A DNA stretch of 64,000 nucleotides, from the IMG/VR virus record IMGVR_UViG_3300044946_000048, positions 1 through 64,000 of that record; one strand, given 5' to 3'. Positions 1 through 64,000 of this stretch are shown here, in pieces; within the stretch, counting starts at the first letter, position 1; the number at the start of each line of letters is the position of its first letter. Position numbers and translations under genes: made by a program. The notes below the pieces were generated by a model. It ran no database searches. It was not told where the DNA came from and worked only from the letters and a program-made list of their open reading frames with translations. Origin of the DNA: a virus.

Positions 1-126
1 CGCCCCCACTCTAATCCCAACAACTAAAAGGTGACCTGAGGTTGAAGAAAAATTACCAGAGGTTACCGGATTAGAAGAAATAGAGACGGCAAATCCAAGC
101 AAGCTTTGAACTACGGAAAGAGCCAT
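1..126 (-). CDS. Partial virion/fibre protein (5' end, runs off the window)
   Basis: ATG at 126 after AAGGTGA RBS; MALSVVQ...TSGHLLVVGI resembles the repeated domain of the adjacent 142..2664 protein. Confidence 0.6.
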   Translation of the reverse strand, partial: MALSVVQSLLGFAVSISSNPVTSGNFSSTSGHLLVVGIRVGA

Positions 127-141
127 ACTAAAATCACCTTA

Positions 142-2664
142 TTAAGAGGGAGTAACTGCGTTGCCTTGATAATCCACAAAAAAGACTACCTTACCACTGT
201 TTTGAATAATTTTAATTACGTTTAATAAAGTCGGGTTAGGGAGCGCCTGGGCAAAGGTCGAACCAAAAAACCTCGCTAACAAAGCCTTGGAAGTCGGGGC
301 CAGAGGGTTATTATTCGAGTTTCCTAAACTATCTAAATTCCAAATAACTGAACCACCCTCGTCTACTACTTGAAGCAAATCTAAGTTACTTGGATTATAG
401 AAAGCTGTTACGATGCTTGTTCCCTGATATGACCCTATGAGCGACTGCAATGTCGCAACATTAGGACTGGGAGGAACGAATGAGCTTTTAAAAGCCGCAA
501 CTAAGATTCCCCAACCACCACTGGGTGCCTGCGTAAAAGCGGGAGTCACGGGATTTGTCGAGTTCTCGAAATTATAAATAGCTGAGTAGTTTGTTCCTAT
601 GCCCGCCGCATTTCCCCAACCATAATTTCCATAAATCTTTGCGCTGGCTGCGCTGATTCCGAAACCTATAACTAGTTCATTAGAGGTAGACGGAATTATA
701 GCTTGAGAAAGAGATGTTCCGGTTCCCGTAGTTTGAGATGAACTGTCAAACGGTGTTGCTGAGTTGCCGGAGAACTCTAAAACTTCTATATTGGCGAAAG
801 AGCGGCTGCCGAAATTAACCGTTGTATTTCCTGATGCGTTTGCTACGGCCCAATACGCAGCTAAACTTCCGTAACCTCCTACTACAGTACTACCTATTTG
901 AGTCCAGGTATTGTTGAGGGTGTCTGTCGGAGCCTGAATAGTGTTTGAAGTAATCCACGCTATTAAGAGATTACCCTTCGTAACCGGATAACCATAAACA
1001 ACATCATTTGGATTAGTGCTAATAAAAGTCAAACCATTATTTGCTTCTTGAACCAATGTCCAAATAGGAGCCGAGGAACTAGCGACGTTTCCCGCCTGGA
1101 AGTGCGATATTTGCGTATCTGATTGAGCTAGCCCGGATATCGTCAACCCCGGAGCACCAACTAGAGTAGGCGCTACGTAATTTCCGATCAGGGTGCCATT
1201 GTGCAGAACATAAAATACACTGTTCAAACAAGCCAATCGAAATACGTCCCCGGTAGAAAATGAAACATTATTAGCACGCCACAGATTTTGTAAAGACACC
1301 GAACCAACACTGATACCTTCCATGTTGATGGTGCCGTCGCCATTATTTATGACATGTATAAAATTTTTGAAATCGTCGATTACGCCACTGCCGATAGATG
1401 TTTGCACATGTAACCAGAGATGCGCAAAATTGGTGGAGTTTAACGAGTCTAAGCGTATCTCTCCCCACTGGTTGAAACCGAAAGTTACTCCAGTATATAC
1501 TTCAACTCCTTGGGCATAAAAAGGTCCTGCAAAATCGTTGTAGATGGTTCCTGAATCTATGACACCTTCATTGCTTACAATCGCTATGCCAGGATCGAAC
1601 GGCGGAACTGGCAAACCGTCTATCGACCACACGGTTGGATTCAGTGGATACTCGTTAGTTCTTTGAAGCGTGTCAGCAGCTGTGGTAGTAAAAATTAAAG
1701 ACGTGCTAACAGATAATGGAGTAAAATTATTTCCGCTAGAATTACCCCCATTTATCGTCACGACTTGAGTTCGTGGAGACGCAAAAATTACTCCAACCAA
1801 TTGCGGTTGAATAGTATACGAGTCATTTTCTAGACCCGGAGAAACATAATTTCCAGAACCATCAGCGGTTGTGGAATAAACGACTCCGGTCGTATTTGAA
1901 TAAAATAAAACTGTAGCTCCAGCAGCCGCACTCCCGAGACTACCTGAGATAGTATAAAGCGTTCCAGGAGCTTTAAATCCTACTGCTATAACCCCCCAAG
2001 TCTCCGACGGAGTAGATAAAAAAGTAGGAGTAAAAGTTCCGGGCGCAGATTCAATTGCATATATAGCTGAAAAACTTATTGACGGTGCTGCCGCATTTGT
2101 CCAACCCGCAGTCTCAACACAAGTATTTGACAAAGCAGTAATCGGAATCCCGATAATCAAATCAGTGGAGCCGCTTACTGTTACAGACTCGGCAGGGGCT
2201 GTACTACTTCCTGTAGTCTGAGAGACCGCGTCAAACGGATTCATGGAGTTGCCGCTAAACTCCATAACCTGACAGGCTGGACTCGTCAAATTTTCTGGCA
2301 CTCCGCCGTTACCAGCTGGAAGATTACGACTCTGCGTATCAAAAAATGTAACAGATAAGTTTCTGGTATTTCTGACTATACAGTACCAAGCTGTAACCGT
2401 TCCGTAACCGCCATTTAAGACGTTTCCCAGAACTCCATTCACAGAGTTAGTAAAATATGCTCCCTGGGCGAACGATGCTGTACCCATTGCTAATGGAACC
2501 CACGCATTGGCTCCGCCATCTACTATAGTCGGCAGTATGGGGCTTGATGCAGATACCCACGCAACGAGAAGATTTCCAGCTGTTACTTTAGACCCTAATG
2601 TTATAGACGGCTGTCCATTTACAAATGATAAATTATGAACCTCTTGAACGAGTGTCAACCCCAT
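142..2664 (-). CDS. Virion fibre/decoration protein with duplicated beta-rich domains
   Basis: S/T/G/N-rich; two copies of an LVQE...GNLL(V/I)AW...EFSGNS domain, an Ig/carboxypeptidase-regulatory-like segment, and a C-terminal module similar to ORF 22982..23368. Confidence 0.6.
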   Translation of the reverse strand: MGLTLVQEVHNLSFVNGQPSITLGSKVTAGNLLVAWVSASSPILPTIVDGGANAWVPLAMGTASFAQGAYFTNSVNGVLGNVLNGGYGTVTAWYCIVRNTRNLSVTFFDTQSRNLPAGNGGVPENLTSPACQVMEFSGNSMNPFDAVSQTTGSSTAPAESVTVSGSTDLIIGIPITALSNTCVETAGWTNAAAPSISFSAIYAIESAPGTFTPTFLSTPSETWGVIAVGFKAPGTLYTISGSLGSAAAGATVLFYSNTTGVVYSTTADGSGNYVSPGLENDSYTIQPQLVGVIFASPRTQVVTINGGNSSGNNFTPLSVSTSLIFTTTAADTLQRTNEYPLNPTVWSIDGLPVPPFDPGIAIVSNEGVIDSGTIYNDFAGPFYAQGVEVYTGVTFGFNQWGEIRLDSLNSTNFAHLWLHVQTSIGSGVIDDFKNFIHVINNGDGTINMEGISVGSVSLQNLWRANNVSFSTGDVFRLACLNSVFYVLHNGTLIGNYVAPTLVGAPGLTISGLAQSDTQISHFQAGNVASSSAPIWTLVQEANNGLTFISTNPNDVVYGYPVTKGNLLIAWITSNTIQAPTDTLNNTWTQIGSTVVGGYGSLAAYWAVANASGNTTVNFGSRSFANIEVLEFSGNSATPFDSSSQTTGTGTSLSQAIIPSTSNELVIGFGISAASAKIYGNYGWGNAAGIGTNYSAIYNFENSTNPVTPAFTQAPSGGWGILVAAFKSSFVPPSPNVATLQSLIGSYQGTSIVTAFYNPSNLDLLQVVDEGGSVIWNLDSLGNSNNNPLAPTSKALLARFFGSTFAQALPNPTLLNVIKIIQNSGKVVFFVDYQGNAVTPS

Positions 2665-5600
2665 TTATTCCTCTGGAGGCTGCTCAATAACGCCGAACAA
2701 AGTCAAAGACAGGACTTCATTCGGGAAATTCTCAGCCGGGAAACTTACCTTGATCTGAAGATGCTCTGCCAACGCAGGCACGCCAGTGTCGCGGAAGTAG
2801 TATGCGTTTGAATACAATGATGTCGGCTGACCTGTAGCACCATAAATCTGCCACGGATACGCCTGTGAATCCGGGAACGTAGTAAACGATCCTGAAATTT
2901 CGTTCAACAAGAACGCACACGTAGGAGATGTTCCGACACGCTTTGCACGAAGATTGGTGAACGTCAATCCGGCAATCTGTCCTGGGTTGGCGACATTCAT
3001 GCTGCCCATCGTGAAATAGCATGTATACGGCAGCAAATTGTCCGTGTACACTGTTCCGGTCTCGTCTCGATAAAGAATGACCTGATTGCCGCTCGGAGTG
3101 TTTCCTGGGTTGGCTACAAGAAGTTGATGAACGCCTCTCGTAGTTTCAATTGACAGTACAGCACCTGCTCCATCAACAATCTCAGCAAACGGACTCCAAA
3201 CCTGGGTTCCGTTCGGAAACTGATACGGGTTCAACCTATACCATCCGTTCGCGCCATCCGCAACATATACAGCATTATCATTTCCAGATTCGTGCACCGT
3301 GACAAATGCTTTTGTCGGATCAAACGTCGCTAGCTTATCTGCAAGTGGTCCGCCCATCCTATTCACACCACCGCTCGGGTCCAGGCTCAAGAACTGTCTG
3401 TCTGCCGAGAACAAATAAATATTAGCTCCGTGCACATCCAAAGCGTTGTAGTGCAACAAGCCTACGCCTGGGATAGCCGGAGTCGGGAAGAACGTATCGA
3501 ACACAGGTCCGCCAAGAATTGCATAAACAGCGTTTGTTAAGAACACGTAGATGCCTGTCGCGGTCGGAACTATCTTCGTTACCGGGCTCGGGAATTCAAA
3601 GAAATCATTCGGATCAAATGACTCGTTTCCGACACCAACTACCGTATCTGGGCCGCCAGAAGCGTAAACGAAATTTCCTACCGCACCCCAGATACGCTCG
3701 AAGTGATATGCCATCGGAAGGAATCCTGCTGGCGGAGGATTATTAGCCTCTGCGATTGGAGCTTCGATAAACTGGTTTATCGCTGTGTCCGGTTGAATGT
3801 CAACAACCGTCTGATACGGAAGCTTGTTAGGAACTTCTGTCAAGAAGAACAACGTGCTTCCGCCGTCAAGGCTTCTCCAAATTACAATCGTATCCACTTG
3901 CGGATCGGTTGAACCCGGAATGTTAAGCGTTACAGCCGCGCCCGGGTTTGCACCCGTAATCGTGTATATCTGTGACGCAGTTGAAATCTGCCCTGACTGC
4001 GATCCTGTAGGTGCACCCAATGCCGACGGCCAATCAGGAGGAGGTGCGTTCCACACCTGCGATGGAAACGCCGGAATTACAGTTCCCGGAAGATAGTTAT
4101 ACTGATCGTTCCCTAGACGAGACTCATAAGAGAAAGCGTATATACGTCCCTTTGTCCAAGACGCTCCAGCCGCACCAGAAGGCCCGACCAAGGCCCACGT
4201 GATCGTTCCCGATCCGCCTTCCACACTGGTCGCTCCAATCGGAGTCGTAGCCCATGTCGGAGGCGTAGATGAATTTGAAATACCAGAGATAATTACAGCC
4301 TGAAGATTGCCATTGCTATCTACGATTATTGAGCCACCGTACGGAACAGCCCCGCTCGGTGGGAACCATCCGGTTGATGGCATGTACCAAGGTGTGTTCG
4401 CAGTCCAAGAAGAAACCGGACCCACACATGTCCAAATTAGCGTTGACCCTGACGTATACAAACTTTCATTAGTTACCGCTCCGTATGTCGTTCCCCATAC
4501 GATACCGGATGAAGCTGTGCCGCTGGATGTTCCACCTGTCGTGCAGACTTGAACGTTTCCGTTCGGGTCTACGAACGCAGAGAACGGCGAACCGTTTGCC
4601 GTCCACGCAGTGTACGCCGTGTTAATCGCACGAGTTGCTACACCTAAACAAACCCACTGACACTGATTATCGTTCGTCAGAGTACCCGGCACGAATGACC
4701 ACGGCGGCTGCGTTGGCGATGATCCTGATGTCTGATTCGATCCCGTGTCGTTTATCTGCCAATAAATGTACGGCAGCGTAGGTGTCGCGGTTCCGCCTTT
4801 GGTTGCATATCCAGCCGGAAAGCCGTTAGCAAATCCCGCAGGTTCTACGATACCAGCCTGACTCTGACTACCACCCTGAAATTTCAAGTACGTGTGAGAC
4901 TGCTGATATTGCTGCGGAGTTTTCAGTGCGCCTATATTGAACCACTTGGCGTTATCTGACCCCGTGTTTGTATCATTAACCTGAGATAGGGGCGCAGATG
5001 TCCAATGCGGAGGAGTGCTTCCGCTCGTACCTGTCCTGTCACTTGCGTTTCCGATGATGAAGCAGCATCCGGTTCCCGGATCATAGATGATGCAAGGATT
5101 TATATCTGTTCCGCCTGCACCGTTTCCAGCATTGTTATAAACCGTGTTCGGAGACCATTCAACAATCGGTCCCCAATTGGTCCAGTTCCATCCACCACTA
5201 TCCGCTGTAACCCCGCCCGGAGTTTGATTCCAAGCTGGCTGACCGTTTCCGGTTGTTCCAATCTGCGTAGTGTTCGGACTTAAGACTGGCTCGGCATTGA
5301 CGCTTACCAACTGAAAAAGATAATTTATTGAAGTCGCGGTATCCAGAACTTCAATTATGCCCATCGTTGAGAATTCGGTGCTAGGAACCCACTGTTGCGC
5401 AGCGGACCCGGTTTCTGTAATGACAACCGGAGGAACACCCGGCGAACCTATTATCTGATACGTCTGCGCAGGATTTGTCAAGTTCTGAGTTGGGGTATAC
5501 CAAGTTGCTGGCTCTGCGATTCCCCAATTGAACGCCTGTCCCTCAGCCGGAGTATCCGGCGGAGCATTAATAACATACTTCAAAAGCTGAACGCCATCTC

Positions 5601-6027
5601 CGTAATAGAGAGTATCCCCCACGCCCTGGTAATATCCGTAGGTTGCTCCACCCTCTTTCGTAAAGATTTGTGTCTGGGTGTTCGGAGTCTGAAGATATGA
5701 TGCAAGCGTGCTGTCCACAACAACCAACGGTCCTTGGTCGAGCGTGTTCCAATCATAAAACCAATTGATTGAGCCTGGAATAGGTATAGCAGACCACTCT
5801 ATCAATCCTGGACGACGGATCAATGTCAATTGATTTGACACTTCCATGTTCTGGCCGTCGAACAACGCATCTGGATATCCACCATACTTTGAATACAACC
5901 AGCTTGCAGTATCGTGAAGCGGACTTCTATTCGTGAACAACCCGGTTTCCATACGAGCTATGTGAATCGGTTTCCCACGGCTCTTATTCCTAGGTTGCGC
6001 TCCGGCTGATTCAAGCAAACCTGCCAT
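2665..6027 (-). CDS. Tail nozzle/stabilisation protein (P22 gp10 / tail tubular B-like) with inserted W-rich repeats
   Basis: 1120 aa; N-terminal NMEVSNQLTLIRRPG-type motif, beta-propeller-like body, repeated PPxW...DGxxxWxC segments; follows the adaptor genes. Confidence 0.6.
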   Translation of the reverse strand: MAGLLESAGAQPRNKSRGKPIHIARMETGLFTNRSPLHDTASWLYSKYGGYPDALFDGQNMEVSNQLTLIRRPGLIEWSAIPIPGSINWFYDWNTLDQGPLVVVDSTLASYLQTPNTQTQIFTKEGGATYGYYQGVGDTLYYGDGVQLLKYVINAPPDTPAEGQAFNWGIAEPATWYTPTQNLTNPAQTYQIIGSPGVPPVVITETGSAAQQWVPSTEFSTMGIIEVLDTATSINYLFQLVSVNAEPVLSPNTTQIGTTGNGQPAWNQTPGGVTADSGGWNWTNWGPIVEWSPNTVYNNAGNGAGGTDINPCIIYDPGTGCCFIIGNASDRTGTSGSTPPHWTSAPLSQVNDTNTGSDNAKWFNIGALKTPQQYQQSHTYLKFQGGSQSQAGIVEPAGFANGFPAGYATKGGTATPTLPYIYWQINDTGSNQTSGSSPTQPPWSFVPGTLTNDNQCQWVCLGVATRAINTAYTAWTANGSPFSAFVDPNGNVQVCTTGGTSSGTASSGIVWGTTYGAVTNESLYTSGSTLIWTCVGPVSSWTANTPWYMPSTGWFPPSGAVPYGGSIIVDSNGNLQAVIISGISNSSTPPTWATTPIGATSVEGGSGTITWALVGPSGAAGASWTKGRIYAFSYESRLGNDQYNYLPGTVIPAFPSQVWNAPPPDWPSALGAPTGSQSGQISTASQIYTITGANPGAAVTLNIPGSTDPQVDTIVIWRSLDGGSTLFFLTEVPNKLPYQTVVDIQPDTAINQFIEAPIAEANNPPPAGFLPMAYHFERIWGAVGNFVYASGGPDTVVGVGNESFDPNDFFEFPSPVTKIVPTATGIYVFLTNAVYAILGGPVFDTFFPTPAIPGVGLLHYNALDVHGANIYLFSADRQFLSLDPSGGVNRMGGPLADKLATFDPTKAFVTVHESGNDNAVYVADGANGWYRLNPYQFPNGTQVWSPFAEIVDGAGAVLSIETTRGVHQLLVANPGNTPSGNQVILYRDETGTVYTDNLLPYTCYFTMGSMNVANPGQIAGLTFTNLRAKRVGTSPTCAFLLNEISGSFTTFPDSQAYPWQIYGATGQPTSLYSNAYYFRDTGVPALAEHLQIKVSFPAENFPNEVLSLTLFGVIEQPPEE

Positions 6028-6758
6028 TATCTACTTCCTTGGGCCTGTTGCCCTTGTTGTGTTCTCAACTTGCTCAGCATCTGTTGCATATCAAACTGTA
6101 AATAACTCTGAGCGAATAAAGCTTTGTCCATCTCGCTCAAACCTTGCGCACGAGCCAATAATCCCGCGACTCCACGAGCGATGTACTGCTGCGCTCTGCC
6201 GTCTTGGCAAGAGTCCATGTAGTATCCCATGACCATGTTGTTGTACACGTCTGAGAACGAATCCGGAATAGGAGACCATGGGCTGTTGAGTGCTAGAAAA
6301 TTACTCGGTGCCTCTTGATAGATCAGGTTCACTTGGTAGATTGCATCCGGCACGGCTGAGAACCTGAGCGTCAAGAATGATGAAGGCTCGTCTGTTCCAC
6401 TGTTGTTAATCTGAACAGCTAGAGACTGCGGACGAGCCTGCTGCGTAGACTTTGCCAAAGGTTCATTGTTCTTAATGTCCTTGATTTCCCATATCTGCCC
6501 TGCGGCGTTTTGAACGGAAGCCTTCTCTAGATACCCGAAATTATATAAATCCGGTTGATAGTCCTGCTGTCCTGCAACGGTTACAACTTGGTCGTCATAG
6601 ATTCGATTCCAAGACCACTGAAACGGGGCTGCCAACATCGTGTTTCGGACGATAGATGCGATACCTATAATCGGCATAAGACTAGCGCCAATTGCCGGGT
6701 TCATGTACCTACAGAAAGGCGAAATGTAGTTGATAGTGTCCTGAAGGGCGTTGCTCAT
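6027..6758 (-). CDS. Head-tail adaptor-like protein
   Basis: APFQWSWN...TVAGQQDY...SPIPD pattern typical of adaptor proteins; gene position. Confidence 0.55.
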   Translation of the reverse strand: MSNALQDTINYISPFCRYMNPAIGASLMPIIGIASIVRNTMLAAPFQWSWNRIYDDQVVTVAGQQDYQPDLYNFGYLEKASVQNAAGQIWEIKDIKNNEPLAKSTQQARPQSLAVQINNSGTDEPSSFLTLRFSAVPDAIYQVNLIYQEAPSNFLALNSPWSPIPDSFSDVYNNMVMGYYMDSCQDGRAQQYIARGVAGLLARAQGLSEMDKALFAQSYLQFDMQQMLSKLRTQQGQQAQGSR

Positions 6759-7183
6759 CTTTTGATCCAGTTATTGAAGACTTTCAAAATCCACTCTTTA
6801 AACTGGTCCTCCGTCTTATCACTCTTAGCCCTATTGCATTGAGTGCAACAGGGTCTACAATTACCTTGTACATAGCCAATGTTAGAATTTACTCTATCTA
6901 TACCGCTTCCTGTTTCAGGAAGGGATTCCTGACAGTAATAACACTTAGAAGAAATTAACTTTTTAAAATCTTCGAATGTTAATGTGACTTCTAACTCCCT
7001 AACTTTAGCTCCCGCTAAGAAAACCCGATAACGAGAATCAGGAGTGCGACGACGTGCCCTATCTCTGATACTGTGCTTTCTCCAACCATTTCGGATATTT
7101 CGACAAGCCTTACACCTTCCAGAATTATCTTTATTTTCCAGGATAAGGACGTGTCCTCGAATGCAAACATCTTTTTTATTCAT
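6755..7183 (-). CDS. HNH homing endonuclease
   Basis: CIRGH...CKAC zinc motif and CYYC...GIDRVNSNIGY...NCRPCCTQCNRAK; probable ATG at 7183. Confidence 0.8.
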   Translation of the reverse strand: MNKKDVCIRGHVLILENKDNSGRCKACRNIRNGWRKHSIRDRARRRTPDSRYRVFLAGAKVRELEVTLTFEDFKKLISSKCYYCQESLPETGSGIDRVNSNIGYVQGNCRPCCTQCNRAKSDKTEDQFKEWILKVFNNWIKR

Positions 7184-7193
7184 GTTTTGCCTT

Positions 7194-8597
7194 TTAGTAC
7201 GGATAATTGTAGGGCCAGGCGGCACCCACGTACTTGTTACGTGCAGTTCCGGCGTTGAACACGTTTCGCTCAAGCGTGAACTGATTCTCTTCGAGTTCGC
7301 GGTCTTGCTTTGCTCGAAGATGAGTCAATGATTCCTTCCATAGAGCCCAATTCTTTTCGAACTTGGCTTGCACGGATGCTAGCGTACTATATCGATAGCA
7401 TTGCGCGATAACTCCGGCTCGGAATTGCGGTTCGTACTTGTCCGGGAACGGAGCTAATGTCTGTGACAACGGATTGTTCGCGAATGCCGCAGGCGGGTTG
7501 CTAAAGTTTGGCGCAGGCTTCTGTCCAACCAGGTTGAACTGCCACACGACTCCAGTCTGTGAAGGAACTGCACCTGGCCCAATACGCATTCCTATTGCGT
7601 TTGGATCGACGCACGTCCAGACAACTGTTCCATCTAATGTCAACGTACCGAATGGAGCATTAGCTGCGGGCCATGTCGGCATAACGAGCCCGCACGTACC
7701 GTAGACTGTTACAACCTGATAATTTCCATTCGGATCGATAATCTGCGTAATCGGGTTTGCAGGCTGTCCTTCAACCGTTGGCTGTGCGACAACGTTGTTA
7801 GAACCACCGATTAATCCACCGTAGACGTATGACCCTGGATTCGTTGTCATTGTTACAGTTACAGTTGGCTGTGAATACGTCGGTGTTATAGTTGGTCCTG
7901 TTGTGCTCACAACCACCCATGATCCATTATATCCGGTTGGATAAACATTGGATACCGTGAAGATACTTCCATTTGTTATTCCAAATGGAAGATAATTCAA
8001 TGTGAACACAGCCTGTCCGCCAGAGGCAGAAGACCATGTTACATTCGTCACCAAGCATCCCAACGGGTTCGTGTAAATTGCTCCTGGTGTCGGATTGTTT
8101 CCCTGTGTAGGTCCGCCAACATTACCCTGACCCCATGTTCCGTAATACAGCATATAGTTCGGGAAAGAGTTTACTTCGAACAAAGGATTCAAGAACCACG
8201 GATTAATATAGGCTCCAGTTGCCTGGCCTAACTGTCTCGCAGTCTCGACATATGTCCACTGCTTTGGAACTGTTGAACTGCTCAAGTTGATAGCGATACC
8301 GCGCTCCAACCATTCTAGTCCATAGAAAGATTGGTTCTGGCCGATGGCAATGCTAGGGTCAACAATCGCATAATCCTGTTGCCATGAGTTTGTATAGAAG
8401 TATGGAACTTGAATTTCGTTCCACTTGTAGGGGAAGGGCTGACCATAAATCTCATTCATCACGTCAGTGAGAATTGTGATGAACGGCTCAAGCTGATAGC
8501 CTGAAACGTTAGACAAAACAGGGCGCACATCTCCTAGGGGCAGCACTTTATCGAGAAGCATTTGTAAGGTTATCGTGGACTGAGAAGAGGTAGCCAT
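7194..8597 (-). CDS. Adaptor/tail-associated structural protein
   Basis: PFPYKWN...QQDY motif shared with 6027..6758, plus an inserted W-rich repeat. Confidence 0.5.
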   Translation of the reverse strand: MATSSQSTITLQMLLDKVLPLGDVRPVLSNVSGYQLEPFITILTDVMNEIYGQPFPYKWNEIQVPYFYTNSWQQDYAIVDPSIAIGQNQSFYGLEWLERGIAINLSSSTVPKQWTYVETARQLGQATGAYINPWFLNPLFEVNSFPNYMLYYGTWGQGNVGGPTQGNNPTPGAIYTNPLGCLVTNVTWSSASGGQAVFTLNYLPFGITNGSIFTVSNVYPTGYNGSWVVVSTTGPTITPTYSQPTVTVTMTTNPGSYVYGGLIGGSNNVVAQPTVEGQPANPITQIIDPNGNYQVVTVYGTCGLVMPTWPAANAPFGTLTLDGTVVWTCVDPNAIGMRIGPGAVPSQTGVVWQFNLVGQKPAPNFSNPPAAFANNPLSQTLAPFPDKYEPQFRAGVIAQCYRYSTLASVQAKFEKNWALWKESLTHLRAKQDRELEENQFTLERNVFNAGTARNKYVGAAWPYNYPY

Positions 8598-8763
8598 AGT
8601 TGAACTCTGGCTACGGAATAGGCGGGGCCAATAGACCTCGCATGTTGCCGTAGTCTACTGGAGATAAGATGTGCTGTTCAGAGTTTACTCCTGTAAAAGA
8701 TGACTCGGAGTTGCATAGAATCCGAGTGTTTACTATCTGCTATGCCAGAGAGCCCTTGCGGGC

Positions 8764-9393
8764 TTAGATTTCTACAGCATGAGGGTTGCTTGCGATTTCT
8801 GGAGGAGTATACTCACGAGCCATCACCACTTCGGATGAAGTTGGCGAATTAGATGACTGCGTTGCCATTCTCTGGGCATCCTTCCATCCGAGACCCGTCC
8901 AGTTCGGGATTTTCTCGCCCCGGCGGATAAAGAATTCAGGAGTATCACTCGGCTTCCATTTTGCGCCGCAAATCAAGCACCTAATATAGGATTCGTTGTT
9001 CACAAACGTGTGGAACGAAACCGCGTAGTCTACTAGATTTACGACCCTTACCTTGCTCTTCTGCCCCTTGAGGTGTGTGCAAATAGACTGTCGCCTACGT
9101 GCGCTCTCTTCGTCATGAGCGGCGTTTCTACGACGCTGCATGTCTCGGGCTTCCAACTGCTTTTTCTTTAGGTCTCTATCCACCATAGCGTCTTGACGCT
9201 CTGCTAGTAATAGTGCGACCAAAGATGTCAACATCTGTGGATCGAACCCTAATGAGTTCGCCACAGGTGCCGTTGCTACGGATGCTGGTGTTGCCAACAC
9301 CTTTTCTGCGATTACGTCCGGTTCTGATACTACTGCTGATGCGACGGGGCCTTTGCCCGCGTGCGCACCAGATAGAGTCTGGTTATCTGCCAT
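8764..9393 (-). CDS. Hypothetical Zn-binding protein (paralog of 63094..63651)
   Basis: CTHLKG...DY...FxFV...CLICGAKW; RBS AGAGG. Confidence 0.6.
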   Translation of the reverse strand: MADNQTLSGAHAGKGPVASAVVSEPDVIAEKVLATPASVATAPVANSLGFDPQMLTSLVALLLAERQDAMVDRDLKKKQLEARDMQRRRNAAHDEESARRRQSICTHLKGQKSKVRVVNLVDYAVSFHTFVNNESYIRCLICGAKWKPSDTPEFFIRRGEKIPNWTGLGWKDAQRMATQSSNSPTSSEVVMAREYTPPEIASNPHAVEI

Positions 9394-9434
9394 GTTCGTT
9401 CCTCTTGCGCTCGGGCACAGCCCTGCGCTATCGG

Positions 9435-10109
9435 CTATGATGCCGTTTGTTGGTCTAACCTATCTTGTTTTCGTTTGTTACGAAACCAATATAAGTCTTG
9501 GCGGAATCTCCAGCTAACGTAACCGTCAACTGGACGACCAACAATCTGATTATCTCTCGCCTCAGAAATTATTCCTTTCTTTATTAGCTCAGCTTCAACT
9601 GTTCGCCAGCCCCTGAACGCTTCACCGTTCGGAAGTCCTCGCTGATCCAGTCGCAGGATAGACCACTCGTACATCGCTGGCGCTTGAAGATAGCACACAG
9701 GAATAACTCGATCTGATCCTGGTTTGAATGCCCACAATCCAACTGTTTGGGGTGGAAATCCCAAATCAATCGAATAACATTTTACTCCGGCGTTTCGTAG
9801 TTTTCGTATGAACTCTCGTGTACTGATAGGATTAACTTTCCGAGCTACTTCATTTAATAGCTCATCCTGTTTCACCATCTTATACCGAGATGCCATAGTC
9901 TCAGAAACTTCTTTATCTGCCAAATACGATTCCGTAGCAAACTGCTTGTAGTCCTTCGGCCAACGAACCCAATTGGGAGTTCCGTCCTTCAGAATTTGTT
10001 TAATTGTATTCTGAGTGACTGCTAAATCGTGTCGCTCTTTCCAGGGATTCGACAGATTTTGCAATGGCATATTCGATGGGTTGTTAATCATTACCATCAC
10101 GGGCCTCAC
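9435..10109 (-). CDS. Hypothetical protein
   Basis: 224-aa ORF colinear with the structural operon; exact start uncertain. Confidence 0.55.
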   Translation of the reverse strand: MRPVMVMINNPSNMPLQNLSNPWKERHDLAVTQNTIKQILKDGTPNWVRWPKDYKQFATESYLADKEVSETMASRYKMVKQDELLNEVARKVNPISTREFIRKLRNAGVKCYSIDLGFPPQTVGLWAFKPGSDRVIPVCYLQAPAMYEWSILRLDQRGLPNGEAFRGWRTVEAELIKKGIISEARDNQIVGRPVDGYVSWRFRQDLYWFRNKRKQDRLDQQTAS

Positions 10110-10182
10110 TAATCTCGATTTCTCTTCGATGTTTCTGCGCTAAAGAAAGATTCCGTCTATGTTCTAGGGTAAATACTAAACC

Positions 10183-10231
10183 CTCTCCTTGAAAGAGTAA
10201 TCTGGGGTGTGTTCAAGGCACACCCCTGATT
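10183..10231 (-). promoter_or_regulatory. Twin-hairpin kissing-loop element (copy 1), upstream of a NUMOD3-like remnant
   Basis: GGGGTGTG-CCTTGAA-CACACCCC followed by CTCT-TTCAAGG-AGAG; the two loops are complementary. Confidence 0.7.
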
Positions 10232-10274
10232 AGTATACCATAGTTCATGAGGCTATGGGAATAGTTATGCCACC

Positions 10275-12162
10275 CTACTGGATAGCCGGGACCGAGTCGA
10301 TGTAACGAATACGCTGAGTATTCGCACCACGAGCCGGAGGAAGTGTTACTGTTTGATGGCCAAATGTTACTCGTTCTTTCGAACGGGATCGGTCATTTCT
10401 GCCGATCTCTTACAGTTTCGTTTCCTGTAAGAGCAGACTATCGCATCGCCCCGTAGGGCGTTCTCTCGCTTAGTCGTTCACGGTGCCTTTCGGCTTCCGC
10501 CTTGTTTCCATTTCAGGGTTCAAGTCAATCAGAGAGAATTTTCTAACACTAGATTACGCTAGTGCGAGTCCACGGTTGCTGTCGCAACCCTTAAACTTAT
10601 ATGAGCACCATCCGCCGATTGTTCCCGTCGGATCATATGAAGATTCTGGGGCCTTGTCTACGACCTTGCAATCTATAGTTCTCCAATTACCGTCTCCTAG
10701 TTCCGTATCACCTGCAACGCCTAGCCATACGCCGATCATTGCGTAATTACCAAATACATAGGTACGATAAGCTGTCTTACCGCTTCCCTGGTAATTCGTT
10801 GTGGTCGTCACGAATGGTGTCTGACGGAAGGTGATGTTTGTGCCAGGAAGTTCGATATCCATGGTTTGGTCACTGCCAGCCATCTTGTCGAACTTGTCCA
10901 TCATTGCGTACTTCCACAAGTCAACGATTGAGTTGTTCACTGTCGTTGAGTTATAGATGTCACCCAATGTGTTCGGGCTAACTGCGCCGTAGAACCTGCC
11001 CCTCTTGCAAGGTAGCACGTTCTTGCTTACCAACTGTTGCTTCAACTCACGAACTGTTGCCAAATCGAGAGTGTAAGGTGAAGTTAGCAAGCTGCTCTGG
11101 TTAACCTGAGAGTCAACGCTTGACAAACCTGCGCTGTCGGCAACGGCTGAATATAGTTCAGAGATGCTCTGACCAGCCTGGTATCCTAGTTCAACTCCAC
11201 TGTTTCCGCTCAAGTCGTCGATGGCTGACGCCAAAACGAATGAACTGAAGTTCGTGTAGTTGTTCCCAAAATGTGTTTAGGTATCCTGTATCACCACAGG
11301 AACGCTCTCGTAGTCGCCTACGAGTTCAGACTCTCTCTTCACGCCTTGCGACGTGCCTGACATATTAGTCGTTACGGATGCGGGCTTGTTGAGGGACTTC
11401 ATTAGAAGATGCAGCTTCATACGCTCTTCAGGGGCTACCCGAGGTAGTCTAATATAACGTAATGCCGTCTTCGCTTGTTCCTTCTTAATTACGAGATAGG
11501 GAAGAACCGCTAAAATCAAGAGTTCTTGATTTTCTCTTCTCTCCATTTTCCACTGATAACAAACCTTCTTTGCGAAAGTGTTGCTACGTTGGGATAACGG
11601 TCGGTAAGACTGACCGAAATTGGATACCAGCCACTTCATCAGTTTCACTGAAGTGTTGGAAACTCCTATCTGTAAATCGAACGCGGGATATGGATTATTA
11701 TTCCTATCGTATATCATAGTCCGGCTAATGGAAAAGTATCCTTCTCCATCTAGCATAGCGGCTAGATAAGCTAATTTCGATTTATCTTTTGTAATCATTT
11801 CAAGCTTGCCTTTCCTCGGTATTGTCTGTTATTATACAGAGTTTCACCGATATAGTCAAGTTTAATGTGAGCAGAATTGTTTACTCACCAATCTGAGCAG
11901 GAGCACTCAACTGACCTACGAATTCAGGTGCGCCGATCACGCCGTCTGCTGACTGCGTTGTGTCTCCGGTCAATGTGTCGTATTGGAAGAACTGACGGTT
12001 GATACCGCTGTTCATAGCCTGTGTACGACGTTCTGCGCATTCCACGAATGCGTCAGTCTGACCCTTAAGGTTCGGAATCAATTCCTTATCGAAAATGATT
12101 GCCTGAGCCGTAAGGATATTTCCTACGTTTGCTGCTGAGGGATTGCTCCCGCCGCCTGCCAT
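10275..12162 (-). CDS. Major capsid protein (N4-gp56-like/HK97 fold), three exons: 12162-11883, 11266-10594, 10359-10275 (345 aa spliced)
   Basis: Follows the scaffold gene; removing both introns restores ...AQIGE-W-NNYTNFS... and ...GWCSYK-F-HQTVTLPP...RIRYIDSVPAIQ*. Confidence 0.88.
10360..10593 (-). ncRNA. Group I intron (ORF-less, 234 nt) in the capsid gene
   Basis: 5' splice after U with P1 AGUU/GACU; P3 TTCTCTC/GAGAGAA; P7 GACTA/TAGTC; terminal G; reading frame restored on splicing. Confidence 0.88.
11267..11882 (-). mobile_element. Group I intron (616 nt) with LAGLIDADG endonuclease in the capsid gene
   Basis: P1 GUGAGU/GCUCAC with U.G at the splice site; P/Q ATATCGGTGAAA/AATACCGAGG; R GTAACGACTA; S AAGAGAGAGTC; terminal G. 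Confidence 0.9.
11277..11798 (-). CDS. Intron-encoded single-motif LAGLIDADG homing endonuclease
   Basis: LAYLAAMLDGEGYF motif and ILPYLVIKKEQA-type C-terminus. Confidence 0.9.
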   Translation of the reverse strand: MITKDKSKLAYLAAMLDGEGYFSISRTMIYDRNNNPYPAFDLQIGVSNTSVKLMKWLVSNFGQSYRPLSQRSNTFAKKVCYQWKMERRENQELLILAVLPYLVIKKEQAKTALRYIRLPRVAPEERMKLHLLMKSLNKPASVTTNMSGTSQGVKRESELVGDYESVPVVIQDT

Positions 12163-12205
12163 AGTAGTTTACCTCTAGCGTGAGCCTCTAGAAAAGCTTC
12201 TAGGG

Positions 12206-13345
12206 TTATGACTTGCCAAACTTGCGGGAGTTATAATCAGCAATCGCTCTTTCAATTTGCGGACGAGTAGATGGATTTGCCATCTTTTCCCGCAACGTCT
12301 TGCCGTCCCACTTGTTTATCTCAGCCATCGTGATCGTTAGCGGCTCGCTCTGTGTTCCCGGACGAGAACCTGAGTTCTGTCCAGGGACAATGCCGCCATT
12401 GACCCCCGGTCTCGGAGTTTCTGGAACCGGATTAACCGGAACCACAACTTGTGCCGGAACAGTTGGCACAACCGTCGCTACAGGCTGTGCTGCTGCTGGT
12501 GGTACTACTACTGGTGTTGGCTCCGGATTAACCGTAGGTGCAACAGCCACGACTGGTCCCTCCACCGGGGCCAGTTCTGTGTCCTTCAAAACCAAAAACG
12601 CTCTCTCCAAATTGTCGAGAGTCCAATCCAATTGATTGGCCTTAAAATAGTCCGTGAAAGCAATCTGATTAGCTTGACACGGTTTGTAGTCTTTTGCATG
12701 CCTCTGTAAGAACTGATACGATACCAATTCTTCCTTGGCCTTCTGTTCTGCTATAGCCGCCTTACGACGGTCTTCCTGTAGCAACGCTGTCTGAGCAGCA
12801 AACGCCTTTGCCGGATCGGTGTTCTTTGAATCCTCGATAGCCGCTGCTATCTGAGCATCTGTCAAAGGAGCAATCTGAGCCGCTGCGTTCTGCTGTGGCG
12901 TCTTGTACGTAATCTTTTGGTTCTTGATTCGATGGAACGCACGGGTTGCCTGAGTGTGCGCCTCGATCATCTTCTCTCGAAGCTTCTCTTCGGACTCGGC
13001 TTCCAAGTGAGTAGGTCGGCCCAGAGGCTTACCATCTTCATCTGTGATCTGATAGTCCGCAACATATCGCTTCGGAACAACCGGAACCACGGGTGCTACG
13101 ACGGCTGGCACGACTGGTGTTTCCACAACAGGTGCAGGTGCTGGCGCAACCACTGCTGGCTGCGGAACTAGCTGTTGTGATACGTGTGCCGCTGCATCCA
13201 CCTCAGCCCGGGTTCTGCCTTGCAAGAGAGCTATCACAGCCTCACGCATACCGGGTTGAGTCATCTGCTGTCGCATCTCTAAGCCTTTCCAGGCTGCGAT
13301 ATCTGCGAGTGTTAAGTTCTCAGGTGTTACTATTCTGTCTGTCAT
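12206..13345 (-). CDS. Capsid scaffolding protein
   Basis: A/P/V-rich, helical, immediately upstream of the capsid gene. Confidence 0.6.
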   Translation of the reverse strand: MTDRIVTPENLTLADIAAWKGLEMRQQMTQPGMREAVIALLQGRTRAEVDAAAHVSQQLVPQPAVVAPAPAPVVETPVVPAVVAPVVPVVPKRYVADYQITDEDGKPLGRPTHLEAESEEKLREKMIEAHTQATRAFHRIKNQKITYKTPQQNAAAQIAPLTDAQIAAAIEDSKNTDPAKAFAAQTALLQEDRRKAAIAEQKAKEELVSYQFLQRHAKDYKPCQANQIAFTDYFKANQLDWTLDNLERAFLVLKDTELAPVEGPVVAVAPTVNPEPTPVVVPPAAAQPVATVVPTVPAQVVVPVNPVPETPRPGVNGGIVPGQNSGSRPGTQSEPLTITMAEINKWDGKTLREKMANPSTRPQIERAIADYNSRKFGKS

Positions 13346-13662
13346 TATCTATTGCCCTTCGGAGCGTTAAGCCCCACACTATTCTGTACCTGTTCTTGCT
13401 TACCTGTCTCGATTTGCCAGGTAATAGAATTCAGGATCAGTGTACGAAATTCATTGAAATCCCGAGCCCGAGTGTGAAGAAATTTAATCTTGCGATCATA
13501 TCCTTCATCACCCGGATTCAGGTTGATAGCTTCTGCGGTAGCCCGTTTACAAGCGGCTTCCATGATCTCAACCAAAACTGCGTAGCCCGGCTGAGATGCC
13601 AAAGCTGCAAGTGAAATTTTCTCGATCTGTTGCAACTCATCACTAAGTAGTGGTACGGCCAT
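13345..13662 (-). CDS. Hypothetical protein between portal and scaffold
   Basis: AAAGGA RBS before ATG 13662; position conserved in P22/N4-like head modules. Confidence 0.6.
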   Translation of the reverse strand: MAVPLLSDELQQIEKISLAALASQPGYAVLVEIMEAACKRATAEAINLNPGDEGYDRKIKFLHTRARDFNEFRTLILNSITWQIETGKQEQVQNSVGLNAPKGNR

Positions 13663-13675
13663 TGTATTCCTTTCT

Positions 13676-15787
13676 TTAAAGCGTCGTGGTGCTACCAAAG
13701 CCTACGTTGCCTGGTTCTCCACTGATTTCGCTGTCCATAGCATGCTCGGTTGCTGAACGGAGAACTTCCGCTCCAGCCTTTCCAAGCTGCTTCTGGTCTT
13801 CCAAAGTCTGATCCTGTAAGAACTTCTGTTGCTGCTGTTGCTGCTGCGCCTTCAACTGGCTCGCCTGCATTGCTGCTGGTGAATTTGCATCATAACGTTG
13901 CTGCTGTTCCGGTGTCATCTTCACCAAAAAGTCCTGACTGAATTTCCATCCAGCGGCATCTGTAAAGGCTTTGAAAATAGCAACAGCGTCAAATGTCCAA
14001 TGAGCATCGTTCACGCTCTTAACGAACGTGGGATTGTTGAGCAATTGGATTATTATAGGCAGCGCCTGGGCCATTTCTTTCTTAGCACCAAGCTTTGCTC
14101 CTGCTAGAACTTCATACTCGTACTTAGCCTTACGGAAGTCGATATGATCGACCATGTAGTCCGCTCCAACTTCCTCGCCTAGAACACGACGAAGAACTGA
14201 TGTTGGAAGCAGTCTGTTATTCAACTCATCCATCGTATACAACCAAGGCTCGTAAACCTGACGAACGAATCTCATCGTCGGTCCATCTAGTCTTGATGCA
14301 TTTGCCTGGATAACCGCTGCGGCTCCCGTGCCCGAACGCATACCAGTGCCGCGACTACTACTAGTCGTAGCTCCCTGCATGACTTGTTCGTTTGCACCAG
14401 AAGATGATGCAGCGTCTGACTTCGCCTGCTGTATGAACTGCCAGGCTTCGGCTGGCACCGGAGGCATCTGCAAGAATGCAAATGCTGCTCGAACGTCATC
14501 ATCTACGTCGATGATGCCGCCCTGCTTCCAACGTGTCTGTTGCGTTGGAACGTTCATGCCCTTCTTGCGAACGGCTGTAGGCTGTAATCCATAAGCGAGC
14601 AACCCGAGTGCAAGGTTCGTTACGCCTTGCTCAACGATTTGTTCACTTCCGATTAATAGCCCAAGGCCCTGTCCGTAAAACGTGTCCGGAAGATTTCTCC
14701 AGTTTGCACTGAAGAACGGCTTCTTTCTATACGGGTTCGCTTCGTTGCGAATAAGAATGTTCTTGGCGTTGAACGTAAGAACCACGATAACCTTCTCGTT
14801 GTCCCAACGCTCCAACAATTCCATGTTGGCCTGCAAAGGATCAGCAGACGTTTTGAAGTTCCTCGGGAGAGCGTGCTGTAAATAGCCACGCATTCCTTCC
14901 GGAATCGTCATGGTAATGTTGTCCGGTCCTGTCTGAGGATCGGTTAAGAAAAATTGCTTTAGTACATTCTCTGGTGGAATGTCATAGCCAGGAATATCAC
15001 GTAGACGGTTCAAGTCTTCATAGGTGACATAGTCACGATAGATAACCCATTTAGCCTCTCGGATATCTCCGACGCGGCATCCCGGGTCAACTAGAACTGT
15101 ACGAATGTCGCAGGCTTTAATCCAAGGATGAGAAATAAGAACATCATCCATGTAGATTTCATAGTCATCTGAATCCACCGTATCAATCAGGGGAGTCTTA
15201 ACGGTCAGATTCAAATCTACTGGCTCAGCCTTGCGACGAAAATTTTCAACGTGATCGGTATATTGAAGATAGCCCCACTTGAATATCGTGGTGCCGAACA
15301 GAGCCATCTGATCCAGTCCGCGCTCTGTATTCTCTTCGAACTTCATGTCCCACAACTGCGCTGAGAACAACGCAGTCTTAGCACGAGTTACCGCTGGCTT
15401 TGTACCCGGCCTCGGTCGAAGCAAGAATGGCGGGTCTTCATAGAAGAGCCCTTCAAGCATCTTCGGAACGATGGTCGCAATGTGATTCGATAGCGTATAC
15501 TTCGGAACGCCGGAGGATGCTCCTACTCCGCCGTCAAAGATTCCGCTCGTCATCGGACTCTGCAACAATGTGTCCGCTGTCGTCCACCATGAAGCCCACT
15601 GATTGATGTTGGCGTAGTTATCCGCCATTGACGCATCATCCAATACCAGCTTCAGAGCAGCCTTATCGCTGTACTTGTAAACACCCGTCTTCGGATCACG
15701 TGTGATATCCTCGGACGTTATCTCGCCTACAGGAGTCACGGCCAATGCTTCGAGTGCTGCGGCAGCCTGCTTGTCTAGTGGTTCCAT
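13676..15787 (-). CDS. Portal protein
   Basis: 703 aa after TerL; FGTTIFKWGY, VLVDP, NPYRKKPF...FYGQG, GMRSGTGA motifs and Q-rich C-terminus typical of P22-like portals. Confidence 0.85.
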   Translation of the reverse strand: MEPLDKQAAAALEALAVTPVGEITSEDITRDPKTGVYKYSDKAALKLVLDDASMADNYANINQWASWWTTADTLLQSPMTSGIFDGGVGASSGVPKYTLSNHIATIVPKMLEGLFYEDPPFLLRPRPGTKPAVTRAKTALFSAQLWDMKFEENTERGLDQMALFGTTIFKWGYLQYTDHVENFRRKAEPVDLNLTVKTPLIDTVDSDDYEIYMDDVLISHPWIKACDIRTVLVDPGCRVGDIREAKWVIYRDYVTYEDLNRLRDIPGYDIPPENVLKQFFLTDPQTGPDNITMTIPEGMRGYLQHALPRNFKTSADPLQANMELLERWDNEKVIVVLTFNAKNILIRNEANPYRKKPFFSANWRNLPDTFYGQGLGLLIGSEQIVEQGVTNLALGLLAYGLQPTAVRKKGMNVPTQQTRWKQGGIIDVDDDVRAAFAFLQMPPVPAEAWQFIQQAKSDAASSSGANEQVMQGATTSSSRGTGMRSGTGAAAVIQANASRLDGPTMRFVRQVYEPWLYTMDELNNRLLPTSVLRRVLGEEVGADYMVDHIDFRKAKYEYEVLAGAKLGAKKEMAQALPIIIQLLNNPTFVKSVNDAHWTFDAVAIFKAFTDAAGWKFSQDFLVKMTPEQQQRYDANSPAAMQASQLKAQQQQQQQKFLQDQTLEDQKQLGKAGAEVLRSATEHAMDSEISGEPGNVGFGSTTTL

Positions 15788-18097
15788 TTATTTATTCTTC
15801 CACATGTTGAATTTCTTCAATAGCCCGTCAAGCGGCCCTTCCTCGATAACTTCCTCTTCCTGCTTACCCCAATAACGCGGACTGTATCTTTCTTCCATCG
15901 GCATTCCAAAGGTTCTTTGGTAATTACCTGCTAGAACAGAACGAACCTTCTGTTCATGGGATATTTCCATTTCTCGAAGACGAGCCTCTTCTGCTTCCTT
16001 TATTTCCCGAGGTGTCATCTTGAATGTGCGGCACGGAACATATCGGCACAAGTAAGATAGGGCGTCTGGGATATCATCCTTCCTTCCCATGTTCCCCTTA
16101 ACTCCGGTAAATCGGACAAACTGAGTTATTGCCTCGTCGTTCCAGGAATGATTCCTATCCTCCGAGAAGAACAATTGTTTATTCAACAACAGAAGATACA
16201 AACCACGAATGCGATTCTTCTTTGCATCTGGTTCATTAGAAGGTGTCTCTAGGTAAAAGTTAAGTATGTGTCTTCCGTTTGTTCTCATTGAAATCATCTG
16301 GATATCATCGAACATTCGTTCGAGACCGCCAGTGTTTTCCATGATGGTGCAGTACGGACGCCACAAGGTGTCCATTTCGACTACCTTTTCTGCCGTCTGT
16401 CTTTGAGTCAGCTTCTCACAAATTACGTCCATAACGATGAGGGCTTTCGTCCCCTCGTTATCAATTTCGATTACCTTCCCGACTACTCCGACGGTGTAAT
16501 CTGAATTCCTGTTCGCCGTCTTTGCCGTGTCCCAGGCTGCAACCATGTAGCCCGGCTTATCAAACGCCTCGGCGTAATTGATGATAGCCGCACGAAGCTT
16601 GTCTGCGTCGAATCCCCAACCTGCTTTATCCAACGCAGGCTGATTAAGCTGCTGACAACGAAATACATCCTCTCCACCATCTTCGTCGTCGCTAAAGATA
16701 ATTGCTTGACACTTAGAGAAAGGAAAATACTCAGGAAAAAGCATAGTAACCATGTCTTCGGTTACTCGCTTCAAATCCTCTTTCTCTATGTCCTTATACT
16801 CCGGCTTAATCTCCCAAGTACCTTTGGTGAAAAACTTGAGATTAAACTTCTCTGGATTTCTAGTGTGCGCTGCAAGAGTTCTTCCGTAGTAATCATCTAC
16901 GAAATATCTAGTACCTATAAAATCTATCCAGCCCCAGGTATGCGGAATATTCTTCGCTATTCCGATATCCTTAAATAGCGCTGTACGAGTCGCATCCGTA
17001 TTACAATTCGTATTGCTAACAACGTCATCACACTTGAATATGTCGCAGTGACGACCGGAACCCGTAGACGCAATCGCTAGCGCGGCCACGCTCGGATAAA
17101 TCGAACTGTGGCGACGCTGATGATGAAACAATGGAGAACTAGACAGTCCATCATCTTCATTCCTGATAACGTACTCGGGAAATAGAAGATGAAACGGCTC
17201 CGCTACTTCTGCATCAACAGGTAAATAGAAATACTTCTTGACTCCCATCATGAAGTCTATGGCGTGGCTTTCCTTCGCCGTCATAATCAGGATGGAGACA
17301 TCCGGGCAGTTCAACAACCACTGCACGCAGTCAGACATATTAGTTATAGACTTAAAGAAGAATCTAGGGAACAATAAAATCATTTCCCTAGCTTTATTCT
17401 CTGGTTTTATAACCTCGTCCAGAATTGGAAGATACAATCTACGCTTTGCACTCCAATATCTCGGGACACGATCTTGGCTATTTATCGCAGCCTGGTAATC
17501 TTCTTTGGCATAGCCTTCAAAGTATACGTGGTCAAAATCTTTCTGCACGAACAAATCACAAATCTGTTTATGCACCGAGTGTTTGAAGAGATTATTCTTC
17601 AGTACGTGCTTGGTAAGAAAGAATAAATCCTTACGCGCCTGGTCACGGGCTCGAAGCCAATCGTGAAAGTCTAGGTATCCCTCGTCATGGAAGTTGGCAT
17701 GGTGCTCGAACTTTCCCTCTTCGAAGTTACCTATTGTCTTGCTCAATAGCCGACGTGCCTTGTAAGGCTTTAGGCGAAGGGGTTCTTTTTTCTTTTCAGT
17801 CTTCCCTTTCTTTTCCTTCTTATCGCCTTTTGTTTGTGGCTCGTCTTCGTCTTTCTTCTTGGCGTCTTCGGGTCTTTCTGCCTTAATGATCTCTTCGGTT
17901 ATGCCACTGTATCCGTAGAAATAATCGAAGTACAATCTAAAAAGGTCAACATAGGACAAGACTTCAGACTTGTATCTGTAGCCGTGATGAATCTTGTCTG
18001 CTCGCTTACATACTCTATACCAACGTTGAATTATGTCTTTCGATGAGCGATATGTAACGAAACTATTGTCCTTCTTCGCTTGTCCTTCTAATGGCAT
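15788..18097 (-). CDS. terL: Terminase large subunit with long N-terminal extension
   Basis: ILLFPRFFFKS (Walker A variant), GRHCDIFKCDD (Walker B), IGTRY, AWDTA...SDYT, KDDIPDALSY nuclease motif. Confidence 0.85.
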   Translation of the reverse strand: MPLEGQAKKDNSFVTYRSSKDIIQRWYRVCKRADKIHHGYRYKSEVLSYVDLFRLYFDYFYGYSGITEEIIKAERPEDAKKKDEDEPQTKGDKKEKKGKTEKKKEPLRLKPYKARRLLSKTIGNFEEGKFEHHANFHDEGYLDFHDWLRARDQARKDLFFLTKHVLKNNLFKHSVHKQICDLFVQKDFDHVYFEGYAKEDYQAAINSQDRVPRYWSAKRRLYLPILDEVIKPENKAREMILLFPRFFFKSITNMSDCVQWLLNCPDVSILIMTAKESHAIDFMMGVKKYFYLPVDAEVAEPFHLLFPEYVIRNEDDGLSSSPLFHHQRRHSSIYPSVAALAIASTGSGRHCDIFKCDDVVSNTNCNTDATRTALFKDIGIAKNIPHTWGWIDFIGTRYFVDDYYGRTLAAHTRNPEKFNLKFFTKGTWEIKPEYKDIEKEDLKRVTEDMVTMLFPEYFPFSKCQAIIFSDDEDGGEDVFRCQQLNQPALDKAGWGFDADKLRAAIINYAEAFDKPGYMVAAWDTAKTANRNSDYTVGVVGKVIEIDNEGTKALIVMDVICEKLTQRQTAEKVVEMDTLWRPYCTIMENTGGLERMFDDIQMISMRTNGRHILNFYLETPSNEPDAKKNRIRGLYLLLLNKQLFFSEDRNHSWNDEAITQFVRFTGVKGNMGRKDDIPDALSYLCRYVPCRTFKMTPREIKEAEEARLREMEISHEQKVRSVLAGNYQRTFGMPMEERYSPRYWGKQEEEVIEEGPLDGLLKKFNMWKNK

Positions 18098-18129
18098 TAT
18101 TGTTCACCCTTCGCAGGGCGATTGACGCC

Positions 18130-18399
18130 CTATTGATCGCTCAAGCCTGCGGCCTTCGCGTTGTCGATCTTACTCTTGATTGAAGTTGCTTCCTCGGTCG
18201 GCACTGGACTTCCGGTCGTTCCGACTCCGCCTGTCTTCATGACTGGAGCGCCGTGCGATAATCCTCCGCCTCGCGCCTGGTGCGCTTGCGTGTACGACGG
18301 TTGCGCTGAAGCATGACCTGGACCTGACCAATCCGTAGCCTTTTTCAAGGCTGCCTTGGCGTTCTCTAGCATTCCTGGTACTGGACTTCCTGCTGACAT
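18130..18399 (-). CDS. Small hypothetical protein
   Basis: AGGAG RBS; colinear with the operon. Confidence 0.55.
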   Translation of the reverse strand: MSAGSPVPGMLENAKAALKKATDWSGPGHASAQPSYTQAHQARGGGLSHGAPVMKTGGVGTTGSPVPTEEATSIKSKIDNAKAAGLSDQ

Positions 18400-18408
18400 A
18401 ATAGTCTC

Positions 18409-18684
18409 CTACTTCTGTACCGTAATGTCGTTATTGATTACGGTTTGCTGTACTGGCATATTGCGAGTGTGATAGTCGTCCAACCCTTCGTGAGCGACTA
18501 GAATACCAGTTATAGCGGTAATCGCCGCTGCAAAATCTGCGGTCAAATGACCTGTAAAAGCTAATGCAATTGTTGACGCACCAAAAACAATTGCCCAAAA
18601 TTCACTCAACCCACCTGTAAATTCATAAATAGGTCTAAGCGAACTATTGTGAAGAACCGAATTGACTTTGTCTTTCCAACTCAT
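18409..18684 (-). CDS. Holin-like small membrane protein
   Basis: Two hydrophobic helices in 91 aa. Confidence 0.4.
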   Translation of the reverse strand: MSWKDKVNSVLHNSSLRPIYEFTGGLSEFWAIVFGASTIALAFTGHLTADFAAAITAITGILVAHEGLDDYHTRNMPVQQTVINNDITVQK

Positions 18685-19201
18685 ACTTCCTCAAATATTC
18701 TCGTACATCCGTTTCTATTCCTGGGAAACTTTCCAAATACCCAATAATCACATTACAGGTGTGATGAACGAGGCTTCTCAAATTTCCTGTTTTGTGGTCG
18801 TGATCCCAACAAGCCGCACCAACTTTCTCAGGGAGTGGCTTATGGCAAACATCGCACAATCCTTCCTGCTTTAAATACTGTTCCTGTTTAGCTTGCTGCA
18901 TTGCCGGAACATATGTCGCCGGAGCACCGTTCTTACGACGATAAGTCGCAACAGTGTTGTCTCCGCGTTTTCCTTTGCGGCGAGCCGAAACGTTCCTTGC
19001 TTCGCAAACTTTGCAAGCTATCTGTCGCCCGTATCTTAGACTTCTTCTAAGATTATTACCTGAGCGTTCTTCTTGGTTGCCACATTCGCATTGACAAATC
19101 CAATGATAGTCACGCCCTGCGCCGTTGTTTCCGACTCTCTCACCTAATTTGAGAACCCGCAGTTTCCCGAACCTTCTGCCTACCAAATCCTCGCATCTCA
19201 T
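18644..19201 (-). CDS. Endonuclease VII-type homing endonuclease
   Basis: DLVGRRFGKL...WICQCECG DNA-binding N-terminus; QEGLCDVC...DHDHKTGNLRSLVHHTCN. Confidence 0.85.
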   Translation of the reverse strand: MRCEDLVGRRFGKLRVLKLGERVGNNGAGRDYHWICQCECGNQEERSGNNLRRSLRYGRQIACKVCEARNVSARRKGKRGDNTVATYRRKNGAPATYVPAMQQAKQEQYLKQEGLCDVCHKPLPEKVGAACWDHDHKTGNLRSLVHHTCNVIIGYLESFPGIETDVREYLRKYELERQSQFGSSQ

Positions 19202-19204
19202 GTT

Positions 19205-19279
19205 ATTCTCCTTAACAGAATCGACAAGGGGCGTGGTTAAGGCACGCCCTCAAGTCTGCGCTTCGGTAGCTAACCGAAG
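19205..19279 (-). promoter_or_regulatory. Twin-hairpin kissing-loop element (copy 2)
   Basis: GGGCGTG-CCTTAAC-CACGCCC then ATTCT-GTTAAGG-AGAAT, directly before ATG 19201. Confidence 0.75.
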
Positions 19280-19283
19280 AATC

Positions 19284-19476
19284 TTAATGCTTGAAACCCT
19301 TCATCGTAGCAGCGAAGTTCGCCATATGCTGGATGTGAGAGTTACCTGAATTCTTTGCGTGCTCCAACTTCTCAGCCGGAATCGGTTTATCTTCGGAAAC
19401 ACCTAGAGCACGATGCAAACCACCTTTCCTAAAGGTGGTGGAGGGCGCGATATAAAGATACATTATGCTTCGCCAT
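19284..19476 (-). pseudogene. Small basic phage protein interrupted by a +1 frameshift
   Basis: AAGGAG RBS and ATG 19476 give MAKHNVSLYRALHHL then CTT TAG; the +1 frame continues RKGGLHRALGVSEDKPIPAEKL. Confidence 0.55.
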
Positions 19477-20077
19477 GTCCACTTCTCCTTGATAAATAAA
19501 TTTTGTTCAACCACAAATCAAATTCTTCTATAGTCATATCTAGGCGACTTTGGTTACAGCGACGATGCGCTGGCAACACGTTATCCACGGTATTACTTCC
19601 GCCTCGTGCCATAGGCACAACATGATCCAAGCTCAATCTCCAAGGCGACCTCAAGTCTAACAACGTCTTCTCGCCACAAAGATGACAATTAAAATCACAA
19701 CGTTCGACAACCGATTTCCATTCTTCTACAGTTAAAGTAGAAACAACGCCTAACTCCGCTGCTCTAAGACGAGCTTTTACTACCGCAATAGAAAAAGGAT
19801 TAGAAGATTCTCGCCAACGACGATTTTCTTCCCGCGCCTTCTCAGGGTTCTTAGCTCTTCGTGCTCTAGTCGCCGCGTTAACTTGTAATCTATTTTCTTC
19901 CCGACGAGCCCACGGATTAATCTTCTCAAGCCAAAGATGTCCTCTTTTCGCACGACACTCATTGCTGGCTTTTCGAGTGCAATCCTTGCAACGATATTGC
20001 AATCCATCTGACGCAGTTTGATTCTTTTGAAAAGAATCTAACGGCAGTTCTCGCTTACAGTGACAACAAATCTTCAT
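19463..20077 (-). CDS. HNH homing endonuclease
   Basis: KICCHC...CKDC; CHLC...LDHVVPMARGGSNTVDNVLPAHRRCN. Confidence 0.88.
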   Translation of the reverse strand: MKICCHCKRELPLDSFQKNQTASDGLQYRCKDCTRKASNECRAKRGHLWLEKINPWARREENRLQVNAATRARRAKNPEKAREENRRWRESSNPFSIAVVKARLRAAELGVVSTLTVEEWKSVVERCDFNCHLCGEKTLLDLRSPWRLSLDHVVPMARGGSNTVDNVLPAHRRCNQSRLDMTIEEFDLWLNKIYLSRRSGHGEA

Positions 20078-20081
20078 ATCA

Positions 20082-20155
20082 ATCTCCCTAAAAGATGCGG
20101 TCTAGGAGCGTATTTAGGGTACGCTCCCGACCTACGCCTCGGTAATGAGCCGAGG
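20082..20155 (-). promoter_or_regulatory. Twin-hairpin kissing-loop element (copy 3)
   Basis: GGAGCGTA-CCCTAAA-TACGCTCC then ATCT-TTTAGGG-AGAT, before ATG 20077. Confidence 0.75.
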
Positions 20156-20167
20156 AATATTTAAATT

Positions 20168-20473
20168 TTACATCCCCGGCGATGCGTTTCCGCCTGCTGG
20201 AGGAACCCCGCCTGCTGGTGCTGCTCCACCCATCGGAGGTGCTGCTGCGCCCTCGCCTGGATTTGGGTGAGAAGTGTTGTCCATAATGTGGTCAATCATC
20301 CCGTCGTGATCGCCTGCTGCGCCCTTCACGTCGTGCTCTCCGACTTCCGAAGGCATGCCGTGCTTGTGAGCGGTCTTCTCGTGCACGTGGTGAATCGTGT
20401 GGCTGCCGTCAGCGTGATGCTCGATATGAGTGTGTGTAAACCCGTGTCCGGCGTGTTTCTTTTCGTCTGCCAT
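20168..20473 (-). CDS. His-rich small protein
   Basis: AGGAG RBS; HTHIEHHADGSHTIHHVH. Confidence 0.65.
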   Translation of the reverse strand: MADEKKHAGHGFTHTHIEHHADGSHTIHHVHEKTAHKHGMPSEVGEHDVKGAAGDHDGMIDHIMDNTSHPNPGEGAAAPPMGGAAPAGGVPPAGGNASPGM

Positions 20474-20627
20474 TTCAAACTCCTAAAATTATACAGTCCA
20501 TCTAATCCGCATGCTCTTCTGGGCCTTTCGGCTTAGGTAAGACTCATTTTACTGAGTGAGGTATCTTTCCCTCGTGCGCTGACCTGGACTGACGGCGGTC
20601 AGTTCTTCTACGGAATTAGACCCGAAC

Positions 20628-20813
20628 TTATGATTCTTTTCTTGCCTTATGCGCTTGCACATAAGATGGGAGATGCTTGCGTGGTGTTGAAGCAAAGTCA
20701 TGCAATTGCTTGTGAGTCATATCCAACATGCCTTTATTCTCGGCATGGAGTTTTTCTGGGTTATGCTCGGCGATTGCCATGGCCTGCTGCTGCGCCTTTG
20801 ATTCTGCTGGCAT
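20628..20813 (-). CDS. Small hypothetical phage protein (MPAxSKAQQ type)
   Basis: GAGG RBS; colinear with the operon. Confidence 0.6.
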   Translation of the reverse strand: MPAESKAQQQAMAIAEHNPEKLHAENKGMLDMTHKQLHDFASTPRKHLPSYVQAHKARKES

Positions 20814-20814
20814 A

Positions 20815-21135
20815 TTATGCCTCTATTATCGAAGACAGGCCATCATGAACTGCATGGCCTTCTGAGAATTCAACAACGTCTCCGGAATAGTTAGTCTTTC
20901 GTCCCGATAACACTTTCAAATCTTGTTCGATGTGATGTAAGTGATTCTTTACGGCCACTTGTGCAAATTGCTCCATTGTGTCCATGTGCTTCATGACACG
21001 AGCGAAGAAATCCTGTACAGTCTCGTAAACTCCCCTTGCTTTCCACACAACTGTGATAACAACTCCGACGATTGAAAGGTCTCGAAAGGATGAAATGACT
21101 TCACCGATACTTAGCTGCTGAAGTCCGTAAAACAT
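20815..21135 (-). CDS. Single-TM membrane protein (possible holin/antiholin)
   Basis: Hydrophobic LSIVGVVITVVW followed by a coiled coil. Confidence 0.5.
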   Translation of the reverse strand: MFYGLQQLSIGEVISSFRDLSIVGVVITVVWKARGVYETVQDFFARVMKHMDTMEQFAQVAVKNHLHHIEQDLKVLSGRKTNYSGDVVEFSEGHAVHDGLSSIIEA

Positions 21136-21144
21136 TTGGTCATC

Positions 21145-21501
21145 TCAATGGATAGAATGCTTGTTTATGTAGTCAATAGCACTCTGTAAAATTATCACAT
21201 CTTCGAAAAACAACCCTAAAGCAGTGTTACAATTCGAGCAAAGTAAATCTCGATTCTCGCCTGTTTTGTGGTTGTGGTCAACATGTGGACTACTCATTGG
21301 TTTGAAGCAAATAGCACAGCAGTTGTTTTGCTTTTGAACTTTTGACTCGAACTCTTCTAAAGTCATGTTATGTCGCTTCAACAAGTGGTTGATACGACTT
21401 CTACGACGACCTTTCTCAACATATTCAGGATGAGTTCGCCTATATTCTTTTATATACGCGAGAAGTCTTTCTTTGTTGTTCTTGTGCCAGCTATCGCTCA
21501 T
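21145..21501 (-). CDS. Endonuclease VII-type homing endonuclease
   Basis: QNNCCAIC...HVDHNHKTGENRDLLCSNCNTALG; ATG 21501. Confidence 0.88.
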   Translation of the reverse strand: MSDSWHKNNKERLLAYIKEYRRTHPEYVEKGRRRSRINHLLKRHNMTLEEFESKVQKQNNCCAICFKPMSSPHVDHNHKTGENRDLLCSNCNTALGLFFEDVIILQSAIDYINKHSIH

Positions 21502-21504
21502 GGT

Positions 21505-21551
21505 TTCCTCTGCAAAGGAATGCTTGGGGAGCGTTGCAGCGCCCCCAAGCA
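21505..21551 (-). promoter_or_regulatory. Twin-hairpin kissing-loop element (copy 4)
   Basis: GCTTGGGGGCG-CTGCAA-CGCTCCCCAAGC then TTCCT-TTGCAG-AGGAA, before ATG 21501. Confidence 0.75.
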
Positions 21552-21658
21552 AAATTTAATTCCGACTATAACGGACTAAAGGTCCTGGGTTCCACAGGTC
21601 TCGGAGCAGTGGAGGGGAGCAATCTATAGCTGCTCCCCGTCACGCTCTACCGAATTGA

Positions 21659-22300
21659 TTAGAAGTTTGCGATCTGGAATTGGTACAAGTTAGCAGTGTT
21701 TCCTGCGTTGCTTGCGCCGAACTGAACGCCGATGACAAACCCAAATGCTGGTTCAGCATTGAAGTTGATGCCTGTTACTGAAGTGAACGCAGCAGATGCT
21801 ACAAGGCTGCCGTTTAGCAACGCACTGTAAGTTCCCTGCACGATACCTGACAAGCTGTCACCTTCAACCGTCAAAGATACAGTCCACGGGTAATAGACGT
21901 TGTCTAATGCCACGTTGCTGAATTCGACGTTTGTTCCTAGCAAGTCGTGATAGGTCGGTGTTGCGAAACCAGCATAACCCTGTGCAGAGTTCAAATAAAT
22001 CTTGATTGCGCCAGTGGTTGATGCTTCACCTGCGCCGAACAAGATGTTACCTGAAGCTTGCAAATCAAATCTCTGGCCGTTCAAAACTGCACGACCTGGC
22101 ACTGACAACTGCCCGGTTGCGTTTGTTCCTGAAACGGTTCCACCAATCTGATTACTTGTCGCCGAAGCGTTAACGCCCGGTGCGCCTACGTTCCACAAGT
22201 TCTGTGACGGAGGCGGCTGGAAGTAAAGAACTCCAGTGCCTGTTCCGCCAACAGTACTCGGACTTGAACCATTGATTAAATAAGAATACGGTACACCCAT
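21659..22300 (-). CDS. Probable virion structural protein
   Basis: G/S/T/N-rich beta protein; AAGGAG RBS before ATG 22300. Confidence 0.55.
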   Translation of the reverse strand: MGVPYSYLINGSSPSTVGGTGTGVLYFQPPPSQNLWNVGAPGVNASATSNQIGGTVSGTNATGQLSVPGRAVLNGQRFDLQASGNILFGAGEASTTGAIKIYLNSAQGYAGFATPTYHDLLGTNVEFSNVALDNVYYPWTVSLTVEGDSLSGIVQGTYSALLNGSLVASAAFTSVTGINFNAEPAFGFVIGVQFGASNAGNTANLYQFQIANF

Positions 22301-22497
22301 TTTGTTTCTCCTTTTGTGCCCGCCCATGTCACCGTTGACTACCCGATTCATGAACGGTTTATATAAGAGACGTTTGAGCGTCCCTTAAACTCTTTTAATT
22401 CCAAATCCAGCCGCAATTTGGGCATCTCACCTGTTCGCCGTGCTCGTGTTGAACTAATAGATATCCGCAAACAGGACAATGACGCTGCGCAATAAAC

Positions 22498-22815
22498 TCA
22501 ATTTCGAACCAACGCAGGGTCAACAAAGCCTGCATAATACTGTGGAGAAGCATCGAACTCTTCCTCCAACTCTCTATGACAGTTGGCACAAACAAGTAAA
22601 CACTTGCTGAGTTCCGCTTTCAACTTATCCCAACTCTGCATCATATTAAGCCCGCCGCGAGCGTAACACGATAAATCTTTTTCGAATCGGCGGTCGTGGT
22701 GAAACTCAAGTGCTCGTTGGCACTTGTCGTATCCGCAACGCTGGCATTTCCCGCCCTTGTGCTCGATACACTGCAACTTCCTGCGACGCCGAAATTCCGT
22801 TCCTTTGCAAATCAT
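22498..22815 (-). CDS. HNH endonuclease
   Basis: KGGKCQRCGYDKCQRALEFHH...KCLLVCANCHRE; ATG 22815. Confidence 0.85.
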   Translation of the reverse strand: MICKGTEFRRRRKLQCIEHKGGKCQRCGYDKCQRALEFHHDRRFEKDLSCYARGGLNMMQSWDKLKAELSKCLLVCANCHRELEEEFDASPQYYAGFVDPALVRN

Positions 22816-22817
22816 GA

Positions 22818-22879
22818 TACTCTCCAGTAAAGAGTAAACGAGGCGTGTTACTGGCACGCCTCATCTAAATGTAGCTACA
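22818..22879 (-). promoter_or_regulatory. Twin-hairpin kissing-loop element (copy 5)
   Basis: TGTAGCTACA palindrome, then GAGGCGTG-CCAGTAA-CACGCCTC, then TACTCT-TTACTGG-AGAGTA. Confidence 0.78.
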
Positions 22880-22981
22880 AACCTTGGCCATGTTAATTAT
22901 TTTGGCCATGTGAAACCTCTTAGAAAAACGAAAACACGTTAGTTCGGATTACCGATACTACACGCACAAAGTGCGCACTTC

Positions 22982-23368
22982 TTAAGAACCTGTCGCAACG
23001 CCAGCGTAGTTCAAATAGTAGGAAATGTTTCCGCCGATGTTTATGACTTGAATAATATCAAGCTGAGATGGATTAGTGAACGCGTCTGCGAAGATTTGTG
23101 CGAGAGATGCAGTAGGTGCTAGGCGGGAATAAAAAACTCCAATACGAGTGCCGTCCGTGGGGTTGGACGCTGGATAATGAACTGCTCCGGTATAATCTAC
23201 GTTCACGAGAGGAGCGACAGGAACGCCGGGTTGCAATGTTACTCCGTCACCTGCGTTTATAATCTGAAGCAAATCGAGGTTCGAATTGACGTTGCCTACT
23301 TGGGGCCACGCAGTTAAAACTGATGAGGCTTGCTTACGAAGAAGAACTGCGTACTGTGTCGCTGGCAT
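22982..23368 (-). CDS. Probable capsid decoration/anchor protein
   Basis: AGGAG RBS; internal repeat N(S/P)x(N/Q)LD(L/I)(L/I)Q(I/V)IN shared with the C-terminus of 142..2664. Confidence 0.5.
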   Translation of the reverse strand: MPATQYAVLLRKQASSVLTAWPQVGNVNSNLDLLQIINAGDGVTLQPGVPVAPLVNVDYTGAVHYPASNPTDGTRIGVFYSRLAPTASLAQIFADAFTNPSQLDIIQVINIGGNISYYLNYAGVATGS

Positions 23369-23500
23369 AATTACTCCTGAAATACAAAAGCCGCCAAAGA
23401 GGCGGCTGAAGATTAAGGGTATGGTGTGGGTGCTATCTCTTCCCACCGTAAGCGGAGTCCATTCTAACCCTGAGATTCCCGGACTACCATGCATGCAAAT

Positions 23501-23575
23501 TGGTCAGGAAAGAAGAAATCGAATCTTCGCCTCTCCCTTCCGACGGGAGTAGACTACCACTATCAGATTTCCTGA
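23501..23575 (-). tRNA. tRNA-Pro(CGG)
   Basis: Cloverleaf; CTCCC-GTCGGAA-GGGAG; CCA. Confidence 0.85.
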
Positions 23576-23582
23576 TGTAAAC

Positions 23583-23672
23583 TGGTCGGGGCGAGAGGAA
23601 TTGAACCTCCAAGGGAGTTTGTCCACCCGCTTCCAAAGCGGGACCGCTGCCAGATTACGGACCTACACCCCG
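23583..23672 (-). tRNA. tRNA-Pro(TGG) with long variable arm
   Basis: CCCGC-TTTGGAA-GCGGG; extra arm GGA-CAAAC-TCC; CCA. Confidence 0.8.
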
Positions 23673-23680
23673 ATTAAAAT

Positions 23681-23755
23681 TGGTTCCCGCGTGTGGACTC
23701 GAACCACAATGAACGCTTTCAGAGAGCGTCATCCTGCCAATTGAATGACATGGGA
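23681..23755 (-). tRNA. tRNA-Gln(CTG)
   Basis: ACGCT-CTCTGAA-AGCGT; CCA. Confidence 0.9.
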
Positions 23756-23762
23756 ATAAAAT

Positions 23763-23837
23763 TGGTTCCGGCGGATCGATTCGAACGATCATGACAAGTT
23801 TCAAAGACTTGCAGCCTGCCCGTTGGCTGACATCGGA
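23763..23837 (-). tRNA. tRNA-Gln(TTG)
   Basis: CAAGT-CTTTGAA-ACTTG; CCA. Confidence 0.9.
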
Positions 23838-23872
23838 ATAGAAACATATATGTCACTTTCAGCAACTAAGAT

Positions 23873-23947
23873 TGGAGCACAAGGTTGGAATCGAACCAAC
23901 GAGTATTCGTTTTGCAGACGAACGCCTTTCCACTTGGCTACTCATGC
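23873..23947 (-). tRNA. tRNA-Cys(GCA)
   Basis: TTCGT-CTGCAAA-ACGAA; U73; CCA. Confidence 0.9.
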
Positions 23948-23953
23948 TTAAAC

Positions 23954-24050
23954 TGGAGGATAATGTAGGATTCGAACCCACGGTGCCGGAATGTTTACCG
24001 GACACTTCTGTTTTCAGGACAGACGGCATAATCCGCTCGCCCAATTATCC
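23954..24050 (-). tRNA. tRNA-Ser(TGA)
   Basis: TCTGT-CCTGAAA-ACAGA; long variable arm; CCA. Confidence 0.85.
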
Positions 24051-24059
24051 TTAAAATTT

Positions 24060-24150
24060 TGGCGGAAGGTTTGTGATTTGAACACAAACAACCTTGCGGT
24101 TGACTTAGGTTTAGCAAACCTATACGTTAGCCTGGTTCCGTCAACCTTCC
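24060..24150 (-). tRNA. tRNA-Ser(GCT)
   Basis: TAGGT-TTGCTAA-ACCTA; long variable arm; GCCA. Confidence 0.88.
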
Positions 24151-24509
24151 GTATTCTTAGGTATCATAGCCGGATGAGGCTTTTGAAATTTCTTAACCCA
24201 TCCCGCTTTTGCCTCTTCACTCCACTCAGTAGGCTTTCTTCCAGCCTTACGATTGCAATTGAGATGTGAATAAGCAATATTCTGTAAATCCCAAAACAAG
24301 TTAGGAGAGTTGTCAAGCCACGGTATCTTGTGCTCTATACTAAACTCTTCAACCGTTTCTATTTTCTTAAGGCAGCGAAAACAACTATCTTTTCCGCACT
24401 CTCGTGCTAACGAAAATAAAAGAATTCGATGAAGTCTTGTCGCTGCCGTTGTATAAGGCATGCCTAACTGCGCAAGCTCCTTATCTTTATTCCTATAAAT
24501 TCTAGGCAT
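24141..24509 (-). CDS. tRNA-array HNH endonuclease (paralog of 26402..26890)
   Basis: CFRC...SIEHKIPWL...NIAYSHLNCN; ATG 24509; stop codon overlaps the 5' end of tRNA-Ser. Confidence 0.8.
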   Translation of the reverse strand: MPRIYRNKDKELAQLGMPYTTAATRLHRILLFSLARECGKDSCFRCLKKIETVEEFSIEHKIPWLDNSPNLFWDLQNIAYSHLNCNRKAGRKPTEWSEEAKAGWVKKFQKPHPAMIPKNTEG

Positions 24510-24573
24510 CTTGCCCTCCTCTAAAAGGCAAGTCGGGGATGTTAGAGGCATCCCCAACCTTAATGTACGTACA
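24510..24573 (-). promoter_or_regulatory. Twin-hairpin kissing-loop element (copy 6)
   Basis: TGTACGTACA, then GGGGATG-CCTCTAA-CATCCCC, then CTTGCCTT-TTAGAGG-AGGGCAAG-ATG. Confidence 0.78.
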
Positions 24574-24580
24574 AACTTAT

Positions 24581-24870
24581 TGGCAAACAATAGCCAGGAT
24601 TCTGTTCGGCTTGCGCCGCGACTATCATCCGTCTTTGCCCTTAACCCGGCTATCGTCGCGCTAGACGCGCTCCAGCCCTATTTAAGGTTGCTCCAAGAGT
24701 GGAGTGCCCAGACTTGAATGACAATGCTATGAGAACAGAGGCCCGAAGGCTTGTATGAGAAGCATTGTACCTGGCCTTACCCGTCCGCTTACGCGGCCCG
24801 CAACTTCCACGGCTCTTTGTCTAGTGGAGTCCTGAACTTACCTCGGTTTCCCGCGATAGTCTAGTTTACC
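24581..24870 (-). ncRNA. rnpB: RNase P RNA (catalytic subunit), phage-encoded
   Basis: P1 GGTAAAC/GTTTGCC; P2 GACTATC/GATAGTC; CR-I GAGGTAAGTTCAGGACTCC; GGAGCAA...AAATAGGG; CR-V AACAGAATCCTGGCTA forming P4 with a bulged U. Confidence 0.85.
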
Positions 24871-24871
24871 A

Positions 24872-25417
24872 TTAAGACTTATCTAAACCGCCCAATCCTG
24901 TTGAGCCGCCAGTAAGAAAATTCATCAATGTGTCTACTACTGCTTCCGAATCCGAAACATCCATCTGCTGGCATGTTTGAAATCTATCGTCTGCCCCAAC
25001 CGTGATGTCGCTCTCCGGTCCAATGAAACCATAATACACGTGGCCTAACTTCTCGTCAACAGTTAAAATTCCAATGATGCGATTACCTAGCCGAGCGCCA
25101 TTTATTACTAGGTTATGCTTTTCATAAACCGTCGCGGCGCTGAACGGGATTATGCCGTCTTTTGTTTTCGGCTCTTCCTTGTAACTGAACACTACCGGGT
25201 TATCTTCCTTCTTAACCGTGGTCGCATCCGTCAAGAAATCTCCGAATGTAGCAGTCGTTCGCTCTGCATTCAACACCATGTGAATGACAGTAAAATCCCG
25301 CGAACCACAACTTGCGATATTATACTCAACAACAGGCTTCGGCTCGGGTTGCTGTGGCATAACTGGTGTTGCCAGCGCCAACATAACTCCGAGGATTATG
25401 GCACGGATCGCTTTCAT
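24872..25417 (-). CDS. Secreted/periplasmic hypothetical protein
   Basis: Signal peptide MKAIRAIILGVMLALA. Confidence 0.6.
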   Translation of the reverse strand: MKAIRAIILGVMLALATPVMPQQPEPKPVVEYNIASCGSRDFTVIHMVLNAERTTATFGDFLTDATTVKKEDNPVVFSYKEEPKTKDGIIPFSAATVYEKHNLVINGARLGNRIIGILTVDEKLGHVYYGFIGPESDITVGADDRFQTCQQMDVSDSEAVVDTLMNFLTGGSTGLGGLDKS

Positions 25418-25512
25418 GTTGCATCCTAAGAGCACCTGATATACAAGGCATTAGTGCTCTGCCGCCTACAAACGCCTAGTAAACTAGGCACGTAGTCCCC
25501 TGCTCGGTAAAC

Positions 25513-25588
25513 TGGAAGGCACACTCGGAATCGAACCGAGAATCTACTCTTTAGGAAAGAGTCGCATTGTCCCTTGTGCTATGCGCCC
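25513..25588 (-). tRNA. tRNA-Arg(CCT)
   Basis: ACTCT-TTCCTAA-AGAGT; CCA. Confidence 0.88.
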
Positions 25589-25596
25589 ATAAAACT

Positions 25597-25671
25597 TGGA
25601 GGGCCGTCCCGGAATTGAACCGAGGTCTCTTCGTTAGAAGCGAAGCGCACTGTCCGTTGTACGAACAGCCC
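25597..25671 (-). tRNA. tRNA-Arg(TCT)
   Basis: CTTCG-CTTCTAA-CGAAG; CCA. Confidence 0.9.
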
Positions 25672-25677
25672 TTAAAC

Positions 25678-25751
25678 TGGCAGACCGTGGATGAATCGAA
25701 CACCCGCTTCTTGATTTGGAGGCAAGAAGACTACCACTATCTTAACAGCCT
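25678..25751 (-). tRNA. tRNA-Trp(CCA)
   Basis: Loop CTCCAAA; G73; CCA. Confidence 0.82.
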
Positions 25752-25758
25752 GCGAAAC

Positions 25759-26109
25759 TTATTTGATTCCTAATTTCTTCAGCAACAAGTAATTCTTGAT
25801 TGCGTAATATGCTTCCCCGGCTGCAACGACTCCGGAATAAATCATACCAGCTAACCAGACCTTGCTGCCTATAAGCAATCCGATGAATAGATACGCCGCG
25901 CCGCTCAACCAGGTTGCGAACGACTGTCCAACCTTACTAAACAGCCAACGCATTATCGGATTGCCTTCAACAAAACCCTTATTAGCCCCGAGGCCAATCA
26001 TCGTAGTAATACCGTCACCGATGATTGCTAGCAAGCCGAGAACTAAAACACCGAACAGCGCTAACCACGGACCCGCTGGCACAGACATACCGATTGGTGT
26101 AATCATCAT
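25759..26109 (-). CDS. Multi-TM membrane protein (DUF5658-like)
   Basis: DxxTTxxGL...EGNPIM motif with hydrophobic helices. Confidence 0.6.
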   Translation of the reverse strand: MMITPIGMSVPAGPWLALFGVLVLGLLAIIGDGITTMIGLGANKGFVEGNPIMRWLFSKVGQSFATWLSGAAYLFIGLLIGSKVWLAGMIYSGVVAAGEAYYAIKNYLLLKKLGIK

Positions 26110-26287
26110 GCCTCGCTCAGAAATTGTTCACATATTGCCCATGCGGACTTCATCATCCAAGCACGAGCATTGTTGATTCGAACTCGCTCTCCGGTTCTTG
26201 CATCGAACACGGTCAACGTAATCTTCGGTGGAAGATTGAGCCGATAACCAGAAAACGTTCGTTCAACTATTCTATCTCTCATAAAAT

Positions 26288-26362
26288 TGGAGCGGGACAT
26301 CGGATTCGAACCGACCCTCTCAGTTTGGAAGACTAATGTGCTACCACTAACACTAGTCCCGC
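26288..26362 (-). tRNA. tRNA-Gly(TCC)
   Basis: TTAGT-CTTCCAA-ACTGA; TCCA. Confidence 0.9.
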
Positions 26363-26371
26363 TTTGAAACT

Positions 26372-26445
26372 TGGAGCGACGTGCGGTAATCGAAACCGCG
26401 CCTAGTGCTTGGCAAGCACTCGTTCTACCACTATACCAACATCGC
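26372..26445 (-). tRNA. tRNA-Gly(GCC)
   Basis: AGTGC-TTGCCAA-GCACT; TCCA. Confidence 0.9.
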
Positions 26446-26890
26446 TCGGAACTTTTTCTCTCGTATAGTGCTGGCACTCTTTACATAGAGTATGATATCC
26501 AGACCAGTGAGAAGAATTTTTACTAAACTGCACCGTTGGGAGAAACTTCTTATGTCTATTGCACCAACTCATTCCTGACGGGCATTTAATTCTCAATTTC
26601 GAGAACTGCCCGTCTGGACCTGCTGGACGATCAGGCCTGTTACACCAAGTATGAGAAAATGCAATATTCTCCAAATCCCAAAATAATTTTGTGTCTACGT
26701 GCAGCCAAGGTTTCTTATGTTCTATTGTAAGGTCTTCGACCTTCACTATCTTAGACGTACACTTAAAACAAACATCTTCGTTTAACTTTTGAAGACACCT
26801 AAACAAAAGTATCTTTTTAAGTCTCCCCGAGGCTGTACCCCAAGGCATTCCTAGCTGTGATGCCTTCACAGCATTTGAAGTTCCTGACAT
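26402..26890 (-). CDS. tRNA-array HNH endonuclease with C-terminal zinc motif
   Basis: CFKC...TIEHKKPWL...NIAFSHTWCN...WCNRH...CKEC; reads into tRNA-Gly(GCC). Confidence 0.8.
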   Translation of the reverse strand: MSGTSNAVKASQLGMPWGTASGRLKKILLFRCLQKLNEDVCFKCTSKIVKVEDLTIEHKKPWLHVDTKLFWDLENIAFSHTWCNRPDRPAGPDGQFSKLRIKCPSGMSWCNRHKKFLPTVQFSKNSSHWSGYHTLCKECQHYTREKVPSDVGIVVERVLAKH

Positions 26891-26911
26891 GGATACCTTC
26901 CTGTCTTTAAC

Positions 26912-26986
26912 TTGCGCCAAATGGGAGTCGAACCCAATATCACTAGTTTATGAGGCTAGTATGATTATCCGTTTCACTCTGCCGCA
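26912..26986 (-). tRNA. tRNA-CAT (Met/fMet/Ile2 unresolved), no encoded CCA
   Basis: Loop CTCATAA; T-arm GGGTTCGACTCCC; one acceptor-stem mismatch. Confidence 0.65.
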
Positions 26987-26990
26987 AACT

Positions 26991-27066
26991 TGGTCGCTCT
27001 GGTTGGAATCGAACCAACTATGCACGGTTTATGAGACCGCTGCCTCATCCGGCTAGCTTCAAAGCG
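26991..27066 (-). tRNA. tRNA-Met(CAT)
   Basis: GCGGT-CTCATAA-ACCGT; CCA. Confidence 0.85.
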
Positions 27067-27072
27067 AAAACT

Positions 27073-27156
27073 TGGTACCCCGCGAGAGATTTGAACTCCC
27101 ATGACCGAAGTCGCCGCGTTCTAAGCGCGGTGTGTCTGCCGTTCCACCAGCAGGGC
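27073..27156 (-). tRNA. tRNA-Leu(TAG)
   Basis: CCGCG-CTTAGAA-CGCGG; variable arm; CCA. Confidence 0.9.
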
Positions 27157-27268
27157 ATAAAATCAATTCCAGAACAAACTAATTTGAAACTTTAAATCTT
27201 TTACAAACCAGGCGACAAGTATTGTGATGAATACTACGCCACCGATGACTTCAAATATGTTCATAAAC

Positions 27269-27342
27269 TGGTACTCGGTGGGAGACTCGAACTCCCTTTG
27301 CTGGATTGAAAGTCCAACGTATTACCCATATACGAACTGAGC
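27269..27342 (-). tRNA. tRNA-Glu(TTC)
   Basis: TTGGA-CTTTCAA-TCCAG; CCA. Confidence 0.88.
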
Positions 27343-27348
27343 AAAATC

Positions 27349-27430
27349 TTGAGCCCTTGCTTTCCTTACAGTCCGGCAAGTTAGCATTCAGCCGCAATCG
27401 TGTAAGCGACGTGCTGAAGCCTCGGCTCAA
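27349..27430 (-). ncRNA. Unknown three-way-junction RNA with complementary loops
   Basis: Outer stem TTGAGCC/GGCTCAA; two hairpins carrying CTTACA and TGTAAG. Confidence 0.5.
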
Positions 27431-27443
27431 ACTCAAATAAACT

Positions 27444-27517
27444 TGGTACCCGGAAGCGGAATCGAACCGCTGCTACATCCGTGAGAGGGATGCGTCCTAC
27501 CGTTAAACGATCTGGGC
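27444..27517 (-). tRNA. tRNA-Glu(CTC)
   Basis: CATCC-CTCTCAC-GGATG; CCA. Confidence 0.9.
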
Positions 27518-27554
27518 ACTGGCGGGCTCCGCCTTTCGACTCGGCCCGTGAAAC

Positions 27555-27632
27555 TGGCGGAATGGATGGGATTCGAACCCACGATAATCTGTCGTGACAG
27601 GACAGTGCCATTGGCCGCTAGGCGACCACTCC
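27555..27632 (-). tRNA. tRNA-Asp(GTC)
   Basis: CTGTC-CTGTCAC-GACAG; GCCA. Confidence 0.92.
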
Positions 27633-27641
27633 GTATAAAAT

Positions 27642-27716
27642 TGGAGCTAAGTGATGGAAATCGAACCATCGTTTCAGCTTTACCAAAGCTGCGTCTTACC
27701 ATTAGACGAACCAAGC
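27642..27716 (-). tRNA. tRNA-Thr(GGT)
   Basis: CAGCT-TTGGTAA-AGCTG; CCA. Confidence 0.88.
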
Positions 27717-27720
27717 AAAC

Positions 27721-27794
27721 TGGAGCCAAGTAAAGGAATTGAACCTTTCTTTGTGGTTTACGAAACCACCGTATTACCGCTATACGAACAAGGC
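27721..27794 (-). tRNA. tRNA-Thr(CGT)
   Basis: GTGGT-TTCGTAA-ACCAC; CCA. Confidence 0.88.
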
Positions 27795-27802
27795 ATAAAC
27801 TC

Positions 27803-27878
27803 TGGAGCACCGCATTCGATTCGAACGAATGTGACGAAGGTACAAGCTTCGTATACTAGACCGCTATATGAGCAGTGC
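27803..27878 (-). tRNA. tRNA-Thr(TGT)
   Basis: CGAAG-CTTGTAC-CTTCG; CCA. Confidence 0.88.
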
Positions 27879-27888
27879 TCGAAACTAA

Positions 27889-28024
27889 TTCCAGGCAACA
27901 ATCGCGTCGAGAGTCTCTTGAAGAGGGAGTCGAACCCTGCGCCCGATTTTACTCGGGCACCCAGACCATCCTGGCTATCCCCACGTGGCGGGGATAGAAG
28001 TATCTCAAAACTACGGCACTGGAA
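27889..28024 (-). ncRNA. Y RNA-like molecule with a four-hairpin tRNA-like insert
   Basis: TTCCAG-TGCCGTAG-stem-ATACTTC...TTGTTGC-CTGGAA; same scaffold as the RNAs upstream of the Ro60-like gene; contains a GGTTCGACTCC T-arm. Confidence 0.65.
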
Positions 28025-28031
28025 AATTGTA

Positions 28032-28127
28032 AGTCGCAGGGCAACAGGCGCATCAGGATAGTGTGGGGATTTCACCCACGTTCCTTTTAGGCAAAGAAGT
28101 AACCCGACACTAACGGCACCTACGACT
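28032..28127 (-). ncRNA. Y RNA-like molecule
   Basis: AGTCGTAGG-TGCCGTTAG-TGTCGGG-TTACTTC...CCTGATG-CGC-CTGTTGC-CCTGCGACT. Confidence 0.68.
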
Positions 28128-28132
28128 AAAAT

Positions 28133-28208
28133 TGGCTGTGTCCCTCGGATTCGAACCGAGACCCTAGGCATTAACAGTGCCCTATCATACCAGTTAGACC
28201 AGAACACA
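28133..28208 (-). tRNA. tRNA-Asn(GTT)
   Basis: GGGCA-CTGTTAA-TGCCT; GCCA. Confidence 0.88.
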
Positions 28209-28218
28209 ACGTAAACTT

Positions 28219-28293
28219 TGGAGGCCCCACTCGGATTCAAACCGAGGTTAACGGTTTCGAAGACCGTAGTCCTATTCGCTGAACGATAGAGCC
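28219..28293 (-). tRNA. tRNA-Arg(TCG)
   Basis: ACGGT-CTTCGAA-ACCGT; CCA. Confidence 0.85.
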
Positions 28294-28298
28294 AAACT

Positions 28299-28373
28299 TG
28301 GAGGACCGTCGGGGAGTCGAACCCCGCTCCTGGCGTTCGTAGCGCCATGCATTGTCCGATATACGAACAGTCC
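28299..28373 (-). tRNA. tRNA-Arg(ACG)
   Basis: TGGCG-CTACGAA-CGCCA; CCA. Confidence 0.9.
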
Positions 28374-28384
28374 GCAAAAATTAA

Positions 28385-28457
28385 TTGAACGCATTCTCCG
28401 TCGTAACACAGAGACACAGGCACGAAGGTTACGATGTTCGTGTCGCCTTACGTTCAA
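28385..28457 (-). ncRNA. Unknown three-way-junction RNA with kissing loops
   Basis: Outer stem TTGAACGTA/TGCGTTCAA; loops containing CGTAAC and GTTACG. Confidence 0.55.
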
Positions 28458-28460
28458 AAT

Positions 28461-28536
28461 TGGTAGCCCGTAAGAGAATCGAACTCTTCCGGTCTGGGTG
28501 TAAACCAGATGCATACGACCAGTTTGCTAACAGGCT
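28461..28536 (-). tRNA. tRNA-Val(TAC)
   Basis: TCTGG-TTTACAC-CCAGA; CCA. Confidence 0.9.
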
Positions 28537-28601
28537 ACAGAAAATAGCGGCGTACTGCGATACAGGGCTTTCAACCTGCATACGAATTTTGCCGCGAAAT
28601 T

Positions 28602-28675
28602 TGGTGGACCGTGGGGGAGTCGGACCCCCAACGCTTCGGTGCAAGCGAAGCAGTATCCCATTTACCTAACAGCCC
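28602..28675 (-). tRNA. tRNA-Ala(TGC)
   Basis: CTTCG-CTTGCAC-CGAAG; G3.U70; CCA. Confidence 0.9.
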
Positions 28676-28682
28676 ATAAAAT

Positions 28683-28757
28683 TGGTTCCCAGGGATGGAG
28701 TCGAACCATCGGCCTCTTCTTTATCAGAGAAGCATTCTGCCGCTGAACTACCCGGAA
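28683..28757 (-). tRNA. tRNA-Ile(GAT)
   Basis: CTTCT-CTGATAA-AGAAG; CCA. Confidence 0.88.
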
Positions 28758-28764
28758 ACGAAAC

Positions 28765-28854
28765 TGGTGGAAGCGAAAGGATTCGAACCTTTTAGTGCCG
28801 CAAGGGCATTCTGTTTTACAGACAGACACGACCCGCCGTCTTCGCCGCACTTCC
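28765..28854 (-). tRNA. tRNA-Tyr(GTA)
   Basis: TCTGT-CTGTAAA-ACAGA; variable arm; CCA. Confidence 0.9.
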
Positions 28855-28867
28855 ACTGAAACTTGTC

Positions 28868-28956
28868 TGGGAACCGACGGGGGATTCTCCCGTCCCATCC
28901 TACGGGCCGCTAGCAGGTATCCGTAAGCATTCAATCTATCTCGAACTGCGTTCCCA
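28868..28956 (-). ncRNA. Aberrant cloverleaf tRNA-like RNA
   Basis: TGGGAAC/GTTCCCA stem, D-like arm, CTTACGG/CCGTAGG arm with 15-nt loop, GACGGG-AGAATCC-CCCGTC arm; no free CCA. Confidence 0.45.
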
Positions 28957-28963
28957 CGAAACT

Positions 28964-29038
28964 TGGTACCCCGACCGAGACTCGAACTCGGACATTCTCC
29001 TTAAAAGGGAGTATTGCTGCCACTCGCATCCTCAGGGT
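28964..29038 (-). tRNA. tRNA-Lys(TTT)
   Basis: CTCC-CTTTTAA-GGAG; CCA. Confidence 0.82.
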
Positions 29039-29156
29039 GTAAAATCTGTTCTAAAGATATCTTCCCTCTATCGAATTCCAATGTCCTTTGTCTTACAATG
29101 GTGTGGGCCTTAACTGCGTTCCTACGTGCTGCTTCACTATGTTTAACCGATCTCAT

Positions 29157-29215
29157 ATACCCTCCCTAAAGGGTAGTCCGGGGTGTTAGGGCACCCCGAA
29201 CCCGATGTAGCTACA
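29157..29215 (-). promoter_or_regulatory. Twin-hairpin kissing-loop element (copy 7), upstream of a short remnant ORF (ATG 29156)
   Basis: TGTAGCTACA, then CGGGGTG-CCCTAA-CACCCCG, then TACCCT-TTAGGG-AGGGTA-T-ATG. Confidence 0.75.
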
Positions 29216-29220
29216 AACTT

Positions 29221-29296
29221 TGGTGCGCCTACTCGGACTTGAACCGAGACCTTACCGGGTAAGAACCGGAGATTCTGCCACTCGAAATCCAGGCAC
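29221..29296 (-). tRNA. tRNA-Lys(CTT)
   Basis: CCGG-TTCTTAC-CCGG; CCA. Confidence 0.82.
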
Positions 29297-29306
29297 ACTG
29301 AAAACT

Positions 29307-29392
29307 TGGTGCGGCTGGCAGGATTCGGACCTGCACGCTCGTTGGAGCACGGGGGTTTAAGTCCCGCTTGTCTTCCATTCCATCACAACCGC
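29307..29392 (-). tRNA. tRNA-Leu(TAA)
   Basis: Loop CTTAAAC; variable arm; CCA. Confidence 0.85.
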
Positions 29393-29396
29393 AAAT

Positions 29397-29470
29397 TGGT
29401 CGTCGGTGAGTGAATCGAACACTCGTCAAGCCCTTATAAGGAGGCCATTCTGCCATTGAACTAACCGACA
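29397..29470 (-). tRNA. tRNA-Ile(TAT)
   Basis: Loop CTTATAA with an imperfect anticodon stem; good D, T and acceptor arms; CCA. Confidence 0.7.
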
Positions 29471-29565
29471 AAAATCAATGGGGCCTAGGCCGAGCTTTAA
29501 AAGGCTGGACCATGGAGCAGAAAGGTTCTCACGCCAGTGTGCTCTTAGTGAGAAGACCCCAAACT

Positions 29566-29636
29566 TGGTGCGGCCTCATCGAAACCGAACATTCGAATCG
29601 TTAAACCGACAATACTATCTGGCGATTGTCAGCCGC
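29566..29636 (-). ncRNA. CCA-terminated non-cloverleaf RNA
   Basis: GCGGCT/GGCCGC-A-CCA acceptor-like stem, GACAAT/ATTGTC hairpin and ATTCGAAT T-loop-like segment; no anticodon arm. Confidence 0.45.
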
Positions 29637-29734
29637 AAATCTTTTAGTCATTTTAGTCGGGCGGCTGGTTCACCGTGTCGGTAGCTAACCTAATTTCCCG
29701 ATTCGTACGTACTTTCCAGCCCGCACTCTAAACT

Positions 29735-29818
29735 TGGTCCGCCGCAAAGGATTTGAACCTTTACACCCGAAGGCGCTCGCTCTTGAGGCGAGTGCGTCTG
29801 CCGTTCCGCCAGCAGCGG
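29735..29818 (-). tRNA. tRNA-Leu(CAA)
   Basis: CTCGC-CTCAAGA-GCGAG; variable arm; CCA. Confidence 0.9.
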
Positions 29819-29886
29819 ATAATATTTTATGGAGCTTGTCGATGCTCCTGAACGAGGGCAGTTTTTATTCGTGCCCAGAGGAAACT

Positions 29887-29961
29887 TGGTCCTGAACCAG
29901 AGAGTCGAACTCCGTACGCCACCCTCTTCAGGGGTGCGCTCTACCGATGAGCTAGATCAGG
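29887..29961 (-). tRNA. tRNA-Phe(GAA)
   Basis: CACCC-CTGAAGA-GGGTG; CCA. Confidence 0.9.
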
Positions 29962-30075
29962 ATAAACTTTTCAAACAAGAGCGTAGTGCCTTAACCCGTT
30001 TGCTACGCCTTGTTCGCGCTGCATATAAGTTACTGCTCTGACTACTCACTGCATTCGGAGGGTTCCTCCGAAACT

Positions 30076-30151
30076 TGGGGTTGACGCTCGGACTCGAACC
30101 GAGACAGATTCCTTCACAGGGAGCCGTGCTAACCATTACACTACATCGACC
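30076..30151 (-). tRNA. tRNA-His(GTG)
   Basis: Loop CTGTGAA; G-1/C73; CCA. Confidence 0.88.
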
Positions 30152-30169
30152 ATTGAGCCCGACTTAATG

Positions 30170-30198
30170 ATTCTCTCACAACTTCGAAAACTTGTCAA
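30170..30198 (-). promoter_or_regulatory. Sigma70-type promoter for the tRNA array
   Basis: TTGACA-N17-GAGAAT with upstream AAAATAGT; a sibling TTGACA-N17-TATCAT lies at 30497..30525. Confidence 0.7.
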
Positions 30199-30279
30199 GC
30201 ACTATTTTTAACTTTCTTTAGTCGGTTGTATAGATGCTTGGGCGACTCGTCGTTACTGTTACGATAACGATGCCCTTCA

Positions 30280-30498
30280 TTAGAGTTTCGCCAAAACTAC
30301 CTTAACTCGGGTTGCTACTGCTGTGTATGCGGCCTTTGCATCGGCTGACAACTTACTGCCTACTGCACTGGCTTCAGCTTCGACGGCTGCTACTTCTGCC
30401 GCGACGGCTGTCTTAACCGTGCTTCCTGCCGTGTAGTGCTTGTAGACACCGTACCCGAAACCACCGACTGCTACTGCGGCTGCTAATTCTAAAATCAT
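30280..30498 (-). CDS. Small Ala-rich membrane-anchored protein
   Basis: AAGGAAGG RBS; N-terminal hydrophobic segment. Confidence 0.6.
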   Translation of the reverse strand: MILELAAAVAVGGFGYGVYKHYTAGSTVKTAVAAEVAAVEAEASAVGSKLSADAKAAYTAVATRVKVVLAKL

Positions 30499-30543
30499 GA
30501 TAACCTTCCTTTGGAAACTTGTCAAGTACTATTTTCAACTTTC

Positions 30544-30735
30544 TTAAGCCGGGCAGTCCGTCTTAGGAATCGTTAGCGGATGCTCCAAAACTTTACTTGA
30601 GTCCACTAGATGATCCCAATTCGAACCAGCCTGGTCTTTCGCTGACTTCCGTACCGTTCCCTCGACGCACTCTGCTTCCTTTACTGTCTGCTTCGGAATA
30701 GGTGCTCGTCCTGGGTATCCTTCGTAATCACTCAT
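30544..30735 (-). CDS. Small hypothetical protein
   Basis: Overlaps the stop of the upstream gene; colinear. Confidence 0.5.
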   Translation of the reverse strand: MSDYEGYPGRAPIPKQTVKEAECVEGTVRKSAKDQAGSNWDHLVDSSKVLEHPLTIPKTDCPA

Positions 30736-31249
30736 GGAACCATTTCCTTGTGTCAAAGCCTATCTGCTTAAAGGCTTCGATCACAGACTGCTTAAACTCT
30801 TCGAACTCTTCTCTAGAAACAGGTCCTGCTCTCAATCCCTGCCGCTCTTCCTGTTCTGCTCTCAAGGTCTCGTAAAGTTCGTTAAGCTGCTCTTGAGGGC
30901 TCGTCTCAGGCTGTTTCAAATCTGCTGGCATGTCCTCGAAGCAACAATGCGCCTGGGACAAAAGAATCTTCGCGACGTTTGCCGCGCTCGGAACCGCTAC
31001 CACTGGCATTCCCGTCTTCTCGTTATACCCGAACATCGGATTCGTGACAACTGGTAAAGGATTGTTCATCACATCCGGATCGACCATCAACCCCTTCTCA
31101 GCAAGAGCCTTGGTTACTTCGGGATTCTGAGCAACTTCCTGAATTAGGGACAAACTCTTATCCAATACTTCCTCGGCGGCAACTTCGGCCTGCGTCTGAG
31201 CGAACGCCGGGGTTGGTGCTACCCGGTTGACAATCTTATACTCTGACAT
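30728..31249 (-). CDS. Hypothetical protein, first gene of the leftward arm
   Basis: 173-aa ORF with ordinary composition. Confidence 0.6.
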   Translation of the reverse strand: MSEYKIVNRVAPTPAFAQTQAEVAAEEVLDKSLSLIQEVAQNPEVTKALAEKGLMVDPDVMNNPLPVVTNPMFGYNEKTGMPVVAVPSAANVAKILLSQAHCCFEDMPADLKQPETSPQEQLNELYETLRAEQEERQGLRAGPVSREEFEEFKQSVIEAFKQIGFDTRKWFHE

Positions 31250-31900
31250 GTCTCAATCCGATACGTCTCACTGAGAATCCAGCGGGAGGCGTGAGACGGC
31301 CTCATGAGACAAAATGCTGGTCTCAGACCCGATAATCTGCTAAGTCCTTTGTTTTCAACAACATAATATCAGAGTACCTGATACGTGTATGCTTCGCAAT
31401 CGAAAGCCCGGTCGCGGACCCGCCTGGGGGCGACCTGCCCCCGCCAAGTTACTGAAAAGAATGCTTTTAGCGTTAGCATCCCCGTAACTTCAACTTTTTC
31501 AATCACTTAACTTAAACTCTTTCGTTTCAATCACTTGGGTTTTCAAGAGCAATTCGCTGGCCATTTCAGCCTTGTTGCAAACTCGTTGCAAAGATTGCCT
31601 AACTTGTTTGCTTTCAATCACTTAGGATTTCTGCGTATAGTAAGTAACTATACGCGGTTCAGGCGCACGAACCACTATTTCAGGCTGCAAATCGTCTAAA
31701 CCCTTTGTTTTCAACGAAAATCGTTGTTTTTATTTCTGTTTTGACAGAAATGACTGAAATTTCTGTAATAATTGTTGGCACGCTGATTGCCGGACGCCCC
31801 GATGAGACGACCTCTGTCTCACCATTTTGTAAGTCGTTGAAACCATTAGTCTCAATCGCTAATCTCAATCTGAGACAATCTCATGCGAATTCGACCTCGG
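31250..31900. repeat. Non-coding repeat-rich block (candidate genome terminus/packaging site or origin)
   Basis: Three TTTCAATCACTT copies (~31497, ~31525, ~31612) plus variants, flanked by clusters of TGAGAC/GTCTCA; lies between the divergent arms. Confidence 0.6.
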
Positions 31901-31933
31901 TCAAAAATGACATTCGGGCGCTATACACTAGCC

Positions 31934-31965
31934 TGTCATAAGATGCGTGTATACCCTCGCCATTT
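31934..31965 (-). promoter_or_regulatory. Phage-specific promoter-like motif facing the virion/tRNA arm
   Basis: AAATGGCGAGGGTATACACGCATCTTATGACA, nearly identical to 37892..37924 on the + strand. Confidence 0.6.
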
Positions 31966-32312
31966 ATCAATCCAAAGCGTTCGAGGTGTTGCCATGGCAA
32001 CATCAGGTCCCTTATATAATGTACTAAGTGATGTAACATGACTCCGAGCCACGGCAACATCGAAGCGTTGACGTTGCGTTGACGCGGGATTATCACCAAA
32101 ACTCCGTGTACGTACACGGCAACACGAGTGACATTAGACGTGTACGTACTACCTATATCCATCGATATAAAGGAATTAAAACCTCATGTCAACACAACGT
32201 CAACTATCACGTCAACAGCCTAGTTTTCTAAATCGCTGCTCATACGTTATAAGCAGAAATGTGTTGACACGGAGCGTTGACGCGATATAATACCTCAGGT
32301 CAGAGGAGACTT

Positions 32313-32648
32313 ATGAATACATTCGAACTAACTAGAGAACAGCTTGAGCGACCAGGAGCATACATATTTTGGCTTGGAACAGTCTGCCAATATGTAGGTC
32401 AGGGAAAGAACTGCATTTCTCGGGCAACAGGATCAGGGCATCATGTGAAGCAAGTTCCAGGCTTCACATATGATAGAATCGAGTTTCGTTTTACCGAGAC
32501 AAGGGAGAAAGCATTGGAGTTAGAAACAGAGCTAATTCAAATGCTAAGTCCTGTGTTTAATAAGACTTATCACCCACCTGGATTCGCAACGCCATTGTGG
32601 AGCAGGCAACATGGTGTGAAAGTACCAAAATACATTGAGAAGCAGTAG
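32313..32648 (+). CDS. GIY-YIG nuclease-like protein
   Basis: PGAYIF...YVGQG...R...ALELETELI...PVFN. Confidence 0.75.
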   Translation: MNTFELTREQLERPGAYIFWLGTVCQYVGQGKNCISRATGSGHHVKQVPGFTYDRIEFRFTETREKALELETELIQMLSPVFNKTYHPPGFATPLWSRQHGVKVPKYIEKQ

Positions 32649-32664
32649 TACCAAAGTTTAGCCT

Positions 32665-32703
32665 GAAGTACTATTGCACTCAAACTCGACTTCAGGTATT
32701 ATG
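32665..32703 (+). promoter_or_regulatory. Early promoter repeat (copy 1)
   Basis: GAAGTACTATTG-N5-AAACTCGACTTCAGGTATTATG, repeated at 33779..33817; -10-like TATTAT. Confidence 0.6.
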
Positions 32704-32903
32704 TTCATATCATGAAAGACCAAACAAACACCGAGCGCATCATCACCCCGATTCGCATCCTAACCCAGGCTGAAGTTGATGCCTTGCTCCTCGACGCCAA
32801 GGCTAATGACTTTGACAGCGACGAAGACCGATATTCCACATCCGACCTAGCACGCTACCGGGCAATCGAAGCCAGAAAGTGCGTATAGTAATTATACTCG
32901 ATT

Positions 32904-32940
32904 ATACGTTAAGGATACGTTAAGGATACGTTAAGGATAC
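32904..32940 (+). repeat. Tandem 11-mer repeat
   Basis: (GTTAAGGATAC)x3. Confidence 0.9.
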
Positions 32941-33778
32941 TCTAATGGACACTAGACACGGTCTCAGGAATCTGATAATCTTAGTTGCGTTCAAGCTTCT
33001 AATGACTGCATGCCTGCTCAGGCAGAAAGGTTGGCTATAATGGACATCTTGATGCACTTCGTTGCTTGGTTCACGGTCCTCGCTGGACTTGTGAGGTACA
33101 CAGAGCGTAAGATGCGAGTAATCCTAGTCGTGCTATACCTCATAGGGTCATTCATTGCCTACAGCGGTGGACTTTGAGACTTTGGACCATTCGTGCTTGG
33201 ATACGAGACGTAAAGCGAGACTGCGTGTATGCAGCCGAATGTAAGTTCATATCAGACGCTGAGACCGTCGAAGAGGCATATCAGGCAGCCTATAGCTATG
33301 GATTCGCCTGTCTGCGTAAGCTCCACGACAAGGATATCGTCGCGAATGCTCAATTAAGTGTCAGACTGTCATCCGTATTGATTCAAAAGGGAGAATAAAA
33401 TGAACATTCTACGTATATCGATTATCGCACTCTTCATCATCGCATTCTATTTCGTTGTGATTGCAGTTCCGAGCGGCGTGTCACGCAAGCCAGAGCCCGT
33501 ATATTCCAAGGGCAAATGGTATTGTCCGGCAGGCTATCAGGTGACAGCAGGCGAGAACGATTTAGTCCAAGGCAAGGACTTTACGCAATGTTCAAAGTAA
33601 AAGCGCCGTTTACTATCAAATGGGAATACGGACCTCATAGGCCGTGCAAAGCATTGAGGCCTTATAAGCTATTCAATTGGTGCGTGCTAGGCTTTCTGTT
33701 CGATGCTGCGGGCAATGTGATTAAGAGCTATATTTGGTGGAAAGGTGAAGTACATTAGTACTAGTCAAAAATGAACCG

Positions 33779-33817
33779 GAAGTACTATTGGTTTTAAACT
33801 CGACTTCAGGTATTATG
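33779..33817 (+). promoter_or_regulatory. Early promoter repeat (copy 2)
   Basis: Near-identical to 32665..32703. Confidence 0.6.
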
Positions 33818-33863
33818 AGTACATCAAATCAAGAGCCCCTAAGGGGCAGAAAAGAGAAACAAA

Positions 33864-34368
33864 ATGAATCGCAAGCACGAACCCATGAGCAACGAAGCAA
33901 TTCAACAGATTGCCCCATCGGCGTTCGCTGGACAGGCGCACGATACCCGTTCAGAGCGTTATTCCTTCGTGCCAACGTCCGTGATTATCGATGGCATGCG
34001 GGAACACGGTTTCGTCCCCGTATATGCCTCGCAGTCTATTTCCCGCGTCCCTGGCAAGCAGTATTTCACCAAGCATCAAATCCGCTTCCAGGCTATCAAT
34101 AACCCTGTGATGAACCTAGGCGACGTTACAGCCGAAGTCATCCTGACGAATTCCATGGATGGCACGAGTCGCTATGAATTGTCCTGCGAATCGCGTACAA
34201 GAGAACACCCTGCAAGGCGGCTTCCGCTATAAGACGGAGACTGTCCCAGGCGATGCGAGCACGACACGCCGTGCACGTACTCGTGAAGTCAAGGGCATCG
34301 ATCAATCCACGAAACTCAACCGTGCGCTGTTCTCTCTCGCACAGAAAATGGCGGAACTGAAGAGGTAA
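33864..34368 (+). pseudogene. DUF932-family gene with internal deletion and frameshift
   Basis: N-terminal APSAFA...RSERY...FTKHQIRF...NSMDGTS; the C-terminal NRVQEN...GIDQSTKLNRALF follows immediately in another frame. Confidence 0.7.
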
Positions 34369-36673
34369 CTGCCAGAGGCTCTATCAAGGGCTCGTGCTAG
34401 CACAGACGAGCCCTTCAATAGACTCTCAGGAGAAAACGATGTACATTATATTCCATAACTCGACACGCGGCGGGCTGTACACAATCAGGCTTCAAATGAC
34501 AGGTGACAGCGACCCGTTTCCGGGCTCGTTCTCGATTGTCGAGACGAAGTACGGACGGGAAACGAGTTATGCAAACCTCGGACAGAAGCCCGCATGCGAT
34601 GCCGTGAACGAATACAATAAGCGCATCGATGATTATGCCAAGTACGACGGTATTTTCTTCGTCAAGAAATTAATAACGAATACAATCTAAGCGGAGGATA
34701 TGATGGCAAAGCCACACGGCAAGGTATTACTAGGCAAGGAAGGCGGACGAGACACGCAGCACTGGTACAATTTTATTGAGAGCAAGCGTGCCATCCTTCG
34801 CAGCAAGCGATGGGACGGCGGATGCCCGCAATCTAGGCCAGGCGTTAGCTACACGATAGCGAAGTCTACTCTACTAGAGGAGAAAAAGCCATGAGCGATA
34901 CTCAGGTATTGCTCGCCGTCATCGCCGGGCTCTTATCAATAATTATCTGGAAGCTGTCTCAAATCCACGAGACCTTGAGGACGCCATGACAGGCGCACAG
35001 ATTAAGGCTCTAGCCTTTACTCGTGAGAAGCGAGTCAATCAGACGAGTCCTGCAACACGCCTCAAGGTCGCTCGAAAGAATGCCAGGCTCAAGCTACGTG
35101 CGATTGAAAAGCGATTCGTGCTCAGGCAGAAGAGCCGCACGTATACAGCGAGGGTACAGTGAAGAGATTCGACAAGGCAATAGAAGCACGTAGACGGGCT
35201 CGCAACGAAGCACAGAAGCCCAATGCCGTGCGAGTTATCCCGGATAAGCGTATGAGGCCACCTAAGCATAGAAAGCCTCTACACGAGCCCATTCCGGATG
35301 CCACAGGGTACCCGTACTAAAGTACCATTGCGTTTCTTTGGGCTATATGAGAGCATGAGTTTGCAACTGAAGAGGCATGATTCTCGACAAATGCAACCGC
35401 TGACCCACGGGATACAAAATGCCGCAGACACGGCAGAGGGTCACCTTAGTTAGATGTTCTCAGGGCGTACCGGACCAGAGCCGTAAACAGTCGGTCAAAT
35501 GTCGCAGGCGCGGGAAGAACATCTAACGGAGGTTATTATGTACCACATTGTATGGCGGGAAACAAACGGTCGCATCATACACGTCGGGCTCACGGAATAC
35601 ACCAAGGCATCCGATGCCGACGAAGCGGCCCGCACCTTGTACGCTTGTCGCAATGTGAATTGCCTTATCACGGTGGAATTATTCCTATGGGAAATGACAT
35701 GACACTAGAGCAGGCATTAGCCGAGCATTTGAGTGTAACGTTCTTCAGCATCACCACGCAAGAGCCTCTCAGGCTCCAACATATAGCACTGGCACAAGCG
35801 AACGGCTGCACCGTGCATGAGTTTACAGAGACCTTTGCGTGTGAATGCGCATTGAACGTCTTAGCTATCGGGCCACGCAAGAATGAAGGCCGTATTGCTA
35901 ATGCCATGAAGGAACTGAAGGGACTGAAGGGACTGAAAGGGTAAACCTTGATCCTTATCATCCTAGTGCCTGTTATCCTAGGCACACTGTGCATACTTGA
36001 TTTTATCTTTCATCCATACGCGCCACGGAGGAATGATGCCGAAAGACAAAAGCCTCAAACCAGAGACTGATCACGACGGGAATCTGATTGACCCATGTCA
36101 CTTCTTTGGTATGAAAGGATTCGAGGATTGCCTAGAAGGGCTCGCATGGTATGCCCGTCGAGAGAACAGTGGCACTAAACAATATTTTGATGCGTGTTAC
36201 AACTGTGCGAGGAAACCGTACCCTGAGAAAAATCTCGAAAACTAAAATCAGATTTCGCATAATACCTTATAGTTTTCGGGGTAAAATTTTATCGGATCGA
36301 TTTCTCCCAGGCCAGCTTCCCGAAGTATTCGATTTTTCTCCTCCGGGAAAGGACAAAAGTTTTCGTTAGCGGATAGTTAACGAAAGGATAGGTGAAAAGA
36401 TGAAAGAGAAGAAAGCAATTGAGATTAAATTGGTCTTGATTGAGGATGCAAAAATATTACAAAAAATCTACACGCATGAGTGTGACCGTCCGGCTCAGGA
36501 TATCATTGTCGAGCCTAGCGGTCTCGTGCCAGAGATTTACACCCCGGGCCGCAAGTGCGGGCACGGCGTATACATCCCTGCAAACTCCCAGGACCCGGGT
36601 CGTGCGGAATTCTGTACGCTCTGCAATCCTTACCTCATCCTGGCTAAAAAGAATGCTGCATTCGTGGCCTAAC

Positions 36674-36970
36674 ATGATTGCCTCCGAGTGTTTCTATTGC
36701 GGACGCACCATCTTTCGAAGGGAGTATCTAGAACCAAAGTTAAAAGGTGTCTCTAAATCGAGGATGGCTACCAGGGATCATGTGATACCGAAATCCCGAG
36801 GCGGAGGGCAACTGCACAACAATACGGTGGACGCATGCAATAAGTGTAACATGGAGAAAGGCTGTCTGACAGGCGAGGAATTTATGGCAGTCCTCGCCTA
36901 CAGAGCAGGCCACAAAGAATTGTTCAAGTTGTGGTATGCTAAATTCAGAGAGGAGAAGAACAGTGTCTAA
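36674..36970 (+). CDS. HNH endonuclease
   Basis: CFYCG...ATRDHVIPKSRGG...NTVDACNKCNMEKG. Confidence 0.85.
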   Translation: MIASECFYCGRTIFRREYLEPKLKGVSKSRMATRDHVIPKSRGGGQLHNNTVDACNKCNMEKGCLTGEEFMAVLAYRAGHKELFKLWYAKFREEKNSV

Positions 36971-37547
36971 GACAGTCAGGAATTATTGCACGCAAGGAAA
37001 GCGTGCGCACGAGAAAAACAAGTTGTTCAAGATTCGCATTGAGGATCGTAGGAACCGAGCGACCGAGCGACACATTCAGTATATCGTTAGGCACTTCGAT
37101 TCTTCGATGTTTTCAAAACGGGAGGAAACATGATTATAAATCTATTCGGTGGACACGTTGTACACGCAGCAGAAATTTTGATAAATGGCGATTGGGCGCG
37201 ACTCGACCCCGAAAAATTGGGGCAGCCAGGCTTTCTAGACTTTCTAATGGATCGTATGGAAGCATACCGAATCCTAGATGAGCACGGAACTGTAATGAAG
37301 CATTCAGCCGAACCGTGCAAACTGTGCCACGGCGAAATCAGAGGTTGCCCGCAAGGCGAGTACTGCACTAACCCCTTGTGCAATTACGCTTACTAGGACA
37401 CGGCCATGCTTATAATCTTGGATTGGCTCTTTCGAAACGTAGTCGAGAAAGGATGGCACTACGAGAGTCTGCGATATTTAGAGCGGGATCGTCATGCACG
37501 TTCGATTGACCCGAGTTATCACGAAGTTGACAGAAGCGAGGCGAAAA

Positions 37548-37898
37548 ATGTTAAACACCAAGACCCGCATCACCCGCATTATGGTGCTAGGCATCTTGAC
37601 ATGTACATTACAGAGCCCCGTAAACGCAGGGCCAGGGCAATCCCAACCTGACGCTAAGAGGCAGGCAGCGATACGTCAAGCGCTTGTGGCACACGGTTTC
37701 GAAGCGGGTAAGACTTGGGCTCAAACCCAGGATATCATGCGGGAAATCGCACGCAAACACGGTTGGCAGACGCATTACAGCCCGGATGCCCGCGTGCTAG
37801 GTTGCGAACTGCATTTGGGCAACCCAAAGTTCGATCCTGAGGTATGCACGGCAGGACACAATCACCTCGACGGAGCACAGCGCAAAGCCTCAAAATAG
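37548..37898 (+). CDS. Secreted hypothetical protein (possible peptidoglycan-binding-like)
   Basis: Signal peptide; IRQALVAHGF...GKTWAQTQDIM. Confidence 0.45.
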   Translation: MLNTKTRITRIMVLGILTCTLQSPVNAGPGQSQPDAKRQAAIRQALVAHGFEAGKTWAQTQDIMREIARKHGWQTHYSPDARVLGCELHLGNPKFDPEVCTAGHNHLDGAQRKASK

Positions 37899-37924
37899 CG
37901 AGGGTATACAGGCATCTTATGACA
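37892..37924 (+). promoter_or_regulatory. Phage-specific promoter-like motif
   Basis: AAAATAGCGAGGGTATACAGGCATCTTATGACA. Confidence 0.6.
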
Positions 37925-37929
37925 CCACA

Positions 37930-38340
37930 ATGCAGACAGAAAAGCAGCGGGAGCGGATGTATAGGATTCCGTTCAACATAGGCGTTAAGGAGTGGGAAAT
38001 TATAGCTGCGTATCAAGGGAACGTTTGCGCATGTTGTGGACAACGTTCAGTAGGACGTAGACTTAGTACGGACCATAGTCATGAGGACGGATTACTCCGA
38101 GGACTGCTTTGTCAACGCTGCAATGCCCTTCTAGGCAAAATTGAAAACGCATTCAAGAGATACGGTTTGCATAAGGTACCAGGCTTCACCGTAGTCCTTC
38201 TTTTAAAAGCACTGCATTTCTATCTCAAGACACCTCCAGCCGTCGCGGCTCTAGGTAAAGAAGTGTACGGCTACCCTGGTCGAATCGGCACAGAAGCCTA
38301 TCGTAAATGGGTAAGGAAGAAATTAGAAGACAGAACATGA
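37930..38340 (+). CDS. Endonuclease VII-like protein
   Basis: QGNVCACC...DHSHEDGLLRGLLCQRCN. Confidence 0.85.
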   Translation: MQTEKQRERMYRIPFNIGVKEWEIIAAYQGNVCACCGQRSVGRRLSTDHSHEDGLLRGLLCQRCNALLGKIENAFKRYGLHKVPGFTVVLLLKALHFYLKTPPAVAALGKEVYGYPGRIGTEAYRKWVRKKLEDRT

Positions 38341-38432
38341 CGACTCTCGAAACCATCTGTTTCAGATTTTATACGCAAATTGTAATTTTCTGAAAAGATT
38401 ACTTACGCCATCTGAAAATGGACGACAGGAAG

Positions 38433-38466
38433 AAAATAGCGAGGGTATAGACGCCCTCTGATGTAA
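38433..38466 (+). promoter_or_regulatory. Phage-specific promoter-like motif
   Basis: AAAATAGCGAGGGTATAGACGCCCTCTGATGTAA. Confidence 0.55.
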
Positions 38467-38475
38467 GGTAAACAC

Positions 38476-39207
38476 ATGACAACCCTCGAAAAATATCTCG
38501 CCTGGTTTAAAGCGCACGAACGCCTGCTCCTGTTCCTCGCCGCCAGTCTTCTCGTGGTTATGCTCTACCATATGAAGAACAATTCTGACTTCAAACACGA
38601 TCAGGTACAGGCGCAGATAGCAACGACAGAGGCCGCAGCCGCGTCACAGAAGTTCACCAGCGACCAGGCTACGAATGCAGCACTAGTCCAGCAGTTGGCA
38701 ACGATGCAGACAACGTTCGCCACACAGGTTGCGTCCCTACAGGCGCAGATAGCAGCAACGAACAAGCAGACACAGCAACAGAAGACCGTTGACGCAAGCA
38801 TGACAGATGTACAGCTTGCGCAACGATGGGCTGCGCTCATTCAGGTTAAGCCCGAGGAAGTTACGATAGCTAATGTCCCATTGACTCTACAAATTTCGGA
38901 CAATGCGTCACACATTACCGTCGCCAAGTTGGAGGACGGAGCAGCATGCAGTACGAATCTAATGGTAACACAATCTGAACTAGCAGCGGCTAATACGCTG
39001 AATTCAAAACAGAATGCAGTTATTACCAGTAATGCGGCGACAATCGTTGACGGAGCCGCAGCATTACAGACAGAAAAGAAAAGCCATGCTGATGACGTTG
39101 TATTGCTTAAGAAGCAGAACAGGAAAAGCTTCTGGCACGGCGTTAAGGTCGGCGTAGGCGTAGTTGTAGGGGTTATAGGCGGTATTGCATTGGCATCGCA
39201 CGTTTAA
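38476..39207 (+). CDS. Membrane-anchored coiled-coil protein (spanin-like)
   Basis: N- and C-terminal hydrophobic helices flanking an A/Q/T-rich coiled coil. Confidence 0.45.
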   Translation: MTTLEKYLAWFKAHERLLLFLAASLLVVMLYHMKNNSDFKHDQVQAQIATTEAAAASQKFTSDQATNAALVQQLATMQTTFATQVASLQAQIAATNKQTQQQKTVDASMTDVQLAQRWAALIQVKPEEVTIANVPLTLQISDNASHITVAKLEDGAACSTNLMVTQSELAAANTLNSKQNAVITSNAATIVDGAAALQTEKKSHADDVVLLKKQNRKSFWHGVKVGVGVVVGVIGGIALASHV

Positions 39208-39223
39208 TCTCACAAGGATCACT

Positions 39224-39970
39224 ATGAGTGATACAGCAAGAACGATTCTGTTAGACATTGAGACCGCGCCGAACTTAGGTTGGGTCTGGGGAAAATGGGA
39301 GCAAAACGTAATTGAGTTTGAGAAGAATTGGTATGTCCTCAGCTTCGCGTATAAAGTATTAGGTGAGAAGGATGTTCACGTTCACGCGCTTCCGGATTAT
39401 CCGAGATATAAGAAAGACCGAGAGGACGATAGTCAGTTAGTGAAAAGCCTTTGGCACGTAATGGACAATGCAGACGTGATAGTGGCGCATAACGGGGATA
39501 ATTTTGATATTAAGAAAACTAATACGCGCTTTCTTACTCATCAGCTTCCTCCGCCGAGTCCTTACAAGACCGTCGATACGTTGAAGATTGCAAGGAAAGT
39601 ATTTGCGTTCGATAGCAACAAGCTAGATGAATTGTGCAAGTACCTGAGTATCGGTCGCAAGCTTCCGCATACAGGTTTCAAGCTATGGCACGATTGCATG
39701 CTAGGAGACCCTGAAGCTTGGGAGACCATGAAAGAGTACAATGCCCACGATATCGATTTACTTGAGGCCGTCTACGAGCGCATGAAGCCTTGGCATAATT
39801 TGCATCCTAATGTGAATGTAGGGGTAGCGATAACAGATGCATGCCCAAAGTGCGGATCACACAGCATTCAGAAGCGCGGTTTCAGCTACACGATGTTGAG
39901 CGCAAAACAGCGGTATCAATGCCAGTCTTGTGAGGGCTGGTATGAAGGGTCAGCGCACAAAATCAGGTGA
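39224..39970 (+). CDS. DnaQ/RNase H-fold 3'-5' exonuclease with zinc ribbon
   Basis: LLDIETAP, AHNGDNFD, YNAHDI; CPKCGS...CQSC. Confidence 0.85.
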   Translation: MSDTARTILLDIETAPNLGWVWGKWEQNVIEFEKNWYVLSFAYKVLGEKDVHVHALPDYPRYKKDREDDSQLVKSLWHVMDNADVIVAHNGDNFDIKKTNTRFLTHQLPPPSPYKTVDTLKIARKVFAFDSNKLDELCKYLSIGRKLPHTGFKLWHDCMLGDPEAWETMKEYNAHDIDLLEAVYERMKPWHNLHPNVNVGVAITDACPKCGSHSIQKRGFSYTMLSAKQRYQCQSCEGWYEGSAHKIR

Positions 39971-39974
39971 CGAT

Positions 39975-40652
39975 ATGCTATTACTCGGCCTGGGCCATCG
40001 AGCCCGACAGGGAAAAGACCTGGCAGCAGAATCCATCAAGCACTACTACGACGCGAAGAACGCAGCCAGTTTGATGCACGTGCCCACGTGGAAGGGCTCA
40101 GTCCGAGTAGGTATATTCAAGTATGCGACAGCGCTGTACGCTGAAGTGAATGAAGCTATTAAGAATGGTATTTGGGAAACGCGAGCGGCGGTAGACCCAA
40201 AACTTGCAATCATACTTCCGGATTGGGTTCAACCAGAGCCAAACGCTGAGAAGAGCGAACTAGCACCGTATGGTAAGCATCCAAAGTTACTGCAATGGTG
40301 GGGCACGGAATATCGCAGGACACACTTCGGCCAAGACTACTGGATTAAGAAACTATATGCAAGCATGCCGACAAACTTGCATATTGCAATCATTACGGAC
40401 ATGAGATTCCTGGATGAGGCCGCAGCAATCAAAGAACGAGGCGGCTACACGGTGAACGTGCAGAGGCTCAATCAGGACGGCACACAATGGTATTCAAGTG
40501 ACCGCCCAAAGGATCACAGAAGTGAAACCGAGTTGGATGGATTCAACTACGATTTCTACATAAAAACTAAAGATCATCATGCGGCATTGACAGGCGAGCA
40601 AGCAGTCACGTTGGCCGAGTATCTTAAAGGACTCCATGAGCGCAAACAATAA
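39975..40652 (+). CDS. Deoxynucleoside monophosphate kinase
   Basis: GHRARQGKD, LLQWWGTEYRR, ITDMRFLDE, HRSETELD. Confidence 0.85.
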   Translation: MLLLGLGHRARQGKDLAAESIKHYYDAKNAASLMHVPTWKGSVRVGIFKYATALYAEVNEAIKNGIWETRAAVDPKLAIILPDWVQPEPNAEKSELAPYGKHPKLLQWWGTEYRRTHFGQDYWIKKLYASMPTNLHIAIITDMRFLDEAAAIKERGGYTVNVQRLNQDGTQWYSSDRPKDHRSETELDGFNYDFYIKTKDHHAALTGEQAVTLAEYLKGLHERKQ

Positions 40653-41202
40653 CGGCAAGGCATATATCATCACGTATACAGGCAAGCAATTCTTTCTGCT
40701 TCAAGCCCGCCCCGAGGATATTGATGTTGTGGACATTGCACACGCTCTAGCGATGCAATGCAGATGGACAGGACATAGTAGATTTCATTACAGCATTGCG
40801 CAGCATGCTTATTATTGCAGCTACATCGGACCAGAGAACGAAGCATTCGAGAGATTGAACCACGACGATTCAGAAGCCTACATGGGCGACATGAACCGTC
40901 CGTTGAAGCACTACACTGAGGCAGGCGTAGCATATAGGCACCAAGAAGCGAAGCTAGAGCGCACGATCAAGGAAGCGTTTGGAATTCAGCCTATCGAATC
41001 TAAATCCGTAAAAGAAGCAGATGAGATTATGCTGTATACGGAGAAGGCACAACTACTTCCGGCGGTGGAATTCGAGGGCAGCAATATCTACCCGCCGACG
41101 GAGCCTTCGCAGACGTTGGTGATAGAGAAGTGGACGCCCGAGCAAGCCGAAGGAAATTTTCTAAGAAGGTGGTACGAACTGTACCGAAAGAGGATAAACT
41201 AA
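40636..41202 (+). CDS. HD-domain deoxynucleotide phosphohydrolase
   Basis: DIAHALA...RWTGH...YSIAQH...HDDSEAYMGD...PLK...VKEAD. Confidence 0.85.
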   Translation: MSANNNGKAYIITYTGKQFFLLQARPEDIDVVDIAHALAMQCRWTGHSRFHYSIAQHAYYCSYIGPENEAFERLNHDDSEAYMGDMNRPLKHYTEAGVAYRHQEAKLERTIKEAFGIQPIESKSVKEADEIMLYTEKAQLLPAVEFEGSNIYPPTEPSQTLVIEKWTPEQAEGNFLRRWYELYRKRIN

Positions 41203-41565
41203 ATGCCAATCATACAATCAGGATTTGTCACGATCTCATGTGATGGTCCCGAGGCAGAGTGTGGTAAGTCAGTAACGTTCGCAGCAACAGAGAACGACAA
41301 GAACGAAGCAGAGCGTAACAACCCATGGTTGATGACGCTACGCAATGTCAACACAGCGGATAAGCGTAGCCTATGCTACTGTTCCGATGAATGTGAGATA
41401 AAGGCCGCTGGCCTGGGTGCGCACAACGCACGCACGATCCTCACAGCCACAGGACAGAGCCAGGTGAACCTAGCAGCATTAGCCGCAGCTAAGGCTAAGG
41501 CAGCGACAGCAGCACTCAAGGCTGGCGCAACGCCGGGACAAGTTGGCTTCCAGCCGATGAGCTAA
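41203..41565 (+). CDS. Hypothetical Zn-binding protein
   Basis: CDGPEAEC...YCSDEC; RBS. Confidence 0.55.
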   Translation: MPIIQSGFVTISCDGPEAECGKSVTFAATENDKNEAERNNPWLMTLRNVNTADKRSLCYCSDECEIKAAGLGAHNARTILTATGQSQVNLAALAAAKAKAATAALKAGATPGQVGFQPMS

Positions 41566-41845
41566 TGCTGTACAAGGGTCCATTCGGTGACTCACTAACG
41601 AGCGAGGAGTTTACTCGTGCGTGCGTGGCAGCTAAGGTTGAAGTCACCATTCAAGCATACCCGAATCCTGGAGATATCTACCACGCCTCTAGGATTCTAA
41701 CGATCAAGAGTTTCAACAGCAAGACCATCCGCATCTATCAGAGGAACGCAAAGCACAGCGAGTATTTGCTGCCGCCTCGGATGGAACGAAAGATAATGCT
41801 ACTCGCAATGGAAGAATTTCCAATATTCAAGGAAGAGCCAGAACA

Positions 41846-42211
41846 ATGCCAAACTACTTCGTCAGGTTCATAGCCCACATAGACGAGCGCAAGCGTCCTG
41901 AAGGTTTCCCACGCGAAATATATGTGGATGAGACTTACGAGAACGTTGAGGGCGCACAGCAGGTACGCCAGATGGCTAACCAAAGGTTCCTACAGTTAGC
42001 GATGTCGAACGGTCTCGTGTCATTGAAGAAACAAGAGACCATGGAGCAAGAACTAGTCACCTTCGACAAGCGTGTCTATGTGCCCTGGCACATGATAACG
42101 CACATGCACATGAAGGTGACACAGCTTGTAGAAGTGTCGGATGTAAAGGCACCGGACCCGATAGCACCAGAGGATACTCCACCAGATAAGCCAACGGCAC
42201 AGGTGAACTAG
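41846..42211 (+). CDS. Hypothetical protein
   Basis: Colinear ORF in the operon. Confidence 0.5.
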   Translation: MPNYFVRFIAHIDERKRPEGFPREIYVDETYENVEGAQQVRQMANQRFLQLAMSNGLVSLKKQETMEQELVTFDKRVYVPWHMITHMHMKVTQLVEVSDVKAPDPIAPEDTPPDKPTAQVN

Positions 42212-42628
42212 GTGAAATGCAGAATCTGTAAAGGTAAACACAGACTAGCGCCTAACAGGAAAATCTGCGTTAAATGTTTAGCAGACAGATCAAGACGGTG
42301 GAGATACGAGAACCCAGAAAGACACAAACAGAGATTAAGACGGTGGAAGCTTAAAAATCCTTTAAAACTTCTGGAGTACGCAGTTAGGCACAATTATGAT
42401 TTTTCGGAGAAAGAGATTCAAGAAATTCTTAAATGGAAATCAGGCAATTGTGCTGTCTGTGGTAAGTTTCTCAAAAGATTCGGTCAAGGATGGGATGATG
42501 CATGCATAGAGCACGATCATTTAACAGGCAAATTTAGAGGAATATCGTGCGGTCGTTGTAACAGGGTTTTAGGAATGATTGAAGACAGTAAAAGACTTCT
42601 TAAAAAATTAATAAAATATTTAAGTTGA
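42212..42628 (+). CDS. Endonuclease VII-type homing endonuclease
   Basis: CAVC...EHDHLTGKFRGISCGRCN; AT-rich. Confidence 0.82.
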   Translation: MKCRICKGKHRLAPNRKICVKCLADRSRRWRYENPERHKQRLRRWKLKNPLKLLEYAVRHNYDFSEKEIQEILKWKSGNCAVCGKFLKRFGQGWDDACIEHDHLTGKFRGISCGRCNRVLGMIEDSKRLLKKLIKYLS

Positions 42629-42641
42629 AGGGAGAACTCAC

Positions 42642-43367
42642 ATTATACTTTTATCGTTAGATTTTGAGACGACAGGAACGGATAAGGCAAATGACCGTGT
42701 CATCGAATTCGGTGCGGTTCTTTATTCCACAGGACAGAACAAGTGCTTGGACAACCAGGGCTCGCTCGTACAAACGGACAAGCCTATCTCAGCGGAGATA
42801 ACGGAAATAACCGGGATCACTCAAAAGGCCGTGGATAGCTTCGGGTACGACGCCGACGACAGCTTGAACACAGTCATCCAATTGATGGATACCGCTGACC
42901 ATATCATCGGCTACAACGTTCGACGCTTCGACAAGCCCGTGCTAGAGAATTGGGCAAAGCGTGCAGGCAGAGAACTTCCTAATAAGATTTGGATTGATTT
43001 GTTCGCAGACCTGCCGTGGCGTGTTACTCGTGGCAAGCTATCCCACGTTGCAGCCGATCATGGCATCATCAATTTGTTTCCACACTCGGCACTCGCAGAC
43101 GCACAAACAGTGCTCGCCATCTTGGGGAAGTACAGCCCTGAGTTAATCCTAGAACGTGCCAAGTCACCCGAGGTTGTGCTGCGTTCGCACCAAGAACGAG
43201 GCAACAACGACATAGTGAAGCAGGCACCATGGAAGTTCAGGTGGAATCCGCCTCGCAGTCTATGGTGGAAGCCAGTTAAGGCAGCAGATGTGGATGAAGT
43301 TGTAAAGAAGGCCCCGTTCCGAATCAGTATCGAAAAGGAACTAACGCCAGAGGAGCTAGATAACTAA
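42642..43367 (+). CDS. DEDDh exonuclease (DNA Pol III epsilon-like), probable ATT start
   Basis: ExoI LDFETTG lies upstream of the listed TTG; GYNVRRFD; HSALAD; GGGAG RBS before ATT 42642. Confidence 0.8.
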   Translation: MILLSLDFETTGTDKANDRVIEFGAVLYSTGQNKCLDNQGSLVQTDKPISAEITEITGITQKAVDSFGYDADDSLNTVIQLMDTADHIIGYNVRRFDKPVLENWAKRAGRELPNKIWIDLFADLPWRVTRGKLSHVAADHGIINLFPHSALADAQTVLAILGKYSPELILERAKSPEVVLRSHQERGNNDIVKQAPWKFRWNPPRSLWWKPVKAADVDEVVKKAPFRISIEKELTPEELDN

Positions 43368-43768
43368 TGGGAGTCGGATTCAGAGCGGTACAAGACAGAG
43401 TTGTTGTCAAGCGTGTAGATGATGAATACATGACAGACGGCGGTCTTTACATACCTGACTTGGCGAAGGAACGCCCGGCACAGGGGGTCGTGGTAGCCAC
43501 GGGTCCAGGCAAGTATGAATACGGCGTATTCCAGCCTGTAAACATTCAGCCCGGGGATCACGTGCTATTCGGAAAGTTCTCCGGCCAAGAAGTCAAGGTC
43601 GGAGTGGACGAGTTTTTGATTCTGCGTGAGGAAGATGTGTTCTTGGTTCTCACGCCGAAGCAAATGAGTGAAGCAGCGCAAGCAGCATTAAAGCAACTAG
43701 ATCAAGAAAAGGAAGAGGGGCCGCTAGTCATAGCATTTGCGACAGAGGAACCTACACAGGAGAGTTAA
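43367..43768 (+). CDS. groES: Co-chaperonin GroES
   Basis: DRVVVKR...GGLYIPD.AKERP.QGVVVATGPG...VLFGKFSG.EV...ILREED. Confidence 0.92.
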   Translation: MGVGFRAVQDRVVVKRVDDEYMTDGGLYIPDLAKERPAQGVVVATGPGKYEYGVFQPVNIQPGDHVLFGKFSGQEVKVGVDEFLILREEDVFLVLTPKQMSEAAQAALKQLDQEKEEGPLVIAFATEEPTQES

Positions 43769-43770
43769 AA

Positions 43771-44334
43771 ATGGCAATGATGGTCACAAACACCGCAAAA
43801 GTATTTGAGAAGCCGGAGTCAGGTATATTTCATGGCATACTCGCAGATATCGTAGAACTGAAAGACGTAAAAACCGTTTACAAGGGCGTCGAGAAGATTC
43901 AAGACTGCGTTAGGTTCATTTGGGTCTTGGATAAGAACGGCAAGGATGGGAAGGCTCTCAGCGTAGCACAGCGTTACACGAAGGTGCTCCACGAGAATTC
44001 CAATCTATACAAGGCAGTCAAGCAGATTAAGGATTCCGCACCTCCGATTCCTTATGATATCGAACTGTTGCTCGGGACAGTTAAGAAGCTTGTCATCATT
44101 CGTGACACGAAAGAAGGCGGCAAGGATTACGCCAACATCAACGGCTATCTACCGCCGGACAAGGGCGTAGTTGTAACGATTCCAGCAGACTTTGTTCGCG
44201 CAAAGGATCGTCCAAAGCAGGGATCACAGGGAGTGCAACCAACGCAGCAAGCTGCCCCAGCGCAACAGCAAGCACAGCAAGCACAGCAGGCCGCACCGCA
44301 GCAAGAAATAGGGGACGAAGACATTCCGTTCTAA
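43771..44334 (+). CDS. Single-stranded DNA-binding protein
   Basis: Q/A/P linker and acidic DEDIPF tail. Confidence 0.7.
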   Translation: MAMMVTNTAKVFEKPESGIFHGILADIVELKDVKTVYKGVEKIQDCVRFIWVLDKNGKDGKALSVAQRYTKVLHENSNLYKAVKQIKDSAPPIPYDIELLLGTVKKLVIIRDTKEGGKDYANINGYLPPDKGVVVTIPADFVRAKDRPKQGSQGVQPTQQAAPAQQQAQQAQQAAPQQEIGDEDIPF

Positions 44335-44406
44335 TGCATCGAATTGCAGGCTTTAGAGTCCTAATCGGCTTTAAAGCCTGCATTTCTAGGCTTTAATAGG
44401 AGACAT

Positions 44407-44754
44407 ATGGCACCGAAACCGAAGTCAGACAATCTACTTCCGAGTCAGCATAAATTTCGCCCGGGCTCGAAGTTGACAGCAGCCGATCAGAATTTTATCG
44501 CAAGACAGGAACAAGCGCAGAAAGAAGCGGTAGCTATTTCCATTTCTGTGAACAATAGAATCATCGAGCCGTATACGACCAACATACGCAACATCACTAA
44601 GTACTTGACAGAAGAGAATATGAAAGCGTATGGTATATCATATGATCCTCGTGACCTAAGCAAAGGCACGTGGACGCCTATGATGATAGATTGGATCGCT
44701 ACACTCGCAGCCCGCAAGGAAGCAGTTGAAGCAGTCAAGGCGTCGATCCATTAA
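44407..44754 (+). CDS. Hypothetical protein
   Basis: AGGAG RBS. Confidence 0.55.
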   Translation: MAPKPKSDNLLPSQHKFRPGSKLTAADQNFIARQEQAQKEAVAISISVNNRIIEPYTTNIRNITKYLTEENMKAYGISYDPRDLSKGTWTPMMIDWIATLAARKEAVEAVKASIH

Positions 44755-44765
44755 AGGATAGTCCA

Positions 44766-45545
44766 ATGGCAAGGAAAATTTTACATAAAAACAAAACAAG
44801 TACTCGTCGCGAAGCGGCGATTCGCAACTACTATAAAGGTCTGAGAAATTCTTCGGGAACGGTGGAATCAGCGGCAACTCAGCTATGTAGACGATACGAA
44901 GGCCTTTCACAGAAACCCACGCCGAAGCGCTCCAATGGATATAGTCGGGTAGTGAACGAAGCTTTTGCAGTTGTTAAGGCTTTAGAAAGCAGGAATCCAC
45001 TACCAACGGTTTCAAGTCCACGAAACACGGAAGCAAAAGAATTCCTTCGCGTTCGTGAAGCAATACGTTCTGCGACAGCGGACGCCATTGACAACTTGCC
45101 AACTATACTTGAGGACGAGCCCGAAGAGGTGGTTGATTCGTTTGACGACTCCGATGAGAGAATAAAAGAAATCTCCGAACACGTAGTTTCCGGGATCGCT
45201 CGCAACAATGTTTCAAGTGAAACAAGAAAACCACCGACTTTGCGGGAAGTGAAATTTCTCCACGAACCGGGTGACAAGTATGCTAGAAGTAAAGGGGCAT
45301 GGGTAGAACCTGTAGACAGAGATGGTTTTCCAGACAGGCTATATTGGTTTAAGAAAACTCCACTAGGACATGTTGAATACAAGTACGGAAATAATAAACC
45401 GGACCCGCACCAGGCTGTGAAAATTCAAGAACTTCGTAATACCTTCGGTTATGACATGGCTCGTGTTTTCAACAACTTGAACGATTTCGAATCGTGGATT
45501 GATCGCCGCATTAAAGAAGTGCTTGACAATGTGTCTCAGAATTGA
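44766..45545 (+). CDS. Hypothetical protein
   Basis: AAGGA RBS; 259 aa. Confidence 0.55.
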   Translation: MARKILHKNKTSTRREAAIRNYYKGLRNSSGTVESAATQLCRRYEGLSQKPTPKRSNGYSRVVNEAFAVVKALESRNPLPTVSSPRNTEAKEFLRVREAIRSATADAIDNLPTILEDEPEEVVDSFDDSDERIKEISEHVVSGIARNNVSSETRKPPTLREVKFLHEPGDKYARSKGAWVEPVDRDGFPDRLYWFKKTPLGHVEYKYGNNKPDPHQAVKIQELRNTFGYDMARVFNNLNDFESWIDRRIKEVLDNVSQN

Positions 45546-45551
45546 TATAAC
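45523..45551 (+). promoter_or_regulatory. Sigma70-type promoter
   Basis: TTGACA-N17-TATAAC with extended TG. Confidence 0.6.
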
Positions 45552-45571
45552 TGTAGCTAGGAGGAAACACC

Positions 45572-45967
45572 ATGCTTACAGATGTATCACTTGGGATGAG
45601 AGTCTCGCACCCAGATTTACAAATCGGTAAAGTTGTGGAACTGAATGATTCGAAGATGGTAGTCCAATTCGGACGCCATGACGTTCAGTTCTCTAAGGAC
45701 GAGCCGTCGCTATCGGTTGTAGAGAAGGGGCACTGCCACGCAGTTGCGGCATACGGCCTCGGCAGCAAAGGCGAAACAGTTCTCTCGGTTATGAAAGACG
45801 GTTTGTTTCGCTCGTTACAAGAAATATCTGAATTGTCCGAATACGAAAGCCTGACGGGATTGTCAGCTTGCATCCGGGCATTTAGAAAATCAGAAAACGG
45901 CGGGCACACCATTGACAAAAGAAAGAGAGAAGGATCAAACGAGTACGAGTACCGTCTCGTTGCCTAG
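45572..45967 (+). CDS. Winged-helix-like hypothetical protein
   Basis: SLQEISE...SACIRAFRK...GGHTIDKR...YEYRL. Confidence 0.55.
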   Translation: MLTDVSLGMRVSHPDLQIGKVVELNDSKMVVQFGRHDVQFSKDEPSLSVVEKGHCHAVAAYGLGSKGETVLSVMKDGLFRSLQEISELSEYESLTGLSACIRAFRKSENGGHTIDKRKREGSNEYEYRLVA

Positions 45968-46805
45968 CAGAGGAGAAATACATGAGTTGGCACTTTTCGC
46001 GGGCGCTGGCGGAGGAATACTTGCGAGTGAACTCCTCGGGTGGAGAACTGTCTGCGCAGTTGAAATTGAGCCCTATCCAGTCGCTATTCTTGCACAAAGA
46101 CAGAATGAAACAATTCTCTCGCCTTTCCCGATATGGGATGACATTCGGGATTTTAGAGGAGAGCCTTGGAGAGGAATTGTTAACTTGGTATCGGGGGGAT
46201 TTCCTTGCCAAGCCTTCTCAACAGCAACGCACGGGAGATCAACAGCAGACGACCTCTGGCCTGAAATGTACCGCGTCGTGGAGCAAGTTAGACCCCAACT
46301 CGTTTTCGCCGAGAACGTATCAATCAAAGCAATCTCAAAAGCAGCAGCAGACTGCCGTAAAAGCGGATATAGAACTATTACACTCGCCCTTTCTGCGGCG
46401 GACTTGGGCGCAGACCATAACCGATCCCGATATTGGCTTCTTGCATACGCCGACGACAGCGGCGAATTACTTAGCTCCATCAATGTACAAACATCAGGGA
46501 TGCAAGAATTATATCCGTGTGTTTGGTCAAAAAAGCCCCAGGGCTGGACAGCAGAATCTGTCAACGAAAGGCACGGACTCAACAGCACAAGACAGCGACA
46601 AACAAAACGAGGGTGCGAAGCGCTGGCCTTACGAAGCGAACGAGAGCCCGCGTCCGAATCCGATAGATCAAGAGTGGTTAATGGGGTGGCCTCCTGGATG
46701 GACAGATATAAAGCCATTGGAAATGGACAGGTACCAGCAGTGGCGACAGCAGCATTTCTCGCCTTGTGTCACTTCGCAGCAAAAGAACTTAAAAAAGGAG
46801 AATAA
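45912..46805 (+). CDS. C5 cytosine DNA methyltransferase, alpha polypeptide
   Basis: FAGAGG (I), GGFPCQ (IV), ENV (VI), HNRSR (VIII), AIGNG (X); motif IX absent; start uncertain (TTG 45912 or 45987). Confidence 0.88.
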   Translation: MTKEREKDQTSTSTVSLPSRGEIHELALFAGAGGGILASELLGWRTVCAVEIEPYPVAILAQRQNETILSPFPIWDDIRDFRGEPWRGIVNLVSGGFPCQAFSTATHGRSTADDLWPEMYRVVEQVRPQLVFAENVSIKAISKAAADCRKSGYRTITLALSAADLGADHNRSRYWLLAYADDSGELLSSINVQTSGMQELYPCVWSKKPQGWTAESVNERHGLNSTRQRQTKRGCEALALRSEREPASESDRSRVVNGVASWMDRYKAIGNGQVPAVATAAFLALCHFAAKELKKGE

Positions 46806-46989
46806 CATGACAGAGAGAACTTGCGAAAAATGTGGTGTGCCCTATAAAAGAGATAAAGGATATAAGCACAGGGACGGAAAGTGCATTTCTCAAACCAGTG
46901 AGCCGCGAAAGAAAAATAAAGTAGATGAAGTGGTAAATCTTTTAACTACAGAACAATTGAGAGAATTGGTTAAGAAATCTTTGCAATAG
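45982..46989 (+). CDS. Overlapping-frame beta polypeptide of the methyltransferase
   Basis: AGGAG RBS and ATG; carries motif IX-like NPIDQEWLMGWPPGWT; reads on into a probable separate ORF starting at 46807. Confidence 0.7.
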   Translation: MSWHFSRALAEEYLRVNSSGGELSAQLKLSPIQSLFLHKDRMKQFSRLSRYGMTFGILEESLGEELLTWYRGDFLAKPSQQQRTGDQQQTTSGLKCTASWSKLDPNSFSPRTYQSKQSQKQQQTAVKADIELLHSPFLRRTWAQTITDPDIGFLHTPTTAANYLAPSMYKHQGCKNYIRVFGQKSPRAGQQNLSTKGTDSTAQDSDKQNEGAKRWPYEANESPRPNPIDQEWLMGWPPGWTDIKPLEMDRYQQWRQQHFSPCVTSQQKNLKKENNMTERTCEKCGVPYKRDKGYKHRDGKCISQTSEPRKKNKVDEVVNLLTTEQLRELVKKSLQ

Positions 46990-47005
46990 TTTTGCCGGAG
47001 TATCA

Positions 47006-49141
47006 ATGGGATTTTTCAAAGACATTGCAATGCCTTTGGTTAGTCGAGGTGTATCTGTAATCCCTCTCAGTCCGAAGACTAAGATTGCGTTCCTGAAGAA
47101 TTGGCAGGAGCTAGCATCCACGGACCTGACAGCCGTCGAGAGATGGGATAAGGAATACCCGGACGCTAATTGTGCGTGCGTGGCCTTTGCAAAGCCTGAG
47201 GGTGTGTGGTTCTTAGAACTGGATCGAGAGAACTATCACCAAGAGATTGCAAAGCAGACGGGCATGAAGATGCCTGTCACGTTCATGGTTCGCAGTTCGC
47301 CAGGACGAGGGCACTACTATTTCAAGCAGACGGCTGCCAGCATCGCCATGGGTAACCGCCAGGCCGAGGATGCGCAGGGAGAACTGTGGAGCGCACGAGT
47401 CGATAAGCGTTACGTGGTCTCTCCTGGTAGCATACACCCTAAGACGGGGATGCCATATGAAGTAGTGCGTAACACGCCGATTATAGAAGCGCCCGATTGG
47501 TTGGTTCAGTGGTGCTCAGGGCAGATTGTGTCTGCACCTAAGATAACGGATGCCCTCGAAGAGTCTCCGATCATCGAGGGTTCACGCAACAATACCATCA
47601 CGAGCCTGCTAGGCAAGGCAAGACAGAACCTAGGCATGGACCGAGACCAGTTGCTGGAATTCGGTTTGAGCCTGAACCAAAAGCGTTGTCATCCTCCGCT
47701 GCCTGACAGCGAAATAAAGACCATTGCAAACTCTGTGGCTCGTTACAATGTTGTGCCCACGGGACCGTCAACGGTTATCATGGGCCAGACGGATGCAGAT
47801 AAGAAGGTGCAAGCGGAGAAAAAGTCTACGCTTGAGAGCACGATTCGTGCTGCCAATCCGAAGTTGAGCGATGCGACAGTTGCTCGCATGGTTCATCAGA
47901 TACAGGCAGGATGCGAAGAGGAATATAATTCAGCCAACGGAAGCAAGCCAGACTTCATACATTCTGATGCGTTTGCCAGCACACGATTGAGCGATATCTA
48001 TCAGGAAGTGTTCGAGCCGAACGACTGGCCGCTTGTGATGGCTCTGCCTGCATTAGTTACGGCGGCGTCTGTAGTGGTGCCGCCACAGCCTAGGCCAGAG
48101 TCTGGGATGATGATAGGCGACGATCCTATGGTCAGTCTGTATACTGCGCTGATTGCAGAAGTGAACGCAGGCAAGTCACAGATGATGAAATGGGCCGCAC
48201 GAGCAATCGGCATCATGCCCGAGGACGAAACCTTAGGCACGCACTATTACGAAGGCAAGTGGGGCTCCGGCGAGCAGATGCTGAGAGCGATACAAAAGAA
48301 GCAGAGCAATTTCGTAAACAGGACCGTGTTGATAACTTCAGACGAATTGTCGCACTTGTTCGCGAAGGCAACCATCGAGAAGGCGTCTCTGCCGATGGTT
48401 TTGGATACCGCCTTCTACAAGAGGCATCACAATTTTACGCTCGGCGGGCACAACGGCGGCACGGAATATAATTTGAATGTCGCTATGAGTCTCATCGGGG
48501 GTATTGTGGAATCCGAATTCGATACCGTATTCGGTGCGGGCACATTGGGCGGACTATATGACAGGTTTTTATTCGGACGTGCACCAACAAATTTCAAGTG
48601 GGATTATAGGCCATGCCCGATTCTAGAAACGAGGCAATGGTCAACCTGGGACATGAAGCCTGTGCGCCAGGATGCCTCTGTCTGGGAAGTTACCAAGGGA
48701 TGGAAGAGAAAGAATCCAGAGATGGGACGTATATCAGAACTGTGCGTCCGCATCGCTACCATCTTCGCATCCGTAGACGGTAGGTCGGAAATTACGGGCA
48801 AGGATATCGAGCCGTTGGAATCCCTAGCCGCTAACCAGCTTAACATCCGTGGCGTCTATCAACCGAACGCAGGCTTGAATTATGAAGCCGTGTTCGCTAA
48901 CAAGGCTTTGGCTTGGATTGACGACAAAGCCACAGAATGGAAGTCAATCCGAGATTTGAAGCGTGATTTGAAGCGTGTCGAAGCAAAGGTCGGGCCTGTC
49001 ATAGCATTGCGCACGTTGAGAAGCCTAGCCTACAGCGGCAGTATCGATATGTGGGAGTCCAAGGACGAAACCAAGAACCCGAGACCGACGGATTATGTTG
49101 GTGGAGACATTAAAATTGGGCTCGTGAGAAAGGCAAGATAA
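47006..49141 (+). CDS. Bifunctional primase-polymerase with PriCT-1 and C-terminal P-loop domain
   Basis: VIPL...K, GRGHYYF, YVVSPGSIHP, EGSRNN, AEVNAGKS. Confidence 0.85.
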   Translation: MGFFKDIAMPLVSRGVSVIPLSPKTKIAFLKNWQELASTDLTAVERWDKEYPDANCACVAFAKPEGVWFLELDRENYHQEIAKQTGMKMPVTFMVRSSPGRGHYYFKQTAASIAMGNRQAEDAQGELWSARVDKRYVVSPGSIHPKTGMPYEVVRNTPIIEAPDWLVQWCSGQIVSAPKITDALEESPIIEGSRNNTITSLLGKARQNLGMDRDQLLEFGLSLNQKRCHPPLPDSEIKTIANSVARYNVVPTGPSTVIMGQTDADKKVQAEKKSTLESTIRAANPKLSDATVARMVHQIQAGCEEEYNSANGSKPDFIHSDAFASTRLSDIYQEVFEPNDWPLVMALPALVTAASVVVPPQPRPESGMMIGDDPMVSLYTALIAEVNAGKSQMMKWAARAIGIMPEDETLGTHYYEGKWGSGEQMLRAIQKKQSNFVNRTVLITSDELSHLFAKATIEKASLPMVLDTAFYKRHHNFTLGGHNGGTEYNLNVAMSLIGGIVESEFDTVFGAGTLGGLYDRFLFGRAPTNFKWDYRPCPILETRQWSTWDMKPVRQDASVWEVTKGWKRKNPEMGRISELCVRIATIFASVDGRSEITGKDIEPLESLAANQLNIRGVYQPNAGLNYEAVFANKALAWIDDKATEWKSIRDLKRDLKRVEAKVGPVIALRTLRSLAYSGSIDMWESKDETKNPRPTDYVGGDIKIGLVRKAR

Positions 49142-49728
49142 TGCATAAATTACCGGAGCCAAACAGTATGAGTAAATCAGAACTGGATGCAGAAGTAGCC
49201 AAACTCGAATTAGAGAAGTTACTTAGCGACGATTTTTACGAAAGATGGCGCAGAAGAGATGAAGATCACAAGGATATTTCTGAGTGCGTTAATTGTAAAA
49301 AGTCATATCATAATTCTATATGGGAAGACGCTGGAAAAGACCCGCGTAGATGGCAACTACAAATCTGTCGAGTGTGTTTCTATGATTTGAACAAGAATCT
49401 AACTCCAGAACTGGAACTGCTTTTTAAATTAGTAGATAAGCAAAAAGAACTCAATGCTGTTGAAGACGGGTTACGTGAAGCATATGATACTCTAATAAAG
49501 GAACAACGCACTCCAGCCAGAATAGAGCTAGACGCATATCAAAAAGAACAAGGCGTCTGTTGGTTTGGTCCTCAGCCAAGACCAGAAGGTTTCGTGGGCG
49601 GCCCAGAGAAAAGCCGAATCAAGGCTGTCTTCGGACTTGATATGGGCGGAGAAAAGGGTGTATCTAAATCAAAAGAAATGATTTTTATGCCACCCACTAT
49701 AATTTTAGACGAAGGAGGTTTCGAATGA
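49141..49728 (+). CDS. Hypothetical protein
   Basis: Colinear ORF with CxxC motifs. Confidence 0.5.
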   Translation: MHKLPEPNSMSKSELDAEVAKLELEKLLSDDFYERWRRRDEDHKDISECVNCKKSYHNSIWEDAGKDPRRWQLQICRVCFYDLNKNLTPELELLFKLVDKQKELNAVEDGLREAYDTLIKEQRTPARIELDAYQKEQGVCWFGPQPRPEGFVGGPEKSRIKAVFGLDMGGEKGVSKSKEMIFMPPTIILDEGGFE

Positions 49729-50198
49729 TTCATTATTGGGAATGTAAAATCTGCACAAGCCAATGGAGAACTTGCTGCTTCGGAGAAATGTTCGAGTCTC
49801 CTGAACAACGAGAATTAAATCGTCGAAAACCATATCATTTTTGCGATCATTGTTTTCTAGAATTAGAAAAGACTGACAAGCCTCTACTGCACGTTTTGCA
49901 CTTGAAACAGAGACTTGAAAAGAAGAGCGAAGAGTTACGAAAGGTCGTTGACGATTTAACTGCTATATTGGGTTTCGGATATGAGCATCATCTTAAAGAC
50001 CTTCTAAGGGAATTAGGAGCGAAGAAAATTAAGAGCGGAGAAATTCCGTGCTAGTCAATTTATCAATAAACTTACAGAGAGGCGAATCCCCAACGTGTGC
50101 AGCTTGCGGGCACAAGATGTCCTCACACGTCGTAAATGCACAAGGTGATGCAATTTGTTTCGGATGTACAAATACGTGCAATGCAATGGTAAAGGCAA

Positions 50199-50888
50199 AT
50201 GAAGATAATAAAGCCAAGCTTCAAATTCAGCAACCCGTACCAGGACAGACTAACTCCTGAAGACGGGCTCAAGATGCTCAGGTTCATCGAACTTCAGGCG
50301 AGGATATCCCATCGCTCCGAAGACAAGCAGACGGGAGACACCTGGAAGAAATTTATCGAAGCCGTCGTGATTAAGCATGGGGACTGGTCGGTTACAGAGC
50401 ATTGCTCCATCACAGCGACGATTCGCACAGACCGAGGCGTGACGCATGAGTTGGTTCGCCACAGGCTGTTTAGTTTCACCCAGGAGAGCACGAGGTTTGT
50501 AAGGTACAAGGCGGCAGACGCACCGATGGACCTTAACGCTGGAATGGAATTCATATATCCTGAAGAGGCACCCGAGGGCTGCTTTGCGAATTGGGATTTA
50601 GCAATGAGCGTATGTGAGGATGCTTATAGAGACCTTCTGAAGGCAGGATGGCGTCCGCAGGAAGCACGCAGCGTGTTACCGAATGCACTGGCGGCAACGA
50701 TAGCAGTCACAGGCAATCTCCGTAATTGGAGACACTTTTTCTTGATGCGTACTTCGAAAGAAACGCATCCAGACTTCAAGCGAATCACGATTCCGATGCT
50801 TGCGGAGTTTCAAAGAATAGTACCGTTGTTGTATGACGACATTGTTCCTGAGAACAGGCAAGTCGATAACTTGAGGTTAGTGCGATGA
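50199..50888 (+). CDS. thyX: Flavin-dependent thymidylate synthase
   Basis: THELVRHRLFSFTQESTRFV; EARSVLP; NLRNWRHF. Confidence 0.93.
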   Translation: MKIIKPSFKFSNPYQDRLTPEDGLKMLRFIELQARISHRSEDKQTGDTWKKFIEAVVIKHGDWSVTEHCSITATIRTDRGVTHELVRHRLFSFTQESTRFVRYKAADAPMDLNAGMEFIYPEEAPEGCFANWDLAMSVCEDAYRDLLKAGWRPQEARSVLPNALAATIAVTGNLRNWRHFFLMRTSKETHPDFKRITIPMLAEFQRIVPLLYDDIVPENRQVDNLRLVR

Positions 50889-51229
50889 ATAGAGCGTATC
50901 AAAGGATATGGAGGCGTAATCGAAGGTTAGCGGGGTTATGCGCTCGTTGTTCTAGAAAACGAAAGAAGAACTCGAATGTTTGCGAGGCTTGCACCGCGTC
51001 TTCATCTATATTTAAAATCAGAAAGACGGATAGAACAAAAGCCAAGGAAGCAAAGAATAAGAAGTGTATCATATGTAATCGTCGCGTACCTTTAGAAATA
51101 GATCACTGTCACAAGACGGGCAAGTTTCGGGGCAGAATATGCCATCGTTGTAATATGGGCCTCGGTCAATTCAGGGATAGCATAAGGCTGTTGATAAGAG
51201 TAATTCTGTATCTCCGAGGAGAGTTATGA
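50885..51229 (+). CDS. Endonuclease VII-type homing endonuclease
   Basis: CIIC...IDHCHKTGKFRGRICHRCNMGLG. Confidence 0.85.
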   Translation: MNRAYQRIWRRNRRLAGLCARCSRKRKKNSNVCEACTASSSIFKIRKTDRTKAKEAKNKKCIICNRRVPLEIDHCHKTGKFRGRICHRCNMGLGQFRDSIRLLIRVILYLRGEL

Positions 51230-52866
51230 CGAAGATGAGCAAGTTTGCGCAAGATATTATGTGCCAGAAGTACAGCCACTTAAACAAGGAAGGCGAGAAA
51301 GAAACATGGGACAACATAGCATATCGAGTGAGCAAGAAGGTGCTGCAAGCCGTGCATGCTTCAACGAGCCAGATCGAGCAAACCAAGAATCTGATACAAC
51401 AGCGCAAATTTATACCGGGTGGGAGATATCTTGCAGCGACTGGACGCTTATATCATCAGGTGAACAATTGCTTTTTGTTCCGTGCAGAGGATTCGAGGGA
51501 AGGTTGGGCAGACCTGATGCACAAGGCTACGCTTTCACTGATGACTGGAGGCGGTATTGGGTGCGATTATTCAGACGTGCGGGAGAAAGGCAGACTAATC
51601 CGAAAGACTGGTGGAGAAGCCACGGGTCCGATTGCTTTGATGCAGATGGTCAACGAATCGGGACGCTATATTATGCAGGGCGGCTCACGGCGTTCAGCGA
51701 TATGGGCAGGCTTAAACTGGTCGCATCCTGACATTCAGGAGTTTATCCGATTGAAGGATTGGAGCGAAGTAGTATGCCAGGAAAAGCTGAAGAATTTCAA
51801 TTTCCCGGCGACAATGGACATGACCAACATTTCCGTGCTACTAGATGATGAATTCTTTGAGGCATACAACGATGACAAACACGAACAGCATACATTGGCA
51901 CAATCGATCTACTGGAGCACCGTGCGCCATATGTTGGAGACAGGCGAACCCGGATTTTCCATTGACACTGGAAGGAATAGTCGAGAGACACTTCGAAACG
52001 CTTGCACGGAAGTTACCTCAGCGGACGATTCCGATGTCTGCAACTTGGGCTCTATTAACATGGCTCGAATCGAATCCTTGGAAGAAATGGCACACGCGGT
52101 GGAATACGGAATTGCTTTCCTTCTTGCTGGAACCGTCTATTCCGACATTCCGTTTGCCGGAGTGGACAAGATTAGAAATAAGAACCGCCGTCTGGGACTT
52201 GGCCTTATGGGACTTCACGAATGGCTGCTCAGACACGGAAAGAAGTACGGACCAGACGAAGAACTAGGAAAGTATCTGGAGATTTATGCAAGAGCAGACG
52301 AATTCGTTAAGCCTTACGCAAAGAAGTGGGAACTCTCTCAGCCAATTAAGACACGAGCAATCGCTCCTAACGGTACTATCGGAATCGTCGCTGAAACAAC
52401 GACTGGCGTTGAGCCGATATTTTGTGCCGCTTATAAACGACGCTATCTCAAAGGTGATGTCTGGAACTTCCAGTACGTGGTTGACCCTACTGCAAAAACA
52501 TTACTGGATGCAGGAGTGCCTCTGGAATTAATCGAGGATGCATATGATTTGGCGAATGATGTTGAAAGACGAGTATCCTTTCAGACTTGGGTCCAACAGT
52601 ACGTGGACCATTCCATCTCCAGCACTATTAATCTGCCAAGATGGGGAAGCGAACTCAATAATGAAAACAAAGTACGGAATTTCGGAAACATGCTCATCAA
52701 GTATCTTCCGAATCTTCGGGGGATCACAGTTTATCCTGACGGAGCAAGAGCAGGACAGCCACTGAACCCTGTGCCGCTGGCTGAAGCATTAAAGAATGAG
52801 GGGCATGTGTACGAAGAATCCGGAACAACTGTGTGCGACGTGACTCGTGGAGGTGTCTGTGGATAA
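51226..52866 (+). CDS. nrdJ: Ribonucleotide reductase, class II (B12-dependent)
   Basis: FIPGGR, NNCF, GGGIG, RRSA, GEPG, NACTE, CNLGS, IAPNGT, SISSTINL; no beta-subunit gene nearby. Confidence 0.85.
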   Translation: MTKMSKFAQDIMCQKYSHLNKEGEKETWDNIAYRVSKKVLQAVHASTSQIEQTKNLIQQRKFIPGGRYLAATGRLYHQVNNCFLFRAEDSREGWADLMHKATLSLMTGGGIGCDYSDVREKGRLIRKTGGEATGPIALMQMVNESGRYIMQGGSRRSAIWAGLNWSHPDIQEFIRLKDWSEVVCQEKLKNFNFPATMDMTNISVLLDDEFFEAYNDDKHEQHTLAQSIYWSTVRHMLETGEPGFSIDTGRNSRETLRNACTEVTSADDSDVCNLGSINMARIESLEEMAHAVEYGIAFLLAGTVYSDIPFAGVDKIRNKNRRLGLGLMGLHEWLLRHGKKYGPDEELGKYLEIYARADEFVKPYAKKWELSQPIKTRAIAPNGTIGIVAETTTGVEPIFCAAYKRRYLKGDVWNFQYVVDPTAKTLLDAGVPLELIEDAYDLANDVERRVSFQTWVQQYVDHSISSTINLPRWGSELNNENKVRNFGNMLIKYLPNLRGITVYPDGARAGQPLNPVPLAEALKNEGHVYEESGTTVCDVTRGGVCG

Positions 52867-53875
52867 CAAGTCTAAAGTGCTATTTATTTTGAAGCGTCAC
52901 TCTTATTGCTATCCTCACCACTATTTTCCACGGTACGGGGGCATGTCCAGCGGGCTGCACAATTCGGCGCAGTTCGTTAGTCAGATGCTGACGAAGAATG
53001 GTGTGGACTCTAAGGTGGTAGTAGTCATAGACAACAATGATATAGACAGAGAAGTTTACAATTATAAGCCTACTCATGTCGTAATTGAAGCCCTCTGGGT
53101 CGTTCCTGAGAAATTTGAAATACTCAAGAAGCTTCACCCAAACGTTCGATGGATTGTGCGCACGCACAGTGAGATTCCGTTTCTTGCGTTGGAGGGGATA
53201 GCGATAGATTGGATTAAGCGATATCGAGGTGACGGGATAGCGGTAGCGGTTAATTCACTGCGCACGCAAAGAGATTTAGAAAATTCAATCGGGGTTGACA
53301 TTGAGTATTTGCCAAACTACTATCCAACAGACTTCAGGCATTTCTATTCTAGCGACGACGGAATTCTGAACGTGGGCTGTTTCGGCGCAATCCGTCCTAT
53401 GAAGAACCAGCTTCTACAGGCGATGGCAGCTATCTCATATGCTAATTCCACGGGTCTCTCACTAGCTTTTCACATAAACGCAGGGAGGGTAGAGCAGGGC
53501 GAATCCGTTCTAAAAAATCTTGAAGCGTTGTTTGCGGGAACCTCGTATGCGCTAGTCAAGCATGGATGGGAAGATTCGGAATCATTTCTGTCCATCGTCC
53601 AGGGAATGGATTTAGTTATGTCCGTATCTCTTACAGAAACCTTTTCATTGGTTACAGCAGACGCCGTCTCTCAGGGAATTCCAATTGTTACGTCTCCTGA
53701 GGTTAGTTGGGCTTGGAAAGCCGCTCAAGCTGATCCTACGAACGCAGCGGACATTGAGAGAAAAATGCATTATGCTCTCTGTTGCCCGGCTCTGACATCG
53801 TGGATTAATCAAACTAAGTTGAAGAGATACTCAGAAAAGTCTCAAAGCATTTGGCTAGATTATTTAAATCGATAG
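52847..53875 (+). CDS. GT-B (family 4-like) glycosyltransferase
   Basis: FGAIRPMKN; SLTETFSLVTADAVSQGIPIV. Confidence 0.75.
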   Translation: MEVSVDNKSKVLFILKRHSYCYPHHYFPRYGGMSSGLHNSAQFVSQMLTKNGVDSKVVVVIDNNDIDREVYNYKPTHVVIEALWVVPEKFEILKKLHPNVRWIVRTHSEIPFLALEGIAIDWIKRYRGDGIAVAVNSLRTQRDLENSIGVDIEYLPNYYPTDFRHFYSSDDGILNVGCFGAIRPMKNQLLQAMAAISYANSTGLSLAFHINAGRVEQGESVLKNLEALFAGTSYALVKHGWEDSESFLSIVQGMDLVMSVSLTETFSLVTADAVSQGIPIVTSPEVSWAWKAAQADPTNAADIERKMHYALCCPALTSWINQTKLKRYSEKSQSIWLDYLNR

Positions 53876-53884
53876 GAGAATACA

Positions 53885-54256
53885 GTGGAATTAAACGAAT
53901 ATCAACGAGCGGTACTGAAGACAGCGGTTTATCCTGGCATGGGCATCAAAGAGGGATTCGAGTACACTCTCTTCGGCATGTTGGGAGAAGGTGGAGAACT
54001 CGCTAATAAATATAAGAAGATTCTCCGCAATCGGGAGCAGTACGCAGCCCACCGAGCACTATTAATGGATGAGTTAGGTGACGTACTCTGGTACGCACTT
54101 GCAGTTGCTTCCGAACTAGGATATACTCTAGAGGAAGTCGCCGCTTTCAATCTCGCCAAACTTGCCGCAAGACAAGCCACGGGAACGCTCAAGCAGCACG
54201 GAGAATATAGCTTACACGAAGTGTCTGAATGTAAGCCTGGAGTTTGTGTAAAATAG
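53885..54256 (+). CDS. MazG-like NTP pyrophosphohydrolase
   Basis: GEGGELA...DELGDVLWY...NLAKL. Confidence 0.88.
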   Translation: MELNEYQRAVLKTAVYPGMGIKEGFEYTLFGMLGEGGELANKYKKILRNREQYAAHRALLMDELGDVLWYALAVASELGYTLEEVAAFNLAKLAARQATGTLKQHGEYSLHEVSECKPGVCVK

Positions 54257-54437
54257 GATTGGGGTTGTATGCAGCGCAAGTTGAAAGAAATAATAGAGTG
54301 TGCATTATGCAAAGAACATATCAGATTAGCCTTCTGCTTGCGTTTCTTTGAGCATCTATTCGAGCATCACAAGTTTGACAATCACGTGGAAGTCGGAACG
54401 CATGTTCTGAATCATGTGCTTACGGAGAAGCAAAAGA

Positions 54438-56675
54438 ATGCGTCAGGAATACCTATACCTAGACTTCGAAACTCGATCAGAGGCTGACTTACCAGAAGTC
54501 GGATTGCATAATTATTTCTTGCATCCGTCAGCTAAAGTTTTGATGCTCGCCTGGGCGTTCGACGATGAGGAGCCAGAACTGTGGTTCCCTAGTACGTCTA
54601 TGCCCGAACGTCTGCTAAACGGACTCCGCAATTCAAATATAAAGAAGGTCGCGTTTAATAGCGCGTTCGAACGTAATTGTCTTGATATCTTGTGTGGTAT
54701 CAAGATACCTGCCTCAGAATTTGAAGACCCACAAGCCAGTGCTCGATATCTAAGTCTGCCTGCTCACTTAAGTGAGGTGGGCGAGGCTCTCGGGCTCCCG
54801 TTAGAATTAACAAAAGACAAACAGGGTAAAGAATTGATGAAAATCTTTTCTTTCCCTCATACCCGCACCAAGAAAGACGGCGGAGGAACGTATTTCTACG
54901 AGCCTGCTGACCTACCTGAAGAATTCAAAGCCTACGGAGAATACTGCAAGCAGGATGTGCGCACAGAGCGTGAAGTTGTGCGCCGTCTCACTGCGTTCAA
55001 AGTGTTCCCATTACCTGAGCGAGAGCGAGCTATTTGGTTGTTTGACCAGAAGGTAAACGATAGAGGCATTCCCGTAGATAGGAAGTTTGTCGAAAACCTA
55101 TTTAGGATATCGGACAAAAACAAGGGTGAAAAGAAAGAAGAGCAGAATGCAGCCACGGGATTGGAGAACGCAAACTCTACAGACCAGTTGCTACCGTGGG
55201 TTCGTGAGCGAGGATATCCACTGAATAATCTCCGCAAGCAAAATATTGAGCTAGTTCTAAAAGACCCGGAAGTCAAATTAACACAGGAGTGCCGTGATGT
55301 TCTCGAAGCAAGAATGGAAGCAGGATCAATTTCTTACAAGAAGCTATCAGCTATTCTTAGGAACCTTTCTCCTGATGACCGCTTGCGTAACCAATTCATC
55401 TATATGGGTAGCAGTCGATGCGGAAGGTGGTCTGGGGATGCTGTTCAATTACACAATTTTGCGCGTCCAGACGGTACTTTTGAAGATTTGGATAATGTTA
55501 TCAAGGCTCGCAACTTCGTTTATCTCAATGATTACGAGAGCCTGACAAAGATATTCTATAATGAAAAGAAGAAGCGCAATTACAGTCCGCTAGAGATTTC
55601 GAGGAACATCATACGCACGGTGTTCGTTGCGCCCCCAGGCAAAAGGTATAACGTATGTGACCTGAACGCGATAGAAACGAGAGTAGGCGCATGGGTTGCA
55701 GAATGTCCTGCATTGCTCCAGGTCTTCCTGGATGGTAAGGACCCTTACGTAGAATTCGCCACGAAGATGACAGGCATTCTCTATGACGTAATCAAAGCGA
55801 ATCTGAAATCTCCGGACCCGGCAGTACGTGCTGCGGCAAAGAGGATGCGTCAGATTGCAAAGCCTGCCGTGCTCGGAGCCATCTATCGCTTGAGTGCTGG
55901 CGGTTGGGGATTCGATAAGAATCGAGACAGGATTAAGACGGGCATGTGGGGCTATGCCGAGAACATGGGCATTGACATGACCTTGGAGCAGTGCACGGAC
56001 GTTGTAAAAGTCTTCCGTGAATCCTATCCGGAGATATGTGCTCCACCTAGCAAGGAATTCCCTGACCGTCCAGTTGGAATTTGGTTCCGGTTGGAAGAGG
56101 CTGTCTTTGATGTACTCAAGGGCGGCAAACGGATGAAGAGATTCATCGGCCCGAACGGCTGCATCAAAATCGACAAACTTACACGTACAGAGCCGAACCT
56201 ACCGATTCTGCGTATTCAGCTTCCATCCGGAAGATACTTGCACTACATGGATGCAGGCATCCAGAACACGGCAAAGCCGTGGATGGTTAACAAGAAAGAC
56301 GAGTACGGACAGTACGTCAAAGACGAGCACGGTGAGAACGTGATGGAGCAGGCGCACGGTCCTAGCTTCACGTACTTTGGAAAGGATCAGCACACAGGCA
56401 TATGGACACTTATCGTAAGCCACGGGGGCAAAATATTCGAAAACATCGTGCAGGGCATCGCACGAGACGTGCTAGCGGACAAGCTGTTAGAATTCGAGTC
56501 CATTGGCCTGGAAGTAGTTGGACACGTTCACGACGAAGGGATTACGCTAAGCGACGACGATCCCTTTGCTCCAGGGTTGCTGGAGATGAAAGCAACCATG
56601 GATAGACCAGTAACCTGGGCATTGACTTTACCCTTGGGTAGTGACGGTTTTGAGGATACGTTCTATCACAAGTAG
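54438..56675 (+). CDS. DNA polymerase family A with 3'-5' exonuclease
   Basis: LDFETRS, FNSAFER, YCKQDV, GRWSG, DLNAIETR, RQIAK, ENIVQGIARD, HVHDE. Confidence 0.92.
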   Translation: MRQEYLYLDFETRSEADLPEVGLHNYFLHPSAKVLMLAWAFDDEEPELWFPSTSMPERLLNGLRNSNIKKVAFNSAFERNCLDILCGIKIPASEFEDPQASARYLSLPAHLSEVGEALGLPLELTKDKQGKELMKIFSFPHTRTKKDGGGTYFYEPADLPEEFKAYGEYCKQDVRTEREVVRRLTAFKVFPLPERERAIWLFDQKVNDRGIPVDRKFVENLFRISDKNKGEKKEEQNAATGLENANSTDQLLPWVRERGYPLNNLRKQNIELVLKDPEVKLTQECRDVLEARMEAGSISYKKLSAILRNLSPDDRLRNQFIYMGSSRCGRWSGDAVQLHNFARPDGTFEDLDNVIKARNFVYLNDYESLTKIFYNEKKKRNYSPLEISRNIIRTVFVAPPGKRYNVCDLNAIETRVGAWVAECPALLQVFLDGKDPYVEFATKMTGILYDVIKANLKSPDPAVRAAAKRMRQIAKPAVLGAIYRLSAGGWGFDKNRDRIKTGMWGYAENMGIDMTLEQCTDVVKVFRESYPEICAPPSKEFPDRPVGIWFRLEEAVFDVLKGGKRMKRFIGPNGCIKIDKLTRTEPNLPILRIQLPSGRYLHYMDAGIQNTAKPWMVNKKDEYGQYVKDEHGENVMEQAHGPSFTYFGKDQHTGIWTLIVSHGGKIFENIVQGIARDVLADKLLEFESIGLEVVGHVHDEGITLSDDDPFAPGLLEMKATMDRPVTWALTLPLGSDGFEDTFYHK

Positions 56676-56968
56676 TAAAAAGGAGAAACAAAATGAGTAA
56701 GCTCGTTGAAAGAGAAGTAAACGAAGCTACTTTTGAACTTATTCGAGAGGCTTACGATAAGTTTAAAGAAGCTTTGTTATTAACAGAACGCTGGTACGCA
56801 GGAAAAGATATGTCTGACGATGTTGTTAATCGGGAGGAATATCTTCAGTACTGGATGGAAGACATAAAGACTAGATGGTTGGATCGGCTTCAAAATACGC
56901 TAGCCAACCAAGGAAGTTTTTTGCCTTTTAAAATCGCTCCGGGAAGACGTAGAAATTAATACCAGCGG

Positions 56969-56990
56969 AGGGGCGGCGAAAGTCGCCCCT
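56969..56990 (+). terminator. GC-rich hairpin (putative terminator)
   Basis: AGGGGCGGC-GAAA-GTCGCCCCT after ORF 56693..56959; weak U tract. Confidence 0.45.
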
Positions 56991-57001
56991 TAAAATAAGA
57001 C

Positions 57002-57029
57002 TTGACAATGGTTTCAGGTATGATAAAAT
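57002..57029 (+). promoter_or_regulatory. Sigma70-type promoter
   Basis: TTGACA-N16-TAAAAT with extended TG. Confidence 0.6.
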
Positions 57030-57045
57030 CTAATTGGGGGATACA

Positions 57046-58212
57046 ATGAGTAAAAAGTTTGTTCCGATGTACGACCTTTCGTCTTTGACGGAAGAACAGA
57101 AGCAAAACTATGTGTTAGCACTGAATGAGCACCTGGGCTTACCGCCGGAATTAAGGCTCGTGCGACTAATCTGGGACGACGATGGAAGTACGTCCCGTAA
57201 GCAAGTTGCATATGTGTTGAAAGGGGGTACCGATATCATTCGAGACAATCGGAATATTAATACTGTGAGCCTGACAAACGTAGTAGTTAACGGCGCAATC
57301 GTTTTCACTGCCGCTGGTAAAGACGGCAATGGGCGGCATGAATATGCGGTAGGTGCAAAATCAATTGATGGGCTCGTAGGCAAGGCACTCGATGATAGTA
57401 TTATGACGGCGCAGACCAGAGCGACACGTAGAATGACGTTGCAGTTCGTCGGCGGAGGCGTGTTGGATGAGAGCGAAGTCAACCAGGCTACCACGAATCT
57501 GAATAGCCAGTCTACGCCGTTAGCAGAACTAGCCTTGGCCGCACCGCAACCAGTGGTAAAGGTGAACGATGCGCCAGGCGAAGATGTTACAGCCGCAGTC
57601 GAAATCGACAAGGCTGCTGTAGCGGCGAAAGAACAGATTGAATTCGAAGCGCAGCAAAAGAAGCGCCGTGACGAAGCCATCGCGTCCCTGAACGCAAAAC
57701 CAGCGGTAGAGCCGACAACGGAACCAAAGAAGCGTAGAACACGTGGCCCGAACAAACCGAAGCCAGCACTTACACCGAGCGATTTAGCAAATCAATTAGT
57801 GCTGACGATTCCACCTGCTGAACCCGTCGTAATGAGTCCCTCAGCAGCCGTGGCTCTAGGAACTGCACTACTGGAAAATGCCAAGCCCGATCCAACACAA
57901 GCAAATCCTGCTGTGCTAGCGCAAGTCATTCCTGCTAAAGGATTGACAACAGAGCAAGTTAAGCCTTACAGACAGCGTCTCTTCCGCTTGAACAATGACC
58001 ACTTCGAACAGAACGGTTTGATCCAGAAGGAAGGGCTCGGACGTTCTGAGCAGTTGAGGATGCTCGCAAGCATGATGTTCCCGGGCGTGGCCAATTTTAA
58101 TGAAATGACGGTCGAGCAGTGGGAGAAGTACCTCGGCAACCTTGAAGACCGCGTCAAGAAAGACGGCGCAGCCGAAACCGTGAAGTACATCCAAGAGTCT
58201 ATAGGAATATGA
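57046..58212 (+). CDS. Probable single-strand annealing recombinase
   Basis: MTAQTRATRRMTL...LDESEV resembles SSAP cores; next to the helicase and nuclease. Confidence 0.45.
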   Translation: MSKKFVPMYDLSSLTEEQKQNYVLALNEHLGLPPELRLVRLIWDDDGSTSRKQVAYVLKGGTDIIRDNRNINTVSLTNVVVNGAIVFTAAGKDGNGRHEYAVGAKSIDGLVGKALDDSIMTAQTRATRRMTLQFVGGGVLDESEVNQATTNLNSQSTPLAELALAAPQPVVKVNDAPGEDVTAAVEIDKAAVAAKEQIEFEAQQKKRRDEAIASLNAKPAVEPTTEPKKRRTRGPNKPKPALTPSDLANQLVLTIPPAEPVVMSPSAAVALGTALLENAKPDPTQANPAVLAQVIPAKGLTTEQVKPYRQRLFRLNNDHFEQNGLIQKEGLGRSEQLRMLASMMFPGVANFNEMTVEQWEKYLGNLEDRVKKDGAAETVKYIQESIGI

Positions 58213-58430
58213 AACACTATTCCTGGGACGAGGGTTTGGGGAAGACAGAAGTCTTCCCTGAACAAATGCGATATAACGCGGAGCACCAGATTCTGACCGT
58301 TATCTACACGGATGGTAGCTGCGTTCAGTATTCCGGTGTTCCGTCTACCGCGTCGTTTCTGGTTCCGAACAACCCTAGGCGCAATCGGGATTTCCTGCAA
58401 CTTCGAAGTCAATACACTGTGGTGGGATGA
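58209..58430 (+). CDS. KTSC-like small protein
   Basis: YNAEHQILTVIYTDGSCVQYSGVP. Confidence 0.55.
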   Translation: MKHYSWDEGLGKTEVFPEQMRYNAEHQILTVIYTDGSCVQYSGVPSTASFLVPNNPRRNRDFLQLRSQYTVVG

Positions 58431-60034
58431 TGGACTTAGACGTAAAACTGAACGAACAGCAGAAGGCTATCACAGAAGCGGTCGAGGGTGTCTACGTCGT
58501 AATCGCAGGTCCCGGTTCAGGGAAGACGAAGACACTGCTAGAACGTCATATCAGAATGCTAATGGCTGGCATCCAGCAGAAGGATATTCTAAACTTGACG
58601 TTTACGAGCGCAGCGGCGGCTGAGATGGTCAAGCGCGTGGGACTGATTCGGGCAGAGTCAGTCTTTAGAACCTTCCATAGCTTTGCATTGGAATTAATCA
58701 AGCGAGAGCGGGAATTTCTTCCGTTCAAGCTTAATGACCTTGTGATCCCCGTGAAAGGAGAAGACTATCAGTTGTTGTTCGACCTTACGAGGGAGTATGA
58801 ATTCGAAGATTTCAGATTGCTGAAAGAAAAGCTGTCTGAATGGAAGCGTAGTAATATAGAGCCTGAGCAGGCTATCAAGCGATTCGAATCCGTAGAAGGG
58901 GAATCACTTAGGCTGGCACAGGCATATCAAGAATACGAACAGCGGAGTCGCGAGCAGGGATGGTTAGACTTTGATTCCTTGATGCGAGAAGCTGTGAAAC
59001 TGATGGAGACAAACGACGATGTTAGAAAACGAAACCAAAAGAAATACATCGCAGTTGACGAATGCCAGGATACAGACATTACTCAATTCAGATTCTTGCA
59101 AGCCTTGTTTGCCGGAAACATCCTGGCTGTCGGAGACGAGAACCAGCTTATCTACGAGTGGCGGTCTGCCCAACCTGGAAATCTCTCGAACTTTAGCCGA
59201 TCATTTCTGGGTGCGAAGACCCTCTACCTGGGAAAGAATTACCGCAGCACGGGTGCACTTGTACGCTTTCTTAAAGAAATTCTACCAGTGGATAACGGGA
59301 TCGCATCGTATATGGTCACAGACAACCCCGAAGGCACCTCTCCTACCATTACCCGTTATACCGATCCGGACACCGAAGCCAGGAGGGTTCTCACCAAGGC
59401 AATCGTTGACGCGGATAACTCCGTTATCATTGCCAGAACCAACAGACAACTCTTCAACGTTCAACGAATCGCAGCGAGCCGAGGAATAAAATACAAAAAC
59501 CTAGGCAAGAAAGATTTCTGGGATCAGAACGAAGTGAAGTCTTTGATAGCGCACGCAAAAGAACATATTCATGAGCCAAACGCGGCTACGACATTAACTG
59601 GCCTAGCTACATCCTTGCATTACCGTTATCGTAACTCTGGAGACTTTGATTCTGACCCTATCGAGAATTTGAATCGTGTGGTTCAGTTGGCGCAGACGAA
59701 GGGCGGCTCGGTTGCGGAATTCTTAACGTATTTGAACAAGCTCACGCTCGCCAGGAAATCTCGCAAGGAAAAAGACCTCACGCTCGCCACGGTGCATCAG
59801 GCGAAGGGACAGGAGTGGAAGAACGTATTTGTTATCGGCGCAAAGGAAGGCATGATGCCGCATGCGGAAGGCGACGTAGCAGAAGAGAAGCGTATATTCT
59901 ATGTTGCATGCAGCCGGGCAGCAGAGAAGCTAGAAATAAGCTGGAGTGGACCGAGAAGCAGGTTCATCCCAGAAAAGTATGAAGCCGTATTGGAGAGAGG
60001 GGATGCCACACCTTTATGTCAACAGCAAGGGTAA
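58427..60034 (+). CDS. UvrD/Rep-family SF1 helicase
   Basis: AGPGSGKT, TFT..AA, TFHS, VDECQD, VGDENQLIY, NYRS, TVHQAKGQEW, YVACSRA. Confidence 0.93.
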   Translation: MMDLDVKLNEQQKAITEAVEGVYVVIAGPGSGKTKTLLERHIRMLMAGIQQKDILNLTFTSAAAAEMVKRVGLIRAESVFRTFHSFALELIKREREFLPFKLNDLVIPVKGEDYQLLFDLTREYEFEDFRLLKEKLSEWKRSNIEPEQAIKRFESVEGESLRLAQAYQEYEQRSREQGWLDFDSLMREAVKLMETNDDVRKRNQKKYIAVDECQDTDITQFRFLQALFAGNILAVGDENQLIYEWRSAQPGNLSNFSRSFLGAKTLYLGKNYRSTGALVRFLKEILPVDNGIASYMVTDNPEGTSPTITRYTDPDTEARRVLTKAIVDADNSVIIARTNRQLFNVQRIAASRGIKYKNLGKKDFWDQNEVKSLIAHAKEHIHEPNAATTLTGLATSLHYRYRNSGDFDSDPIENLNRVVQLAQTKGGSVAEFLTYLNKLTLARKSRKEKDLTLATVHQAKGQEWKNVFVIGAKEGMMPHAEGDVAEEKRIFYVACSRAAEKLEISWSGPRSRFIPEKYEAVLERGDATPLCQQQG

Positions 60035-61196
60035 ACCGTGGGTCAAGCACAGCTACTCAGCAGGAAATGATTTCGATCAGAGTCCGTATAAATACTATCT
60101 CCGTCGAATACTCGGATGGCGTGAGGCAGACAATAAGGCTCGATTTGCATTCGGCAAAGCACTTGAGGAGTCTGTTCAGTTTCATCATGAGCACAACGGA
60201 CAGGGAGCAGTGCAAGATTTCGTGTCTAGGTGGGAGCCGTGGAAAACTGCGTCTCTTAGCTACACGGCTGTAGAAAAGGATTGGGCTACCTGTTTACAAA
60301 TGGGTAAGGATATGATAAGGTTGTATCAAGCCATACAGCCGACGCTTCCAATACCTTTGGGCGGGAGCGCGATATTTCAAAGAGAGTACATGAAAGAGGT
60401 ATTTCCAAATGACCCGAGCTATGGCGGAATTAAAGATGCAGGCAAACTCGATATTGTTTGCTTTGTTGATCCTGCTCATCCTAGTCTTCCGAAGGTTGAG
60501 TGGAAGCCTGAATACGGCCTGGTGCGTCCTCTTATCGTGGATATCAAAACTTCGGCAATCGAATTTCCCGAGCAGCCCGGGATGGCAGCTTATGATGCGC
60601 AACTACGAAGATACTCATGGGTTTCGGGAATTCGAGATGTCTCCCTTTTATGGTTTAAAAAATCAGGATTGGGTTTCAAAAGAGGCTACGACGTTACCTT
60701 TATCGAACCCGCAGGCAGTTATGCTAGCGGTGAGCAAGCCGTCGTCGCTCAAGTCGATGGAGAGAATATCTGGGTATTCAAGTCCGAATTTATGCTATCC
60801 GAAATGGACAGGGCGCATGGCAAAAATGACAGCGGCGGAGTGGATCAGACAAAGGCAGGAAAAGAACGAGGGCAAGCCTTTCTTCATCAGCACGGGACAG
60901 CCGTGGCGATGGCGTCAGTAACAAGACAGAAGATACAGTTCAATGCAGGGCTCGTGACAAAGGCGTCCGCAGACGATGCGGGGCGACAAGCAGCCCGGCA
61001 GATTGTGGGGATTGTAAATGCCTGGAAGACAGGTGAGTGGCCGAACACTTTCGGCATTCGTTATCCCAAAGATGATCGTAATGATGCTTATTTCAGGGCG
61101 TTCGTTCAGGGCGATGAGGATTACCGTAAGCAAAACTTCACAAAAGCGGACGAGGAGTCATTTGACGACTTGTTCAGAGACGAGACAGAGCAATGA
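60003..61196 (+). CDS. PD-(D/E)XK nuclease (RecB/AddB-like)
   Basis: HSYS...FGKALEE; GKLD; IVDIKTS; QLRRY. Confidence 0.8.
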   Translation: MPHLYVNSKGKPWVKHSYSAGNDFDQSPYKYYLRRILGWREADNKARFAFGKALEESVQFHHEHNGQGAVQDFVSRWEPWKTASLSYTAVEKDWATCLQMGKDMIRLYQAIQPTLPIPLGGSAIFQREYMKEVFPNDPSYGGIKDAGKLDIVCFVDPAHPSLPKVEWKPEYGLVRPLIVDIKTSAIEFPEQPGMAAYDAQLRRYSWVSGIRDVSLLWFKKSGLGFKRGYDVTFIEPAGSYASGEQAVVAQVDGENIWVFKSEFMLSEMDRAHGKNDSGGVDQTKAGKERGQAFLHQHGTAVAMASVTRQKIQFNAGLVTKASADDAGRQAARQIVGIVNAWKTGEWPNTFGIRYPKDDRNDAYFRAFVQGDEDYRKQNFTKADEESFDDLFRDETEQ

Positions 61197-61465
61197 AAAT
61201 GAATGTATTTGTACCCACCTCAAGAGGCGGGAAATTCGGAACAGATCAACTCTATAGTTCCGTCACGGGGCAACAGATCAGCGGTCCTGAGAGTCCTGAG
61301 GATGAAATTATAACTGCGGTAGACGAGAGTAAGATGTCTCCGCAGAAGGTTCTGGCGCAACGGTTTCTCACATTCTTAGGAAACCATCGATTGAATATGA
61401 GGACGTTGAAAGAACTTCCGCCAGGAGAACAAGCAAGGCTTAAAAAAGAATTCTTAGGAGCGTAG

Positions 61466-61867
61466 TTGAGCACACGGGATACACTTTCCAGGTTGCGAGG
61501 CTCACTCGACGGCAGTGACAATTTTGTAAGTGGCGGACACGGCGTCATAAAGACTGCCGGAGCTACACGTCATGCTGAGAGAATGAGAAAGGTCCCCGTG
61601 TGGGCGTTGAGCGATGAGGAGATTAAGAAACTGGTCAAGCGATGCTATCCAGGACCGGGGCAGAGAGCGCAGGCTGCTCGGATGGTTGTCATTGTTTGCA
61701 GGTACTACAGGCTCGGGGATACCGCAGGAAAGATCGCCGGGGACTTGCAGATGACGCTAAAGGCCGTCGAGATGGTGCTGAGGAGAATCAATCGAACTGC
61801 TAGTCGCCCAGAGAAGCCAAGGGGCAGGCCGGAGAAAAATAGCGAGGGTATACAGGCATCTATGTAA
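61466..61867 (+). CDS. Sigma region 4-like HTH transcription regulator
   Basis: YYRLGDTAGKIAGDLQMTLKAVEMVLRRI. Confidence 0.55.
   Translation: MSTRDTLSRLRGSLDGSDNFVSGGHGVIKTAGATRHAERMRKVPVWALSDEEIKKLVKRCYPGPGQRAQAARMVVIVCRYYRLGDTAGKIAGDLQMTLKAVEMVLRRINRTASRPEKPRGRPEKNSEGIQASM
61836..61867 (+). promoter_or_regulatory. Phage-specific promoter-like motif
   Basis: AAAATAGCGAGGGTATACAGGCATCTATGTAA. Confidence 0.6.
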
Positions 61868-61914
61868 GCAGATACATATCGGGTTTCAGGCACAGCCATC
61901 AATCCCATTAAGCT

Positions 61915-62481
61915 ATGTTGTTGATTTCAGAGGGGATGATGGCTACAGTTAAAGTTTTGGTACACAAGTGCCTCCAGAAGATCGAAGGTTATATCCCGCC
62001 GGGCACTAGATGCGGATGCCGAAAGTGGATATCAGTTCCGAAGGCAGCGGTAATGGTCGAAGAGGGCGACGCGGCTTATGTCATTACAGAAATGCGAATC
62101 AGTGAGGTAGACGAGCCTTGTCATTTGTGTGGCAATATAGACGGGTTCAAGAAGTATTGCGGCGCGTGCCTCTCCATGGGGACCATTAAGGTCAGAAAGC
62201 TGTTCACAGTGCAAGGCGAAAACATTTATCTCACGTCAGCTAAGAAGACTCCTAGGACACCGACAATCGAACGAACGCATATCGAGCGTGCTTTCGGAAA
62301 GCAAGCAGACGTAGATCGAATCGAATACTACGGGAGTTTAGGAATCTTGCTGTTAGGCGAATTCGGCGCAGAAATAAGGGACGGTAAGACAGGAGAGATT
62401 GTCAAACCTGGCAAACCAGAGCCCGAGAACGACGCCAGTACTGGCACGGGCAGAGATTACGACTACGGGAGAAGCGTGTAA
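61915..62481 (+). CDS. Hypothetical Zn-finger protein
   Basis: CGC, CHLC and CGAC motifs. Confidence 0.55.
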   Translation: MLLISEGMMATVKVLVHKCLQKIEGYIPPGTRCGCRKWISVPKAAVMVEEGDAAYVITEMRISEVDEPCHLCGNIDGFKKYCGACLSMGTIKVRKLFTVQGENIYLTSAKKTPRTPTIERTHIERAFGKQADVDRIEYYGSLGILLLGEFGAEIRDGKTGEIVKPGKPEPENDASTGTGRDYDYGRSV

Positions 62482-62795
62482 TGGATAAAGCACAGTATCT
62501 ACTAATGAAACTCGCTGAGGAGTGTGCGGAAGTCGCACAGCGGGCCATCAAGCAGATGCAATTCGGCAAGCTGGAAGTTCAGCCGGGCCAGCCGCTAACA
62601 AATGGTGAGCGTTTGATGCAGGAAGTTAACGATCTAGGCGTCATACTCGAACTTCTAATCGAAGCAAAAGAAATGCCGGACTACAACGAAAGGGAACTGG
62701 AATGGGACAAGCTAAGAGAAACAAAGATCGCAAAAATGCAGAAATACTTGCAGCTATCAGCGGACTTGGGACGAATCAGGGGATTTCAGATTTAA
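62481..62795 (+). CDS. MazG-like helical protein
   Basis: KLAEECAEVAQ...K..FG...EVNDL. Confidence 0.65.
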   Translation: MDKAQYLLMKLAEECAEVAQRAIKQMQFGKLEVQPGQPLTNGERLMQEVNDLGVILELLIEAKEMPDYNERELEWDKLRETKIAKMQKYLQLSADLGRIRGFQI

Positions 62796-63093
62796 CTCCA
62801 GTCCAACAAGCTGTGGTTCGTGCGCTAACTCAGGTTGCGAAGCGCACTGTTTCCGGACGAATTGGCTTGAAGATGATTAAGTGCCCAGCTTGTAATACTC
62901 GGCACCGAGAGCCTCGTTGTGAACAGAGAGTTGTAGTACCAGCATTTCCGTCCAGGCATCCTAAGAAGGTTCGATTCAATCCGCACCTGAAGCACGGGAA
63001 GGTCGGACGGGCTCAAGCAATAATCGAACGAAACCGAATCGCGAATCGAGTGGCACGTCTTGCTAAGAAAGCGGCGGCGAAAGAAGTGGCACA

Positions 63094-63651
63094 ATGAGTG
63101 GATTTTACTTTTGGTTGTACAGTTTAATCGAGCCTCTTTACTTGTGGCTTGAGAGTCAGACAGAAGCAGCACAACGTGCAGCACAACGTGCAGCCGAGCG
63201 CAAGGCAGTACTCCTAGATGCAGAACAGCGACTGACCGCAGTTCGTATGCGCCGCCTGATGGGAACGCAGCCTTTAGGATCATGGCCGAACATATTTGAG
63301 AAACCCTGCAAACACTTAAAGGGTGGACGATACAGACTGCCGGGGCACAAAGATTATGCTACGTGGTGTTTTACTTTTGTTGATGGTTCGACGATAATTA
63401 AGTGTGCGATTTGTGGAGAGAAATGGACACCACAGAGTCCGGATTGGGCCGACGCAATAAAAATGATGGAGCAATCAACGAACACACGCTGTTCTTCAGA
63501 AGTGATTTACAGCAAACTATTATATTCGGATGGGAAGACTAGAACACCCGAAGAGGCAAAGGCCGAAGGACTCGCTACCTCCTATTCGGAGCAAGAAGAA
63601 AAGAACGCAAAAATAGTTGTTGACAAAGAAGCCGAGAAAGCGGTAGAATGA
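63094..63651 (+). CDS. Hypothetical Zn-binding protein (paralog of 8764..9393)
   Basis: CKHLKG...DY...FTFVDG...CAICGEKW...SSEV. Confidence 0.65.
   Translation: MSGFYFWLYSLIEPLYLWLESQTEAAQRAAQRAAERKAVLLDAEQRLTAVRMRRLMGTQPLGSWPNIFEKPCKHLKGGRYRLPGHKDYATWCFTFVDGSTIIKCAICGEKWTPQSPDWADAIKMMEQSTNTRCSSEVIYSKLLYSDGKTRTPEEAKAEGLATSYSEQEEKNAKIVVDKEAEKAVE
63620..63649 (+). promoter_or_regulatory. Sigma70-type promoter for the Y RNA / Ro60 unit
   Basis: TTGACA-N18-TAGAAT ending 7 nt before the first Y RNA-like stem. Confidence 0.65.
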
Positions 63652-63656
63652 TTTTA

Positions 63657-63727
63657 GTGCGGATGCCGTAGGCCAAGGTTACTTCTACGATAAAGGAAAA
63701 ACACCTTGTCCGTTTGTTGCCCCGCAC
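63657..63727 (+). ncRNA. Minimal Y RNA-like molecule
   Basis: GTGCGGA-TGCCGTAG-GCCAAGG-TTACTTC-loop-CCTTGTC-CGT-TTGTTGC-CCCGCAC. Confidence 0.7.
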
Positions 63728-63747
63728 ACAAGTTTAGATGTAAAAGT

Positions 63748-63885
63748 TTGACGAGTACCGTAGATTGGGGTTACTTCTGACTACGAATCAGATAGTGTAG
63801 GTTCGAATCCTGCGGCTCATCCTCATGATGAGTCTAGTGTAATGGTAGCACATCCCGTTACTTCAATCGCTTGTCGTCTCGTCAA
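63748..63885 (+). ncRNA. YrlA-type Y RNA with permuted tRNA-like domain
   Basis: Terminal stem TTGACGAG/CTCGTCAA; anticodon-like arm (CTACGAA), T-arm GTAGGTTCGAATCCTGC, closed acceptor-like stem, then D-arm AGTGTAATGGTAGCAC. Confidence 0.82.
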
Positions 63886-63904
63886 TTAGCTCATGAGGAT
63901 GAAC

Positions 63905-64000
63905 ATGAAGTTAAACAAAGCCACGCAGTTTGCACTAACGAAGTTTACTCACGAAGGCGCACCAGCCTATCGACACACGAATGCAGCCCAGGACCTGAGC
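63905..64000 (+). CDS. Ro60/TROVE-domain protein, 5' fragment
   Basis: GAGG RBS; MKLNK...FTHEGAPA...AAQDL resembles the N-terminus of bacterial TROVE proteins; directly downstream of a YrlA-type RNA. Confidence 0.65.
   Translation, partial: MKLNKATQFALTKFTHEGAPAYRHTNAAQDLS

Follow-up and report, generated by a model that had tools for sequence, protein, structure and literature searches.

A two-hairpin RNA leader with mutually complementary loops precedes nuclease genes in an uncultured soil phage and its relatives, and leader and nuclease gene are gained and lost as one cassette. We established its structure, its covariation, its specificity for nuclease genes and its membership in the cassette; most likely, it acts as a cis translational repressor that would keep the nucleases scarce through pairing within one molecule. 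The carriers form a large clade of uncultured phages with genomes of roughly 100 kb, most of them near that size where complete. The stretch analyzed here, which we call the window, comprises 64,000 nucleotides (positions 1–64,000 of IMG/VR record IMGVR_UViG_3300044946_000048, from a genome of 88.6 kb).

A preliminary description had reported seven minus-strand copies of the leader, and we found the architecture at all seven sites. Reading the minus strand, a G+C-rich hairpin (H1, with a 7–9 bp stem and a 6–7-nt loop) is followed after a short linker by a second hairpin (H2), and the loops of the two hairpins are exact reverse complements of each other in 7/7 copies. We read the same H1/H2 loop pairs as described before, with sequences that differ between copies: CCTTGAA/TTCAAGG, CCTTAAC/GTTAAGG, CCCTAAA/TTTAGGG and CTGCAA/TTGCAG in copies 1 to 4, and CCAGTAA/TTACTGG, CCTCTAA/TTAGAGG and CCCTAA/TTAGGG in copies 5 to 7. 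The Shine-Dalgarno sequence (SD; GGAG/AGGA) spans the H2 loop and the H2 3' arm in the seven copies. An ATG lies 0–4 nt 3' of H2 in six of them, as reported, while copy 1 shows a TAG in its place.

All the features that follow are on the minus strand. The core of copy 1 (10183–10226) consists of H1 at 10226–10204 (loop CCTTGAA), a linker and H2 at 10197–10183 (loop TTCAAGG, SD AAGGAG). Its upstream stem-loop, hairpin 0 (10238–10258; CCATAG / CCTCATGAA / CTATGG), bears the self-complementary TCATGA in the loop; a weak promoter-like match (TTCCCA-18-TATACT) has this hairpin within its spacer. Joined to this leader, at 10114–10191, is the remnant of a GIY-YIG C-terminus, 26 aa with 58% identity to residues 149–174 of protein L024:17328-17855 (E 1.5e-4). 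Cassette 2 (18685–19283) contains hairpin 0 at 19279–19261, H1 at 19249–19229, H2 at 19221–19205, the ATG at 19201 and an EndoVII-type gene at 18644–19201, of which the final 41 nt are shared with the next gene and fall outside the block that is absent from relatives. Cassette 3 (19476–20167) has hairpin 0 at 20155–20137, H1 at 20128–20104, H2 at 20096–20082, the ATG at 20077 and an HNH gene at 19463–20077. Cassette 4 (21154–21583) carries hairpin 0 at 21575–21561, H1 at 21548–21524 (loop CTGCAA, one bulged T), H2 at 21520–21505 (loop TTGCAG), the ATG at 21501 and an EndoVII gene at 21145–21501. The remaining three copies are directly preceded by tRNA genes. Copy 5 (22498–22879) begins with a palindrome at 22879–22870, followed by H1 at 22862–22840, H2 at 22836–22818, the ATG at 22815 and an HNH gene at 22498–22815 (recognized by PHROGs only). 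Copy 6 (24141–24573) has its palindrome at 24573–24564, H1 at 24555–24535, H2 at 24532–24510, the ATG at 24509 and an HNH gene at 24141–24509. Finally, copy 7 (29001–29215) has a palindrome at 29215–29206, a few nucleotides past the CCA end of tRNA-Lys, H1 at 29198–29179, H2 at 29175–29158, the ATG at 29156 and a 51-aa ORF at 29001–29156. The small upstream palindrome that had been ascribed to most copies is thus exact at copies 5 and 7 (TGTAGCTACA) and present as TGTACGTACA at copy 6; copies 1–4 have a stem-loop there instead.

A strict scan of the 88.6-kb genome (stem1 ≥7, stem2 ≥3, loop complement ≥6, linker ≤12) returned ten loci, the seven claimed and three others, while the same scan on 40 dinucleotide shuffles found 1.8 loci on average and never more than 5. 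Copies 1–3 only were used to build a covariance model, which, run on the window with filters off, recovered copies 4–7 at 37.5, 25.4, 19.0 and 16.1 bits (E 7e-8 to 0.027); the sole remaining window matches at E<0.1 were two opposite-strand readings of H1. With a second model, built from 64 sequences, we retrieved the same seven window copies only and nothing on the plus arm. Both models agree with the reported absence of the leader from the plus arm and from structural genes in the window. Regarding database status, Rfam 15 gave only tRNAs over the whole window at gathering scores, and no match overlapping any leader when 19000–24700 (copies 2–6) was searched with E up to 5; the preliminary description had likewise not recognized a named motif.

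The leader had also been proposed to be a structure-conserved, covarying element, and the alignment bears this out. In 58 distinct sequences, retrieved with a model that does not encode loop-loop pairing, H1 is paired at 98.2%, H2 at 92.3% and the loop-loop helix at 98.7%, with double changes at 17 of the 20 pairs overall and at 5/7 pairs of the loop-loop helix. The covariation score was 0.562 compared with 0.164 in shuffles, none of 500 shuffles reaching the observed value, and slid-register controls gave 41–57% pairing. Whole loops are exact complements in 55/58 rows, which contain 37 different loop-1 words; nearly all of these are perfectly matched, and this is among the clearest natural cases of loop-loop covariation. 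We also used a pattern that fixed only the stems, CC/GG and GGAGAG and left five loop positions free: in 65 of 70 unique IMG/VR matches all five free positions were complementary (1/1024 expected for each), and the four clear misses had no ATG within 14 nt. All three helices contain G-U pairs, and each copy is oriented like the gene that follows it, so the pairing takes place in the mRNA.

Of 80 loci from terminase relatives, 37 contain the motif, as do all eight near-complete related genomes, with 2–6 copies each; hence, the seven-copy family described for the window is real yet not private to it, being clade-wide. The ATG is located 6–12 nt past the start of the H2 3' arm in 62/64 hits. We compared motif hits and nuclease-domain matches by strand in the eight near-complete genomes. 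All 32 motif hits were on the terminase strand, and the motif was found just upstream of 17 of the 26 nuclease-domain matches on that strand, compared with 0/14 on the other. This is the enrichment before nuclease genes in other genomes on which the proposed function had been staked in advance. The leader is missing from about a third of the same-strand nuclease-domain matches and from all opposite-strand ones, and therefore it is not needed for tolerating a nuclease gene.

The genes behind the leaders are almost all nucleases (HNH, EndoVII, GIY-YIG, PD-(D/E)XK and VRR-NUC), so that the specificity claimed from the window extends to the relatives. The 62 hits with an ATG lead to 57 distinct proteins by BLAST clustering: 39 in one HNH/EndoVII cluster, 9 in a GIY-YIG cluster, one HNH singleton, two without a known family and six short or cut. 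Among 39 proteins tallied for families (37 of the HNH/EndoVII cluster plus the genes of copies 4 and 6), phrog_1035 was matched in 31 and PF02945 in 23; three of the four scanned members of the GIY-YIG cluster matched the Pfam GIY-YIG family, two of them above the cut-off. Fifteen further sites added ten HNH/EndoVII, one PD-(D/E)XK, one VRR-NUC and three unassigned proteins, and the 53 proteins behind the IMG/VR pattern hits included 17 GIY-YIG and 15 Endonuclease_7. We saw no structural or replication family among the cargo proteins, and those with no recognized family are L028:5024, L046:7815, L097, L099, L101, L122 and the ORF of copy 7. Within the window, an intact ORF lies behind six of the seven copies and belongs to a nuclease family in five (three HNH and two EndoVII); the preliminary description likewise counted five HNH or EndoVII genes. 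That description also listed two remnants: the one at copy 1 is supported by the GIY-YIG C-terminus match, and the 51-aa ORF of copy 7 is a putative one.

Close relatives have neither leader nor gene at three sites, as expected from the suggestion that the leader is a cis element of a mobile nuclease cassette. In L001, with about 85% nucleotide identity, leader and gene are absent at sites 2 and 3 and the flanking genes abut (2 nt apart at site 3). The cassette 2 block is also absent from a contig of run X4, which keeps gene 3. In a near-identical strain (a contig of run X2), 21154–21583, containing leader 4 and its gene, is replaced by 32 other bases, and around copy 5 the window and contigs of runs X2 and X3 diverge, at about 22395 and 22904. 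No RNA run was among those carrying this DNA. Such presence/absence polymorphism with intact flanks is that of free-standing homing-endonuclease cassettes, and the leader marks the 5' edge of the insertion. This position, together with the perfect palindromes upstream, could be taken to indicate a DNA-level element (a cruciform, a recombination site or a homing target site). We give that reading almost no credence: the G-U pairs in all three helices are strand-specific, leader and gene always point the same way, and the sequence varies freely while pairing is kept, which leaves no conserved sequence-specific site.

Upstream of the leaders, the hairpin 0 loop contains a self-complementary 6-mer in 20/75 copies and a self-complementary 4-mer or longer in 45/75, compared with 2.7 and 21.5 expected from loop shuffles, all counted with a crude hairpin-0 finder. 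The loop words vary by copy (TCATGA, TTATAA, TAATTA, TGATCA). TATACTAAT or CAGACT boxes adjoin H1 in many copies, and in some relatives a sigma70-like promoter close to consensus stands immediately upstream of the leader; such a promoter would be unneeded for a pure read-through shield. The T4-like late promoter box is TATAAATA, a T4 motif that may differ from the late promoter of this clade, and neither it nor any other promoter-like box was found between H1 and H2 in the seven copies.

The palindromes bear on whether the loops pair in cis or in trans, which covariation does not distinguish and fits equally well. A single molecule may be unable to accommodate complete H1 and H2 helices together with a 7-bp kiss, because the loops are only 13–22 nt apart and linkers can be as short as 0–3 nt. 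Hence, one could argue that short linkers strain a cis kiss and that two leader RNAs form a symmetric homodimer by three kisses, loop 1 of each with loop 2 of the other and hairpin 0 with its counterpart; such a dimer would mask the SD to a degree set by transcript concentration, as a dosage brake, or would link two mRNAs. The enriched palindromes have no intramolecular pairing use in a loop, and retroviral dimerization initiation sites are likewise apical-loop hexanucleotide palindromes that form kissing-loop dimers (PMC5874298), a likeness shared by many hairpin 0 copies and limited to this accessory hairpin, the biology being unrelated and dimerization here hypothetical. We nevertheless consider the homodimer unlikely, given that pairing between neighboring complementary loops of one chain is greatly favored by their local concentration, that hairpin 0 of several relatives falls within a promoter-like site, between its -35 and -10 hexamers, and would thus be outside the cassette's own transcript, that copy 3 has no palindromic loop in hairpin 0, and that the hairpin-0 finder is crude.

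In the cis repressor that we favor, the element would be the 5' leader of free-standing homing-endonuclease cassettes. A stable H1 would present an anti-Shine-Dalgarno loop (CCnnnnA) to a weak H2 in which the SD is divided, with its 5' half displayed in the loop and its 3' half tied up in the stem; the loops would pair over 6–7 bp as a kissing complex or pseudoknot, which would lock the SD a second time and hinder 30S binding. Nuclease synthesis would then be low whatever transcript carries the cassette. Leader and gene move as one insertion unit, and the leader would be interchangeable between nuclease families. We infer repression because the SD sits in a paired loop and stem: as in the T-even-type hairpins of the I-TevI class, it lies within a helix, here split between the loop and the 3' arm of H2, with covariation support for both pairings. 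Regarding the earlier idea of a lock that lets nucleases sit in a strongly transcribed operon, whose description as late is tentative, this cannot be the whole story, since several relatives have their own sigma70-like promoters upstream.

Thermodynamic folding predicts a stable H1 in the seven copies and often favors a slipped H2 register that has no covariation support. The two alternative registers could point to a switch or activator, opened at a set time by temperature, by a ribosome terminating upstream or by a factor from phage or host, or to a pseudoknot that aids initiation. Activating pseudoknots beside the RBS are known in the IncB/IncI-alpha rep mRNAs, the cassettes lie 30–90 nt behind the preceding stop codon or tRNA, and the ORFs kept intact behind six window copies must be made sometime. 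This role seems quite doubtful to us: the alignment contains no conserved unpaired patch apart from the SD and its complement that could serve as a ligand or protein pocket, the loops are free to vary, and the paired bases are the SD itself. The stability of H1, its location near the transcript 5' end in promoter-bearing relatives and the tRNA genes before copies 5–7 would also suit a role in RNA stability, processing or transcription (a protective 5' or 3' hairpin, an RNase site between tRNA and mRNA, or a terminator), with SD complementarity secondary. Such a role is very improbable, as it leaves the strict covariation of loop 1 with the SD loop and the fixed ATG distance unexplained, and only one of the seven H1 hairpins has a T-rich tail.

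Homing endonucleases are toxic passengers and, to our knowledge, what is known of how phages tolerate dozens of them comes only from a small number of T-even examples in which the hairpins are simple. Here, one portable RNA module serves at least five unrelated nuclease families across many uncultured genomes. It can now be tested whether selfish nucleases are generally throttled at translation, how mobile genes exchange their regulatory leaders, and whether mRNA kissing, in cis or between molecules, serves dosage control in bacteria. If the dimer were true, the selfish gene would carry a copy-number or dosage sensor with translation shut-off proportional to transcript concentration, a bacterial-virus counterpart of retroviral kissing-loop dimerization. 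In practice, the leader could provide a compact, tunable and sequence-programmable RBS lock for synthetic biology, and serve as a sequence signature by which free-standing nuclease cassettes can be spotted and delimited in phage genomes from metagenomes.

Our literature searches found no description of a two-hairpin nuclease leader. The guanidine-II riboswitch (mini-ykkC) has two tandem G+C-rich hairpins by the SD whose loops pair with each other, as in our leader, and invariant ACGR tetraloops that bind the ligand. We rejected it as an identity for the leader, whose loops are 6–7 nt long and contain the SD, with 37 loop-1 sequences, none of them ACGR, and no Rfam match. The PeSL cassettes of T4-type phages, a promoter and stem-loop flanking novel ORFs, are thought to be recombination and transcription units; as usually described, they are similarly modular regulatory units accompanying mobile ORFs in plastic regions of phage genomes, and differ in having no SD-pairing loop and no specificity for nucleases. 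Structures that sequester the RBS keep I-TevI and mobE repressed, and others have been predicted for I-TevII, I-TevIII and segB (PMC3014915); the T-even-type RBS hairpins of homing-endonuclease genes comprise those of I-TevI, I-TevII, I-TevIII, Aeh1 mobE and T4 segB (PMC3014915, PMC3073962). Like them, our leader is a cis RNA structure right before a phage homing-endonuclease gene, with the SD in a helix and a presumed aim of keeping the nuclease scarce. The T-even hairpins, as portrayed in these accounts, are single, local and particular to their gene, with the late promoter of I-TevI inside the structure, whereas the leader presented here is a two-hairpin module with a covarying 6–7-bp loop-loop helix, common to at least five nuclease families in many genomes, that moves with its cassette.

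The viral record containing the window is 88.6 kb long. Its minus-strand arm holds the portal gene (13676-15787), the terminase gene (15788-18097) and an array of 34 tRNA genes, and a plus-strand arm starts from about 32 kb. The entire window stretch is present in the soil metagenome run X1, a possible source of it, and none of the runs listed for this DNA is an RNA run. Among GenBank phages, megablast with positions 18000-25000 gave no match, and tblastn found no close relative of the terminase, with distant matches only (23-25% identity).

The seven minus-strand sites in which the preliminary description had seen a twin-hairpin leader (copies 1 to 7, at 10183, 19205, 20082, 21505, 22818, 24510 and 29157) all read as described. 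Each copy starts with a G+C-rich hairpin (H1) of 7-9 bp and a 6-7-nt loop beginning with CC, or with CT in copy 4. A short linker leads to a second hairpin (H2) of 4-8 bp, and the loops of the two hairpins are exact reverse complements. The H2 loop and its 3' arm are spanned by GGAG or AGGA, and in six copies an ATG lies 7-8 nt past that loop. A strict scan of the genome for this arrangement returned 10 loci, the seven copies and three unrelated ones, versus 1.8 on average and at most 5 in 40 dinucleotide shuffles. With only copies 1-3 as input and filters off, a covariance model recovered copies 5, 7, 6 and 4 (E 7e-8 to 0.027), and its only further matches in the window were opposite-strand readings of H1. 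The second model, built from 64 sequences, found the identical seven copies and, as previously claimed, nothing on the plus arm of the window. Beyond 64 kb, a default-filter model search of the whole record and scripted scans detected no leader. No Rfam family was matched at gathering scores, nor did any family match over copies 2-6 at E values up to 5.

Loose scans also returned two more adjacent hairpin pairs with complementary 6-7-nt loops inside the tRNA array (28421-28442 and 26840-26871, minus strand), the first followed by GGAG and ATG; neither covariance model matched them. Within the same array, directly upstream of copy 6, positions 24575-24700 (minus strand) partially match the model of bacterial RNase P RNA class A over its positions 213-367, scoring 27 bits where the gathering threshold is 100 (E 1.2e-5); the match is truncated by the edge of the searched range.

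To look for the leader in relatives we fetched loci from IMG/VR. The terminase as a single query gave one locus, and an alignment of terminase homologues reached more, yielding a set of 80 loci (1.04 Mb in total) with terminase identities of 31-41%, plus one locus at 90%. The model searches covered these loci and 39 whole records. At E <= 0.01 the first model gave 64 matches, every one on the terminase strand: five came from the window and the other 59 were spread over 37 of the 80 loci. This count retains as a miss one match (L053:732, 28.5 bits) that has neither an ATG nor full complementarity. With the second model the motif was found in 28 of the 39 whole records and in all eight whose completeness is 90% or more; these have 2-6 copies each, and the seven of the window are the highest count seen. 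The leader is clade-wide. Sixteen further model matches lay outside the loci fetched; 15 of them were real and 14 of those had perfectly complementary loops, while L105 (E 7e-4) was discarded as a false match without complementary loops and with an ORF of only 33 aa. The model searches undercount the family, since a sub-type with loops CTGCAA/TTGCAG and the Shine-Dalgarno (SD) sequence AGAGGA, found in three phages (L057:3498, L063:8066 and window 21505-21548), scores low with either model, at 14-16 bits in the window. Among distant homologues of the HNH protein behind copy 3 (IMG/VR, 28-45% identity), the twin hairpin was absent upstream in 11 of the 11 loci read, so the leader does not track that protein family outside the phage clade.

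The pairing was evaluated in a model-made alignment of 58 distinct rows, with the loop-loop helix written as a pseudoknot. Here 96.9% of the cells were paired, versus 75.8% in shuffles and 41-57% with the partners slid, and 17 of 20 pairs showed two-sided changes. Fitting to a model biases these values towards H1 and H2, but the loop-loop helix is not encoded in the model, and it was 98.7% paired. At three loop-loop positions every Watson-Crick combination occurs (for example UA 22, CG 14, AU 11 and GC 7). Loop 1 takes 37 different words among the 58 rows. The whole loops are exact complements in 55 rows, two more rows hold the complement inside a 9-nt loop, and L053 fails. As an independent test, we scanned IMG/VR with a pattern fixing only GTGCC, CAC, CTCT and GGAGAG. 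Among its 70 unique matches, the five free loop positions were all complementary in 65, four were in one, and none or one in the remaining four, which have no ATG within 14 nt. G-U pairs occur in all three helices and the orientation is invariably sense, which places the pairing in the mRNA. ViennaRNA predicted H1 in 7/7 copies (z from -2.2 to -5.3) and often a slipped H2; as a conserved fold, this slipped register was rejected, being possible in 87% of cells with no covariation and equalled by 483 of 500 shuffles.

Leaders in other genomes also precede nuclease genes for the most part, extending the association that had been proposed from the window. An ATG follows the start of the H2 3' arm by 6-12 nt in 62 of the 64 first-model matches, giving 57 distinct proteins. 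Of these, 39 form a single BLAST cluster together with the HNH and EndoVII proteins of the window; the others comprise a GIY-YIG cluster of nine, one HNH singleton, two without family and six short or cut proteins. When 37 proteins of the large cluster and the genes of copies 4 and 6 were scanned for families, 31 of the 39 matched phrog_1035 (endonuclease VII) and 23 matched PF02945. Pfam GIY-YIG was found in three of the four scanned members of the GIY-YIG cluster, two above the cut-off and one just below it (E 2.6e-4). The genes at the 15 real outside matches were ten HNH/EndoVII, one PD-(D/E)XK (PF11645, 9e-27), one VRR-NUC (2e-9) and three without family. Behind the pattern-scan matches, 53 distinct proteins with 90 aa or more included, by Pfam, 17 GIY-YIG, 15 Endonuclease_7, two MUG113/T5orf172, and one each of PDDEXK_5, AP2 and HNH, and their commonest PHROGs were almost all homing endonuclease, endonuclease VII or HNH. 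Ten less obvious proteins of this set gave seven EndoVII/HNH, one phrog_3322 (endonuclease), two PHROGs of unknown function and one without a match. No well-supported structural, replication or metabolic family was seen among the leader cargo.

We then cross-read model and domain results in the eight near-complete genomes, using domain matches above Pfam cut-offs. All 32 motif matches were on the terminase strand, as were 26 of the 40 nuclease-domain matches. Of these 26, 17 had the motif directly upstream and one more (G012:15604) had a copy-4-like variant that a script alone detected; none of the 14 matches on the opposite strand had the motif. According to these counts, the motif marks nucleases on one arm only, and not every nuclease there.

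In the window, five copies precede HNH or EndoVII-type genes, in agreement with the preliminary description. Its reading of the other two as leading remnants stands for copy 1; the 51-aa ORF behind copy 7 has no family. No start codon is present in copy 1, and behind it lie 26 residues that match the C-terminus of a GIY-YIG nuclease (58% identity, E 1.5e-4). Relatives carry this nuclease at the corresponding position, about 7-8 kb downstream from where the terminase starts. Copy 1 is therefore a deleted cassette (a cassette being a leader with its nuclease gene). The sole minus-strand nuclease-domain match without a leader found in the genome is an HNH gene at 26402-26920 (ATG near 26890, HNH match at 26636-26770), which has a plain SD and no twin hairpin. 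This gene lies in the tRNA array, and its 3' end enters tRNA-Gly (26372-26445). Six plus-strand nuclease-domain matches also have no leader (36689, 37960, 42383, 51008, 75059 and 81680, the last below its Pfam family cut-off). The upstream 110 nt were read for four of the corresponding genes (36440-36970, 37930-38340, 42212-42628 and 50885-51229), and those starting at 42212 and 50885 adjoin or overlap the preceding ORF.

Empty sites in relatives show that leader and gene are missing together. The IMG/VR locus L001, with about 85% nucleotide identity, aligns to window positions 20490-20168, 19471-19284 and 18615-15018 without the intervening sequence. In L001, 2 nt separate the stop codon of the gene that ends at 20168 from the ATG after it, and the next junction reads TAATG; at both places the window has an accessory hairpin 5' of H1 (hairpin 0), H1, H2 and a nuclease ORF. 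A 2113-nt contig from the soil run X2 with few differences skips 21154-21583 (leader 4 and its gene) and has 32 other bases instead. A contig of run X4 follows the window as far down as 19281, where it passes into the L001-type empty junction, and it keeps part of gene 3. Around cassette 5 (22396-22903), contigs from X2 and X3, both soil runs, part from the window at the two edges, at about 22395 and 22904, and go on with several hundred bases of unlike sequence, probably a different insert at the same place. The nuclease ORFs run into the start of the gene downstream and provide its SD. The leader belongs to the mobile unit.

By reading, the H1-H2 core is constant and the sequence preceding it is of four types. 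Type A, seen in relatives only, is a sigma70-like promoter close to consensus (TTGACA-N17-TAAGAT with TG), with a hairpin-forming spacer that is an inverted repeat with a TGCA centre; it lies 10-15 nt before H1 in many of their cassettes (for example L056:7160-7222, L047:7500-7563, L088:8905-8966 and L057:5400-5463). Such nuclease cassettes may bring their own promoter. Type B (copy 1) is a stem-loop followed by TATACTAAT, type C (copies 2 and 3) consists of AATATT, a stem-loop and CGCAGACT, and type D (copies 5-7) is a perfect palindrome of 10-12 bp a few nt past the CCA end of a tRNA. Scanning 10000-29400 of the window for sigma70 and terminator consensus gave 20 promoter-like matches versus 23.0 expected and 19 terminator-like ones versus 18.8; with counts at expectation, we claim neither promoters nor terminators in the window. 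A weak promoter-like match was present in copies 1 and 5 only, and a terminator-like H1 in copy 5 only.

The accessory hairpin or palindrome 5' of H1 lies at 10238-10258, 19261-19279, 21561-21575, 22870-22879, 24564-24573 and 29206-29215 (minus strand). Using a crude finder that mis-assigned several type D palindromes, we observed a self-complementary 6-mer in the hairpin 0 loop of 20 of 75 copies, versus 2.7 expected from loop shuffles, and a self-complementary word of 4 nt or longer in 45, versus 21.5. These words differ between copies. The palindromic loops suggest RNA-RNA dimerisation or a DNA palindrome function.

As for how the leader most likely acts, the H1 loop would serve as an anti-SD: it would pair with the SD's 5' half, located in the H2 loop, and the H2 stem would hold the 3' half; 30S subunits would then bind poorly and little nuclease would be made from any transcript. 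The three helices and their placement over the SD are shown, and cargo and empty sites bear out the nuclease association and the cassette membership of the preliminary interpretation, whereas translational repression and pairing in cis are what we infer. A complete H1, a complete H2 and the loop-loop kiss may be incompatible in cis, because the loops are only 13-22 nt apart and some linkers measure 0-3 nt. This strain would be relieved by an H-type pseudoknot with H2 opened, or by pairing in trans.

Passages of PMC3014915, PMC3073962, PMC10690425, PMC5737381 and PMC5874298 describe no kissing-loop leader of homing endonucleases, and our literature search found none; PMC10690425 and PMC5737381 have supplementary motif catalogues, outside that search, in which it could stand unnamed. 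Sequestration of the SD in cis ahead of phage homing endonucleases is of an already known kind, hairpins that sequester the ribosome-binding site being reported for I-TevI, I-TevII, I-TevIII, mobE and segB (PMC3014915, section 29; PMC3073962, section 8). What is new is the two-hairpin module with its covarying loop-loop helix and accessory palindromic-loop hairpin, common to at least five nuclease families and widespread within a large clade. The action proposed for the leader described here would build on the principle of those five systems, sequestering the ribosome-binding site.

What the first reader, a model, noticed from the sequence alone, without database searches (positions are those of the whole stretch)
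24581..24870. Phage-encoded RNase P RNA with a non-canonical specificity domain inside the tRNA array
Seen: a ~290-nt RNA with P1, P2, P3, a covarying P4 (AGTTCAGGA/TCCTGGCT with bulged U) and the GGAGCAA and AACAGAA landmarks. I could not find the conserved S-domain CR-II (ACAGARA) and CR-III (GUGAAA) motifs; a different long hairpin (ACAATGCT...AGCATTGT) is there instead. Known: CR-II/III contact the tRNA elbow, and RNase P RNAs are rare in phages. Inference: a private 5'-processing ribozyme, possibly relaxed enough to cut the non-tRNA units of the array, using host RnpA.
Basis: partly seen in the sequence, partly recalled or inferred. Interest (0 to 1): 0.8.

Follow-up and report, generated by a model that had tools for sequence, protein, structure and literature searches.

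The report
Phage RNase P RNA lacking elbow-docking module
An uncultured soil phage carries, inside its own cluster of 34 tRNA genes, a slimmed-down copy of RNase P RNA (the ribozyme that trims new tRNAs) that has lost the part all cellular versions use to grip the tRNA elbow and has a different small conserved element in its place.

Summary
Confirmed. Window 24576-24872 (minus strand) is a full-length homologue of bacterial class A RNase P RNA. It scores 87 bits (E 5e-27), below Rfam's 100-bit cut-off, so routine annotation misses it. It lies in the 34-tRNA array of an uncultured 88.6-kb soil phage.

It belongs to a family found only in phage and metagenome DNA. Its lineage motif occurs in 19 viral and 54 metagenome stretches and in 0 of 185,579 prokaryote species genomes. 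Across 16 unique full-length members, 91% of cells in 71 proposed pairs are paired. 47 pairs change on both sides, including pairs in P4 and P6.

The long hairpin (P12) is hypervariable and is not the replacement. The conserved part is an 8-nt junction, CAUUCRAG. Its C158 covaries with G99 (48 of 48 Watson-Crick), an arrangement like a tRNA elbow.

The phage tRNAs keep normal elbows and encoded CCA (33 of 34). No RnpA gene was found in 5 phage records. Activity, expression and relaxed specificity remain untested. The scan has reported this phage RNase P family before on other DNA. I found no paper on it.

The parts
24576..24872 (-). RNase P RNA gene (297 nt), class-A-derived, reduced specificity domain
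   Evidence: RF00010 full-length match, 87 bits, E 5.4e-27; same place at E 1.9e-28
24864..24871 (-). P1 5' strand (UGGUAAAC); pairs with 24581-24588
   Evidence: 8 uninterrupted pairs in the window RNA; every family member has a P1 run of 5-11 pairs
24581..24588 (-). P1 3' strand (GUUUGCCA)
24855..24861 (-). P2 5' strand; pairs with 24620-24626
   Evidence: 7 pairs, 100% of cells paired in 16 sequences, 4 pairs changed on both sides
24620..24626 (-). P2 3' strand
24844..24853 (-). Miniature P3 (CGG-GAAA-CCG); other members have P3 inserts of up to about 75 nt
   Evidence: read; not counted for covariation because the window row is mis-registered by one base in A2
24830..24838 (-). P4 5' strand (AGUUCAGGA) with bulged U at 24835; pairs with 24592-24599
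   Evidence: 8 pairs, 100% paired, 5 changed on both sides (helix 3). The pair beside the bulge is U-G in 14 and G-C in 2 of 16
24592..24599 (-). P4 3' strand (UCCUGGCU), preceded by AACAGAA (24600-24606, CR-V)
24819..24823 (-). P6 pseudoknot 5' strand (UAGAC); pairs with the P17 loop at 24662-24666 (GUCUA)
   Evidence: 5 pairs, 92.5% paired, 4 changed on both sides (helix 5)
24781..24817 (-). P7 5' strand, P8 hairpin (24798-24812), P9 hairpin with GUAA loop (24783-24797), P10 5' strand (24781-24782)
   Evidence: P7 91.4% paired with 5 of 5 pairs changed on both sides; P9 100% with 4 of 5. The P8 loop, P10 and J10/11 lie in my search pattern, so their invariance says nothing
24770..24775 (-). 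P11 5' strand (G99-G104 in window RNA numbering, base 1 = 24873); G99 is at 24775
   Evidence: P11: 6 pairs as first drawn, 94.8% paired, 4 changed on both sides (helix 10). G99 pairs better with C158
24721..24768 (-).
   Evidence: 8-bp stem read; insert length 5-69 nt in 40 unique members, none in L008 and longer in L021; replaced in a relative (joint 24722/24768)
24713..24720 (-). J12/11 CAUUCAAG: conserved 8-nt junction holding a U-U-C-R-A pentad (24718-24714); C158 is at 24716
   Evidence: present in 15 of 16 and 40 of 42 parsed unique S-domains, where one miss is an anchoring error and one is L008. C158 covaries with G99: 40 of 40, 48 of 48 and 15 of 15
24701..24712 (-). P11 3' strand (24706-24712) and P10 3' strand (24701-24702)
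24639..24699 (-). P7 and P5 3' strands, GAGCAA junction, P15-P16-P17 with invariant CGGGU (24648-24644) in the L15/16 loop
   Evidence: P15 100%, P16 95.3%, P17 89.1% of cells paired; C226-G227-G228-G229-T230 invariant in 16 sequences
24626..24634 (-). CR-IV-like AGACGGAUG
   Evidence: aligned to the consensus uAGAugAAUG; A240 G241 A242 G244 A246 T247 G248 invariant
24607..24618 (-). Optional hairpin between P2 and P4 (CGGC-GCAA-GCCG), at the place I recall as P19
   Evidence: 4 pairs, all changed on both sides, 92.5% paired; missing in 6 of 16 (helix 14)
24872..25435 (-). Upstream 187-aa ORF with a signal-peptide-like N-terminus; its stop codon (24874-24872) abuts the RNA
   Evidence: no Pfam or PHROG family; no relative in viral contigs; adjacency kept in a relative's contig (record 3)
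24141..24509 (-). Downstream HNH homing-endonuclease gene. The listed ORF runs to 24590, but the likely start is the ATG at 24509 behind GGAGG
   Evidence: PF01844 E 3.6e-7, phrog_23251 E 8.6e-22; start read
25513..25588 (-). tRNA-Arg(CCU), the tRNA upstream of the ribozyme
   Evidence: the order Arg(CCU) - RNase P - Ser(GCU) recurs in L014, L017, L019, L023, L024
24060..24150 (-). tRNA-Ser(GCU), the tRNA downstream of the ribozyme

Best explanation
This is a real, selectively maintained, phage-encoded RNase P RNA derived from the bacterial class A type.

What it keeps: the complete catalytic domain (P1-P5, P15-P17, the P4 and P6 pseudoknots, CR-I/IV/V and the L15 GGU that pairs with tRNA 3'-CCA) and the P7-P11 part of the specificity domain.

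What it lacks: the double T-loop module (CR-II and CR-III), P13, P14 and P18.

Most likely mechanism (inferred):
- It is transcribed with the phage's tRNA array.
- It borrows the host's RnpA protein.
- It cuts the 5' leaders of the phage's 30-odd closely packed pre-tRNAs.
- It recognises them mainly through the acceptor stem, the leader and encoded-CCA/L15 pairing.

In place of the double T-loop, a conserved 8-nt junction (CAUUCRAG) probably folds as a single T-loop. It would be locked by a long-range pair between its third base (C158) and G99, an arrangement like the D-loop/T-loop pairing at a tRNA elbow. This may give a stacking surface for the substrate's elbow.

Shown: homology, conservation, covariation, genomic context, and absence of CR-II/III. 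Inferred: catalysis, the protein partner, the T-loop fold and its role.
For: Homology: full-length RF00010 match at 87 bits, E 5.4e-27. Relatives score 84.6-131.8 bits.

A family seen only in phage and metagenome DNA: the lineage motif is in 19 viral stretches and 54 metagenome stretches, and in 0 stretches of 185,579 species genomes.

Fold under selection, 16 unique sequences and 71 pairs:
- 91.0% of cells paired, against 31.7-40.1% when partners are slid.
- 47 pairs changed on both sides.
- 0 of 500 shuffles reach any measure.
- P4 is 100% paired with 5 of 8 pairs covarying; P6 has 4 of 5 covarying.

Long retention: carriers share only 35-37% terminase identity with the window's phage. 4 of 4 related genomes have exactly one copy.

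Context: all 15 other unique members sit in same-strand tRNA arrays; in L017 the spacers to the flanking tRNAs are 7 and 4 nt.

Substrate match: 33 of 34 tRNA calls end in encoded CCA, and the L15 CGGGU is invariant.

CR-II/III absent.

J12/11 element: present in 15 of 16. 99:158 is Watson-Crick in 40 of 40 unique S-domains (33 G-C, 7 C-G), in 48 of 48 rows with at least 3 switches forced by supported branches, and in 15 of 15 on A2 with 1 of 500 shuffles as high.

No phage RnpA: 0 of 1 and 0 of 4 records.

Published support: the C-domain alone cleaves, with reduced efficiency, and P18 is dispensable for it (PMC5839562, abstract). RNase P clamps tRNA between L15-CCA pairing and the T-loop module (PMC4919913, passages).
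Against: - No activity or expression data exist for this RNA.
- The window copy scores below Rfam's curated cut-off (87 against 100 bits).
- The module that all cellular bacterial RNase P RNAs use to dock the tRNA elbow is missing, although the phage's tRNAs have normal elbows: 29 of 33 with UUCRA and 32 of 33 with GG. Efficient tRNA binding is therefore not assured.
- In the window the gene is not flanked tightly by tRNAs. It sits between a 187-aa ORF and an HNH gene, so how its ends are made is unknown.
- The window copy has a 3-bp P3 and an extra U before the P4 5' strand.
- The T-loop reading rests on one covarying pair and a sequence pattern. G98 lies inside my search pattern, so its constancy is uninformative.
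- If whole S-domain modules recombine between phages, the 3 or more 'switches' need not be independent substitutions. The C-G class also shares G159 and A167, which fits a common origin.
- The single-sequence fold gives only z = -2.5 and does not reproduce the comparative structure.
Confidence: 0.75

Rival explanations
1. It is a retargeted ribozyme. It is catalytically active, but the remodelled S-domain serves a substrate set other than, or wider than, canonical tRNAs. Candidates are the non-tRNA structured units of the array, mRNA leaders of the homing-endonuclease genes, or the ribozyme's own ends.
For: Loss of the elbow-docking module removes one of the two ends of the RNase P 'ruler' (PMC4919913, passages). 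The array holds 16 gaps of 30 nt or more between tRNAs. First-stage notes describe structured units in some of them (I did not check these).
Against: Only 2 of those 16 gaps carry the CCA-plus-spacer mark that follows 32 of 33 tRNAs. The invariant L15 GGU and the encoded CCA point to tRNAs as the main substrates. The RNA is kept in arrays with very different inserts.
Confidence: 0.12
2. It is a non-catalytic decoy or regulator. The RNA keeps the RnpA-binding surface and soaks up the host protein subunit, either to shut down host tRNA maturation or to redirect the protein, without cutting anything itself.
For: No phage RnpA was found, so any protein partner must be the host's. The substrate-docking module is lost.
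Against: The parts needed only for catalysis and substrate positioning are conserved and covary: the P4 geometry with its bulged U, P6, the GAGCAA junction, CR-IV/V and the L15 GGU. A decoy would not need them.
Confidence: 0.08
3. It is a decaying fragment of a host rnpB gene picked up by the phage (a pseudogene), or an assembly chimera.
For: The score is below the Rfam cut-off and several helices are missing.
Against: The same reduced architecture recurs in 16 unique viral sequences with 47 of 71 pairs compensated. It always lies inside tRNA arrays, in phages whose terminases are only 35-37% identical. The lineage motif is in no species-representative prokaryote genome. A relative's contig from another study spans the junction between ORF187 and the RNA.
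Confidence: 0.03

Closest known systems
Bacterial RNase P RNA class A (Rfam RF00010)
   Same: Full-length alignment to the model. It has P1-P11, P15-P17, the P4 and P6 pseudoknots, the CR-I, CR-IV and CR-V strings, and the L15 GGU for CCA pairing.
   Different: It has no CR-II or CR-III (double T-loop), no P13/P14 and no P18. It is 297 nt against a 367-position consensus. The pair beside the bulged U of P4 is U-G in 14 of 16 members instead of the consensus G-C. It is encoded by a phage inside its tRNA array, and the window copy scores below the family's curated cut-off.
Mitochondrial RNase P RNAs lacking the J11/12-J12/11 module (Lehmann et al. 2013, PMC3664808, passages read)
   Same: [quoted passage not shown]
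   Different: In mitochondria the loss goes with tRNAs that lack a D-loop/T-loop platform. Here the phage's tRNAs have ordinary elbows: 29 of 33 with UUCRA and 32 of 33 with GG.
Thermoproteaceae (Pyrobaculum) 'type T' RNase P RNA and engineered C-domain-only E. coli RNA (PMC3579882, search listing only; PMC5839562, abstract)
   Same: These are natural or engineered RNase P RNAs that work with little or no specificity domain, and P18 is dispensable.
   Different: This RNA keeps P7-P11 and a conserved junction element. It is bacterial-type, not archaeal, and it is a natural viral gene.
Theta (HDV-like) ribozymes next to phage tRNAs (PMC10879173, two passages read)
   Same: A phage brings its own ribozyme for maturing its own tRNAs.
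   Different: Theta ribozymes are small self-cleaving motifs proposed for 3'-trailer removal. This RNA is a trans-acting RNase P homologue for the 5' end.
The tRNA elbow itself (T-loop U54-U55-C56-R57-A58 with D-loop G18 G19; base numbers recalled)
   Same: U156-U157-C158-R159-A160 together with G98 G99. The third pentad base makes a covarying Watson-Crick pair with the second G, in the same parallel register as G19-C56.
   Different: It is formed within one RNA, across the P11 helix. The fold is inferred, not seen.

Membership tests
Bacterial RNase P RNA class A (RF00010) | Covariance-model score at or above the curated gathering score (100 bits) | tested here: not met
   87.0 bits, E 5.4e-27, full length 1-367. 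Relatives score 84.6, 91.6, 93.1, 98.7, 102 and 131.8 bits. The match is highly significant but mostly under the cut-off.
Bacterial RNase P RNA class A (RF00010) | P4 helix with bulged U, formed by the CR-I and CR-V strands | tested here: met
   8 pairs, 100% of cells paired in 16 sequences, 5 pairs changed on both sides. Both strands align position for position with the consensus strings printed, apart from one extra U in the window just before the P4 5' strand.
Bacterial RNase P RNA class A (RF00010) | P6 pseudoknot with P15-P16-P17 (class A rather than class B; the class assignment is recalled) | tested here: met
   P6 has 5 pairs, 92.5% paired, 4 changed on both sides. P15, P16 and P17 are 100%, 95.3% and 89.1% paired.
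Bacterial RNase P RNA class A (RF00010) | L15 GGU that pairs with tRNA 3'-CCA | tested here: met
   CGGGU is invariant in 16 sequences. 33 of 34 tRNA calls in the window end in an encoded CCA.
Bacterial RNase P RNA class A (RF00010) | J11/12-J12/13 double T-loop (CR-II AG..A and CR-III UG..A) that docks the tRNA elbow | tested here: not met
   The consensus columns ACAGAAA and GUGAAA are deleted in the model alignments. 0 of 16 members have ACAGARA or GUGAAA in the distal S-domain. J11/12 is a single base. The core residues are as quoted in PMC3664808 (passages).
Bacterial RNase P RNA class A (RF00010) | P13, P14 and P18 peripheral helices | tested here: not met
   There is no sequence for P13/P14 between P12 and the P11 3' strand in any of 16 members. 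The P18 position is empty in 14 of 16; L010 and L016 have inserts there.
Bacterial RNase P RNA class A (RF00010) | Cleaves pre-tRNA 5' leaders, with the RnpA protein in vivo | not testable with these tools
   No PF00825 match in 5 phage records. The host is unknown.
T-loop motif (five bases, first and fifth paired, purine fourth, long-range pairs at positions 2-3; definition partly recalled, partly from PMC4919913 passages) | U-N-N-R-A pentad conserved in a single-stranded stretch | tested here: met
   AUU[CG]RA[AG] is present in 40 of 42 parsed unique S-domains. One miss is an anchoring error and one is L008.
T-loop motif | The third base makes a long-range Watson-Crick pair | tested here: met
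   99:158 is G-C or C-G in 40 of 40, 48 of 48 and 15 of 15. The nested alternative 99:168 pairs in only 27 of 40.
T-loop motif | Reverse-Hoogsteen U1-A5 pair and a base intercalated between positions 4 and 5 | not testable with these tools
   This needs a 3D structure or chemical probing.

The most novel reading that the evidence does not exclude
Phages of this soil lineage carry a distinct class of RNase P ribozyme that has discarded the double T-loop clamp used by cellular RNase P, the ribosomal L1 stalk and T-boxes. In its place it has built, within its own S-domain, a copy of a tRNA elbow: a single T-loop locked to a GG by a G-C pair. This elbow-like knob, or else the catalytic domain with CCA pairing alone, docks substrates. 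That would let a 297-nt RNA with a borrowed host protein mature a dense 30-plus tRNA operon, and possibly release itself from it.
Probability: 0.3. Interest if true: 0.85.

Novelty: new variant of a known kind. Interest (0 to 1): 0.72.

Why it matters
RNase P RNA is treated as a strictly cellular, universal ribozyme. The double T-loop that grips the tRNA elbow is one of its most conserved parts and is shared with the ribosome and with T-box riboswitches.

A natural family in viral and soil-metagenome DNA keeps the catalytic core under clear selection and drops that module, while its substrates still have elbows. This is a ready-made experiment on how much the elbow contact matters.

It also gives a compact ribozyme (263-349 nt) for structural work. 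It adds a tRNA-maturation enzyme to the list of translation-related functions that phages carry.

Most members score below Rfam's cut-off, so they are invisible to standard annotation.

Tried and rejected
Searches and tests that led nowhere or were dropped:
- Rfam at gathering thresholds on the whole window finds only tRNAs.
- blastn of the RNA and megablast of 14 kb around it against 50,697 phage records: no match at E 1e-5. At E 10 there are three 29-34-nt chance hits.
- The 187-aa neighbour has no relative in the viral contigs. The terminase alone brought only one 4.4-kb contig.
- A degenerate CR-I pattern gave 5 loci with no RNA-family hit, so these are chance matches.
- A composite catalytic-domain pattern gave only L008.
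- Tunturiibacter phage Tunturi_3, the nearest cultured phage by terminase (22.8% identity), has no RF00010 match.
- Expression: no RNA holder is listed. The four runs laid are all contigs, two labelled DNA and two of unknown library type, and they cover only parts of the stretch.
- The single-sequence MFE fold (z -2.53) does not reproduce the comparative structure, which has two pseudoknots.
- Promoter-like and terminator-like sites around the gene are at chance level: 1 found against 2.2 expected, and 3 against 1.6.
- P1 scored only 53.9% paired. This is an alignment register artefact between two P1 subclasses; a per-sequence check shows P1 in all 16.
- I first drew G99 as paired with C168 (nested, part of P11). 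I dropped that in favour of 99:158, because 99:168 pairs in only 27 of 40.
- I looked for a second T-loop (AG..A) elsewhere in the RNA by eye and found none conserved.
- I did not build a covariance model of the whole RNA. By the tool's stated timings a ~300-position model would probably exceed the calibration limit.
- Literature: 8 full-text searches found no paper describing a phage-encoded RNase P RNA (and for background). The 2024 RNase P review mentions none in the 12 of 26 passages shown. The Bcheck paper contains none of the words phage, virus, viral or plasmid. Subscription journals and supplements were not searchable, so a prior report cannot be excluded.

Full report
**What is there.** The window is the first 64 kb of an 88.6-kb IMG/VR virus record, estimated 83% complete. 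It has a large terminase (phrog_38, E 3e-37), an SU10-type portal and HNH homing endonucleases. On the minus strand between 23501 and 30150, ARAGORN tRNA genes.

A permissive Rfam search of 24400-25000 finds a full-length match (model 1-367) to bacterial RNase P class A at 24576-24872, minus strand, at 87.0 bits and E 5.4e-27 (same place). The score is under Rfam's curated 100 bits, so the gathering-threshold scan of the window shows nothing there.

**It belongs to a family seen only in phage and metagenome DNA.** L008 was found with a catalytic-domain pattern and scores 131.8 bits. It shares with the window a lineage-specific P8 loop and P10 junction. A 35-position pattern over that stretch matches:
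- 19 stretches of viral contigs;
- 54 stretches of metagenome contigs;
- 0 stretches in one genome each of 185,579 prokaryote species.

No cultured phage in the 50,697-record collection has it at blastn sensitivity. Four related virus records, three of them at least 99% complete and 100-105 kb long, each have exactly one full-length RF00010 match, at 84.6-102 bits; only one is over the cut-off. Their terminases are only 35-37% identical to the window's. L008's complete 70.8-kb genome has no terminase match at all. All 15 other unique viral members lie in same-strand tRNA arrays. In the window's sub-group the order is tRNA-Arg(CCU), RNase P, tRNA-Ser(GCU), with spacers of 7 and 4 nt in L017. 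In the window a 187-aa ORF and an HNH gene have been inserted on either side.

**The fold is under selection.** I assigned helices from the window RNA, checked that every pair is standard, and projected them on an alignment of 16 unique full-length members of 263-349 nt (A2). Results:
- 91.0% of 1102 cells are paired, against 31.7-40.1% when the 3' partners are slid by 1-3 columns.
- 47 of 71 pairs change on both sides.
- 0 of 500 shuffles reach any of the five measures.
- P4 (8 pairs) is 100% paired with 5 compensated pairs.
- P6 (5 pairs) has 4 compensated; P2 has 4 of 7; P7 has 5 of 5; P9 has 4 of 5; P11 has 4 of 6; P15 has 4 of 4.

Two caveats apply. The columns inside my search pattern (P8 loop, part of P9, P10, J10/11) are invariant by construction. 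The low P1 figure (53.9%) is a register artefact, since each sequence has its own P1.

P4 aligns position for position with the consensus strands printed. The pair next to the bulged U is U-G in 14 and G-C in 2 of 16, and the next pair is G-C, C-G or A-U.

**The specificity domain.** In the model alignments the consensus columns that carry CR-II (ACAGAAA) and CR-III (GUGAAA), and the P12-P14 block, are skipped. None of the 16 members has either motif in the distal S-domain.

[quoted passage not shown] Its AG..A and UG..A residues are highly conserved, and mitochondrial RNase P RNAs lack it together with elbow-less tRNAs (PMC3664808 and PMC4919913, passages read). Here the substrates are not elbow-less: 29 of 33 phage tRNAs have UUCRA at positions 54-58 and 32 of 33 have GG in the D-loop.

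**What replaces the module.** Inserts range from 5 to 69 nt in 40 unique S-domains; there is none in L008 and a longer one in L021. A relative in another soil sample has 11 other letters in place of 45 nt of it. It is therefore not the functional substitute.

The constant part is the junction after it, CAUUCRAG (24720-24713). It is present in 15 of 16 viral members and in 40 of 42 parsed unique S-domains. It is kept even where P12 is reduced to a 5-nt insert (L066, L080).

The junction contains a U-U-C/G-R-A pentad. Its third base covaries perfectly with the base just before P11 (G99, window 24775):
- 33 G-C and 7 C-G, with no exception, in 40 unique sequences. The nested pair I first drew (99:168) holds in only 27 of 40.
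- On a tree built from the 3' half of the catalytic domain, which excludes both sites, 48 of 48 rows are Watson-Crick. The state changes 5 times, and at least 3 changes are forced by well-supported branches.
- On A2 the pair is 15 of 15, with 1 of 500 shuffles as high.

A five-base loop of this pattern, whose third base pairs with the second G of a GG in parallel register, is the arrangement of the tRNA elbow. (The pairs G18 with base 55 and G19 with C56 are recalled, not tested here.) I therefore read J12/11 plus G98-G99 as a single T-loop locked in cis.

Caveats: G98 lies in my search pattern. The C-G class also shares G159 and A167. If whole S-domain modules recombine between phages, the switches are not independent events.

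**How it most likely works.** Two things are shown: a complete catalytic domain with an invariant L15 CGGGU, and tRNA genes that nearly all encode CCA (33 of 34) followed by a stereotyped (A)GUUU or AUUUU spacer (32 of 33).

The rest is inferred. The RNA is made with the array and pairs with the encoded CCA. It uses the host's RnpA, since no PF00825 match exists in 5 phage records. It then cuts the 5' leaders.

Published work shows that a C-domain without its S-domain still cleaves, less efficiently, and that P18 is not needed for that (PMC5839562, abstract). The T-loop/GG knob may restore a stacking surface for the elbow, or may only brace P11 and P12.

Only 2 of the 16 gaps of 30 nt or more carry the CCA-plus-spacer mark.

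**Comparison and novelty.** It works like, and descends from, class A RNase P RNA. It fails two membership tests, the curated score and the double T-loop, so I file it as a new variant rather than an ordinary member.

Eight full-text searches and four papers queried for the topic gave no description of a phage-encoded RNase P RNA. Subscription papers and supplements were out of reach.

Within this scan the same family has been reported many times on other genomes; I used those notes as leads only.
- the explicit test that the double T-loop is absent while the substrates keep their elbows;
- the demotion of the long hairpin to a variable insert;
- the conserved J12/11 element with its covarying 99:158 pair.

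**Verdict.** I put 0.75 on a functional phage RNase P ribozyme and about 0.3 on the elbow-mimic docking idea. No expression or activity data exist.

Noticed in passing
L012 5794-6091 and L015 6046-6343: ARAGORN calls a 'tmRNA' (tag AADASGSNGAF*) that spans two tRNA-Lys genes and part of the RNase P RNA. This is most likely a false call triggered by the tRNA-like ends.
   Followed up: partly
window 24754-24761 and 24728-24735 (minus strand): The internal loop of the P12 hairpin has the same octamer, UUCUCAUA, on both strands. L017 and L020 likewise have a direct repeat of about 13 nt on either side of the central hairpin of P12. The meaning is unknown.
   Followed up: no
L016, L019, L023, L045, L047, L052, L064, L067, L070, L082 (S-domain): The members with the C99-G158 state also all have G159 and A167, where the others mostly have R159 and G167 (for those it parsed; L067 read from its printed sequence, L016 and L019). 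This may be a second coupled contact or shared ancestry of the module.
   Followed up: partly
window 23501-30150 (minus strand): 33 of 34 tRNA calls end in an encoded CCA, and 32 of 33 are followed by (A)GUUU or AUUUU. The CCA-plus-spacer signature occurs 50 times on the minus strand of the window and 11 times on the plus strand. It looks like a processing signal for the 3' side.
   Followed up: partly
window 24872-25435 (minus strand): A 187-aa ORF with a signal-peptide or lipoprotein-like N-terminus and no Pfam or PHROG family sits between tRNA-Arg(CCU) and the ribozyme. Its stop codon abuts the RNA. A relative's contig from another study keeps this adjacency.
   Followed up: partly
L008 (record G005, 70.8 kb, complete): This phage has no detectable match to the window's terminase, yet its RNase P RNA shares the lineage motif. 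It has the shortest S-domain (no P12, no CAUUCRAG) and the highest Rfam score, 131.8 bits. Transfer of the gene between phage lineages is possible.
   Followed up: no
L010 and L016, at the P18 position of alignment A2 (columns about 354-384): Two members have inserts where P18 would be. L010 has two hairpins, one with a GUAA loop; L016 has one hairpin with a UUCG loop. The other 14 have nothing there.
   Followed up: no
L014 1398-1472: ARAGORN calls a tRNA with a four-base anticodon (taag) in a relative's array. It could be a frameshift-suppressor-like tRNA or a miscall.
   Followed up: no
window 63760-63813 (plus strand): A partial tRNA match (model positions 10-63, 30.9 bits) lies far from the array, at the place where other first-stage notes describe a Y-RNA-like unit.
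   Followed up: no
window 24141-24590 and 26402-26920 (minus strand): Two paralogous HNH endonuclease ORFs (phrog_23251, E 8.6e-22 and 2.3e-18) are inserted in the tRNA array. The first probably starts at the ATG at 24509, behind a GGAGG.
   Followed up: partly

What the first reader, a model, noticed from the sequence alone, without database searches (positions are those of the whole stretch)
27889..28127. Two more Y-RNA-like molecules hidden in the tRNA array: one scaffold, four different payloads
Seen: two tandem minus-strand units share with the 63.7-kb RNAs the pattern terminal stem - T(G/A)CCGT(T)AG - 7-bp stem - (T/A)TACTTC - variable insert - stem - CG(C/T) - (T/C)TGT(T/C)G(C/T) - terminal stem. 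Stems covary while loops are conserved. The inserts differ: an A-rich loop (63657), a permuted tRNA (63748), two small hairpins including GTGGGTGAAATCCCCAC (28032), and four hairpins including D-like and T-arm elements (27889). Inference: a modular family of Ro60-binding RNAs tethering different effectors, two of them transcribed with tRNAs 35 kb from the protein gene.
Basis: partly seen in the sequence, partly recalled or inferred. Interest (0 to 1): 0.85.

Follow-up and report, generated by a model that had tools for sequence, protein, structure and literature searches.

The report
Phage Y RNAs inside tRNA array
Two small structured RNAs sitting between tRNA genes of an uncultured soil phage belong to the same family as the partner RNAs of the phage's Ro60 protein encoded 36 kb away, and related phages keep such RNAs in the same tRNA-array slot.

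Summary
Observation confirmed; interpretation partly supported.

**Family membership.** I built a covariance model (R1) only from 9 short RNAs upstream of TROVE/Ro60 genes in other phages. In the 64-kb window it hits exactly four places:
- the two RNAs beside the TROVE gene, at 61.3 and 43.5 bits;
- unit D (27887-28026, minus), at 37.2 bits;
- unit C (28033-28126, minus), at 35.1 bits.

All four matches are full-length.

**Structure.** The scaffold stems covary strongly, both across 44 units and across the 18 tRNA-linked units alone.

**Conserved position.** C and D lie 6-8 nt from tRNA-Asn and tRNA-Thr, the usual tRNA-tRNA spacing in this array. The same Asn-to-Thr slot holds such units in four other phage records. 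One of these is a complete 119-kb genome whose TROVE gene lies 40 kb from the slot. The cultured Ralstonia phage RsoM2USA also keeps its units inside tRNA clusters.

**Link to TROVE.** 57 of 73 model-positive viral records carry TROVE. 16 do not, including two complete genomes with terminal repeats. The link is therefore strong but not absolute.

**Not tested.** Ro60 binding, partner recruitment and transcription could not be tested; no RNA run was listed.

**Verdict.** This is a new variant of the known YrlA/YrlB kind: a new genomic context and new inserts. One insert, in unit D, is a rare cloverleaf arranged in a different order.

The parts
28033..28126 (-). Unit C: a Y RNA-like RNA. It has an 8-9 bp terminal stem, GCCGUUAG in the internal loop, an 8-bp second stem and UUACUUC. 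The insert is two small hairpins, the second with stem GUGGG/CCCAC around loop UGAAAUC. The 3' side carries CGC-CUGUUGC.
   Evidence: R1 full-length match of 35.1 bits, E 1.5e-7. Fold -35.5 kcal/mol, z -3.7. Units with near-identical scaffolds, and two with a similar second hairpin, sit in the same tRNA slot in G027, G050 and G003.
27887..28026 (-). Unit D: a Y RNA-like RNA with the same scaffold (GCCGUAG, AUACUUC, CGAUUGUUGC) and an 85-nt insert of four hairpins.
   Evidence: R1 full-length match of 37.2 bits, E 3.6e-8. Fold -59.4 kcal/mol, z -4.3. With filters off the match is only partial.
27912..27996 (-). Insert of unit D: a tRNA-like cloverleaf in the order closed acceptor-like hairpin, D-like arm (loop with GG), long hairpin with a 6-nt loop GUAAAA, then T arm (loop UUCGACU). 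The letters GCCA follow the first strand of the acceptor-like hairpin, partly within the stem as folded.
   Evidence: Fold. ARAGORN calls 'tRNA-???' with a 2-nt anticodon at 27916-27985. No Rfam tRNA match there at E<=10. The G003 unit beside TROVE has the same four-hairpin order, with the stems changed on both sides. The type is rare: 2 of 119 distinct units found by my pattern search.
28133..28208 (-). tRNA-Asn(GUU), upstream neighbour of unit C. The spacer is 6 nt.
   Evidence: ARAGORN; Rfam tRNA 56.8 bits.
27803..27878 (-). tRNA-Thr(UGU), downstream neighbour of unit D. The spacer is 8 nt.
   Evidence: ARAGORN.
63656..63728 (+). Unit A: a minimal Y RNA-like RNA of the YrlB type, with an A-rich loop, upstream of the TROVE gene.
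   Evidence: R1 61.3 bits. Weak full-length Rfam YrlB match, 19.6 bits, E 0.29, far below the gathering score of 97.
63748..63885 (+). Unit B: a YrlA-type Y RNA-like RNA. Its insert runs anticodon-like hairpin, T arm, closed acceptor hairpin, D arm.
   Evidence: R1 43.5 bits. Weak Rfam YrlA match over the tRNA-like part, 17.1 bits, plus a tRNA partial match of 30.9 bits.
63893..64000 (+). Start of the TROVE/Ro60 gene. The ORF is 446 aa and runs to about 65233 of the genome, beyond the window. It has a vWA-type DxSxS motif.
   Evidence: PF05731 matches of 38.4 and 31.5 bits in one open frame. ORF and translation. It is 47-59% identical to 18 phage TROVE proteins.
30170..30198 (-). Promoter-like site (10 of 12, with TG before the -10 hexamer) just upstream of the first tRNA of the array. 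A second site lies at 30497-30525 (11 of 12).
   Evidence: Consensus scan only. The number of sites found does not exceed the shuffles.
23389..23407 (-). Terminator-like hairpin after the last tRNA of the array.
   Evidence: Consensus scan only.
24576..24872 (-). Bacterial class A RNase P RNA-like gene in the same array and on the same strand. It is a possible processing enzyme for the array transcript.
   Evidence: Rfam RF00010, 87 bits, E 1.2e-26, over model positions 1-367. This is below the gathering score of 100.

Best explanation
Units C and D are genuine members of the bacterial and phage Y RNA-like family (the YrlA/YrlB kind), placed inside the phage's tRNA operon instead of next to the Ro60 (TROVE) gene.

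**Shown here**
- They share homology and a covarying scaffold with the TROVE-adjacent RNAs.
- Their position in the tRNA array is conserved across phages.
- The same insert types occur at either locus in different phages.

**Inferred**
1. The array is transcribed as one precursor from a promoter near 30.2 kb.
2. The 3' end of D is set by RNase P cleavage at the 5' end of tRNA-Thr. The enzyme could be the host's or the phage's own RNase P RNA at 24.6-24.9 kb.
3. The 5' end of C is set by 3' processing of tRNA-Asn. The AU-rich 6-8 nt spacers are cut and trimmed back to the terminal stems.
4. The phage Ro60 ring binds the terminal stem and internal loop (GCCGU(U)AG opposite YUGUUGC).
5. The differing inserts give each Ro60 particle a different partner or target. 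Candidate partners are the host exonuclease PNPase and enzymes that recognise tRNA.
6. Placement in the tRNA operon couples the supply of these RNAs to tRNA production.
For: **1. Independent model.** R1 was built from 9 RNAs of other phages. It hits only four sites in the window, all full-length.

Specificity controls:
- 0 hits in 754 kb of unrelated viral DNA.
- In the first 18 TROVE-phage records, all matches lie next to the TROVE gene apart from the distal ones in G002 and G003.

**2. Covariation.**

| Set | Cells paired | Paired when slid | Score | Slid score |
|---|---|---|---|---|
| 44 units | 91.3% | 42-52% | 0.83 | 0.12-0.16 |
| 18 tRNA-linked units | 93.7% | 38-48% | 0.795 | 0.09-0.13 |

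**3. Conserved slot.** Units lie between tRNA-Asn(GUU) and tRNA-Thr(UGU) in:
- G000, this phage (2 units);
- G003 (3 units; TROVE 36 kb away);
- G027 (1 unit);
- G036 (2 units; complete genome with terminal repeats; TROVE 40 kb away, with 3 more units beside it);
- G050 (2 units).

Sources.

**4. Other lineages with tRNA-linked units.**
- G002.
- G047, G057, G032 and G039.
- L245, L260 and L234.
- Ralstonia phage RsoM2USA, where both hits lie in tRNA clusters 5 and 30 kb from TROVE and none lies beside it.
- Microcystis phage Mvi-JY20, arranged TROVE, unit, unit, tRNA-Gln, tRNA-Arg, tRNA-Met.

**5. Loci are interchangeable.** Window unit D matches the TROVE-adjacent unit of G003. Window unit B matches a unit in G003's array.

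**6. Spacing.** The spacers around C and D are 6, 6 and 8 nt. tRNA-tRNA spacers in this array are mostly 4-10 nt.

**7. Literature (passages read).**
- Rsr binds YrlA and YrlB (PMC4201824).
- A phage Ro60 binds two phage Y RNA-like RNAs and forms a complex with host PNPase (PMC12135203).
Against: - No expression or binding data. No RNA run is listed.
- C and D have no Rfam YrlA or YrlB match at E<=10. A and B are far below the gathering scores.
- The literal published motif GNCGAAN0-1G is not matched exactly: these units have U where it has A.
- 16 of 73 model-positive viral records have no TROVE gene in the held record. They include G065 and G072 (complete, with terminal repeats), G032 and G083 (estimated 100% complete) and G061 (88%). 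A phage Ro60 is therefore not always the partner.
- Promoter-like and terminator-like sites are consensus matches only, and the promoter count does not exceed the shuffles.
- No RtcB, RNA ligase or CCA-adding enzyme was found in the 88.6 kb held, so no phage-encoded repair partner is evident.
- With filters off, D is recovered only in part.
Confidence: 0.7

Rival explanations
1. The scaffold RNAs in the tRNA array work without the phage Ro60. They might bind the host's own Ro60/Rsr, or bind host PNPase or another RNase directly as decoys or guides. On this reading their kinship with the TROVE-adjacent RNAs reflects common descent rather than a shared protein partner.
For: - 16 of 73 model-positive records lack TROVE, including complete genomes G065 and G072.
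- G032 carries a single unit after tRNA-Asn, followed by a terminator, and no TROVE match by profile or by protein search.
- The phiLo study reports that its two Y RNA-like RNAs bind PNPase without Ro60 in gel shifts (PMC12135203, passages).
Against: - This phage does encode an intact-looking TROVE protein.
- C and D keep the same internal-loop letters as A and B.
- Insert types move between the two loci in related phages.
- 53 of 62 and 4 of 11 model-positive records carry TROVE. Among records that matched the same sequence patterns but not the model, 0 of 6 and 1 of 33 do.
Confidence: 0.2
2. C and D are decaying duplicates of the TROVE-adjacent RNAs, or leftovers of an older arrangement in which TROVE lay inside the tRNA array. 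On this reading they have no present function.
For: - In 7 of 20 loci scanned, tRNA genes lie within about 3 kb of the TROVE gene. A common origin inside an array is therefore plausible.
- The literal Ro60-site motif deviates from the published one.
Against: - tRNA-linked units on their own keep 93.7% pairing with changes on both sides in 16 of 17 pairs.
- The slot is occupied in five phage records whose TROVE proteins are only about 57% identical where known.
- Insert hairpins are kept through compensatory changes.
Confidence: 0.05
3. They are tRNA-processing or spacer elements, or aberrant tRNA genes, unrelated to Ro60 biology.
For: - ARAGORN calls a 'tRNA-???' inside D.
- They lie in a tRNA array that also holds an RNase P RNA-like gene.
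Against: - No Rfam tRNA match in C or D.
- D's anticodon-like loop has 6 nt.
- The scaffold is that of the TROVE-adjacent RNAs and co-occurs with TROVE.
Confidence: 0.05

Closest known systems
YrlB (Y RNA-like B; Rfam RF02565; Salmonella and M. smegmatis; Chen et al. 2014, PMC4201824)
   Same: - Terminal stem made of the 5' and 3' ends, an internal loop with a G-N-C-G-A/U-A-G-like 5' strand, a second stem, then a pyrimidine-rich (U)UAC(A/U)UC segment and a small loop.
- Unit A aligns over the whole Rfam model.
- Unit C is this design plus one extra hairpin.
   Different: - Scores are far below the gathering threshold (19.6 against 97 bits). C has no Rfam match at all.
- C lies 36 kb from the Ro60 gene, on the other strand, between tRNA genes.
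YrlA (Y RNA-like A; Rfam RF02553; Chen et al. 2014). I recall a solved structure of its tRNA-like domain but did not check it.
   Same: - A Ro60-site scaffold carrying a tRNA-like module with a T arm, a closed acceptor-like hairpin and a D arm.
- Unit B has this order: T, acceptor, D.
   Different: - Unit D has the order acceptor hairpin, D-like arm, closed anticodon-like hairpin, T arm. The cloverleaf is opened between the T arm and the acceptor rather than at the anticodon arm.
- This order is rare: 2 of 119 units.
- Chen et al. reported only candidates within 4 kb of Ro60 and discarded hits overlapping tandem tRNA genes (passage read).
[quoted passage not shown] 2014, passages read)
   Same: - A 7-bp acceptor-like stem closed by a loop.
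- In D the stem pairs UAUCCCC with GGGGAUA, and the letters GCCA follow the first strand.
   Different: - Cleavage of D is not tested.
- The CCA letters are encoded rather than added.
- They are absent from the G003 counterpart, so they may be there by chance.
Thermus phage phiLo Ro60 with Yrl1 and Yrl2 (PMC12135203)
   Same: A phage-encoded Ro60 with two phage-encoded Y RNA-like RNAs. Binding to Ro60 and to host PNPase was shown in vitro.
   Different: The phiLo RNAs lie directly upstream of the Ro60 gene. The passages I read describe no copies in a tRNA array.
Metazoan Y RNAs and D. radiodurans Yrn1
   Same: A modular plan: a Ro60-binding stem formed by the two ends, plus a variable effector part.
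   Different: No detectable sequence match: there is no Rfam Y_RNA hit at E<=10. The conserved helix letters differ.

Membership tests
Bacterial/phage Y RNA-like RNAs (YrlA/YrlB kind) | Homology in sequence and structure to RNAs encoded next to Ro60/TROVE genes | tested here: met
   Model R1, built from 9 TROVE-upstream RNAs of other phages, matches C at 35.1 bits and D at 37.2 bits, both full-length. It finds 0 hits in 754 kb of control DNA.
Bacterial/phage Y RNA-like RNAs (YrlA/YrlB kind) | Terminal stem of the 5' and 3' ends, an internal loop and a second stem, supported by covariation | tested here: met
   91.3% of cells paired and 16 of 17 pairs changed on both sides. For tRNA-linked units alone, 93.7% paired.
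Bacterial/phage Y RNA-like RNAs (YrlA/YrlB kind) | The 5' motif GNCGAAN0-1G (Chen et al. 2014) | tested here: inconclusive
   C has GCCGUUAG and D has GCCGUAG, with U where the motif has A. Other units matched by the same model carry GGCGAAG, GGUGAAG or GGCGUAG.
Bacterial/phage Y RNA-like RNAs (YrlA/YrlB kind) | Encoded within 4 kb of the Ro60 gene on the same strand (reporting criterion of Chen et al. 2014) | tested here: not met
   C and D are 35.8 kb from the TROVE start and on the opposite strand. A and B meet the criterion.
Bacterial/phage Y RNA-like RNAs (YrlA/YrlB kind) | Rfam RF02553 or RF02565 at the gathering score | tested here: not met
   C and D have no match at E<=10. A scores 19.6 against 97 and B 17.1 against 69. 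None of 20 related TROVE loci reaches the gathering score either, so the Rfam models do not cover this phage branch.
Bacterial/phage Y RNA-like RNAs (YrlA/YrlB kind) | Bound by Ro60/Rsr in vivo or in vitro | not testable with these tools
   No RNA or pull-down data. No RNA run is listed.
YrlA subtype | A tRNA-like module in the order T arm, acceptor hairpin, D arm | tested here: not met
   D has the order acceptor hairpin, D-like arm, 6-nt-loop hairpin, T arm. C has no T arm.
tRNA | A cloverleaf scoring as tRNA with a 7-nt anticodon loop | tested here: not met
   No RF00005 match in 27887-28126 at E<=10. ARAGORN gives 'tRNA-???' with a 2-nt anticodon.

The most novel reading that the evidence does not exclude
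Phage tRNA arrays may double as production lines for Ro60 particles.

Unit D would be a complete cloverleaf opened at the junction of the T arm and the acceptor stem. Its acceptor hairpin carries an encoded discriminator base plus CCA. RNase P, possibly the phage's own ribozyme 3 kb downstream in the same operon, would cut this loop. The product would be a two-piece RNA with a true tRNA 5' end and a CCA 3' end, still held on the Ro60 scaffold. M. smegmatis YrlA is processed in a similar way.

This would let the phage Ro60 particle pose as a tRNA. It could then recruit or block host enzymes that act on tRNA, such as anticodon nucleases, CCA-adding or repair enzymes, or PNPase, and so protect the phage's own 34 tRNAs. 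The TROVE-less phages that carry single units would use the host's Ro60 in the same way.
Probability: 0.12. Interest if true: 0.85.

Novelty: new variant of a known kind. Interest (0 to 1): 0.6.

Why it matters
**What was known.** Y RNA-like RNAs beside bacterial and phage Ro60 genes were described in 2014. That survey kept only candidates within 4 kb of Ro60 and threw out anything overlapping tandem tRNA genes. Copies inside tRNA arrays were therefore invisible to it by design.

**What this adds.**
- A clade of environmental phages, and at least one cultured jumbo phage, keep members of this family inside their tRNA operons, in a conserved slot.
- One phage can carry four or five such RNAs with different inserts, spread over two loci.
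- Some complete phage genomes carry the RNA without any Ro60 gene.

**Why it helps.** What phage Ro60 does is an open question. These results link it to tRNA supply and processing and give concrete RNAs and mutants to test. Model R1 also finds these RNAs where the Rfam models do not.

**Limits.** My searches of the held library found no paper describing Y RNA-like genes in phage tRNA arrays. I could not see the supplementary tables of Chen et al. 2014, which list their phage candidates.

Tried and rejected
- **Rfam on the finding.** No Y RNA family matched. Only tRNAs and noise such as isrK at 12 bits appeared.
- **Megablast of the array against cultured phages.** No match.
- **First IMG/VR pattern scan, 14 specified bases.** All 80 loci it returned were chance matches, with 0 R1 hits. 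I kept this as a negative control.
- **Sequencing runs.** No RNA holder was listed, so expression could not be examined. I did not lay reads.
- **Repair partners in the genome.** RtcB, RNA ligase and PolyA_pol/CCA-adding families were not found in the 88.6 kb held. The record is estimated 83% complete.
- **Filters-off search.** It added no new sites in 22.5-32.5 kb. It truncated long units at 116 nt: D fell to 7 bits and the L023 unit to 23.8 bits. I treat this as a length limit of that mode, not as evidence against D.
- **A 71-nt palindrome-like stretch at 31988-32058(-).** My pattern script picked it up. It is not a family member: 5.7 bits, E 6.8.
- **The GCCA letters in D's acceptor hairpin.** They are absent from the G003 counterpart. 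I keep them only for the novel reading.
- **The genome search first-look filter.** It listed only 2 of the 4 window sites. I therefore did not use it for counts where cmsearch on loci was possible.
- **Reviews by Sim and Wolin.** Not held. What I say about the general modular view of Y RNAs is partly recalled.
- **Protein fold, atlas and homolog searches.** Not used. The TROVE assignment was clear from Pfam.
Full report
**What is there**

The window is the first 64 kb of an 88.6-kb uncultured virus record, estimated 83% complete. Soil metagenome runs hold parts of it.

A minus-strand array of 34 tRNA genes runs from 30150 to 23501. Between tRNA-Asn(GUU) (28208-28133) and tRNA-Thr(UGU) (27878-27803) lie two tandem non-tRNA units:
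- C = 28126-28033;
- D = 28026-27887.

The spacers around them are 6, 6 and 8 nt. tRNA-tRNA spacers in this array are mostly 4-10 nt.

At 63656-63728 (A) and 63748-63885 (B), on the plus strand, two further units lie directly upstream of a 446-aa TROVE/Ro60 gene. That gene starts at 63893 and runs off the window.

All four units share one layout: terminal stem, U, a 2-bp mini-helix, CGU(U)AG, a 7-8 bp stem, (U/A)UACUUC, an insert, the returning stem strand, CG(C/U), YUGU(U/C)G(C/U), and the returning terminal-stem strand.

- A regular expression for the 5' half finds exactly these four sites in the window on both strands.
- All four fold into the same outline. C has z -3.7 and D has z -4.3 against shuffles.

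**Independent test of kinship**

I collected 18 viral loci whose TROVE proteins are 47-59% identical to this one. All carry tandem units of this outline upstream of TROVE, with many different inserts.

From 9 short units of 7 of those phages, none from this genome, I built covariance model R1.

- In the window, R1 finds four matches at E<=10: A 61.3, B 43.5, D 37.2 and C 35.1 bits. All are full-length.
- Control: 80 viral loci caught by a loose chance-prone pattern (754 kb) give 0 matches at E<=0.01.
- With filters off, C is unchanged. D is recovered only as a 116-nt piece of 7 bits. A 126-nt unit of L023 is cut to the same 116 nt. I take this as a length cap of that mode; that is an inference.

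**Structure**

Figures are for the named structure against the same structure with 3' partners slid by 1-3 columns.

| Set | Cells paired | Paired when slid | Covariation score | Slid score | Pairs changed on both sides |
|---|---|---|---|---|---|
| 44 matched units | 91.3% | 42-52% | 0.83 | 0.12-0.16 | 16 of 17 |
| 18 tRNA-linked units only | 93.7% | 38-48% | 0.795 | 0.09-0.13 | 16 of 17 |

- The 2-bp mini-helix covaries: GC/AU at one position and GC/CG at the other.
- These alignments were fitted to the model, which favours the structure. The slid controls share that bias only in part.

**A conserved place in the tRNA array**

Whole-record searches of the 18 TROVE relatives put every R1 match next to TROVE, apart from distal matches in two records.

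- **G003.** Its TROVE protein is 57% identical. Its tRNA array is in nearly the same gene order as here. Between tRNA-Asn(GUU) and tRNA-Thr(UGU), 36 kb from TROVE, it has two R1 matches plus a third, YrlA-type unit (19.1 bits with filters off).
- **G002.** One unit lies between tRNA-Met and tRNA-Glu, 12 kb from TROVE.

A pattern scan for this phage's scaffold subtype found 45 stretches in 44 records. 12 loci in 11 records are R1-positive at E<=0.001. Among them:

| Record | Position of units | Note |
|---|---|---|
| G027 | Asn-to-Thr slot, 1 unit | |
| G036 | Asn-to-Thr slot, 2 units | Complete, terminal repeats, 118.8 kb; TROVE 40 kb away with 3 more units beside it |
| G050 | Asn-to-Thr slot, 2 units | |
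| G047, G057 | One unit between tRNA-Arg(UCG) and tRNA-Asn | |
| G032 | One unit after tRNA-Asn | Followed by a terminator hairpin |
| G039 | One unit beside a tRNA cluster | |

Units with the commoner GGUGAAG scaffold also lie inside or against tRNA genes in L245, L260 and L234.

Cultured phages:
- Ralstonia phage RsoM2USA has both its matches inside tRNA clusters, 5 and 30 kb from TROVE, and none beside TROVE.
- Microcystis phage Mvi-JY20 is arranged TROVE, unit, unit, tRNA-Gln, tRNA-Arg, tRNA-Met.
- CcrColossus, Bambus, Tenjo and crAss001 have their matches next to TROVE.

In 7 of 20 TROVE loci scanned, ordinary tRNA genes lie within the roughly 3-kb flanks.

**Inserts are modules that move**

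- Unit D's insert is a closed acceptor-like hairpin, a D-like arm, a hairpin with a 6-nt R-U-A-A-A-A loop, and a T arm. It has the same order as the second TROVE-adjacent unit of G003, with stems changed on both sides.
- The window's TROVE-adjacent unit B shares its D arm and T loop with the third array unit of G003.
- Unit C's scaffold is nearly identical to a G003 array unit with a different, longer insert. One stem pair differs by a C-G to U-A change.
- C's second hairpin recurs in related form in G027 and G050.
- By my pattern-based census of 119 distinct units, 39 have an early T loop (the YrlA order), 75 have none, and 5 have a late one. Only window D and the G003 unit are full four-hairpin cloverleaves. 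This census uses a hand-made pattern, not the model.

**Link with TROVE**

| Scan | R1-positive records with TROVE | R1-negative records with TROVE |
|---|---|---|
| Scan 1 | 4 of 11 | 1 of 33 |
| Scan 2 (GGUGAAG type) | 53 of 62 | 0 of 6 |

For scan 2: 70 stretches came from 69 records and 68 were searched, because L194 was not held. Three of the 62 R1-positive records are training records.

- Among scan-2 records estimated at 90% complete or more, 19 of 22 carry TROVE.
- The R1-positive records that lack TROVE include G065 and G072 (terminal repeats, so complete), G083 and G032 (estimated 100%, linear) and G061 (88%).
- A protein search with this phage's TROVE sequence was also empty for G032, G061, G047, G039 and G027. 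The tool warns that an empty answer proves little.
- The association is therefore strong but not obligatory. The other 11 TROVE-less R1-positive records are estimated at 70% complete or less.

**How it most likely works**

*Shown:* family membership, the covarying scaffold, the conserved array slot, and the interchange of loci.

*From the literature (passages read):*
- Bacterial Rsr binds YrlA and YrlB. YrlA is recognised by tRNA enzymes. M. smegmatis YrlA is cut by RNase P and receives CCA (PMC4201824).
- A Thermus phage Ro60 binds two adjacent phage Y RNA-like RNAs and assembles with host PNPase in vitro (PMC12135203).

*Inferred:*
- The array is one transcript. There are promoter-like sites at 30170-30198 and 30497-30525 and a terminator-like hairpin at 23389-23407. 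These are consensus matches only.
- RNase P cleavage at tRNA-Thr and 3' processing of tRNA-Asn free the C-D pair. The AU-rich spacers are then cut and trimmed to the stems.
- The array also holds a class A RNase P RNA-like gene at 24576-24872: 87 bits, E 1.2e-26, below the gathering score of 100.
- The phage Ro60 then binds the scaffold, and each insert supplies a different contact.
- No phage RtcB, RNA ligase or CCA-adding enzyme was found.

**Comparison with what is known**

The closest known families are YrlB (units A and C) and YrlA (unit B).

- C and D fail two operational criteria of that family: the Rfam gathering scores and the within-4-kb, same-strand rule.
- None of 20 related phage TROVE loci reaches the Rfam scores either, so the Rfam models simply do not reach this branch.
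- Chen et al. state that they discarded hits overlapping tandem tRNA genes and reported only candidates within 4 kb of Ro60.
- Five full-text searches found no paper on Y RNA-like genes in phage tRNA arrays. I could not see the supplements of Chen et al.

**Verdict**

The feature is real. It is a new variant of a known kind: Y RNA-like RNAs housed in phage tRNA operons, with new insert types. Function and protein partner remain inferred.

Noticed in passing
window 24576-24872 (-): A bacterial class A RNase P RNA-like gene lies inside the tRNA array. It scores 87 bits, E 1.2e-26, over the full model, below the Rfam gathering score of 100.
   Followed up: partly
window 24141-24590 (-) and 26402-26920 (-): HNH endonuclease ORFs are interleaved with the tRNA genes (Pfam PF01844, 30.7 and 21.8 bits). 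A DUF5658 ORF lies at 25759-26109.
   Followed up: partly
L009:2857-2953, L010:2857-2953, L020:2631-2736: Units in three TROVE phage loci share a conserved insert. It is a GC-rich hairpin flanked by GGAAGCGGG and GCAGCGCACGA-like strands. I could not name it, and it may be another recurring payload class.
   Followed up: no
L004:1660-2053 and L017:4059-4249: A tmRNA gene (113 bits) and a permuted tmRNA gene (73 bits) lie within about 3 kb of the TROVE gene in two other phages.
   Followed up: no
L024:5545-5625 (-): In G002, just upstream of the array-embedded unit, there is a tRNA-Met-like sequence with a CAU anticodon loop and an odd, longer T loop. ARAGORN did not call it.
   Followed up: no
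G065, G072, G083, G032, G061 (loci L196, L205, L216, L161, L191): Complete or nearly complete phage records carry a single strong scaffold unit (48-65 bits) but no TROVE gene. In G032 the unit ends a five-tRNA operon and is followed by a terminator.
   Followed up: partly
L191:2820-2870 (-): Directly upstream of the orphan unit in G061 lies a short tRNA-like piece: a T arm with a GGUUCGAAUC loop and flanking complementary strands. ARAGORN does not call it as a tRNA.
   Followed up: no
window 63748-63885 and L165:8406-8546: The YrlA-type units carry the GUUACUU motif twice, once on each side of the tRNA-like module. This is conserved between this phage and G036. Its meaning is unknown.
   Followed up: no
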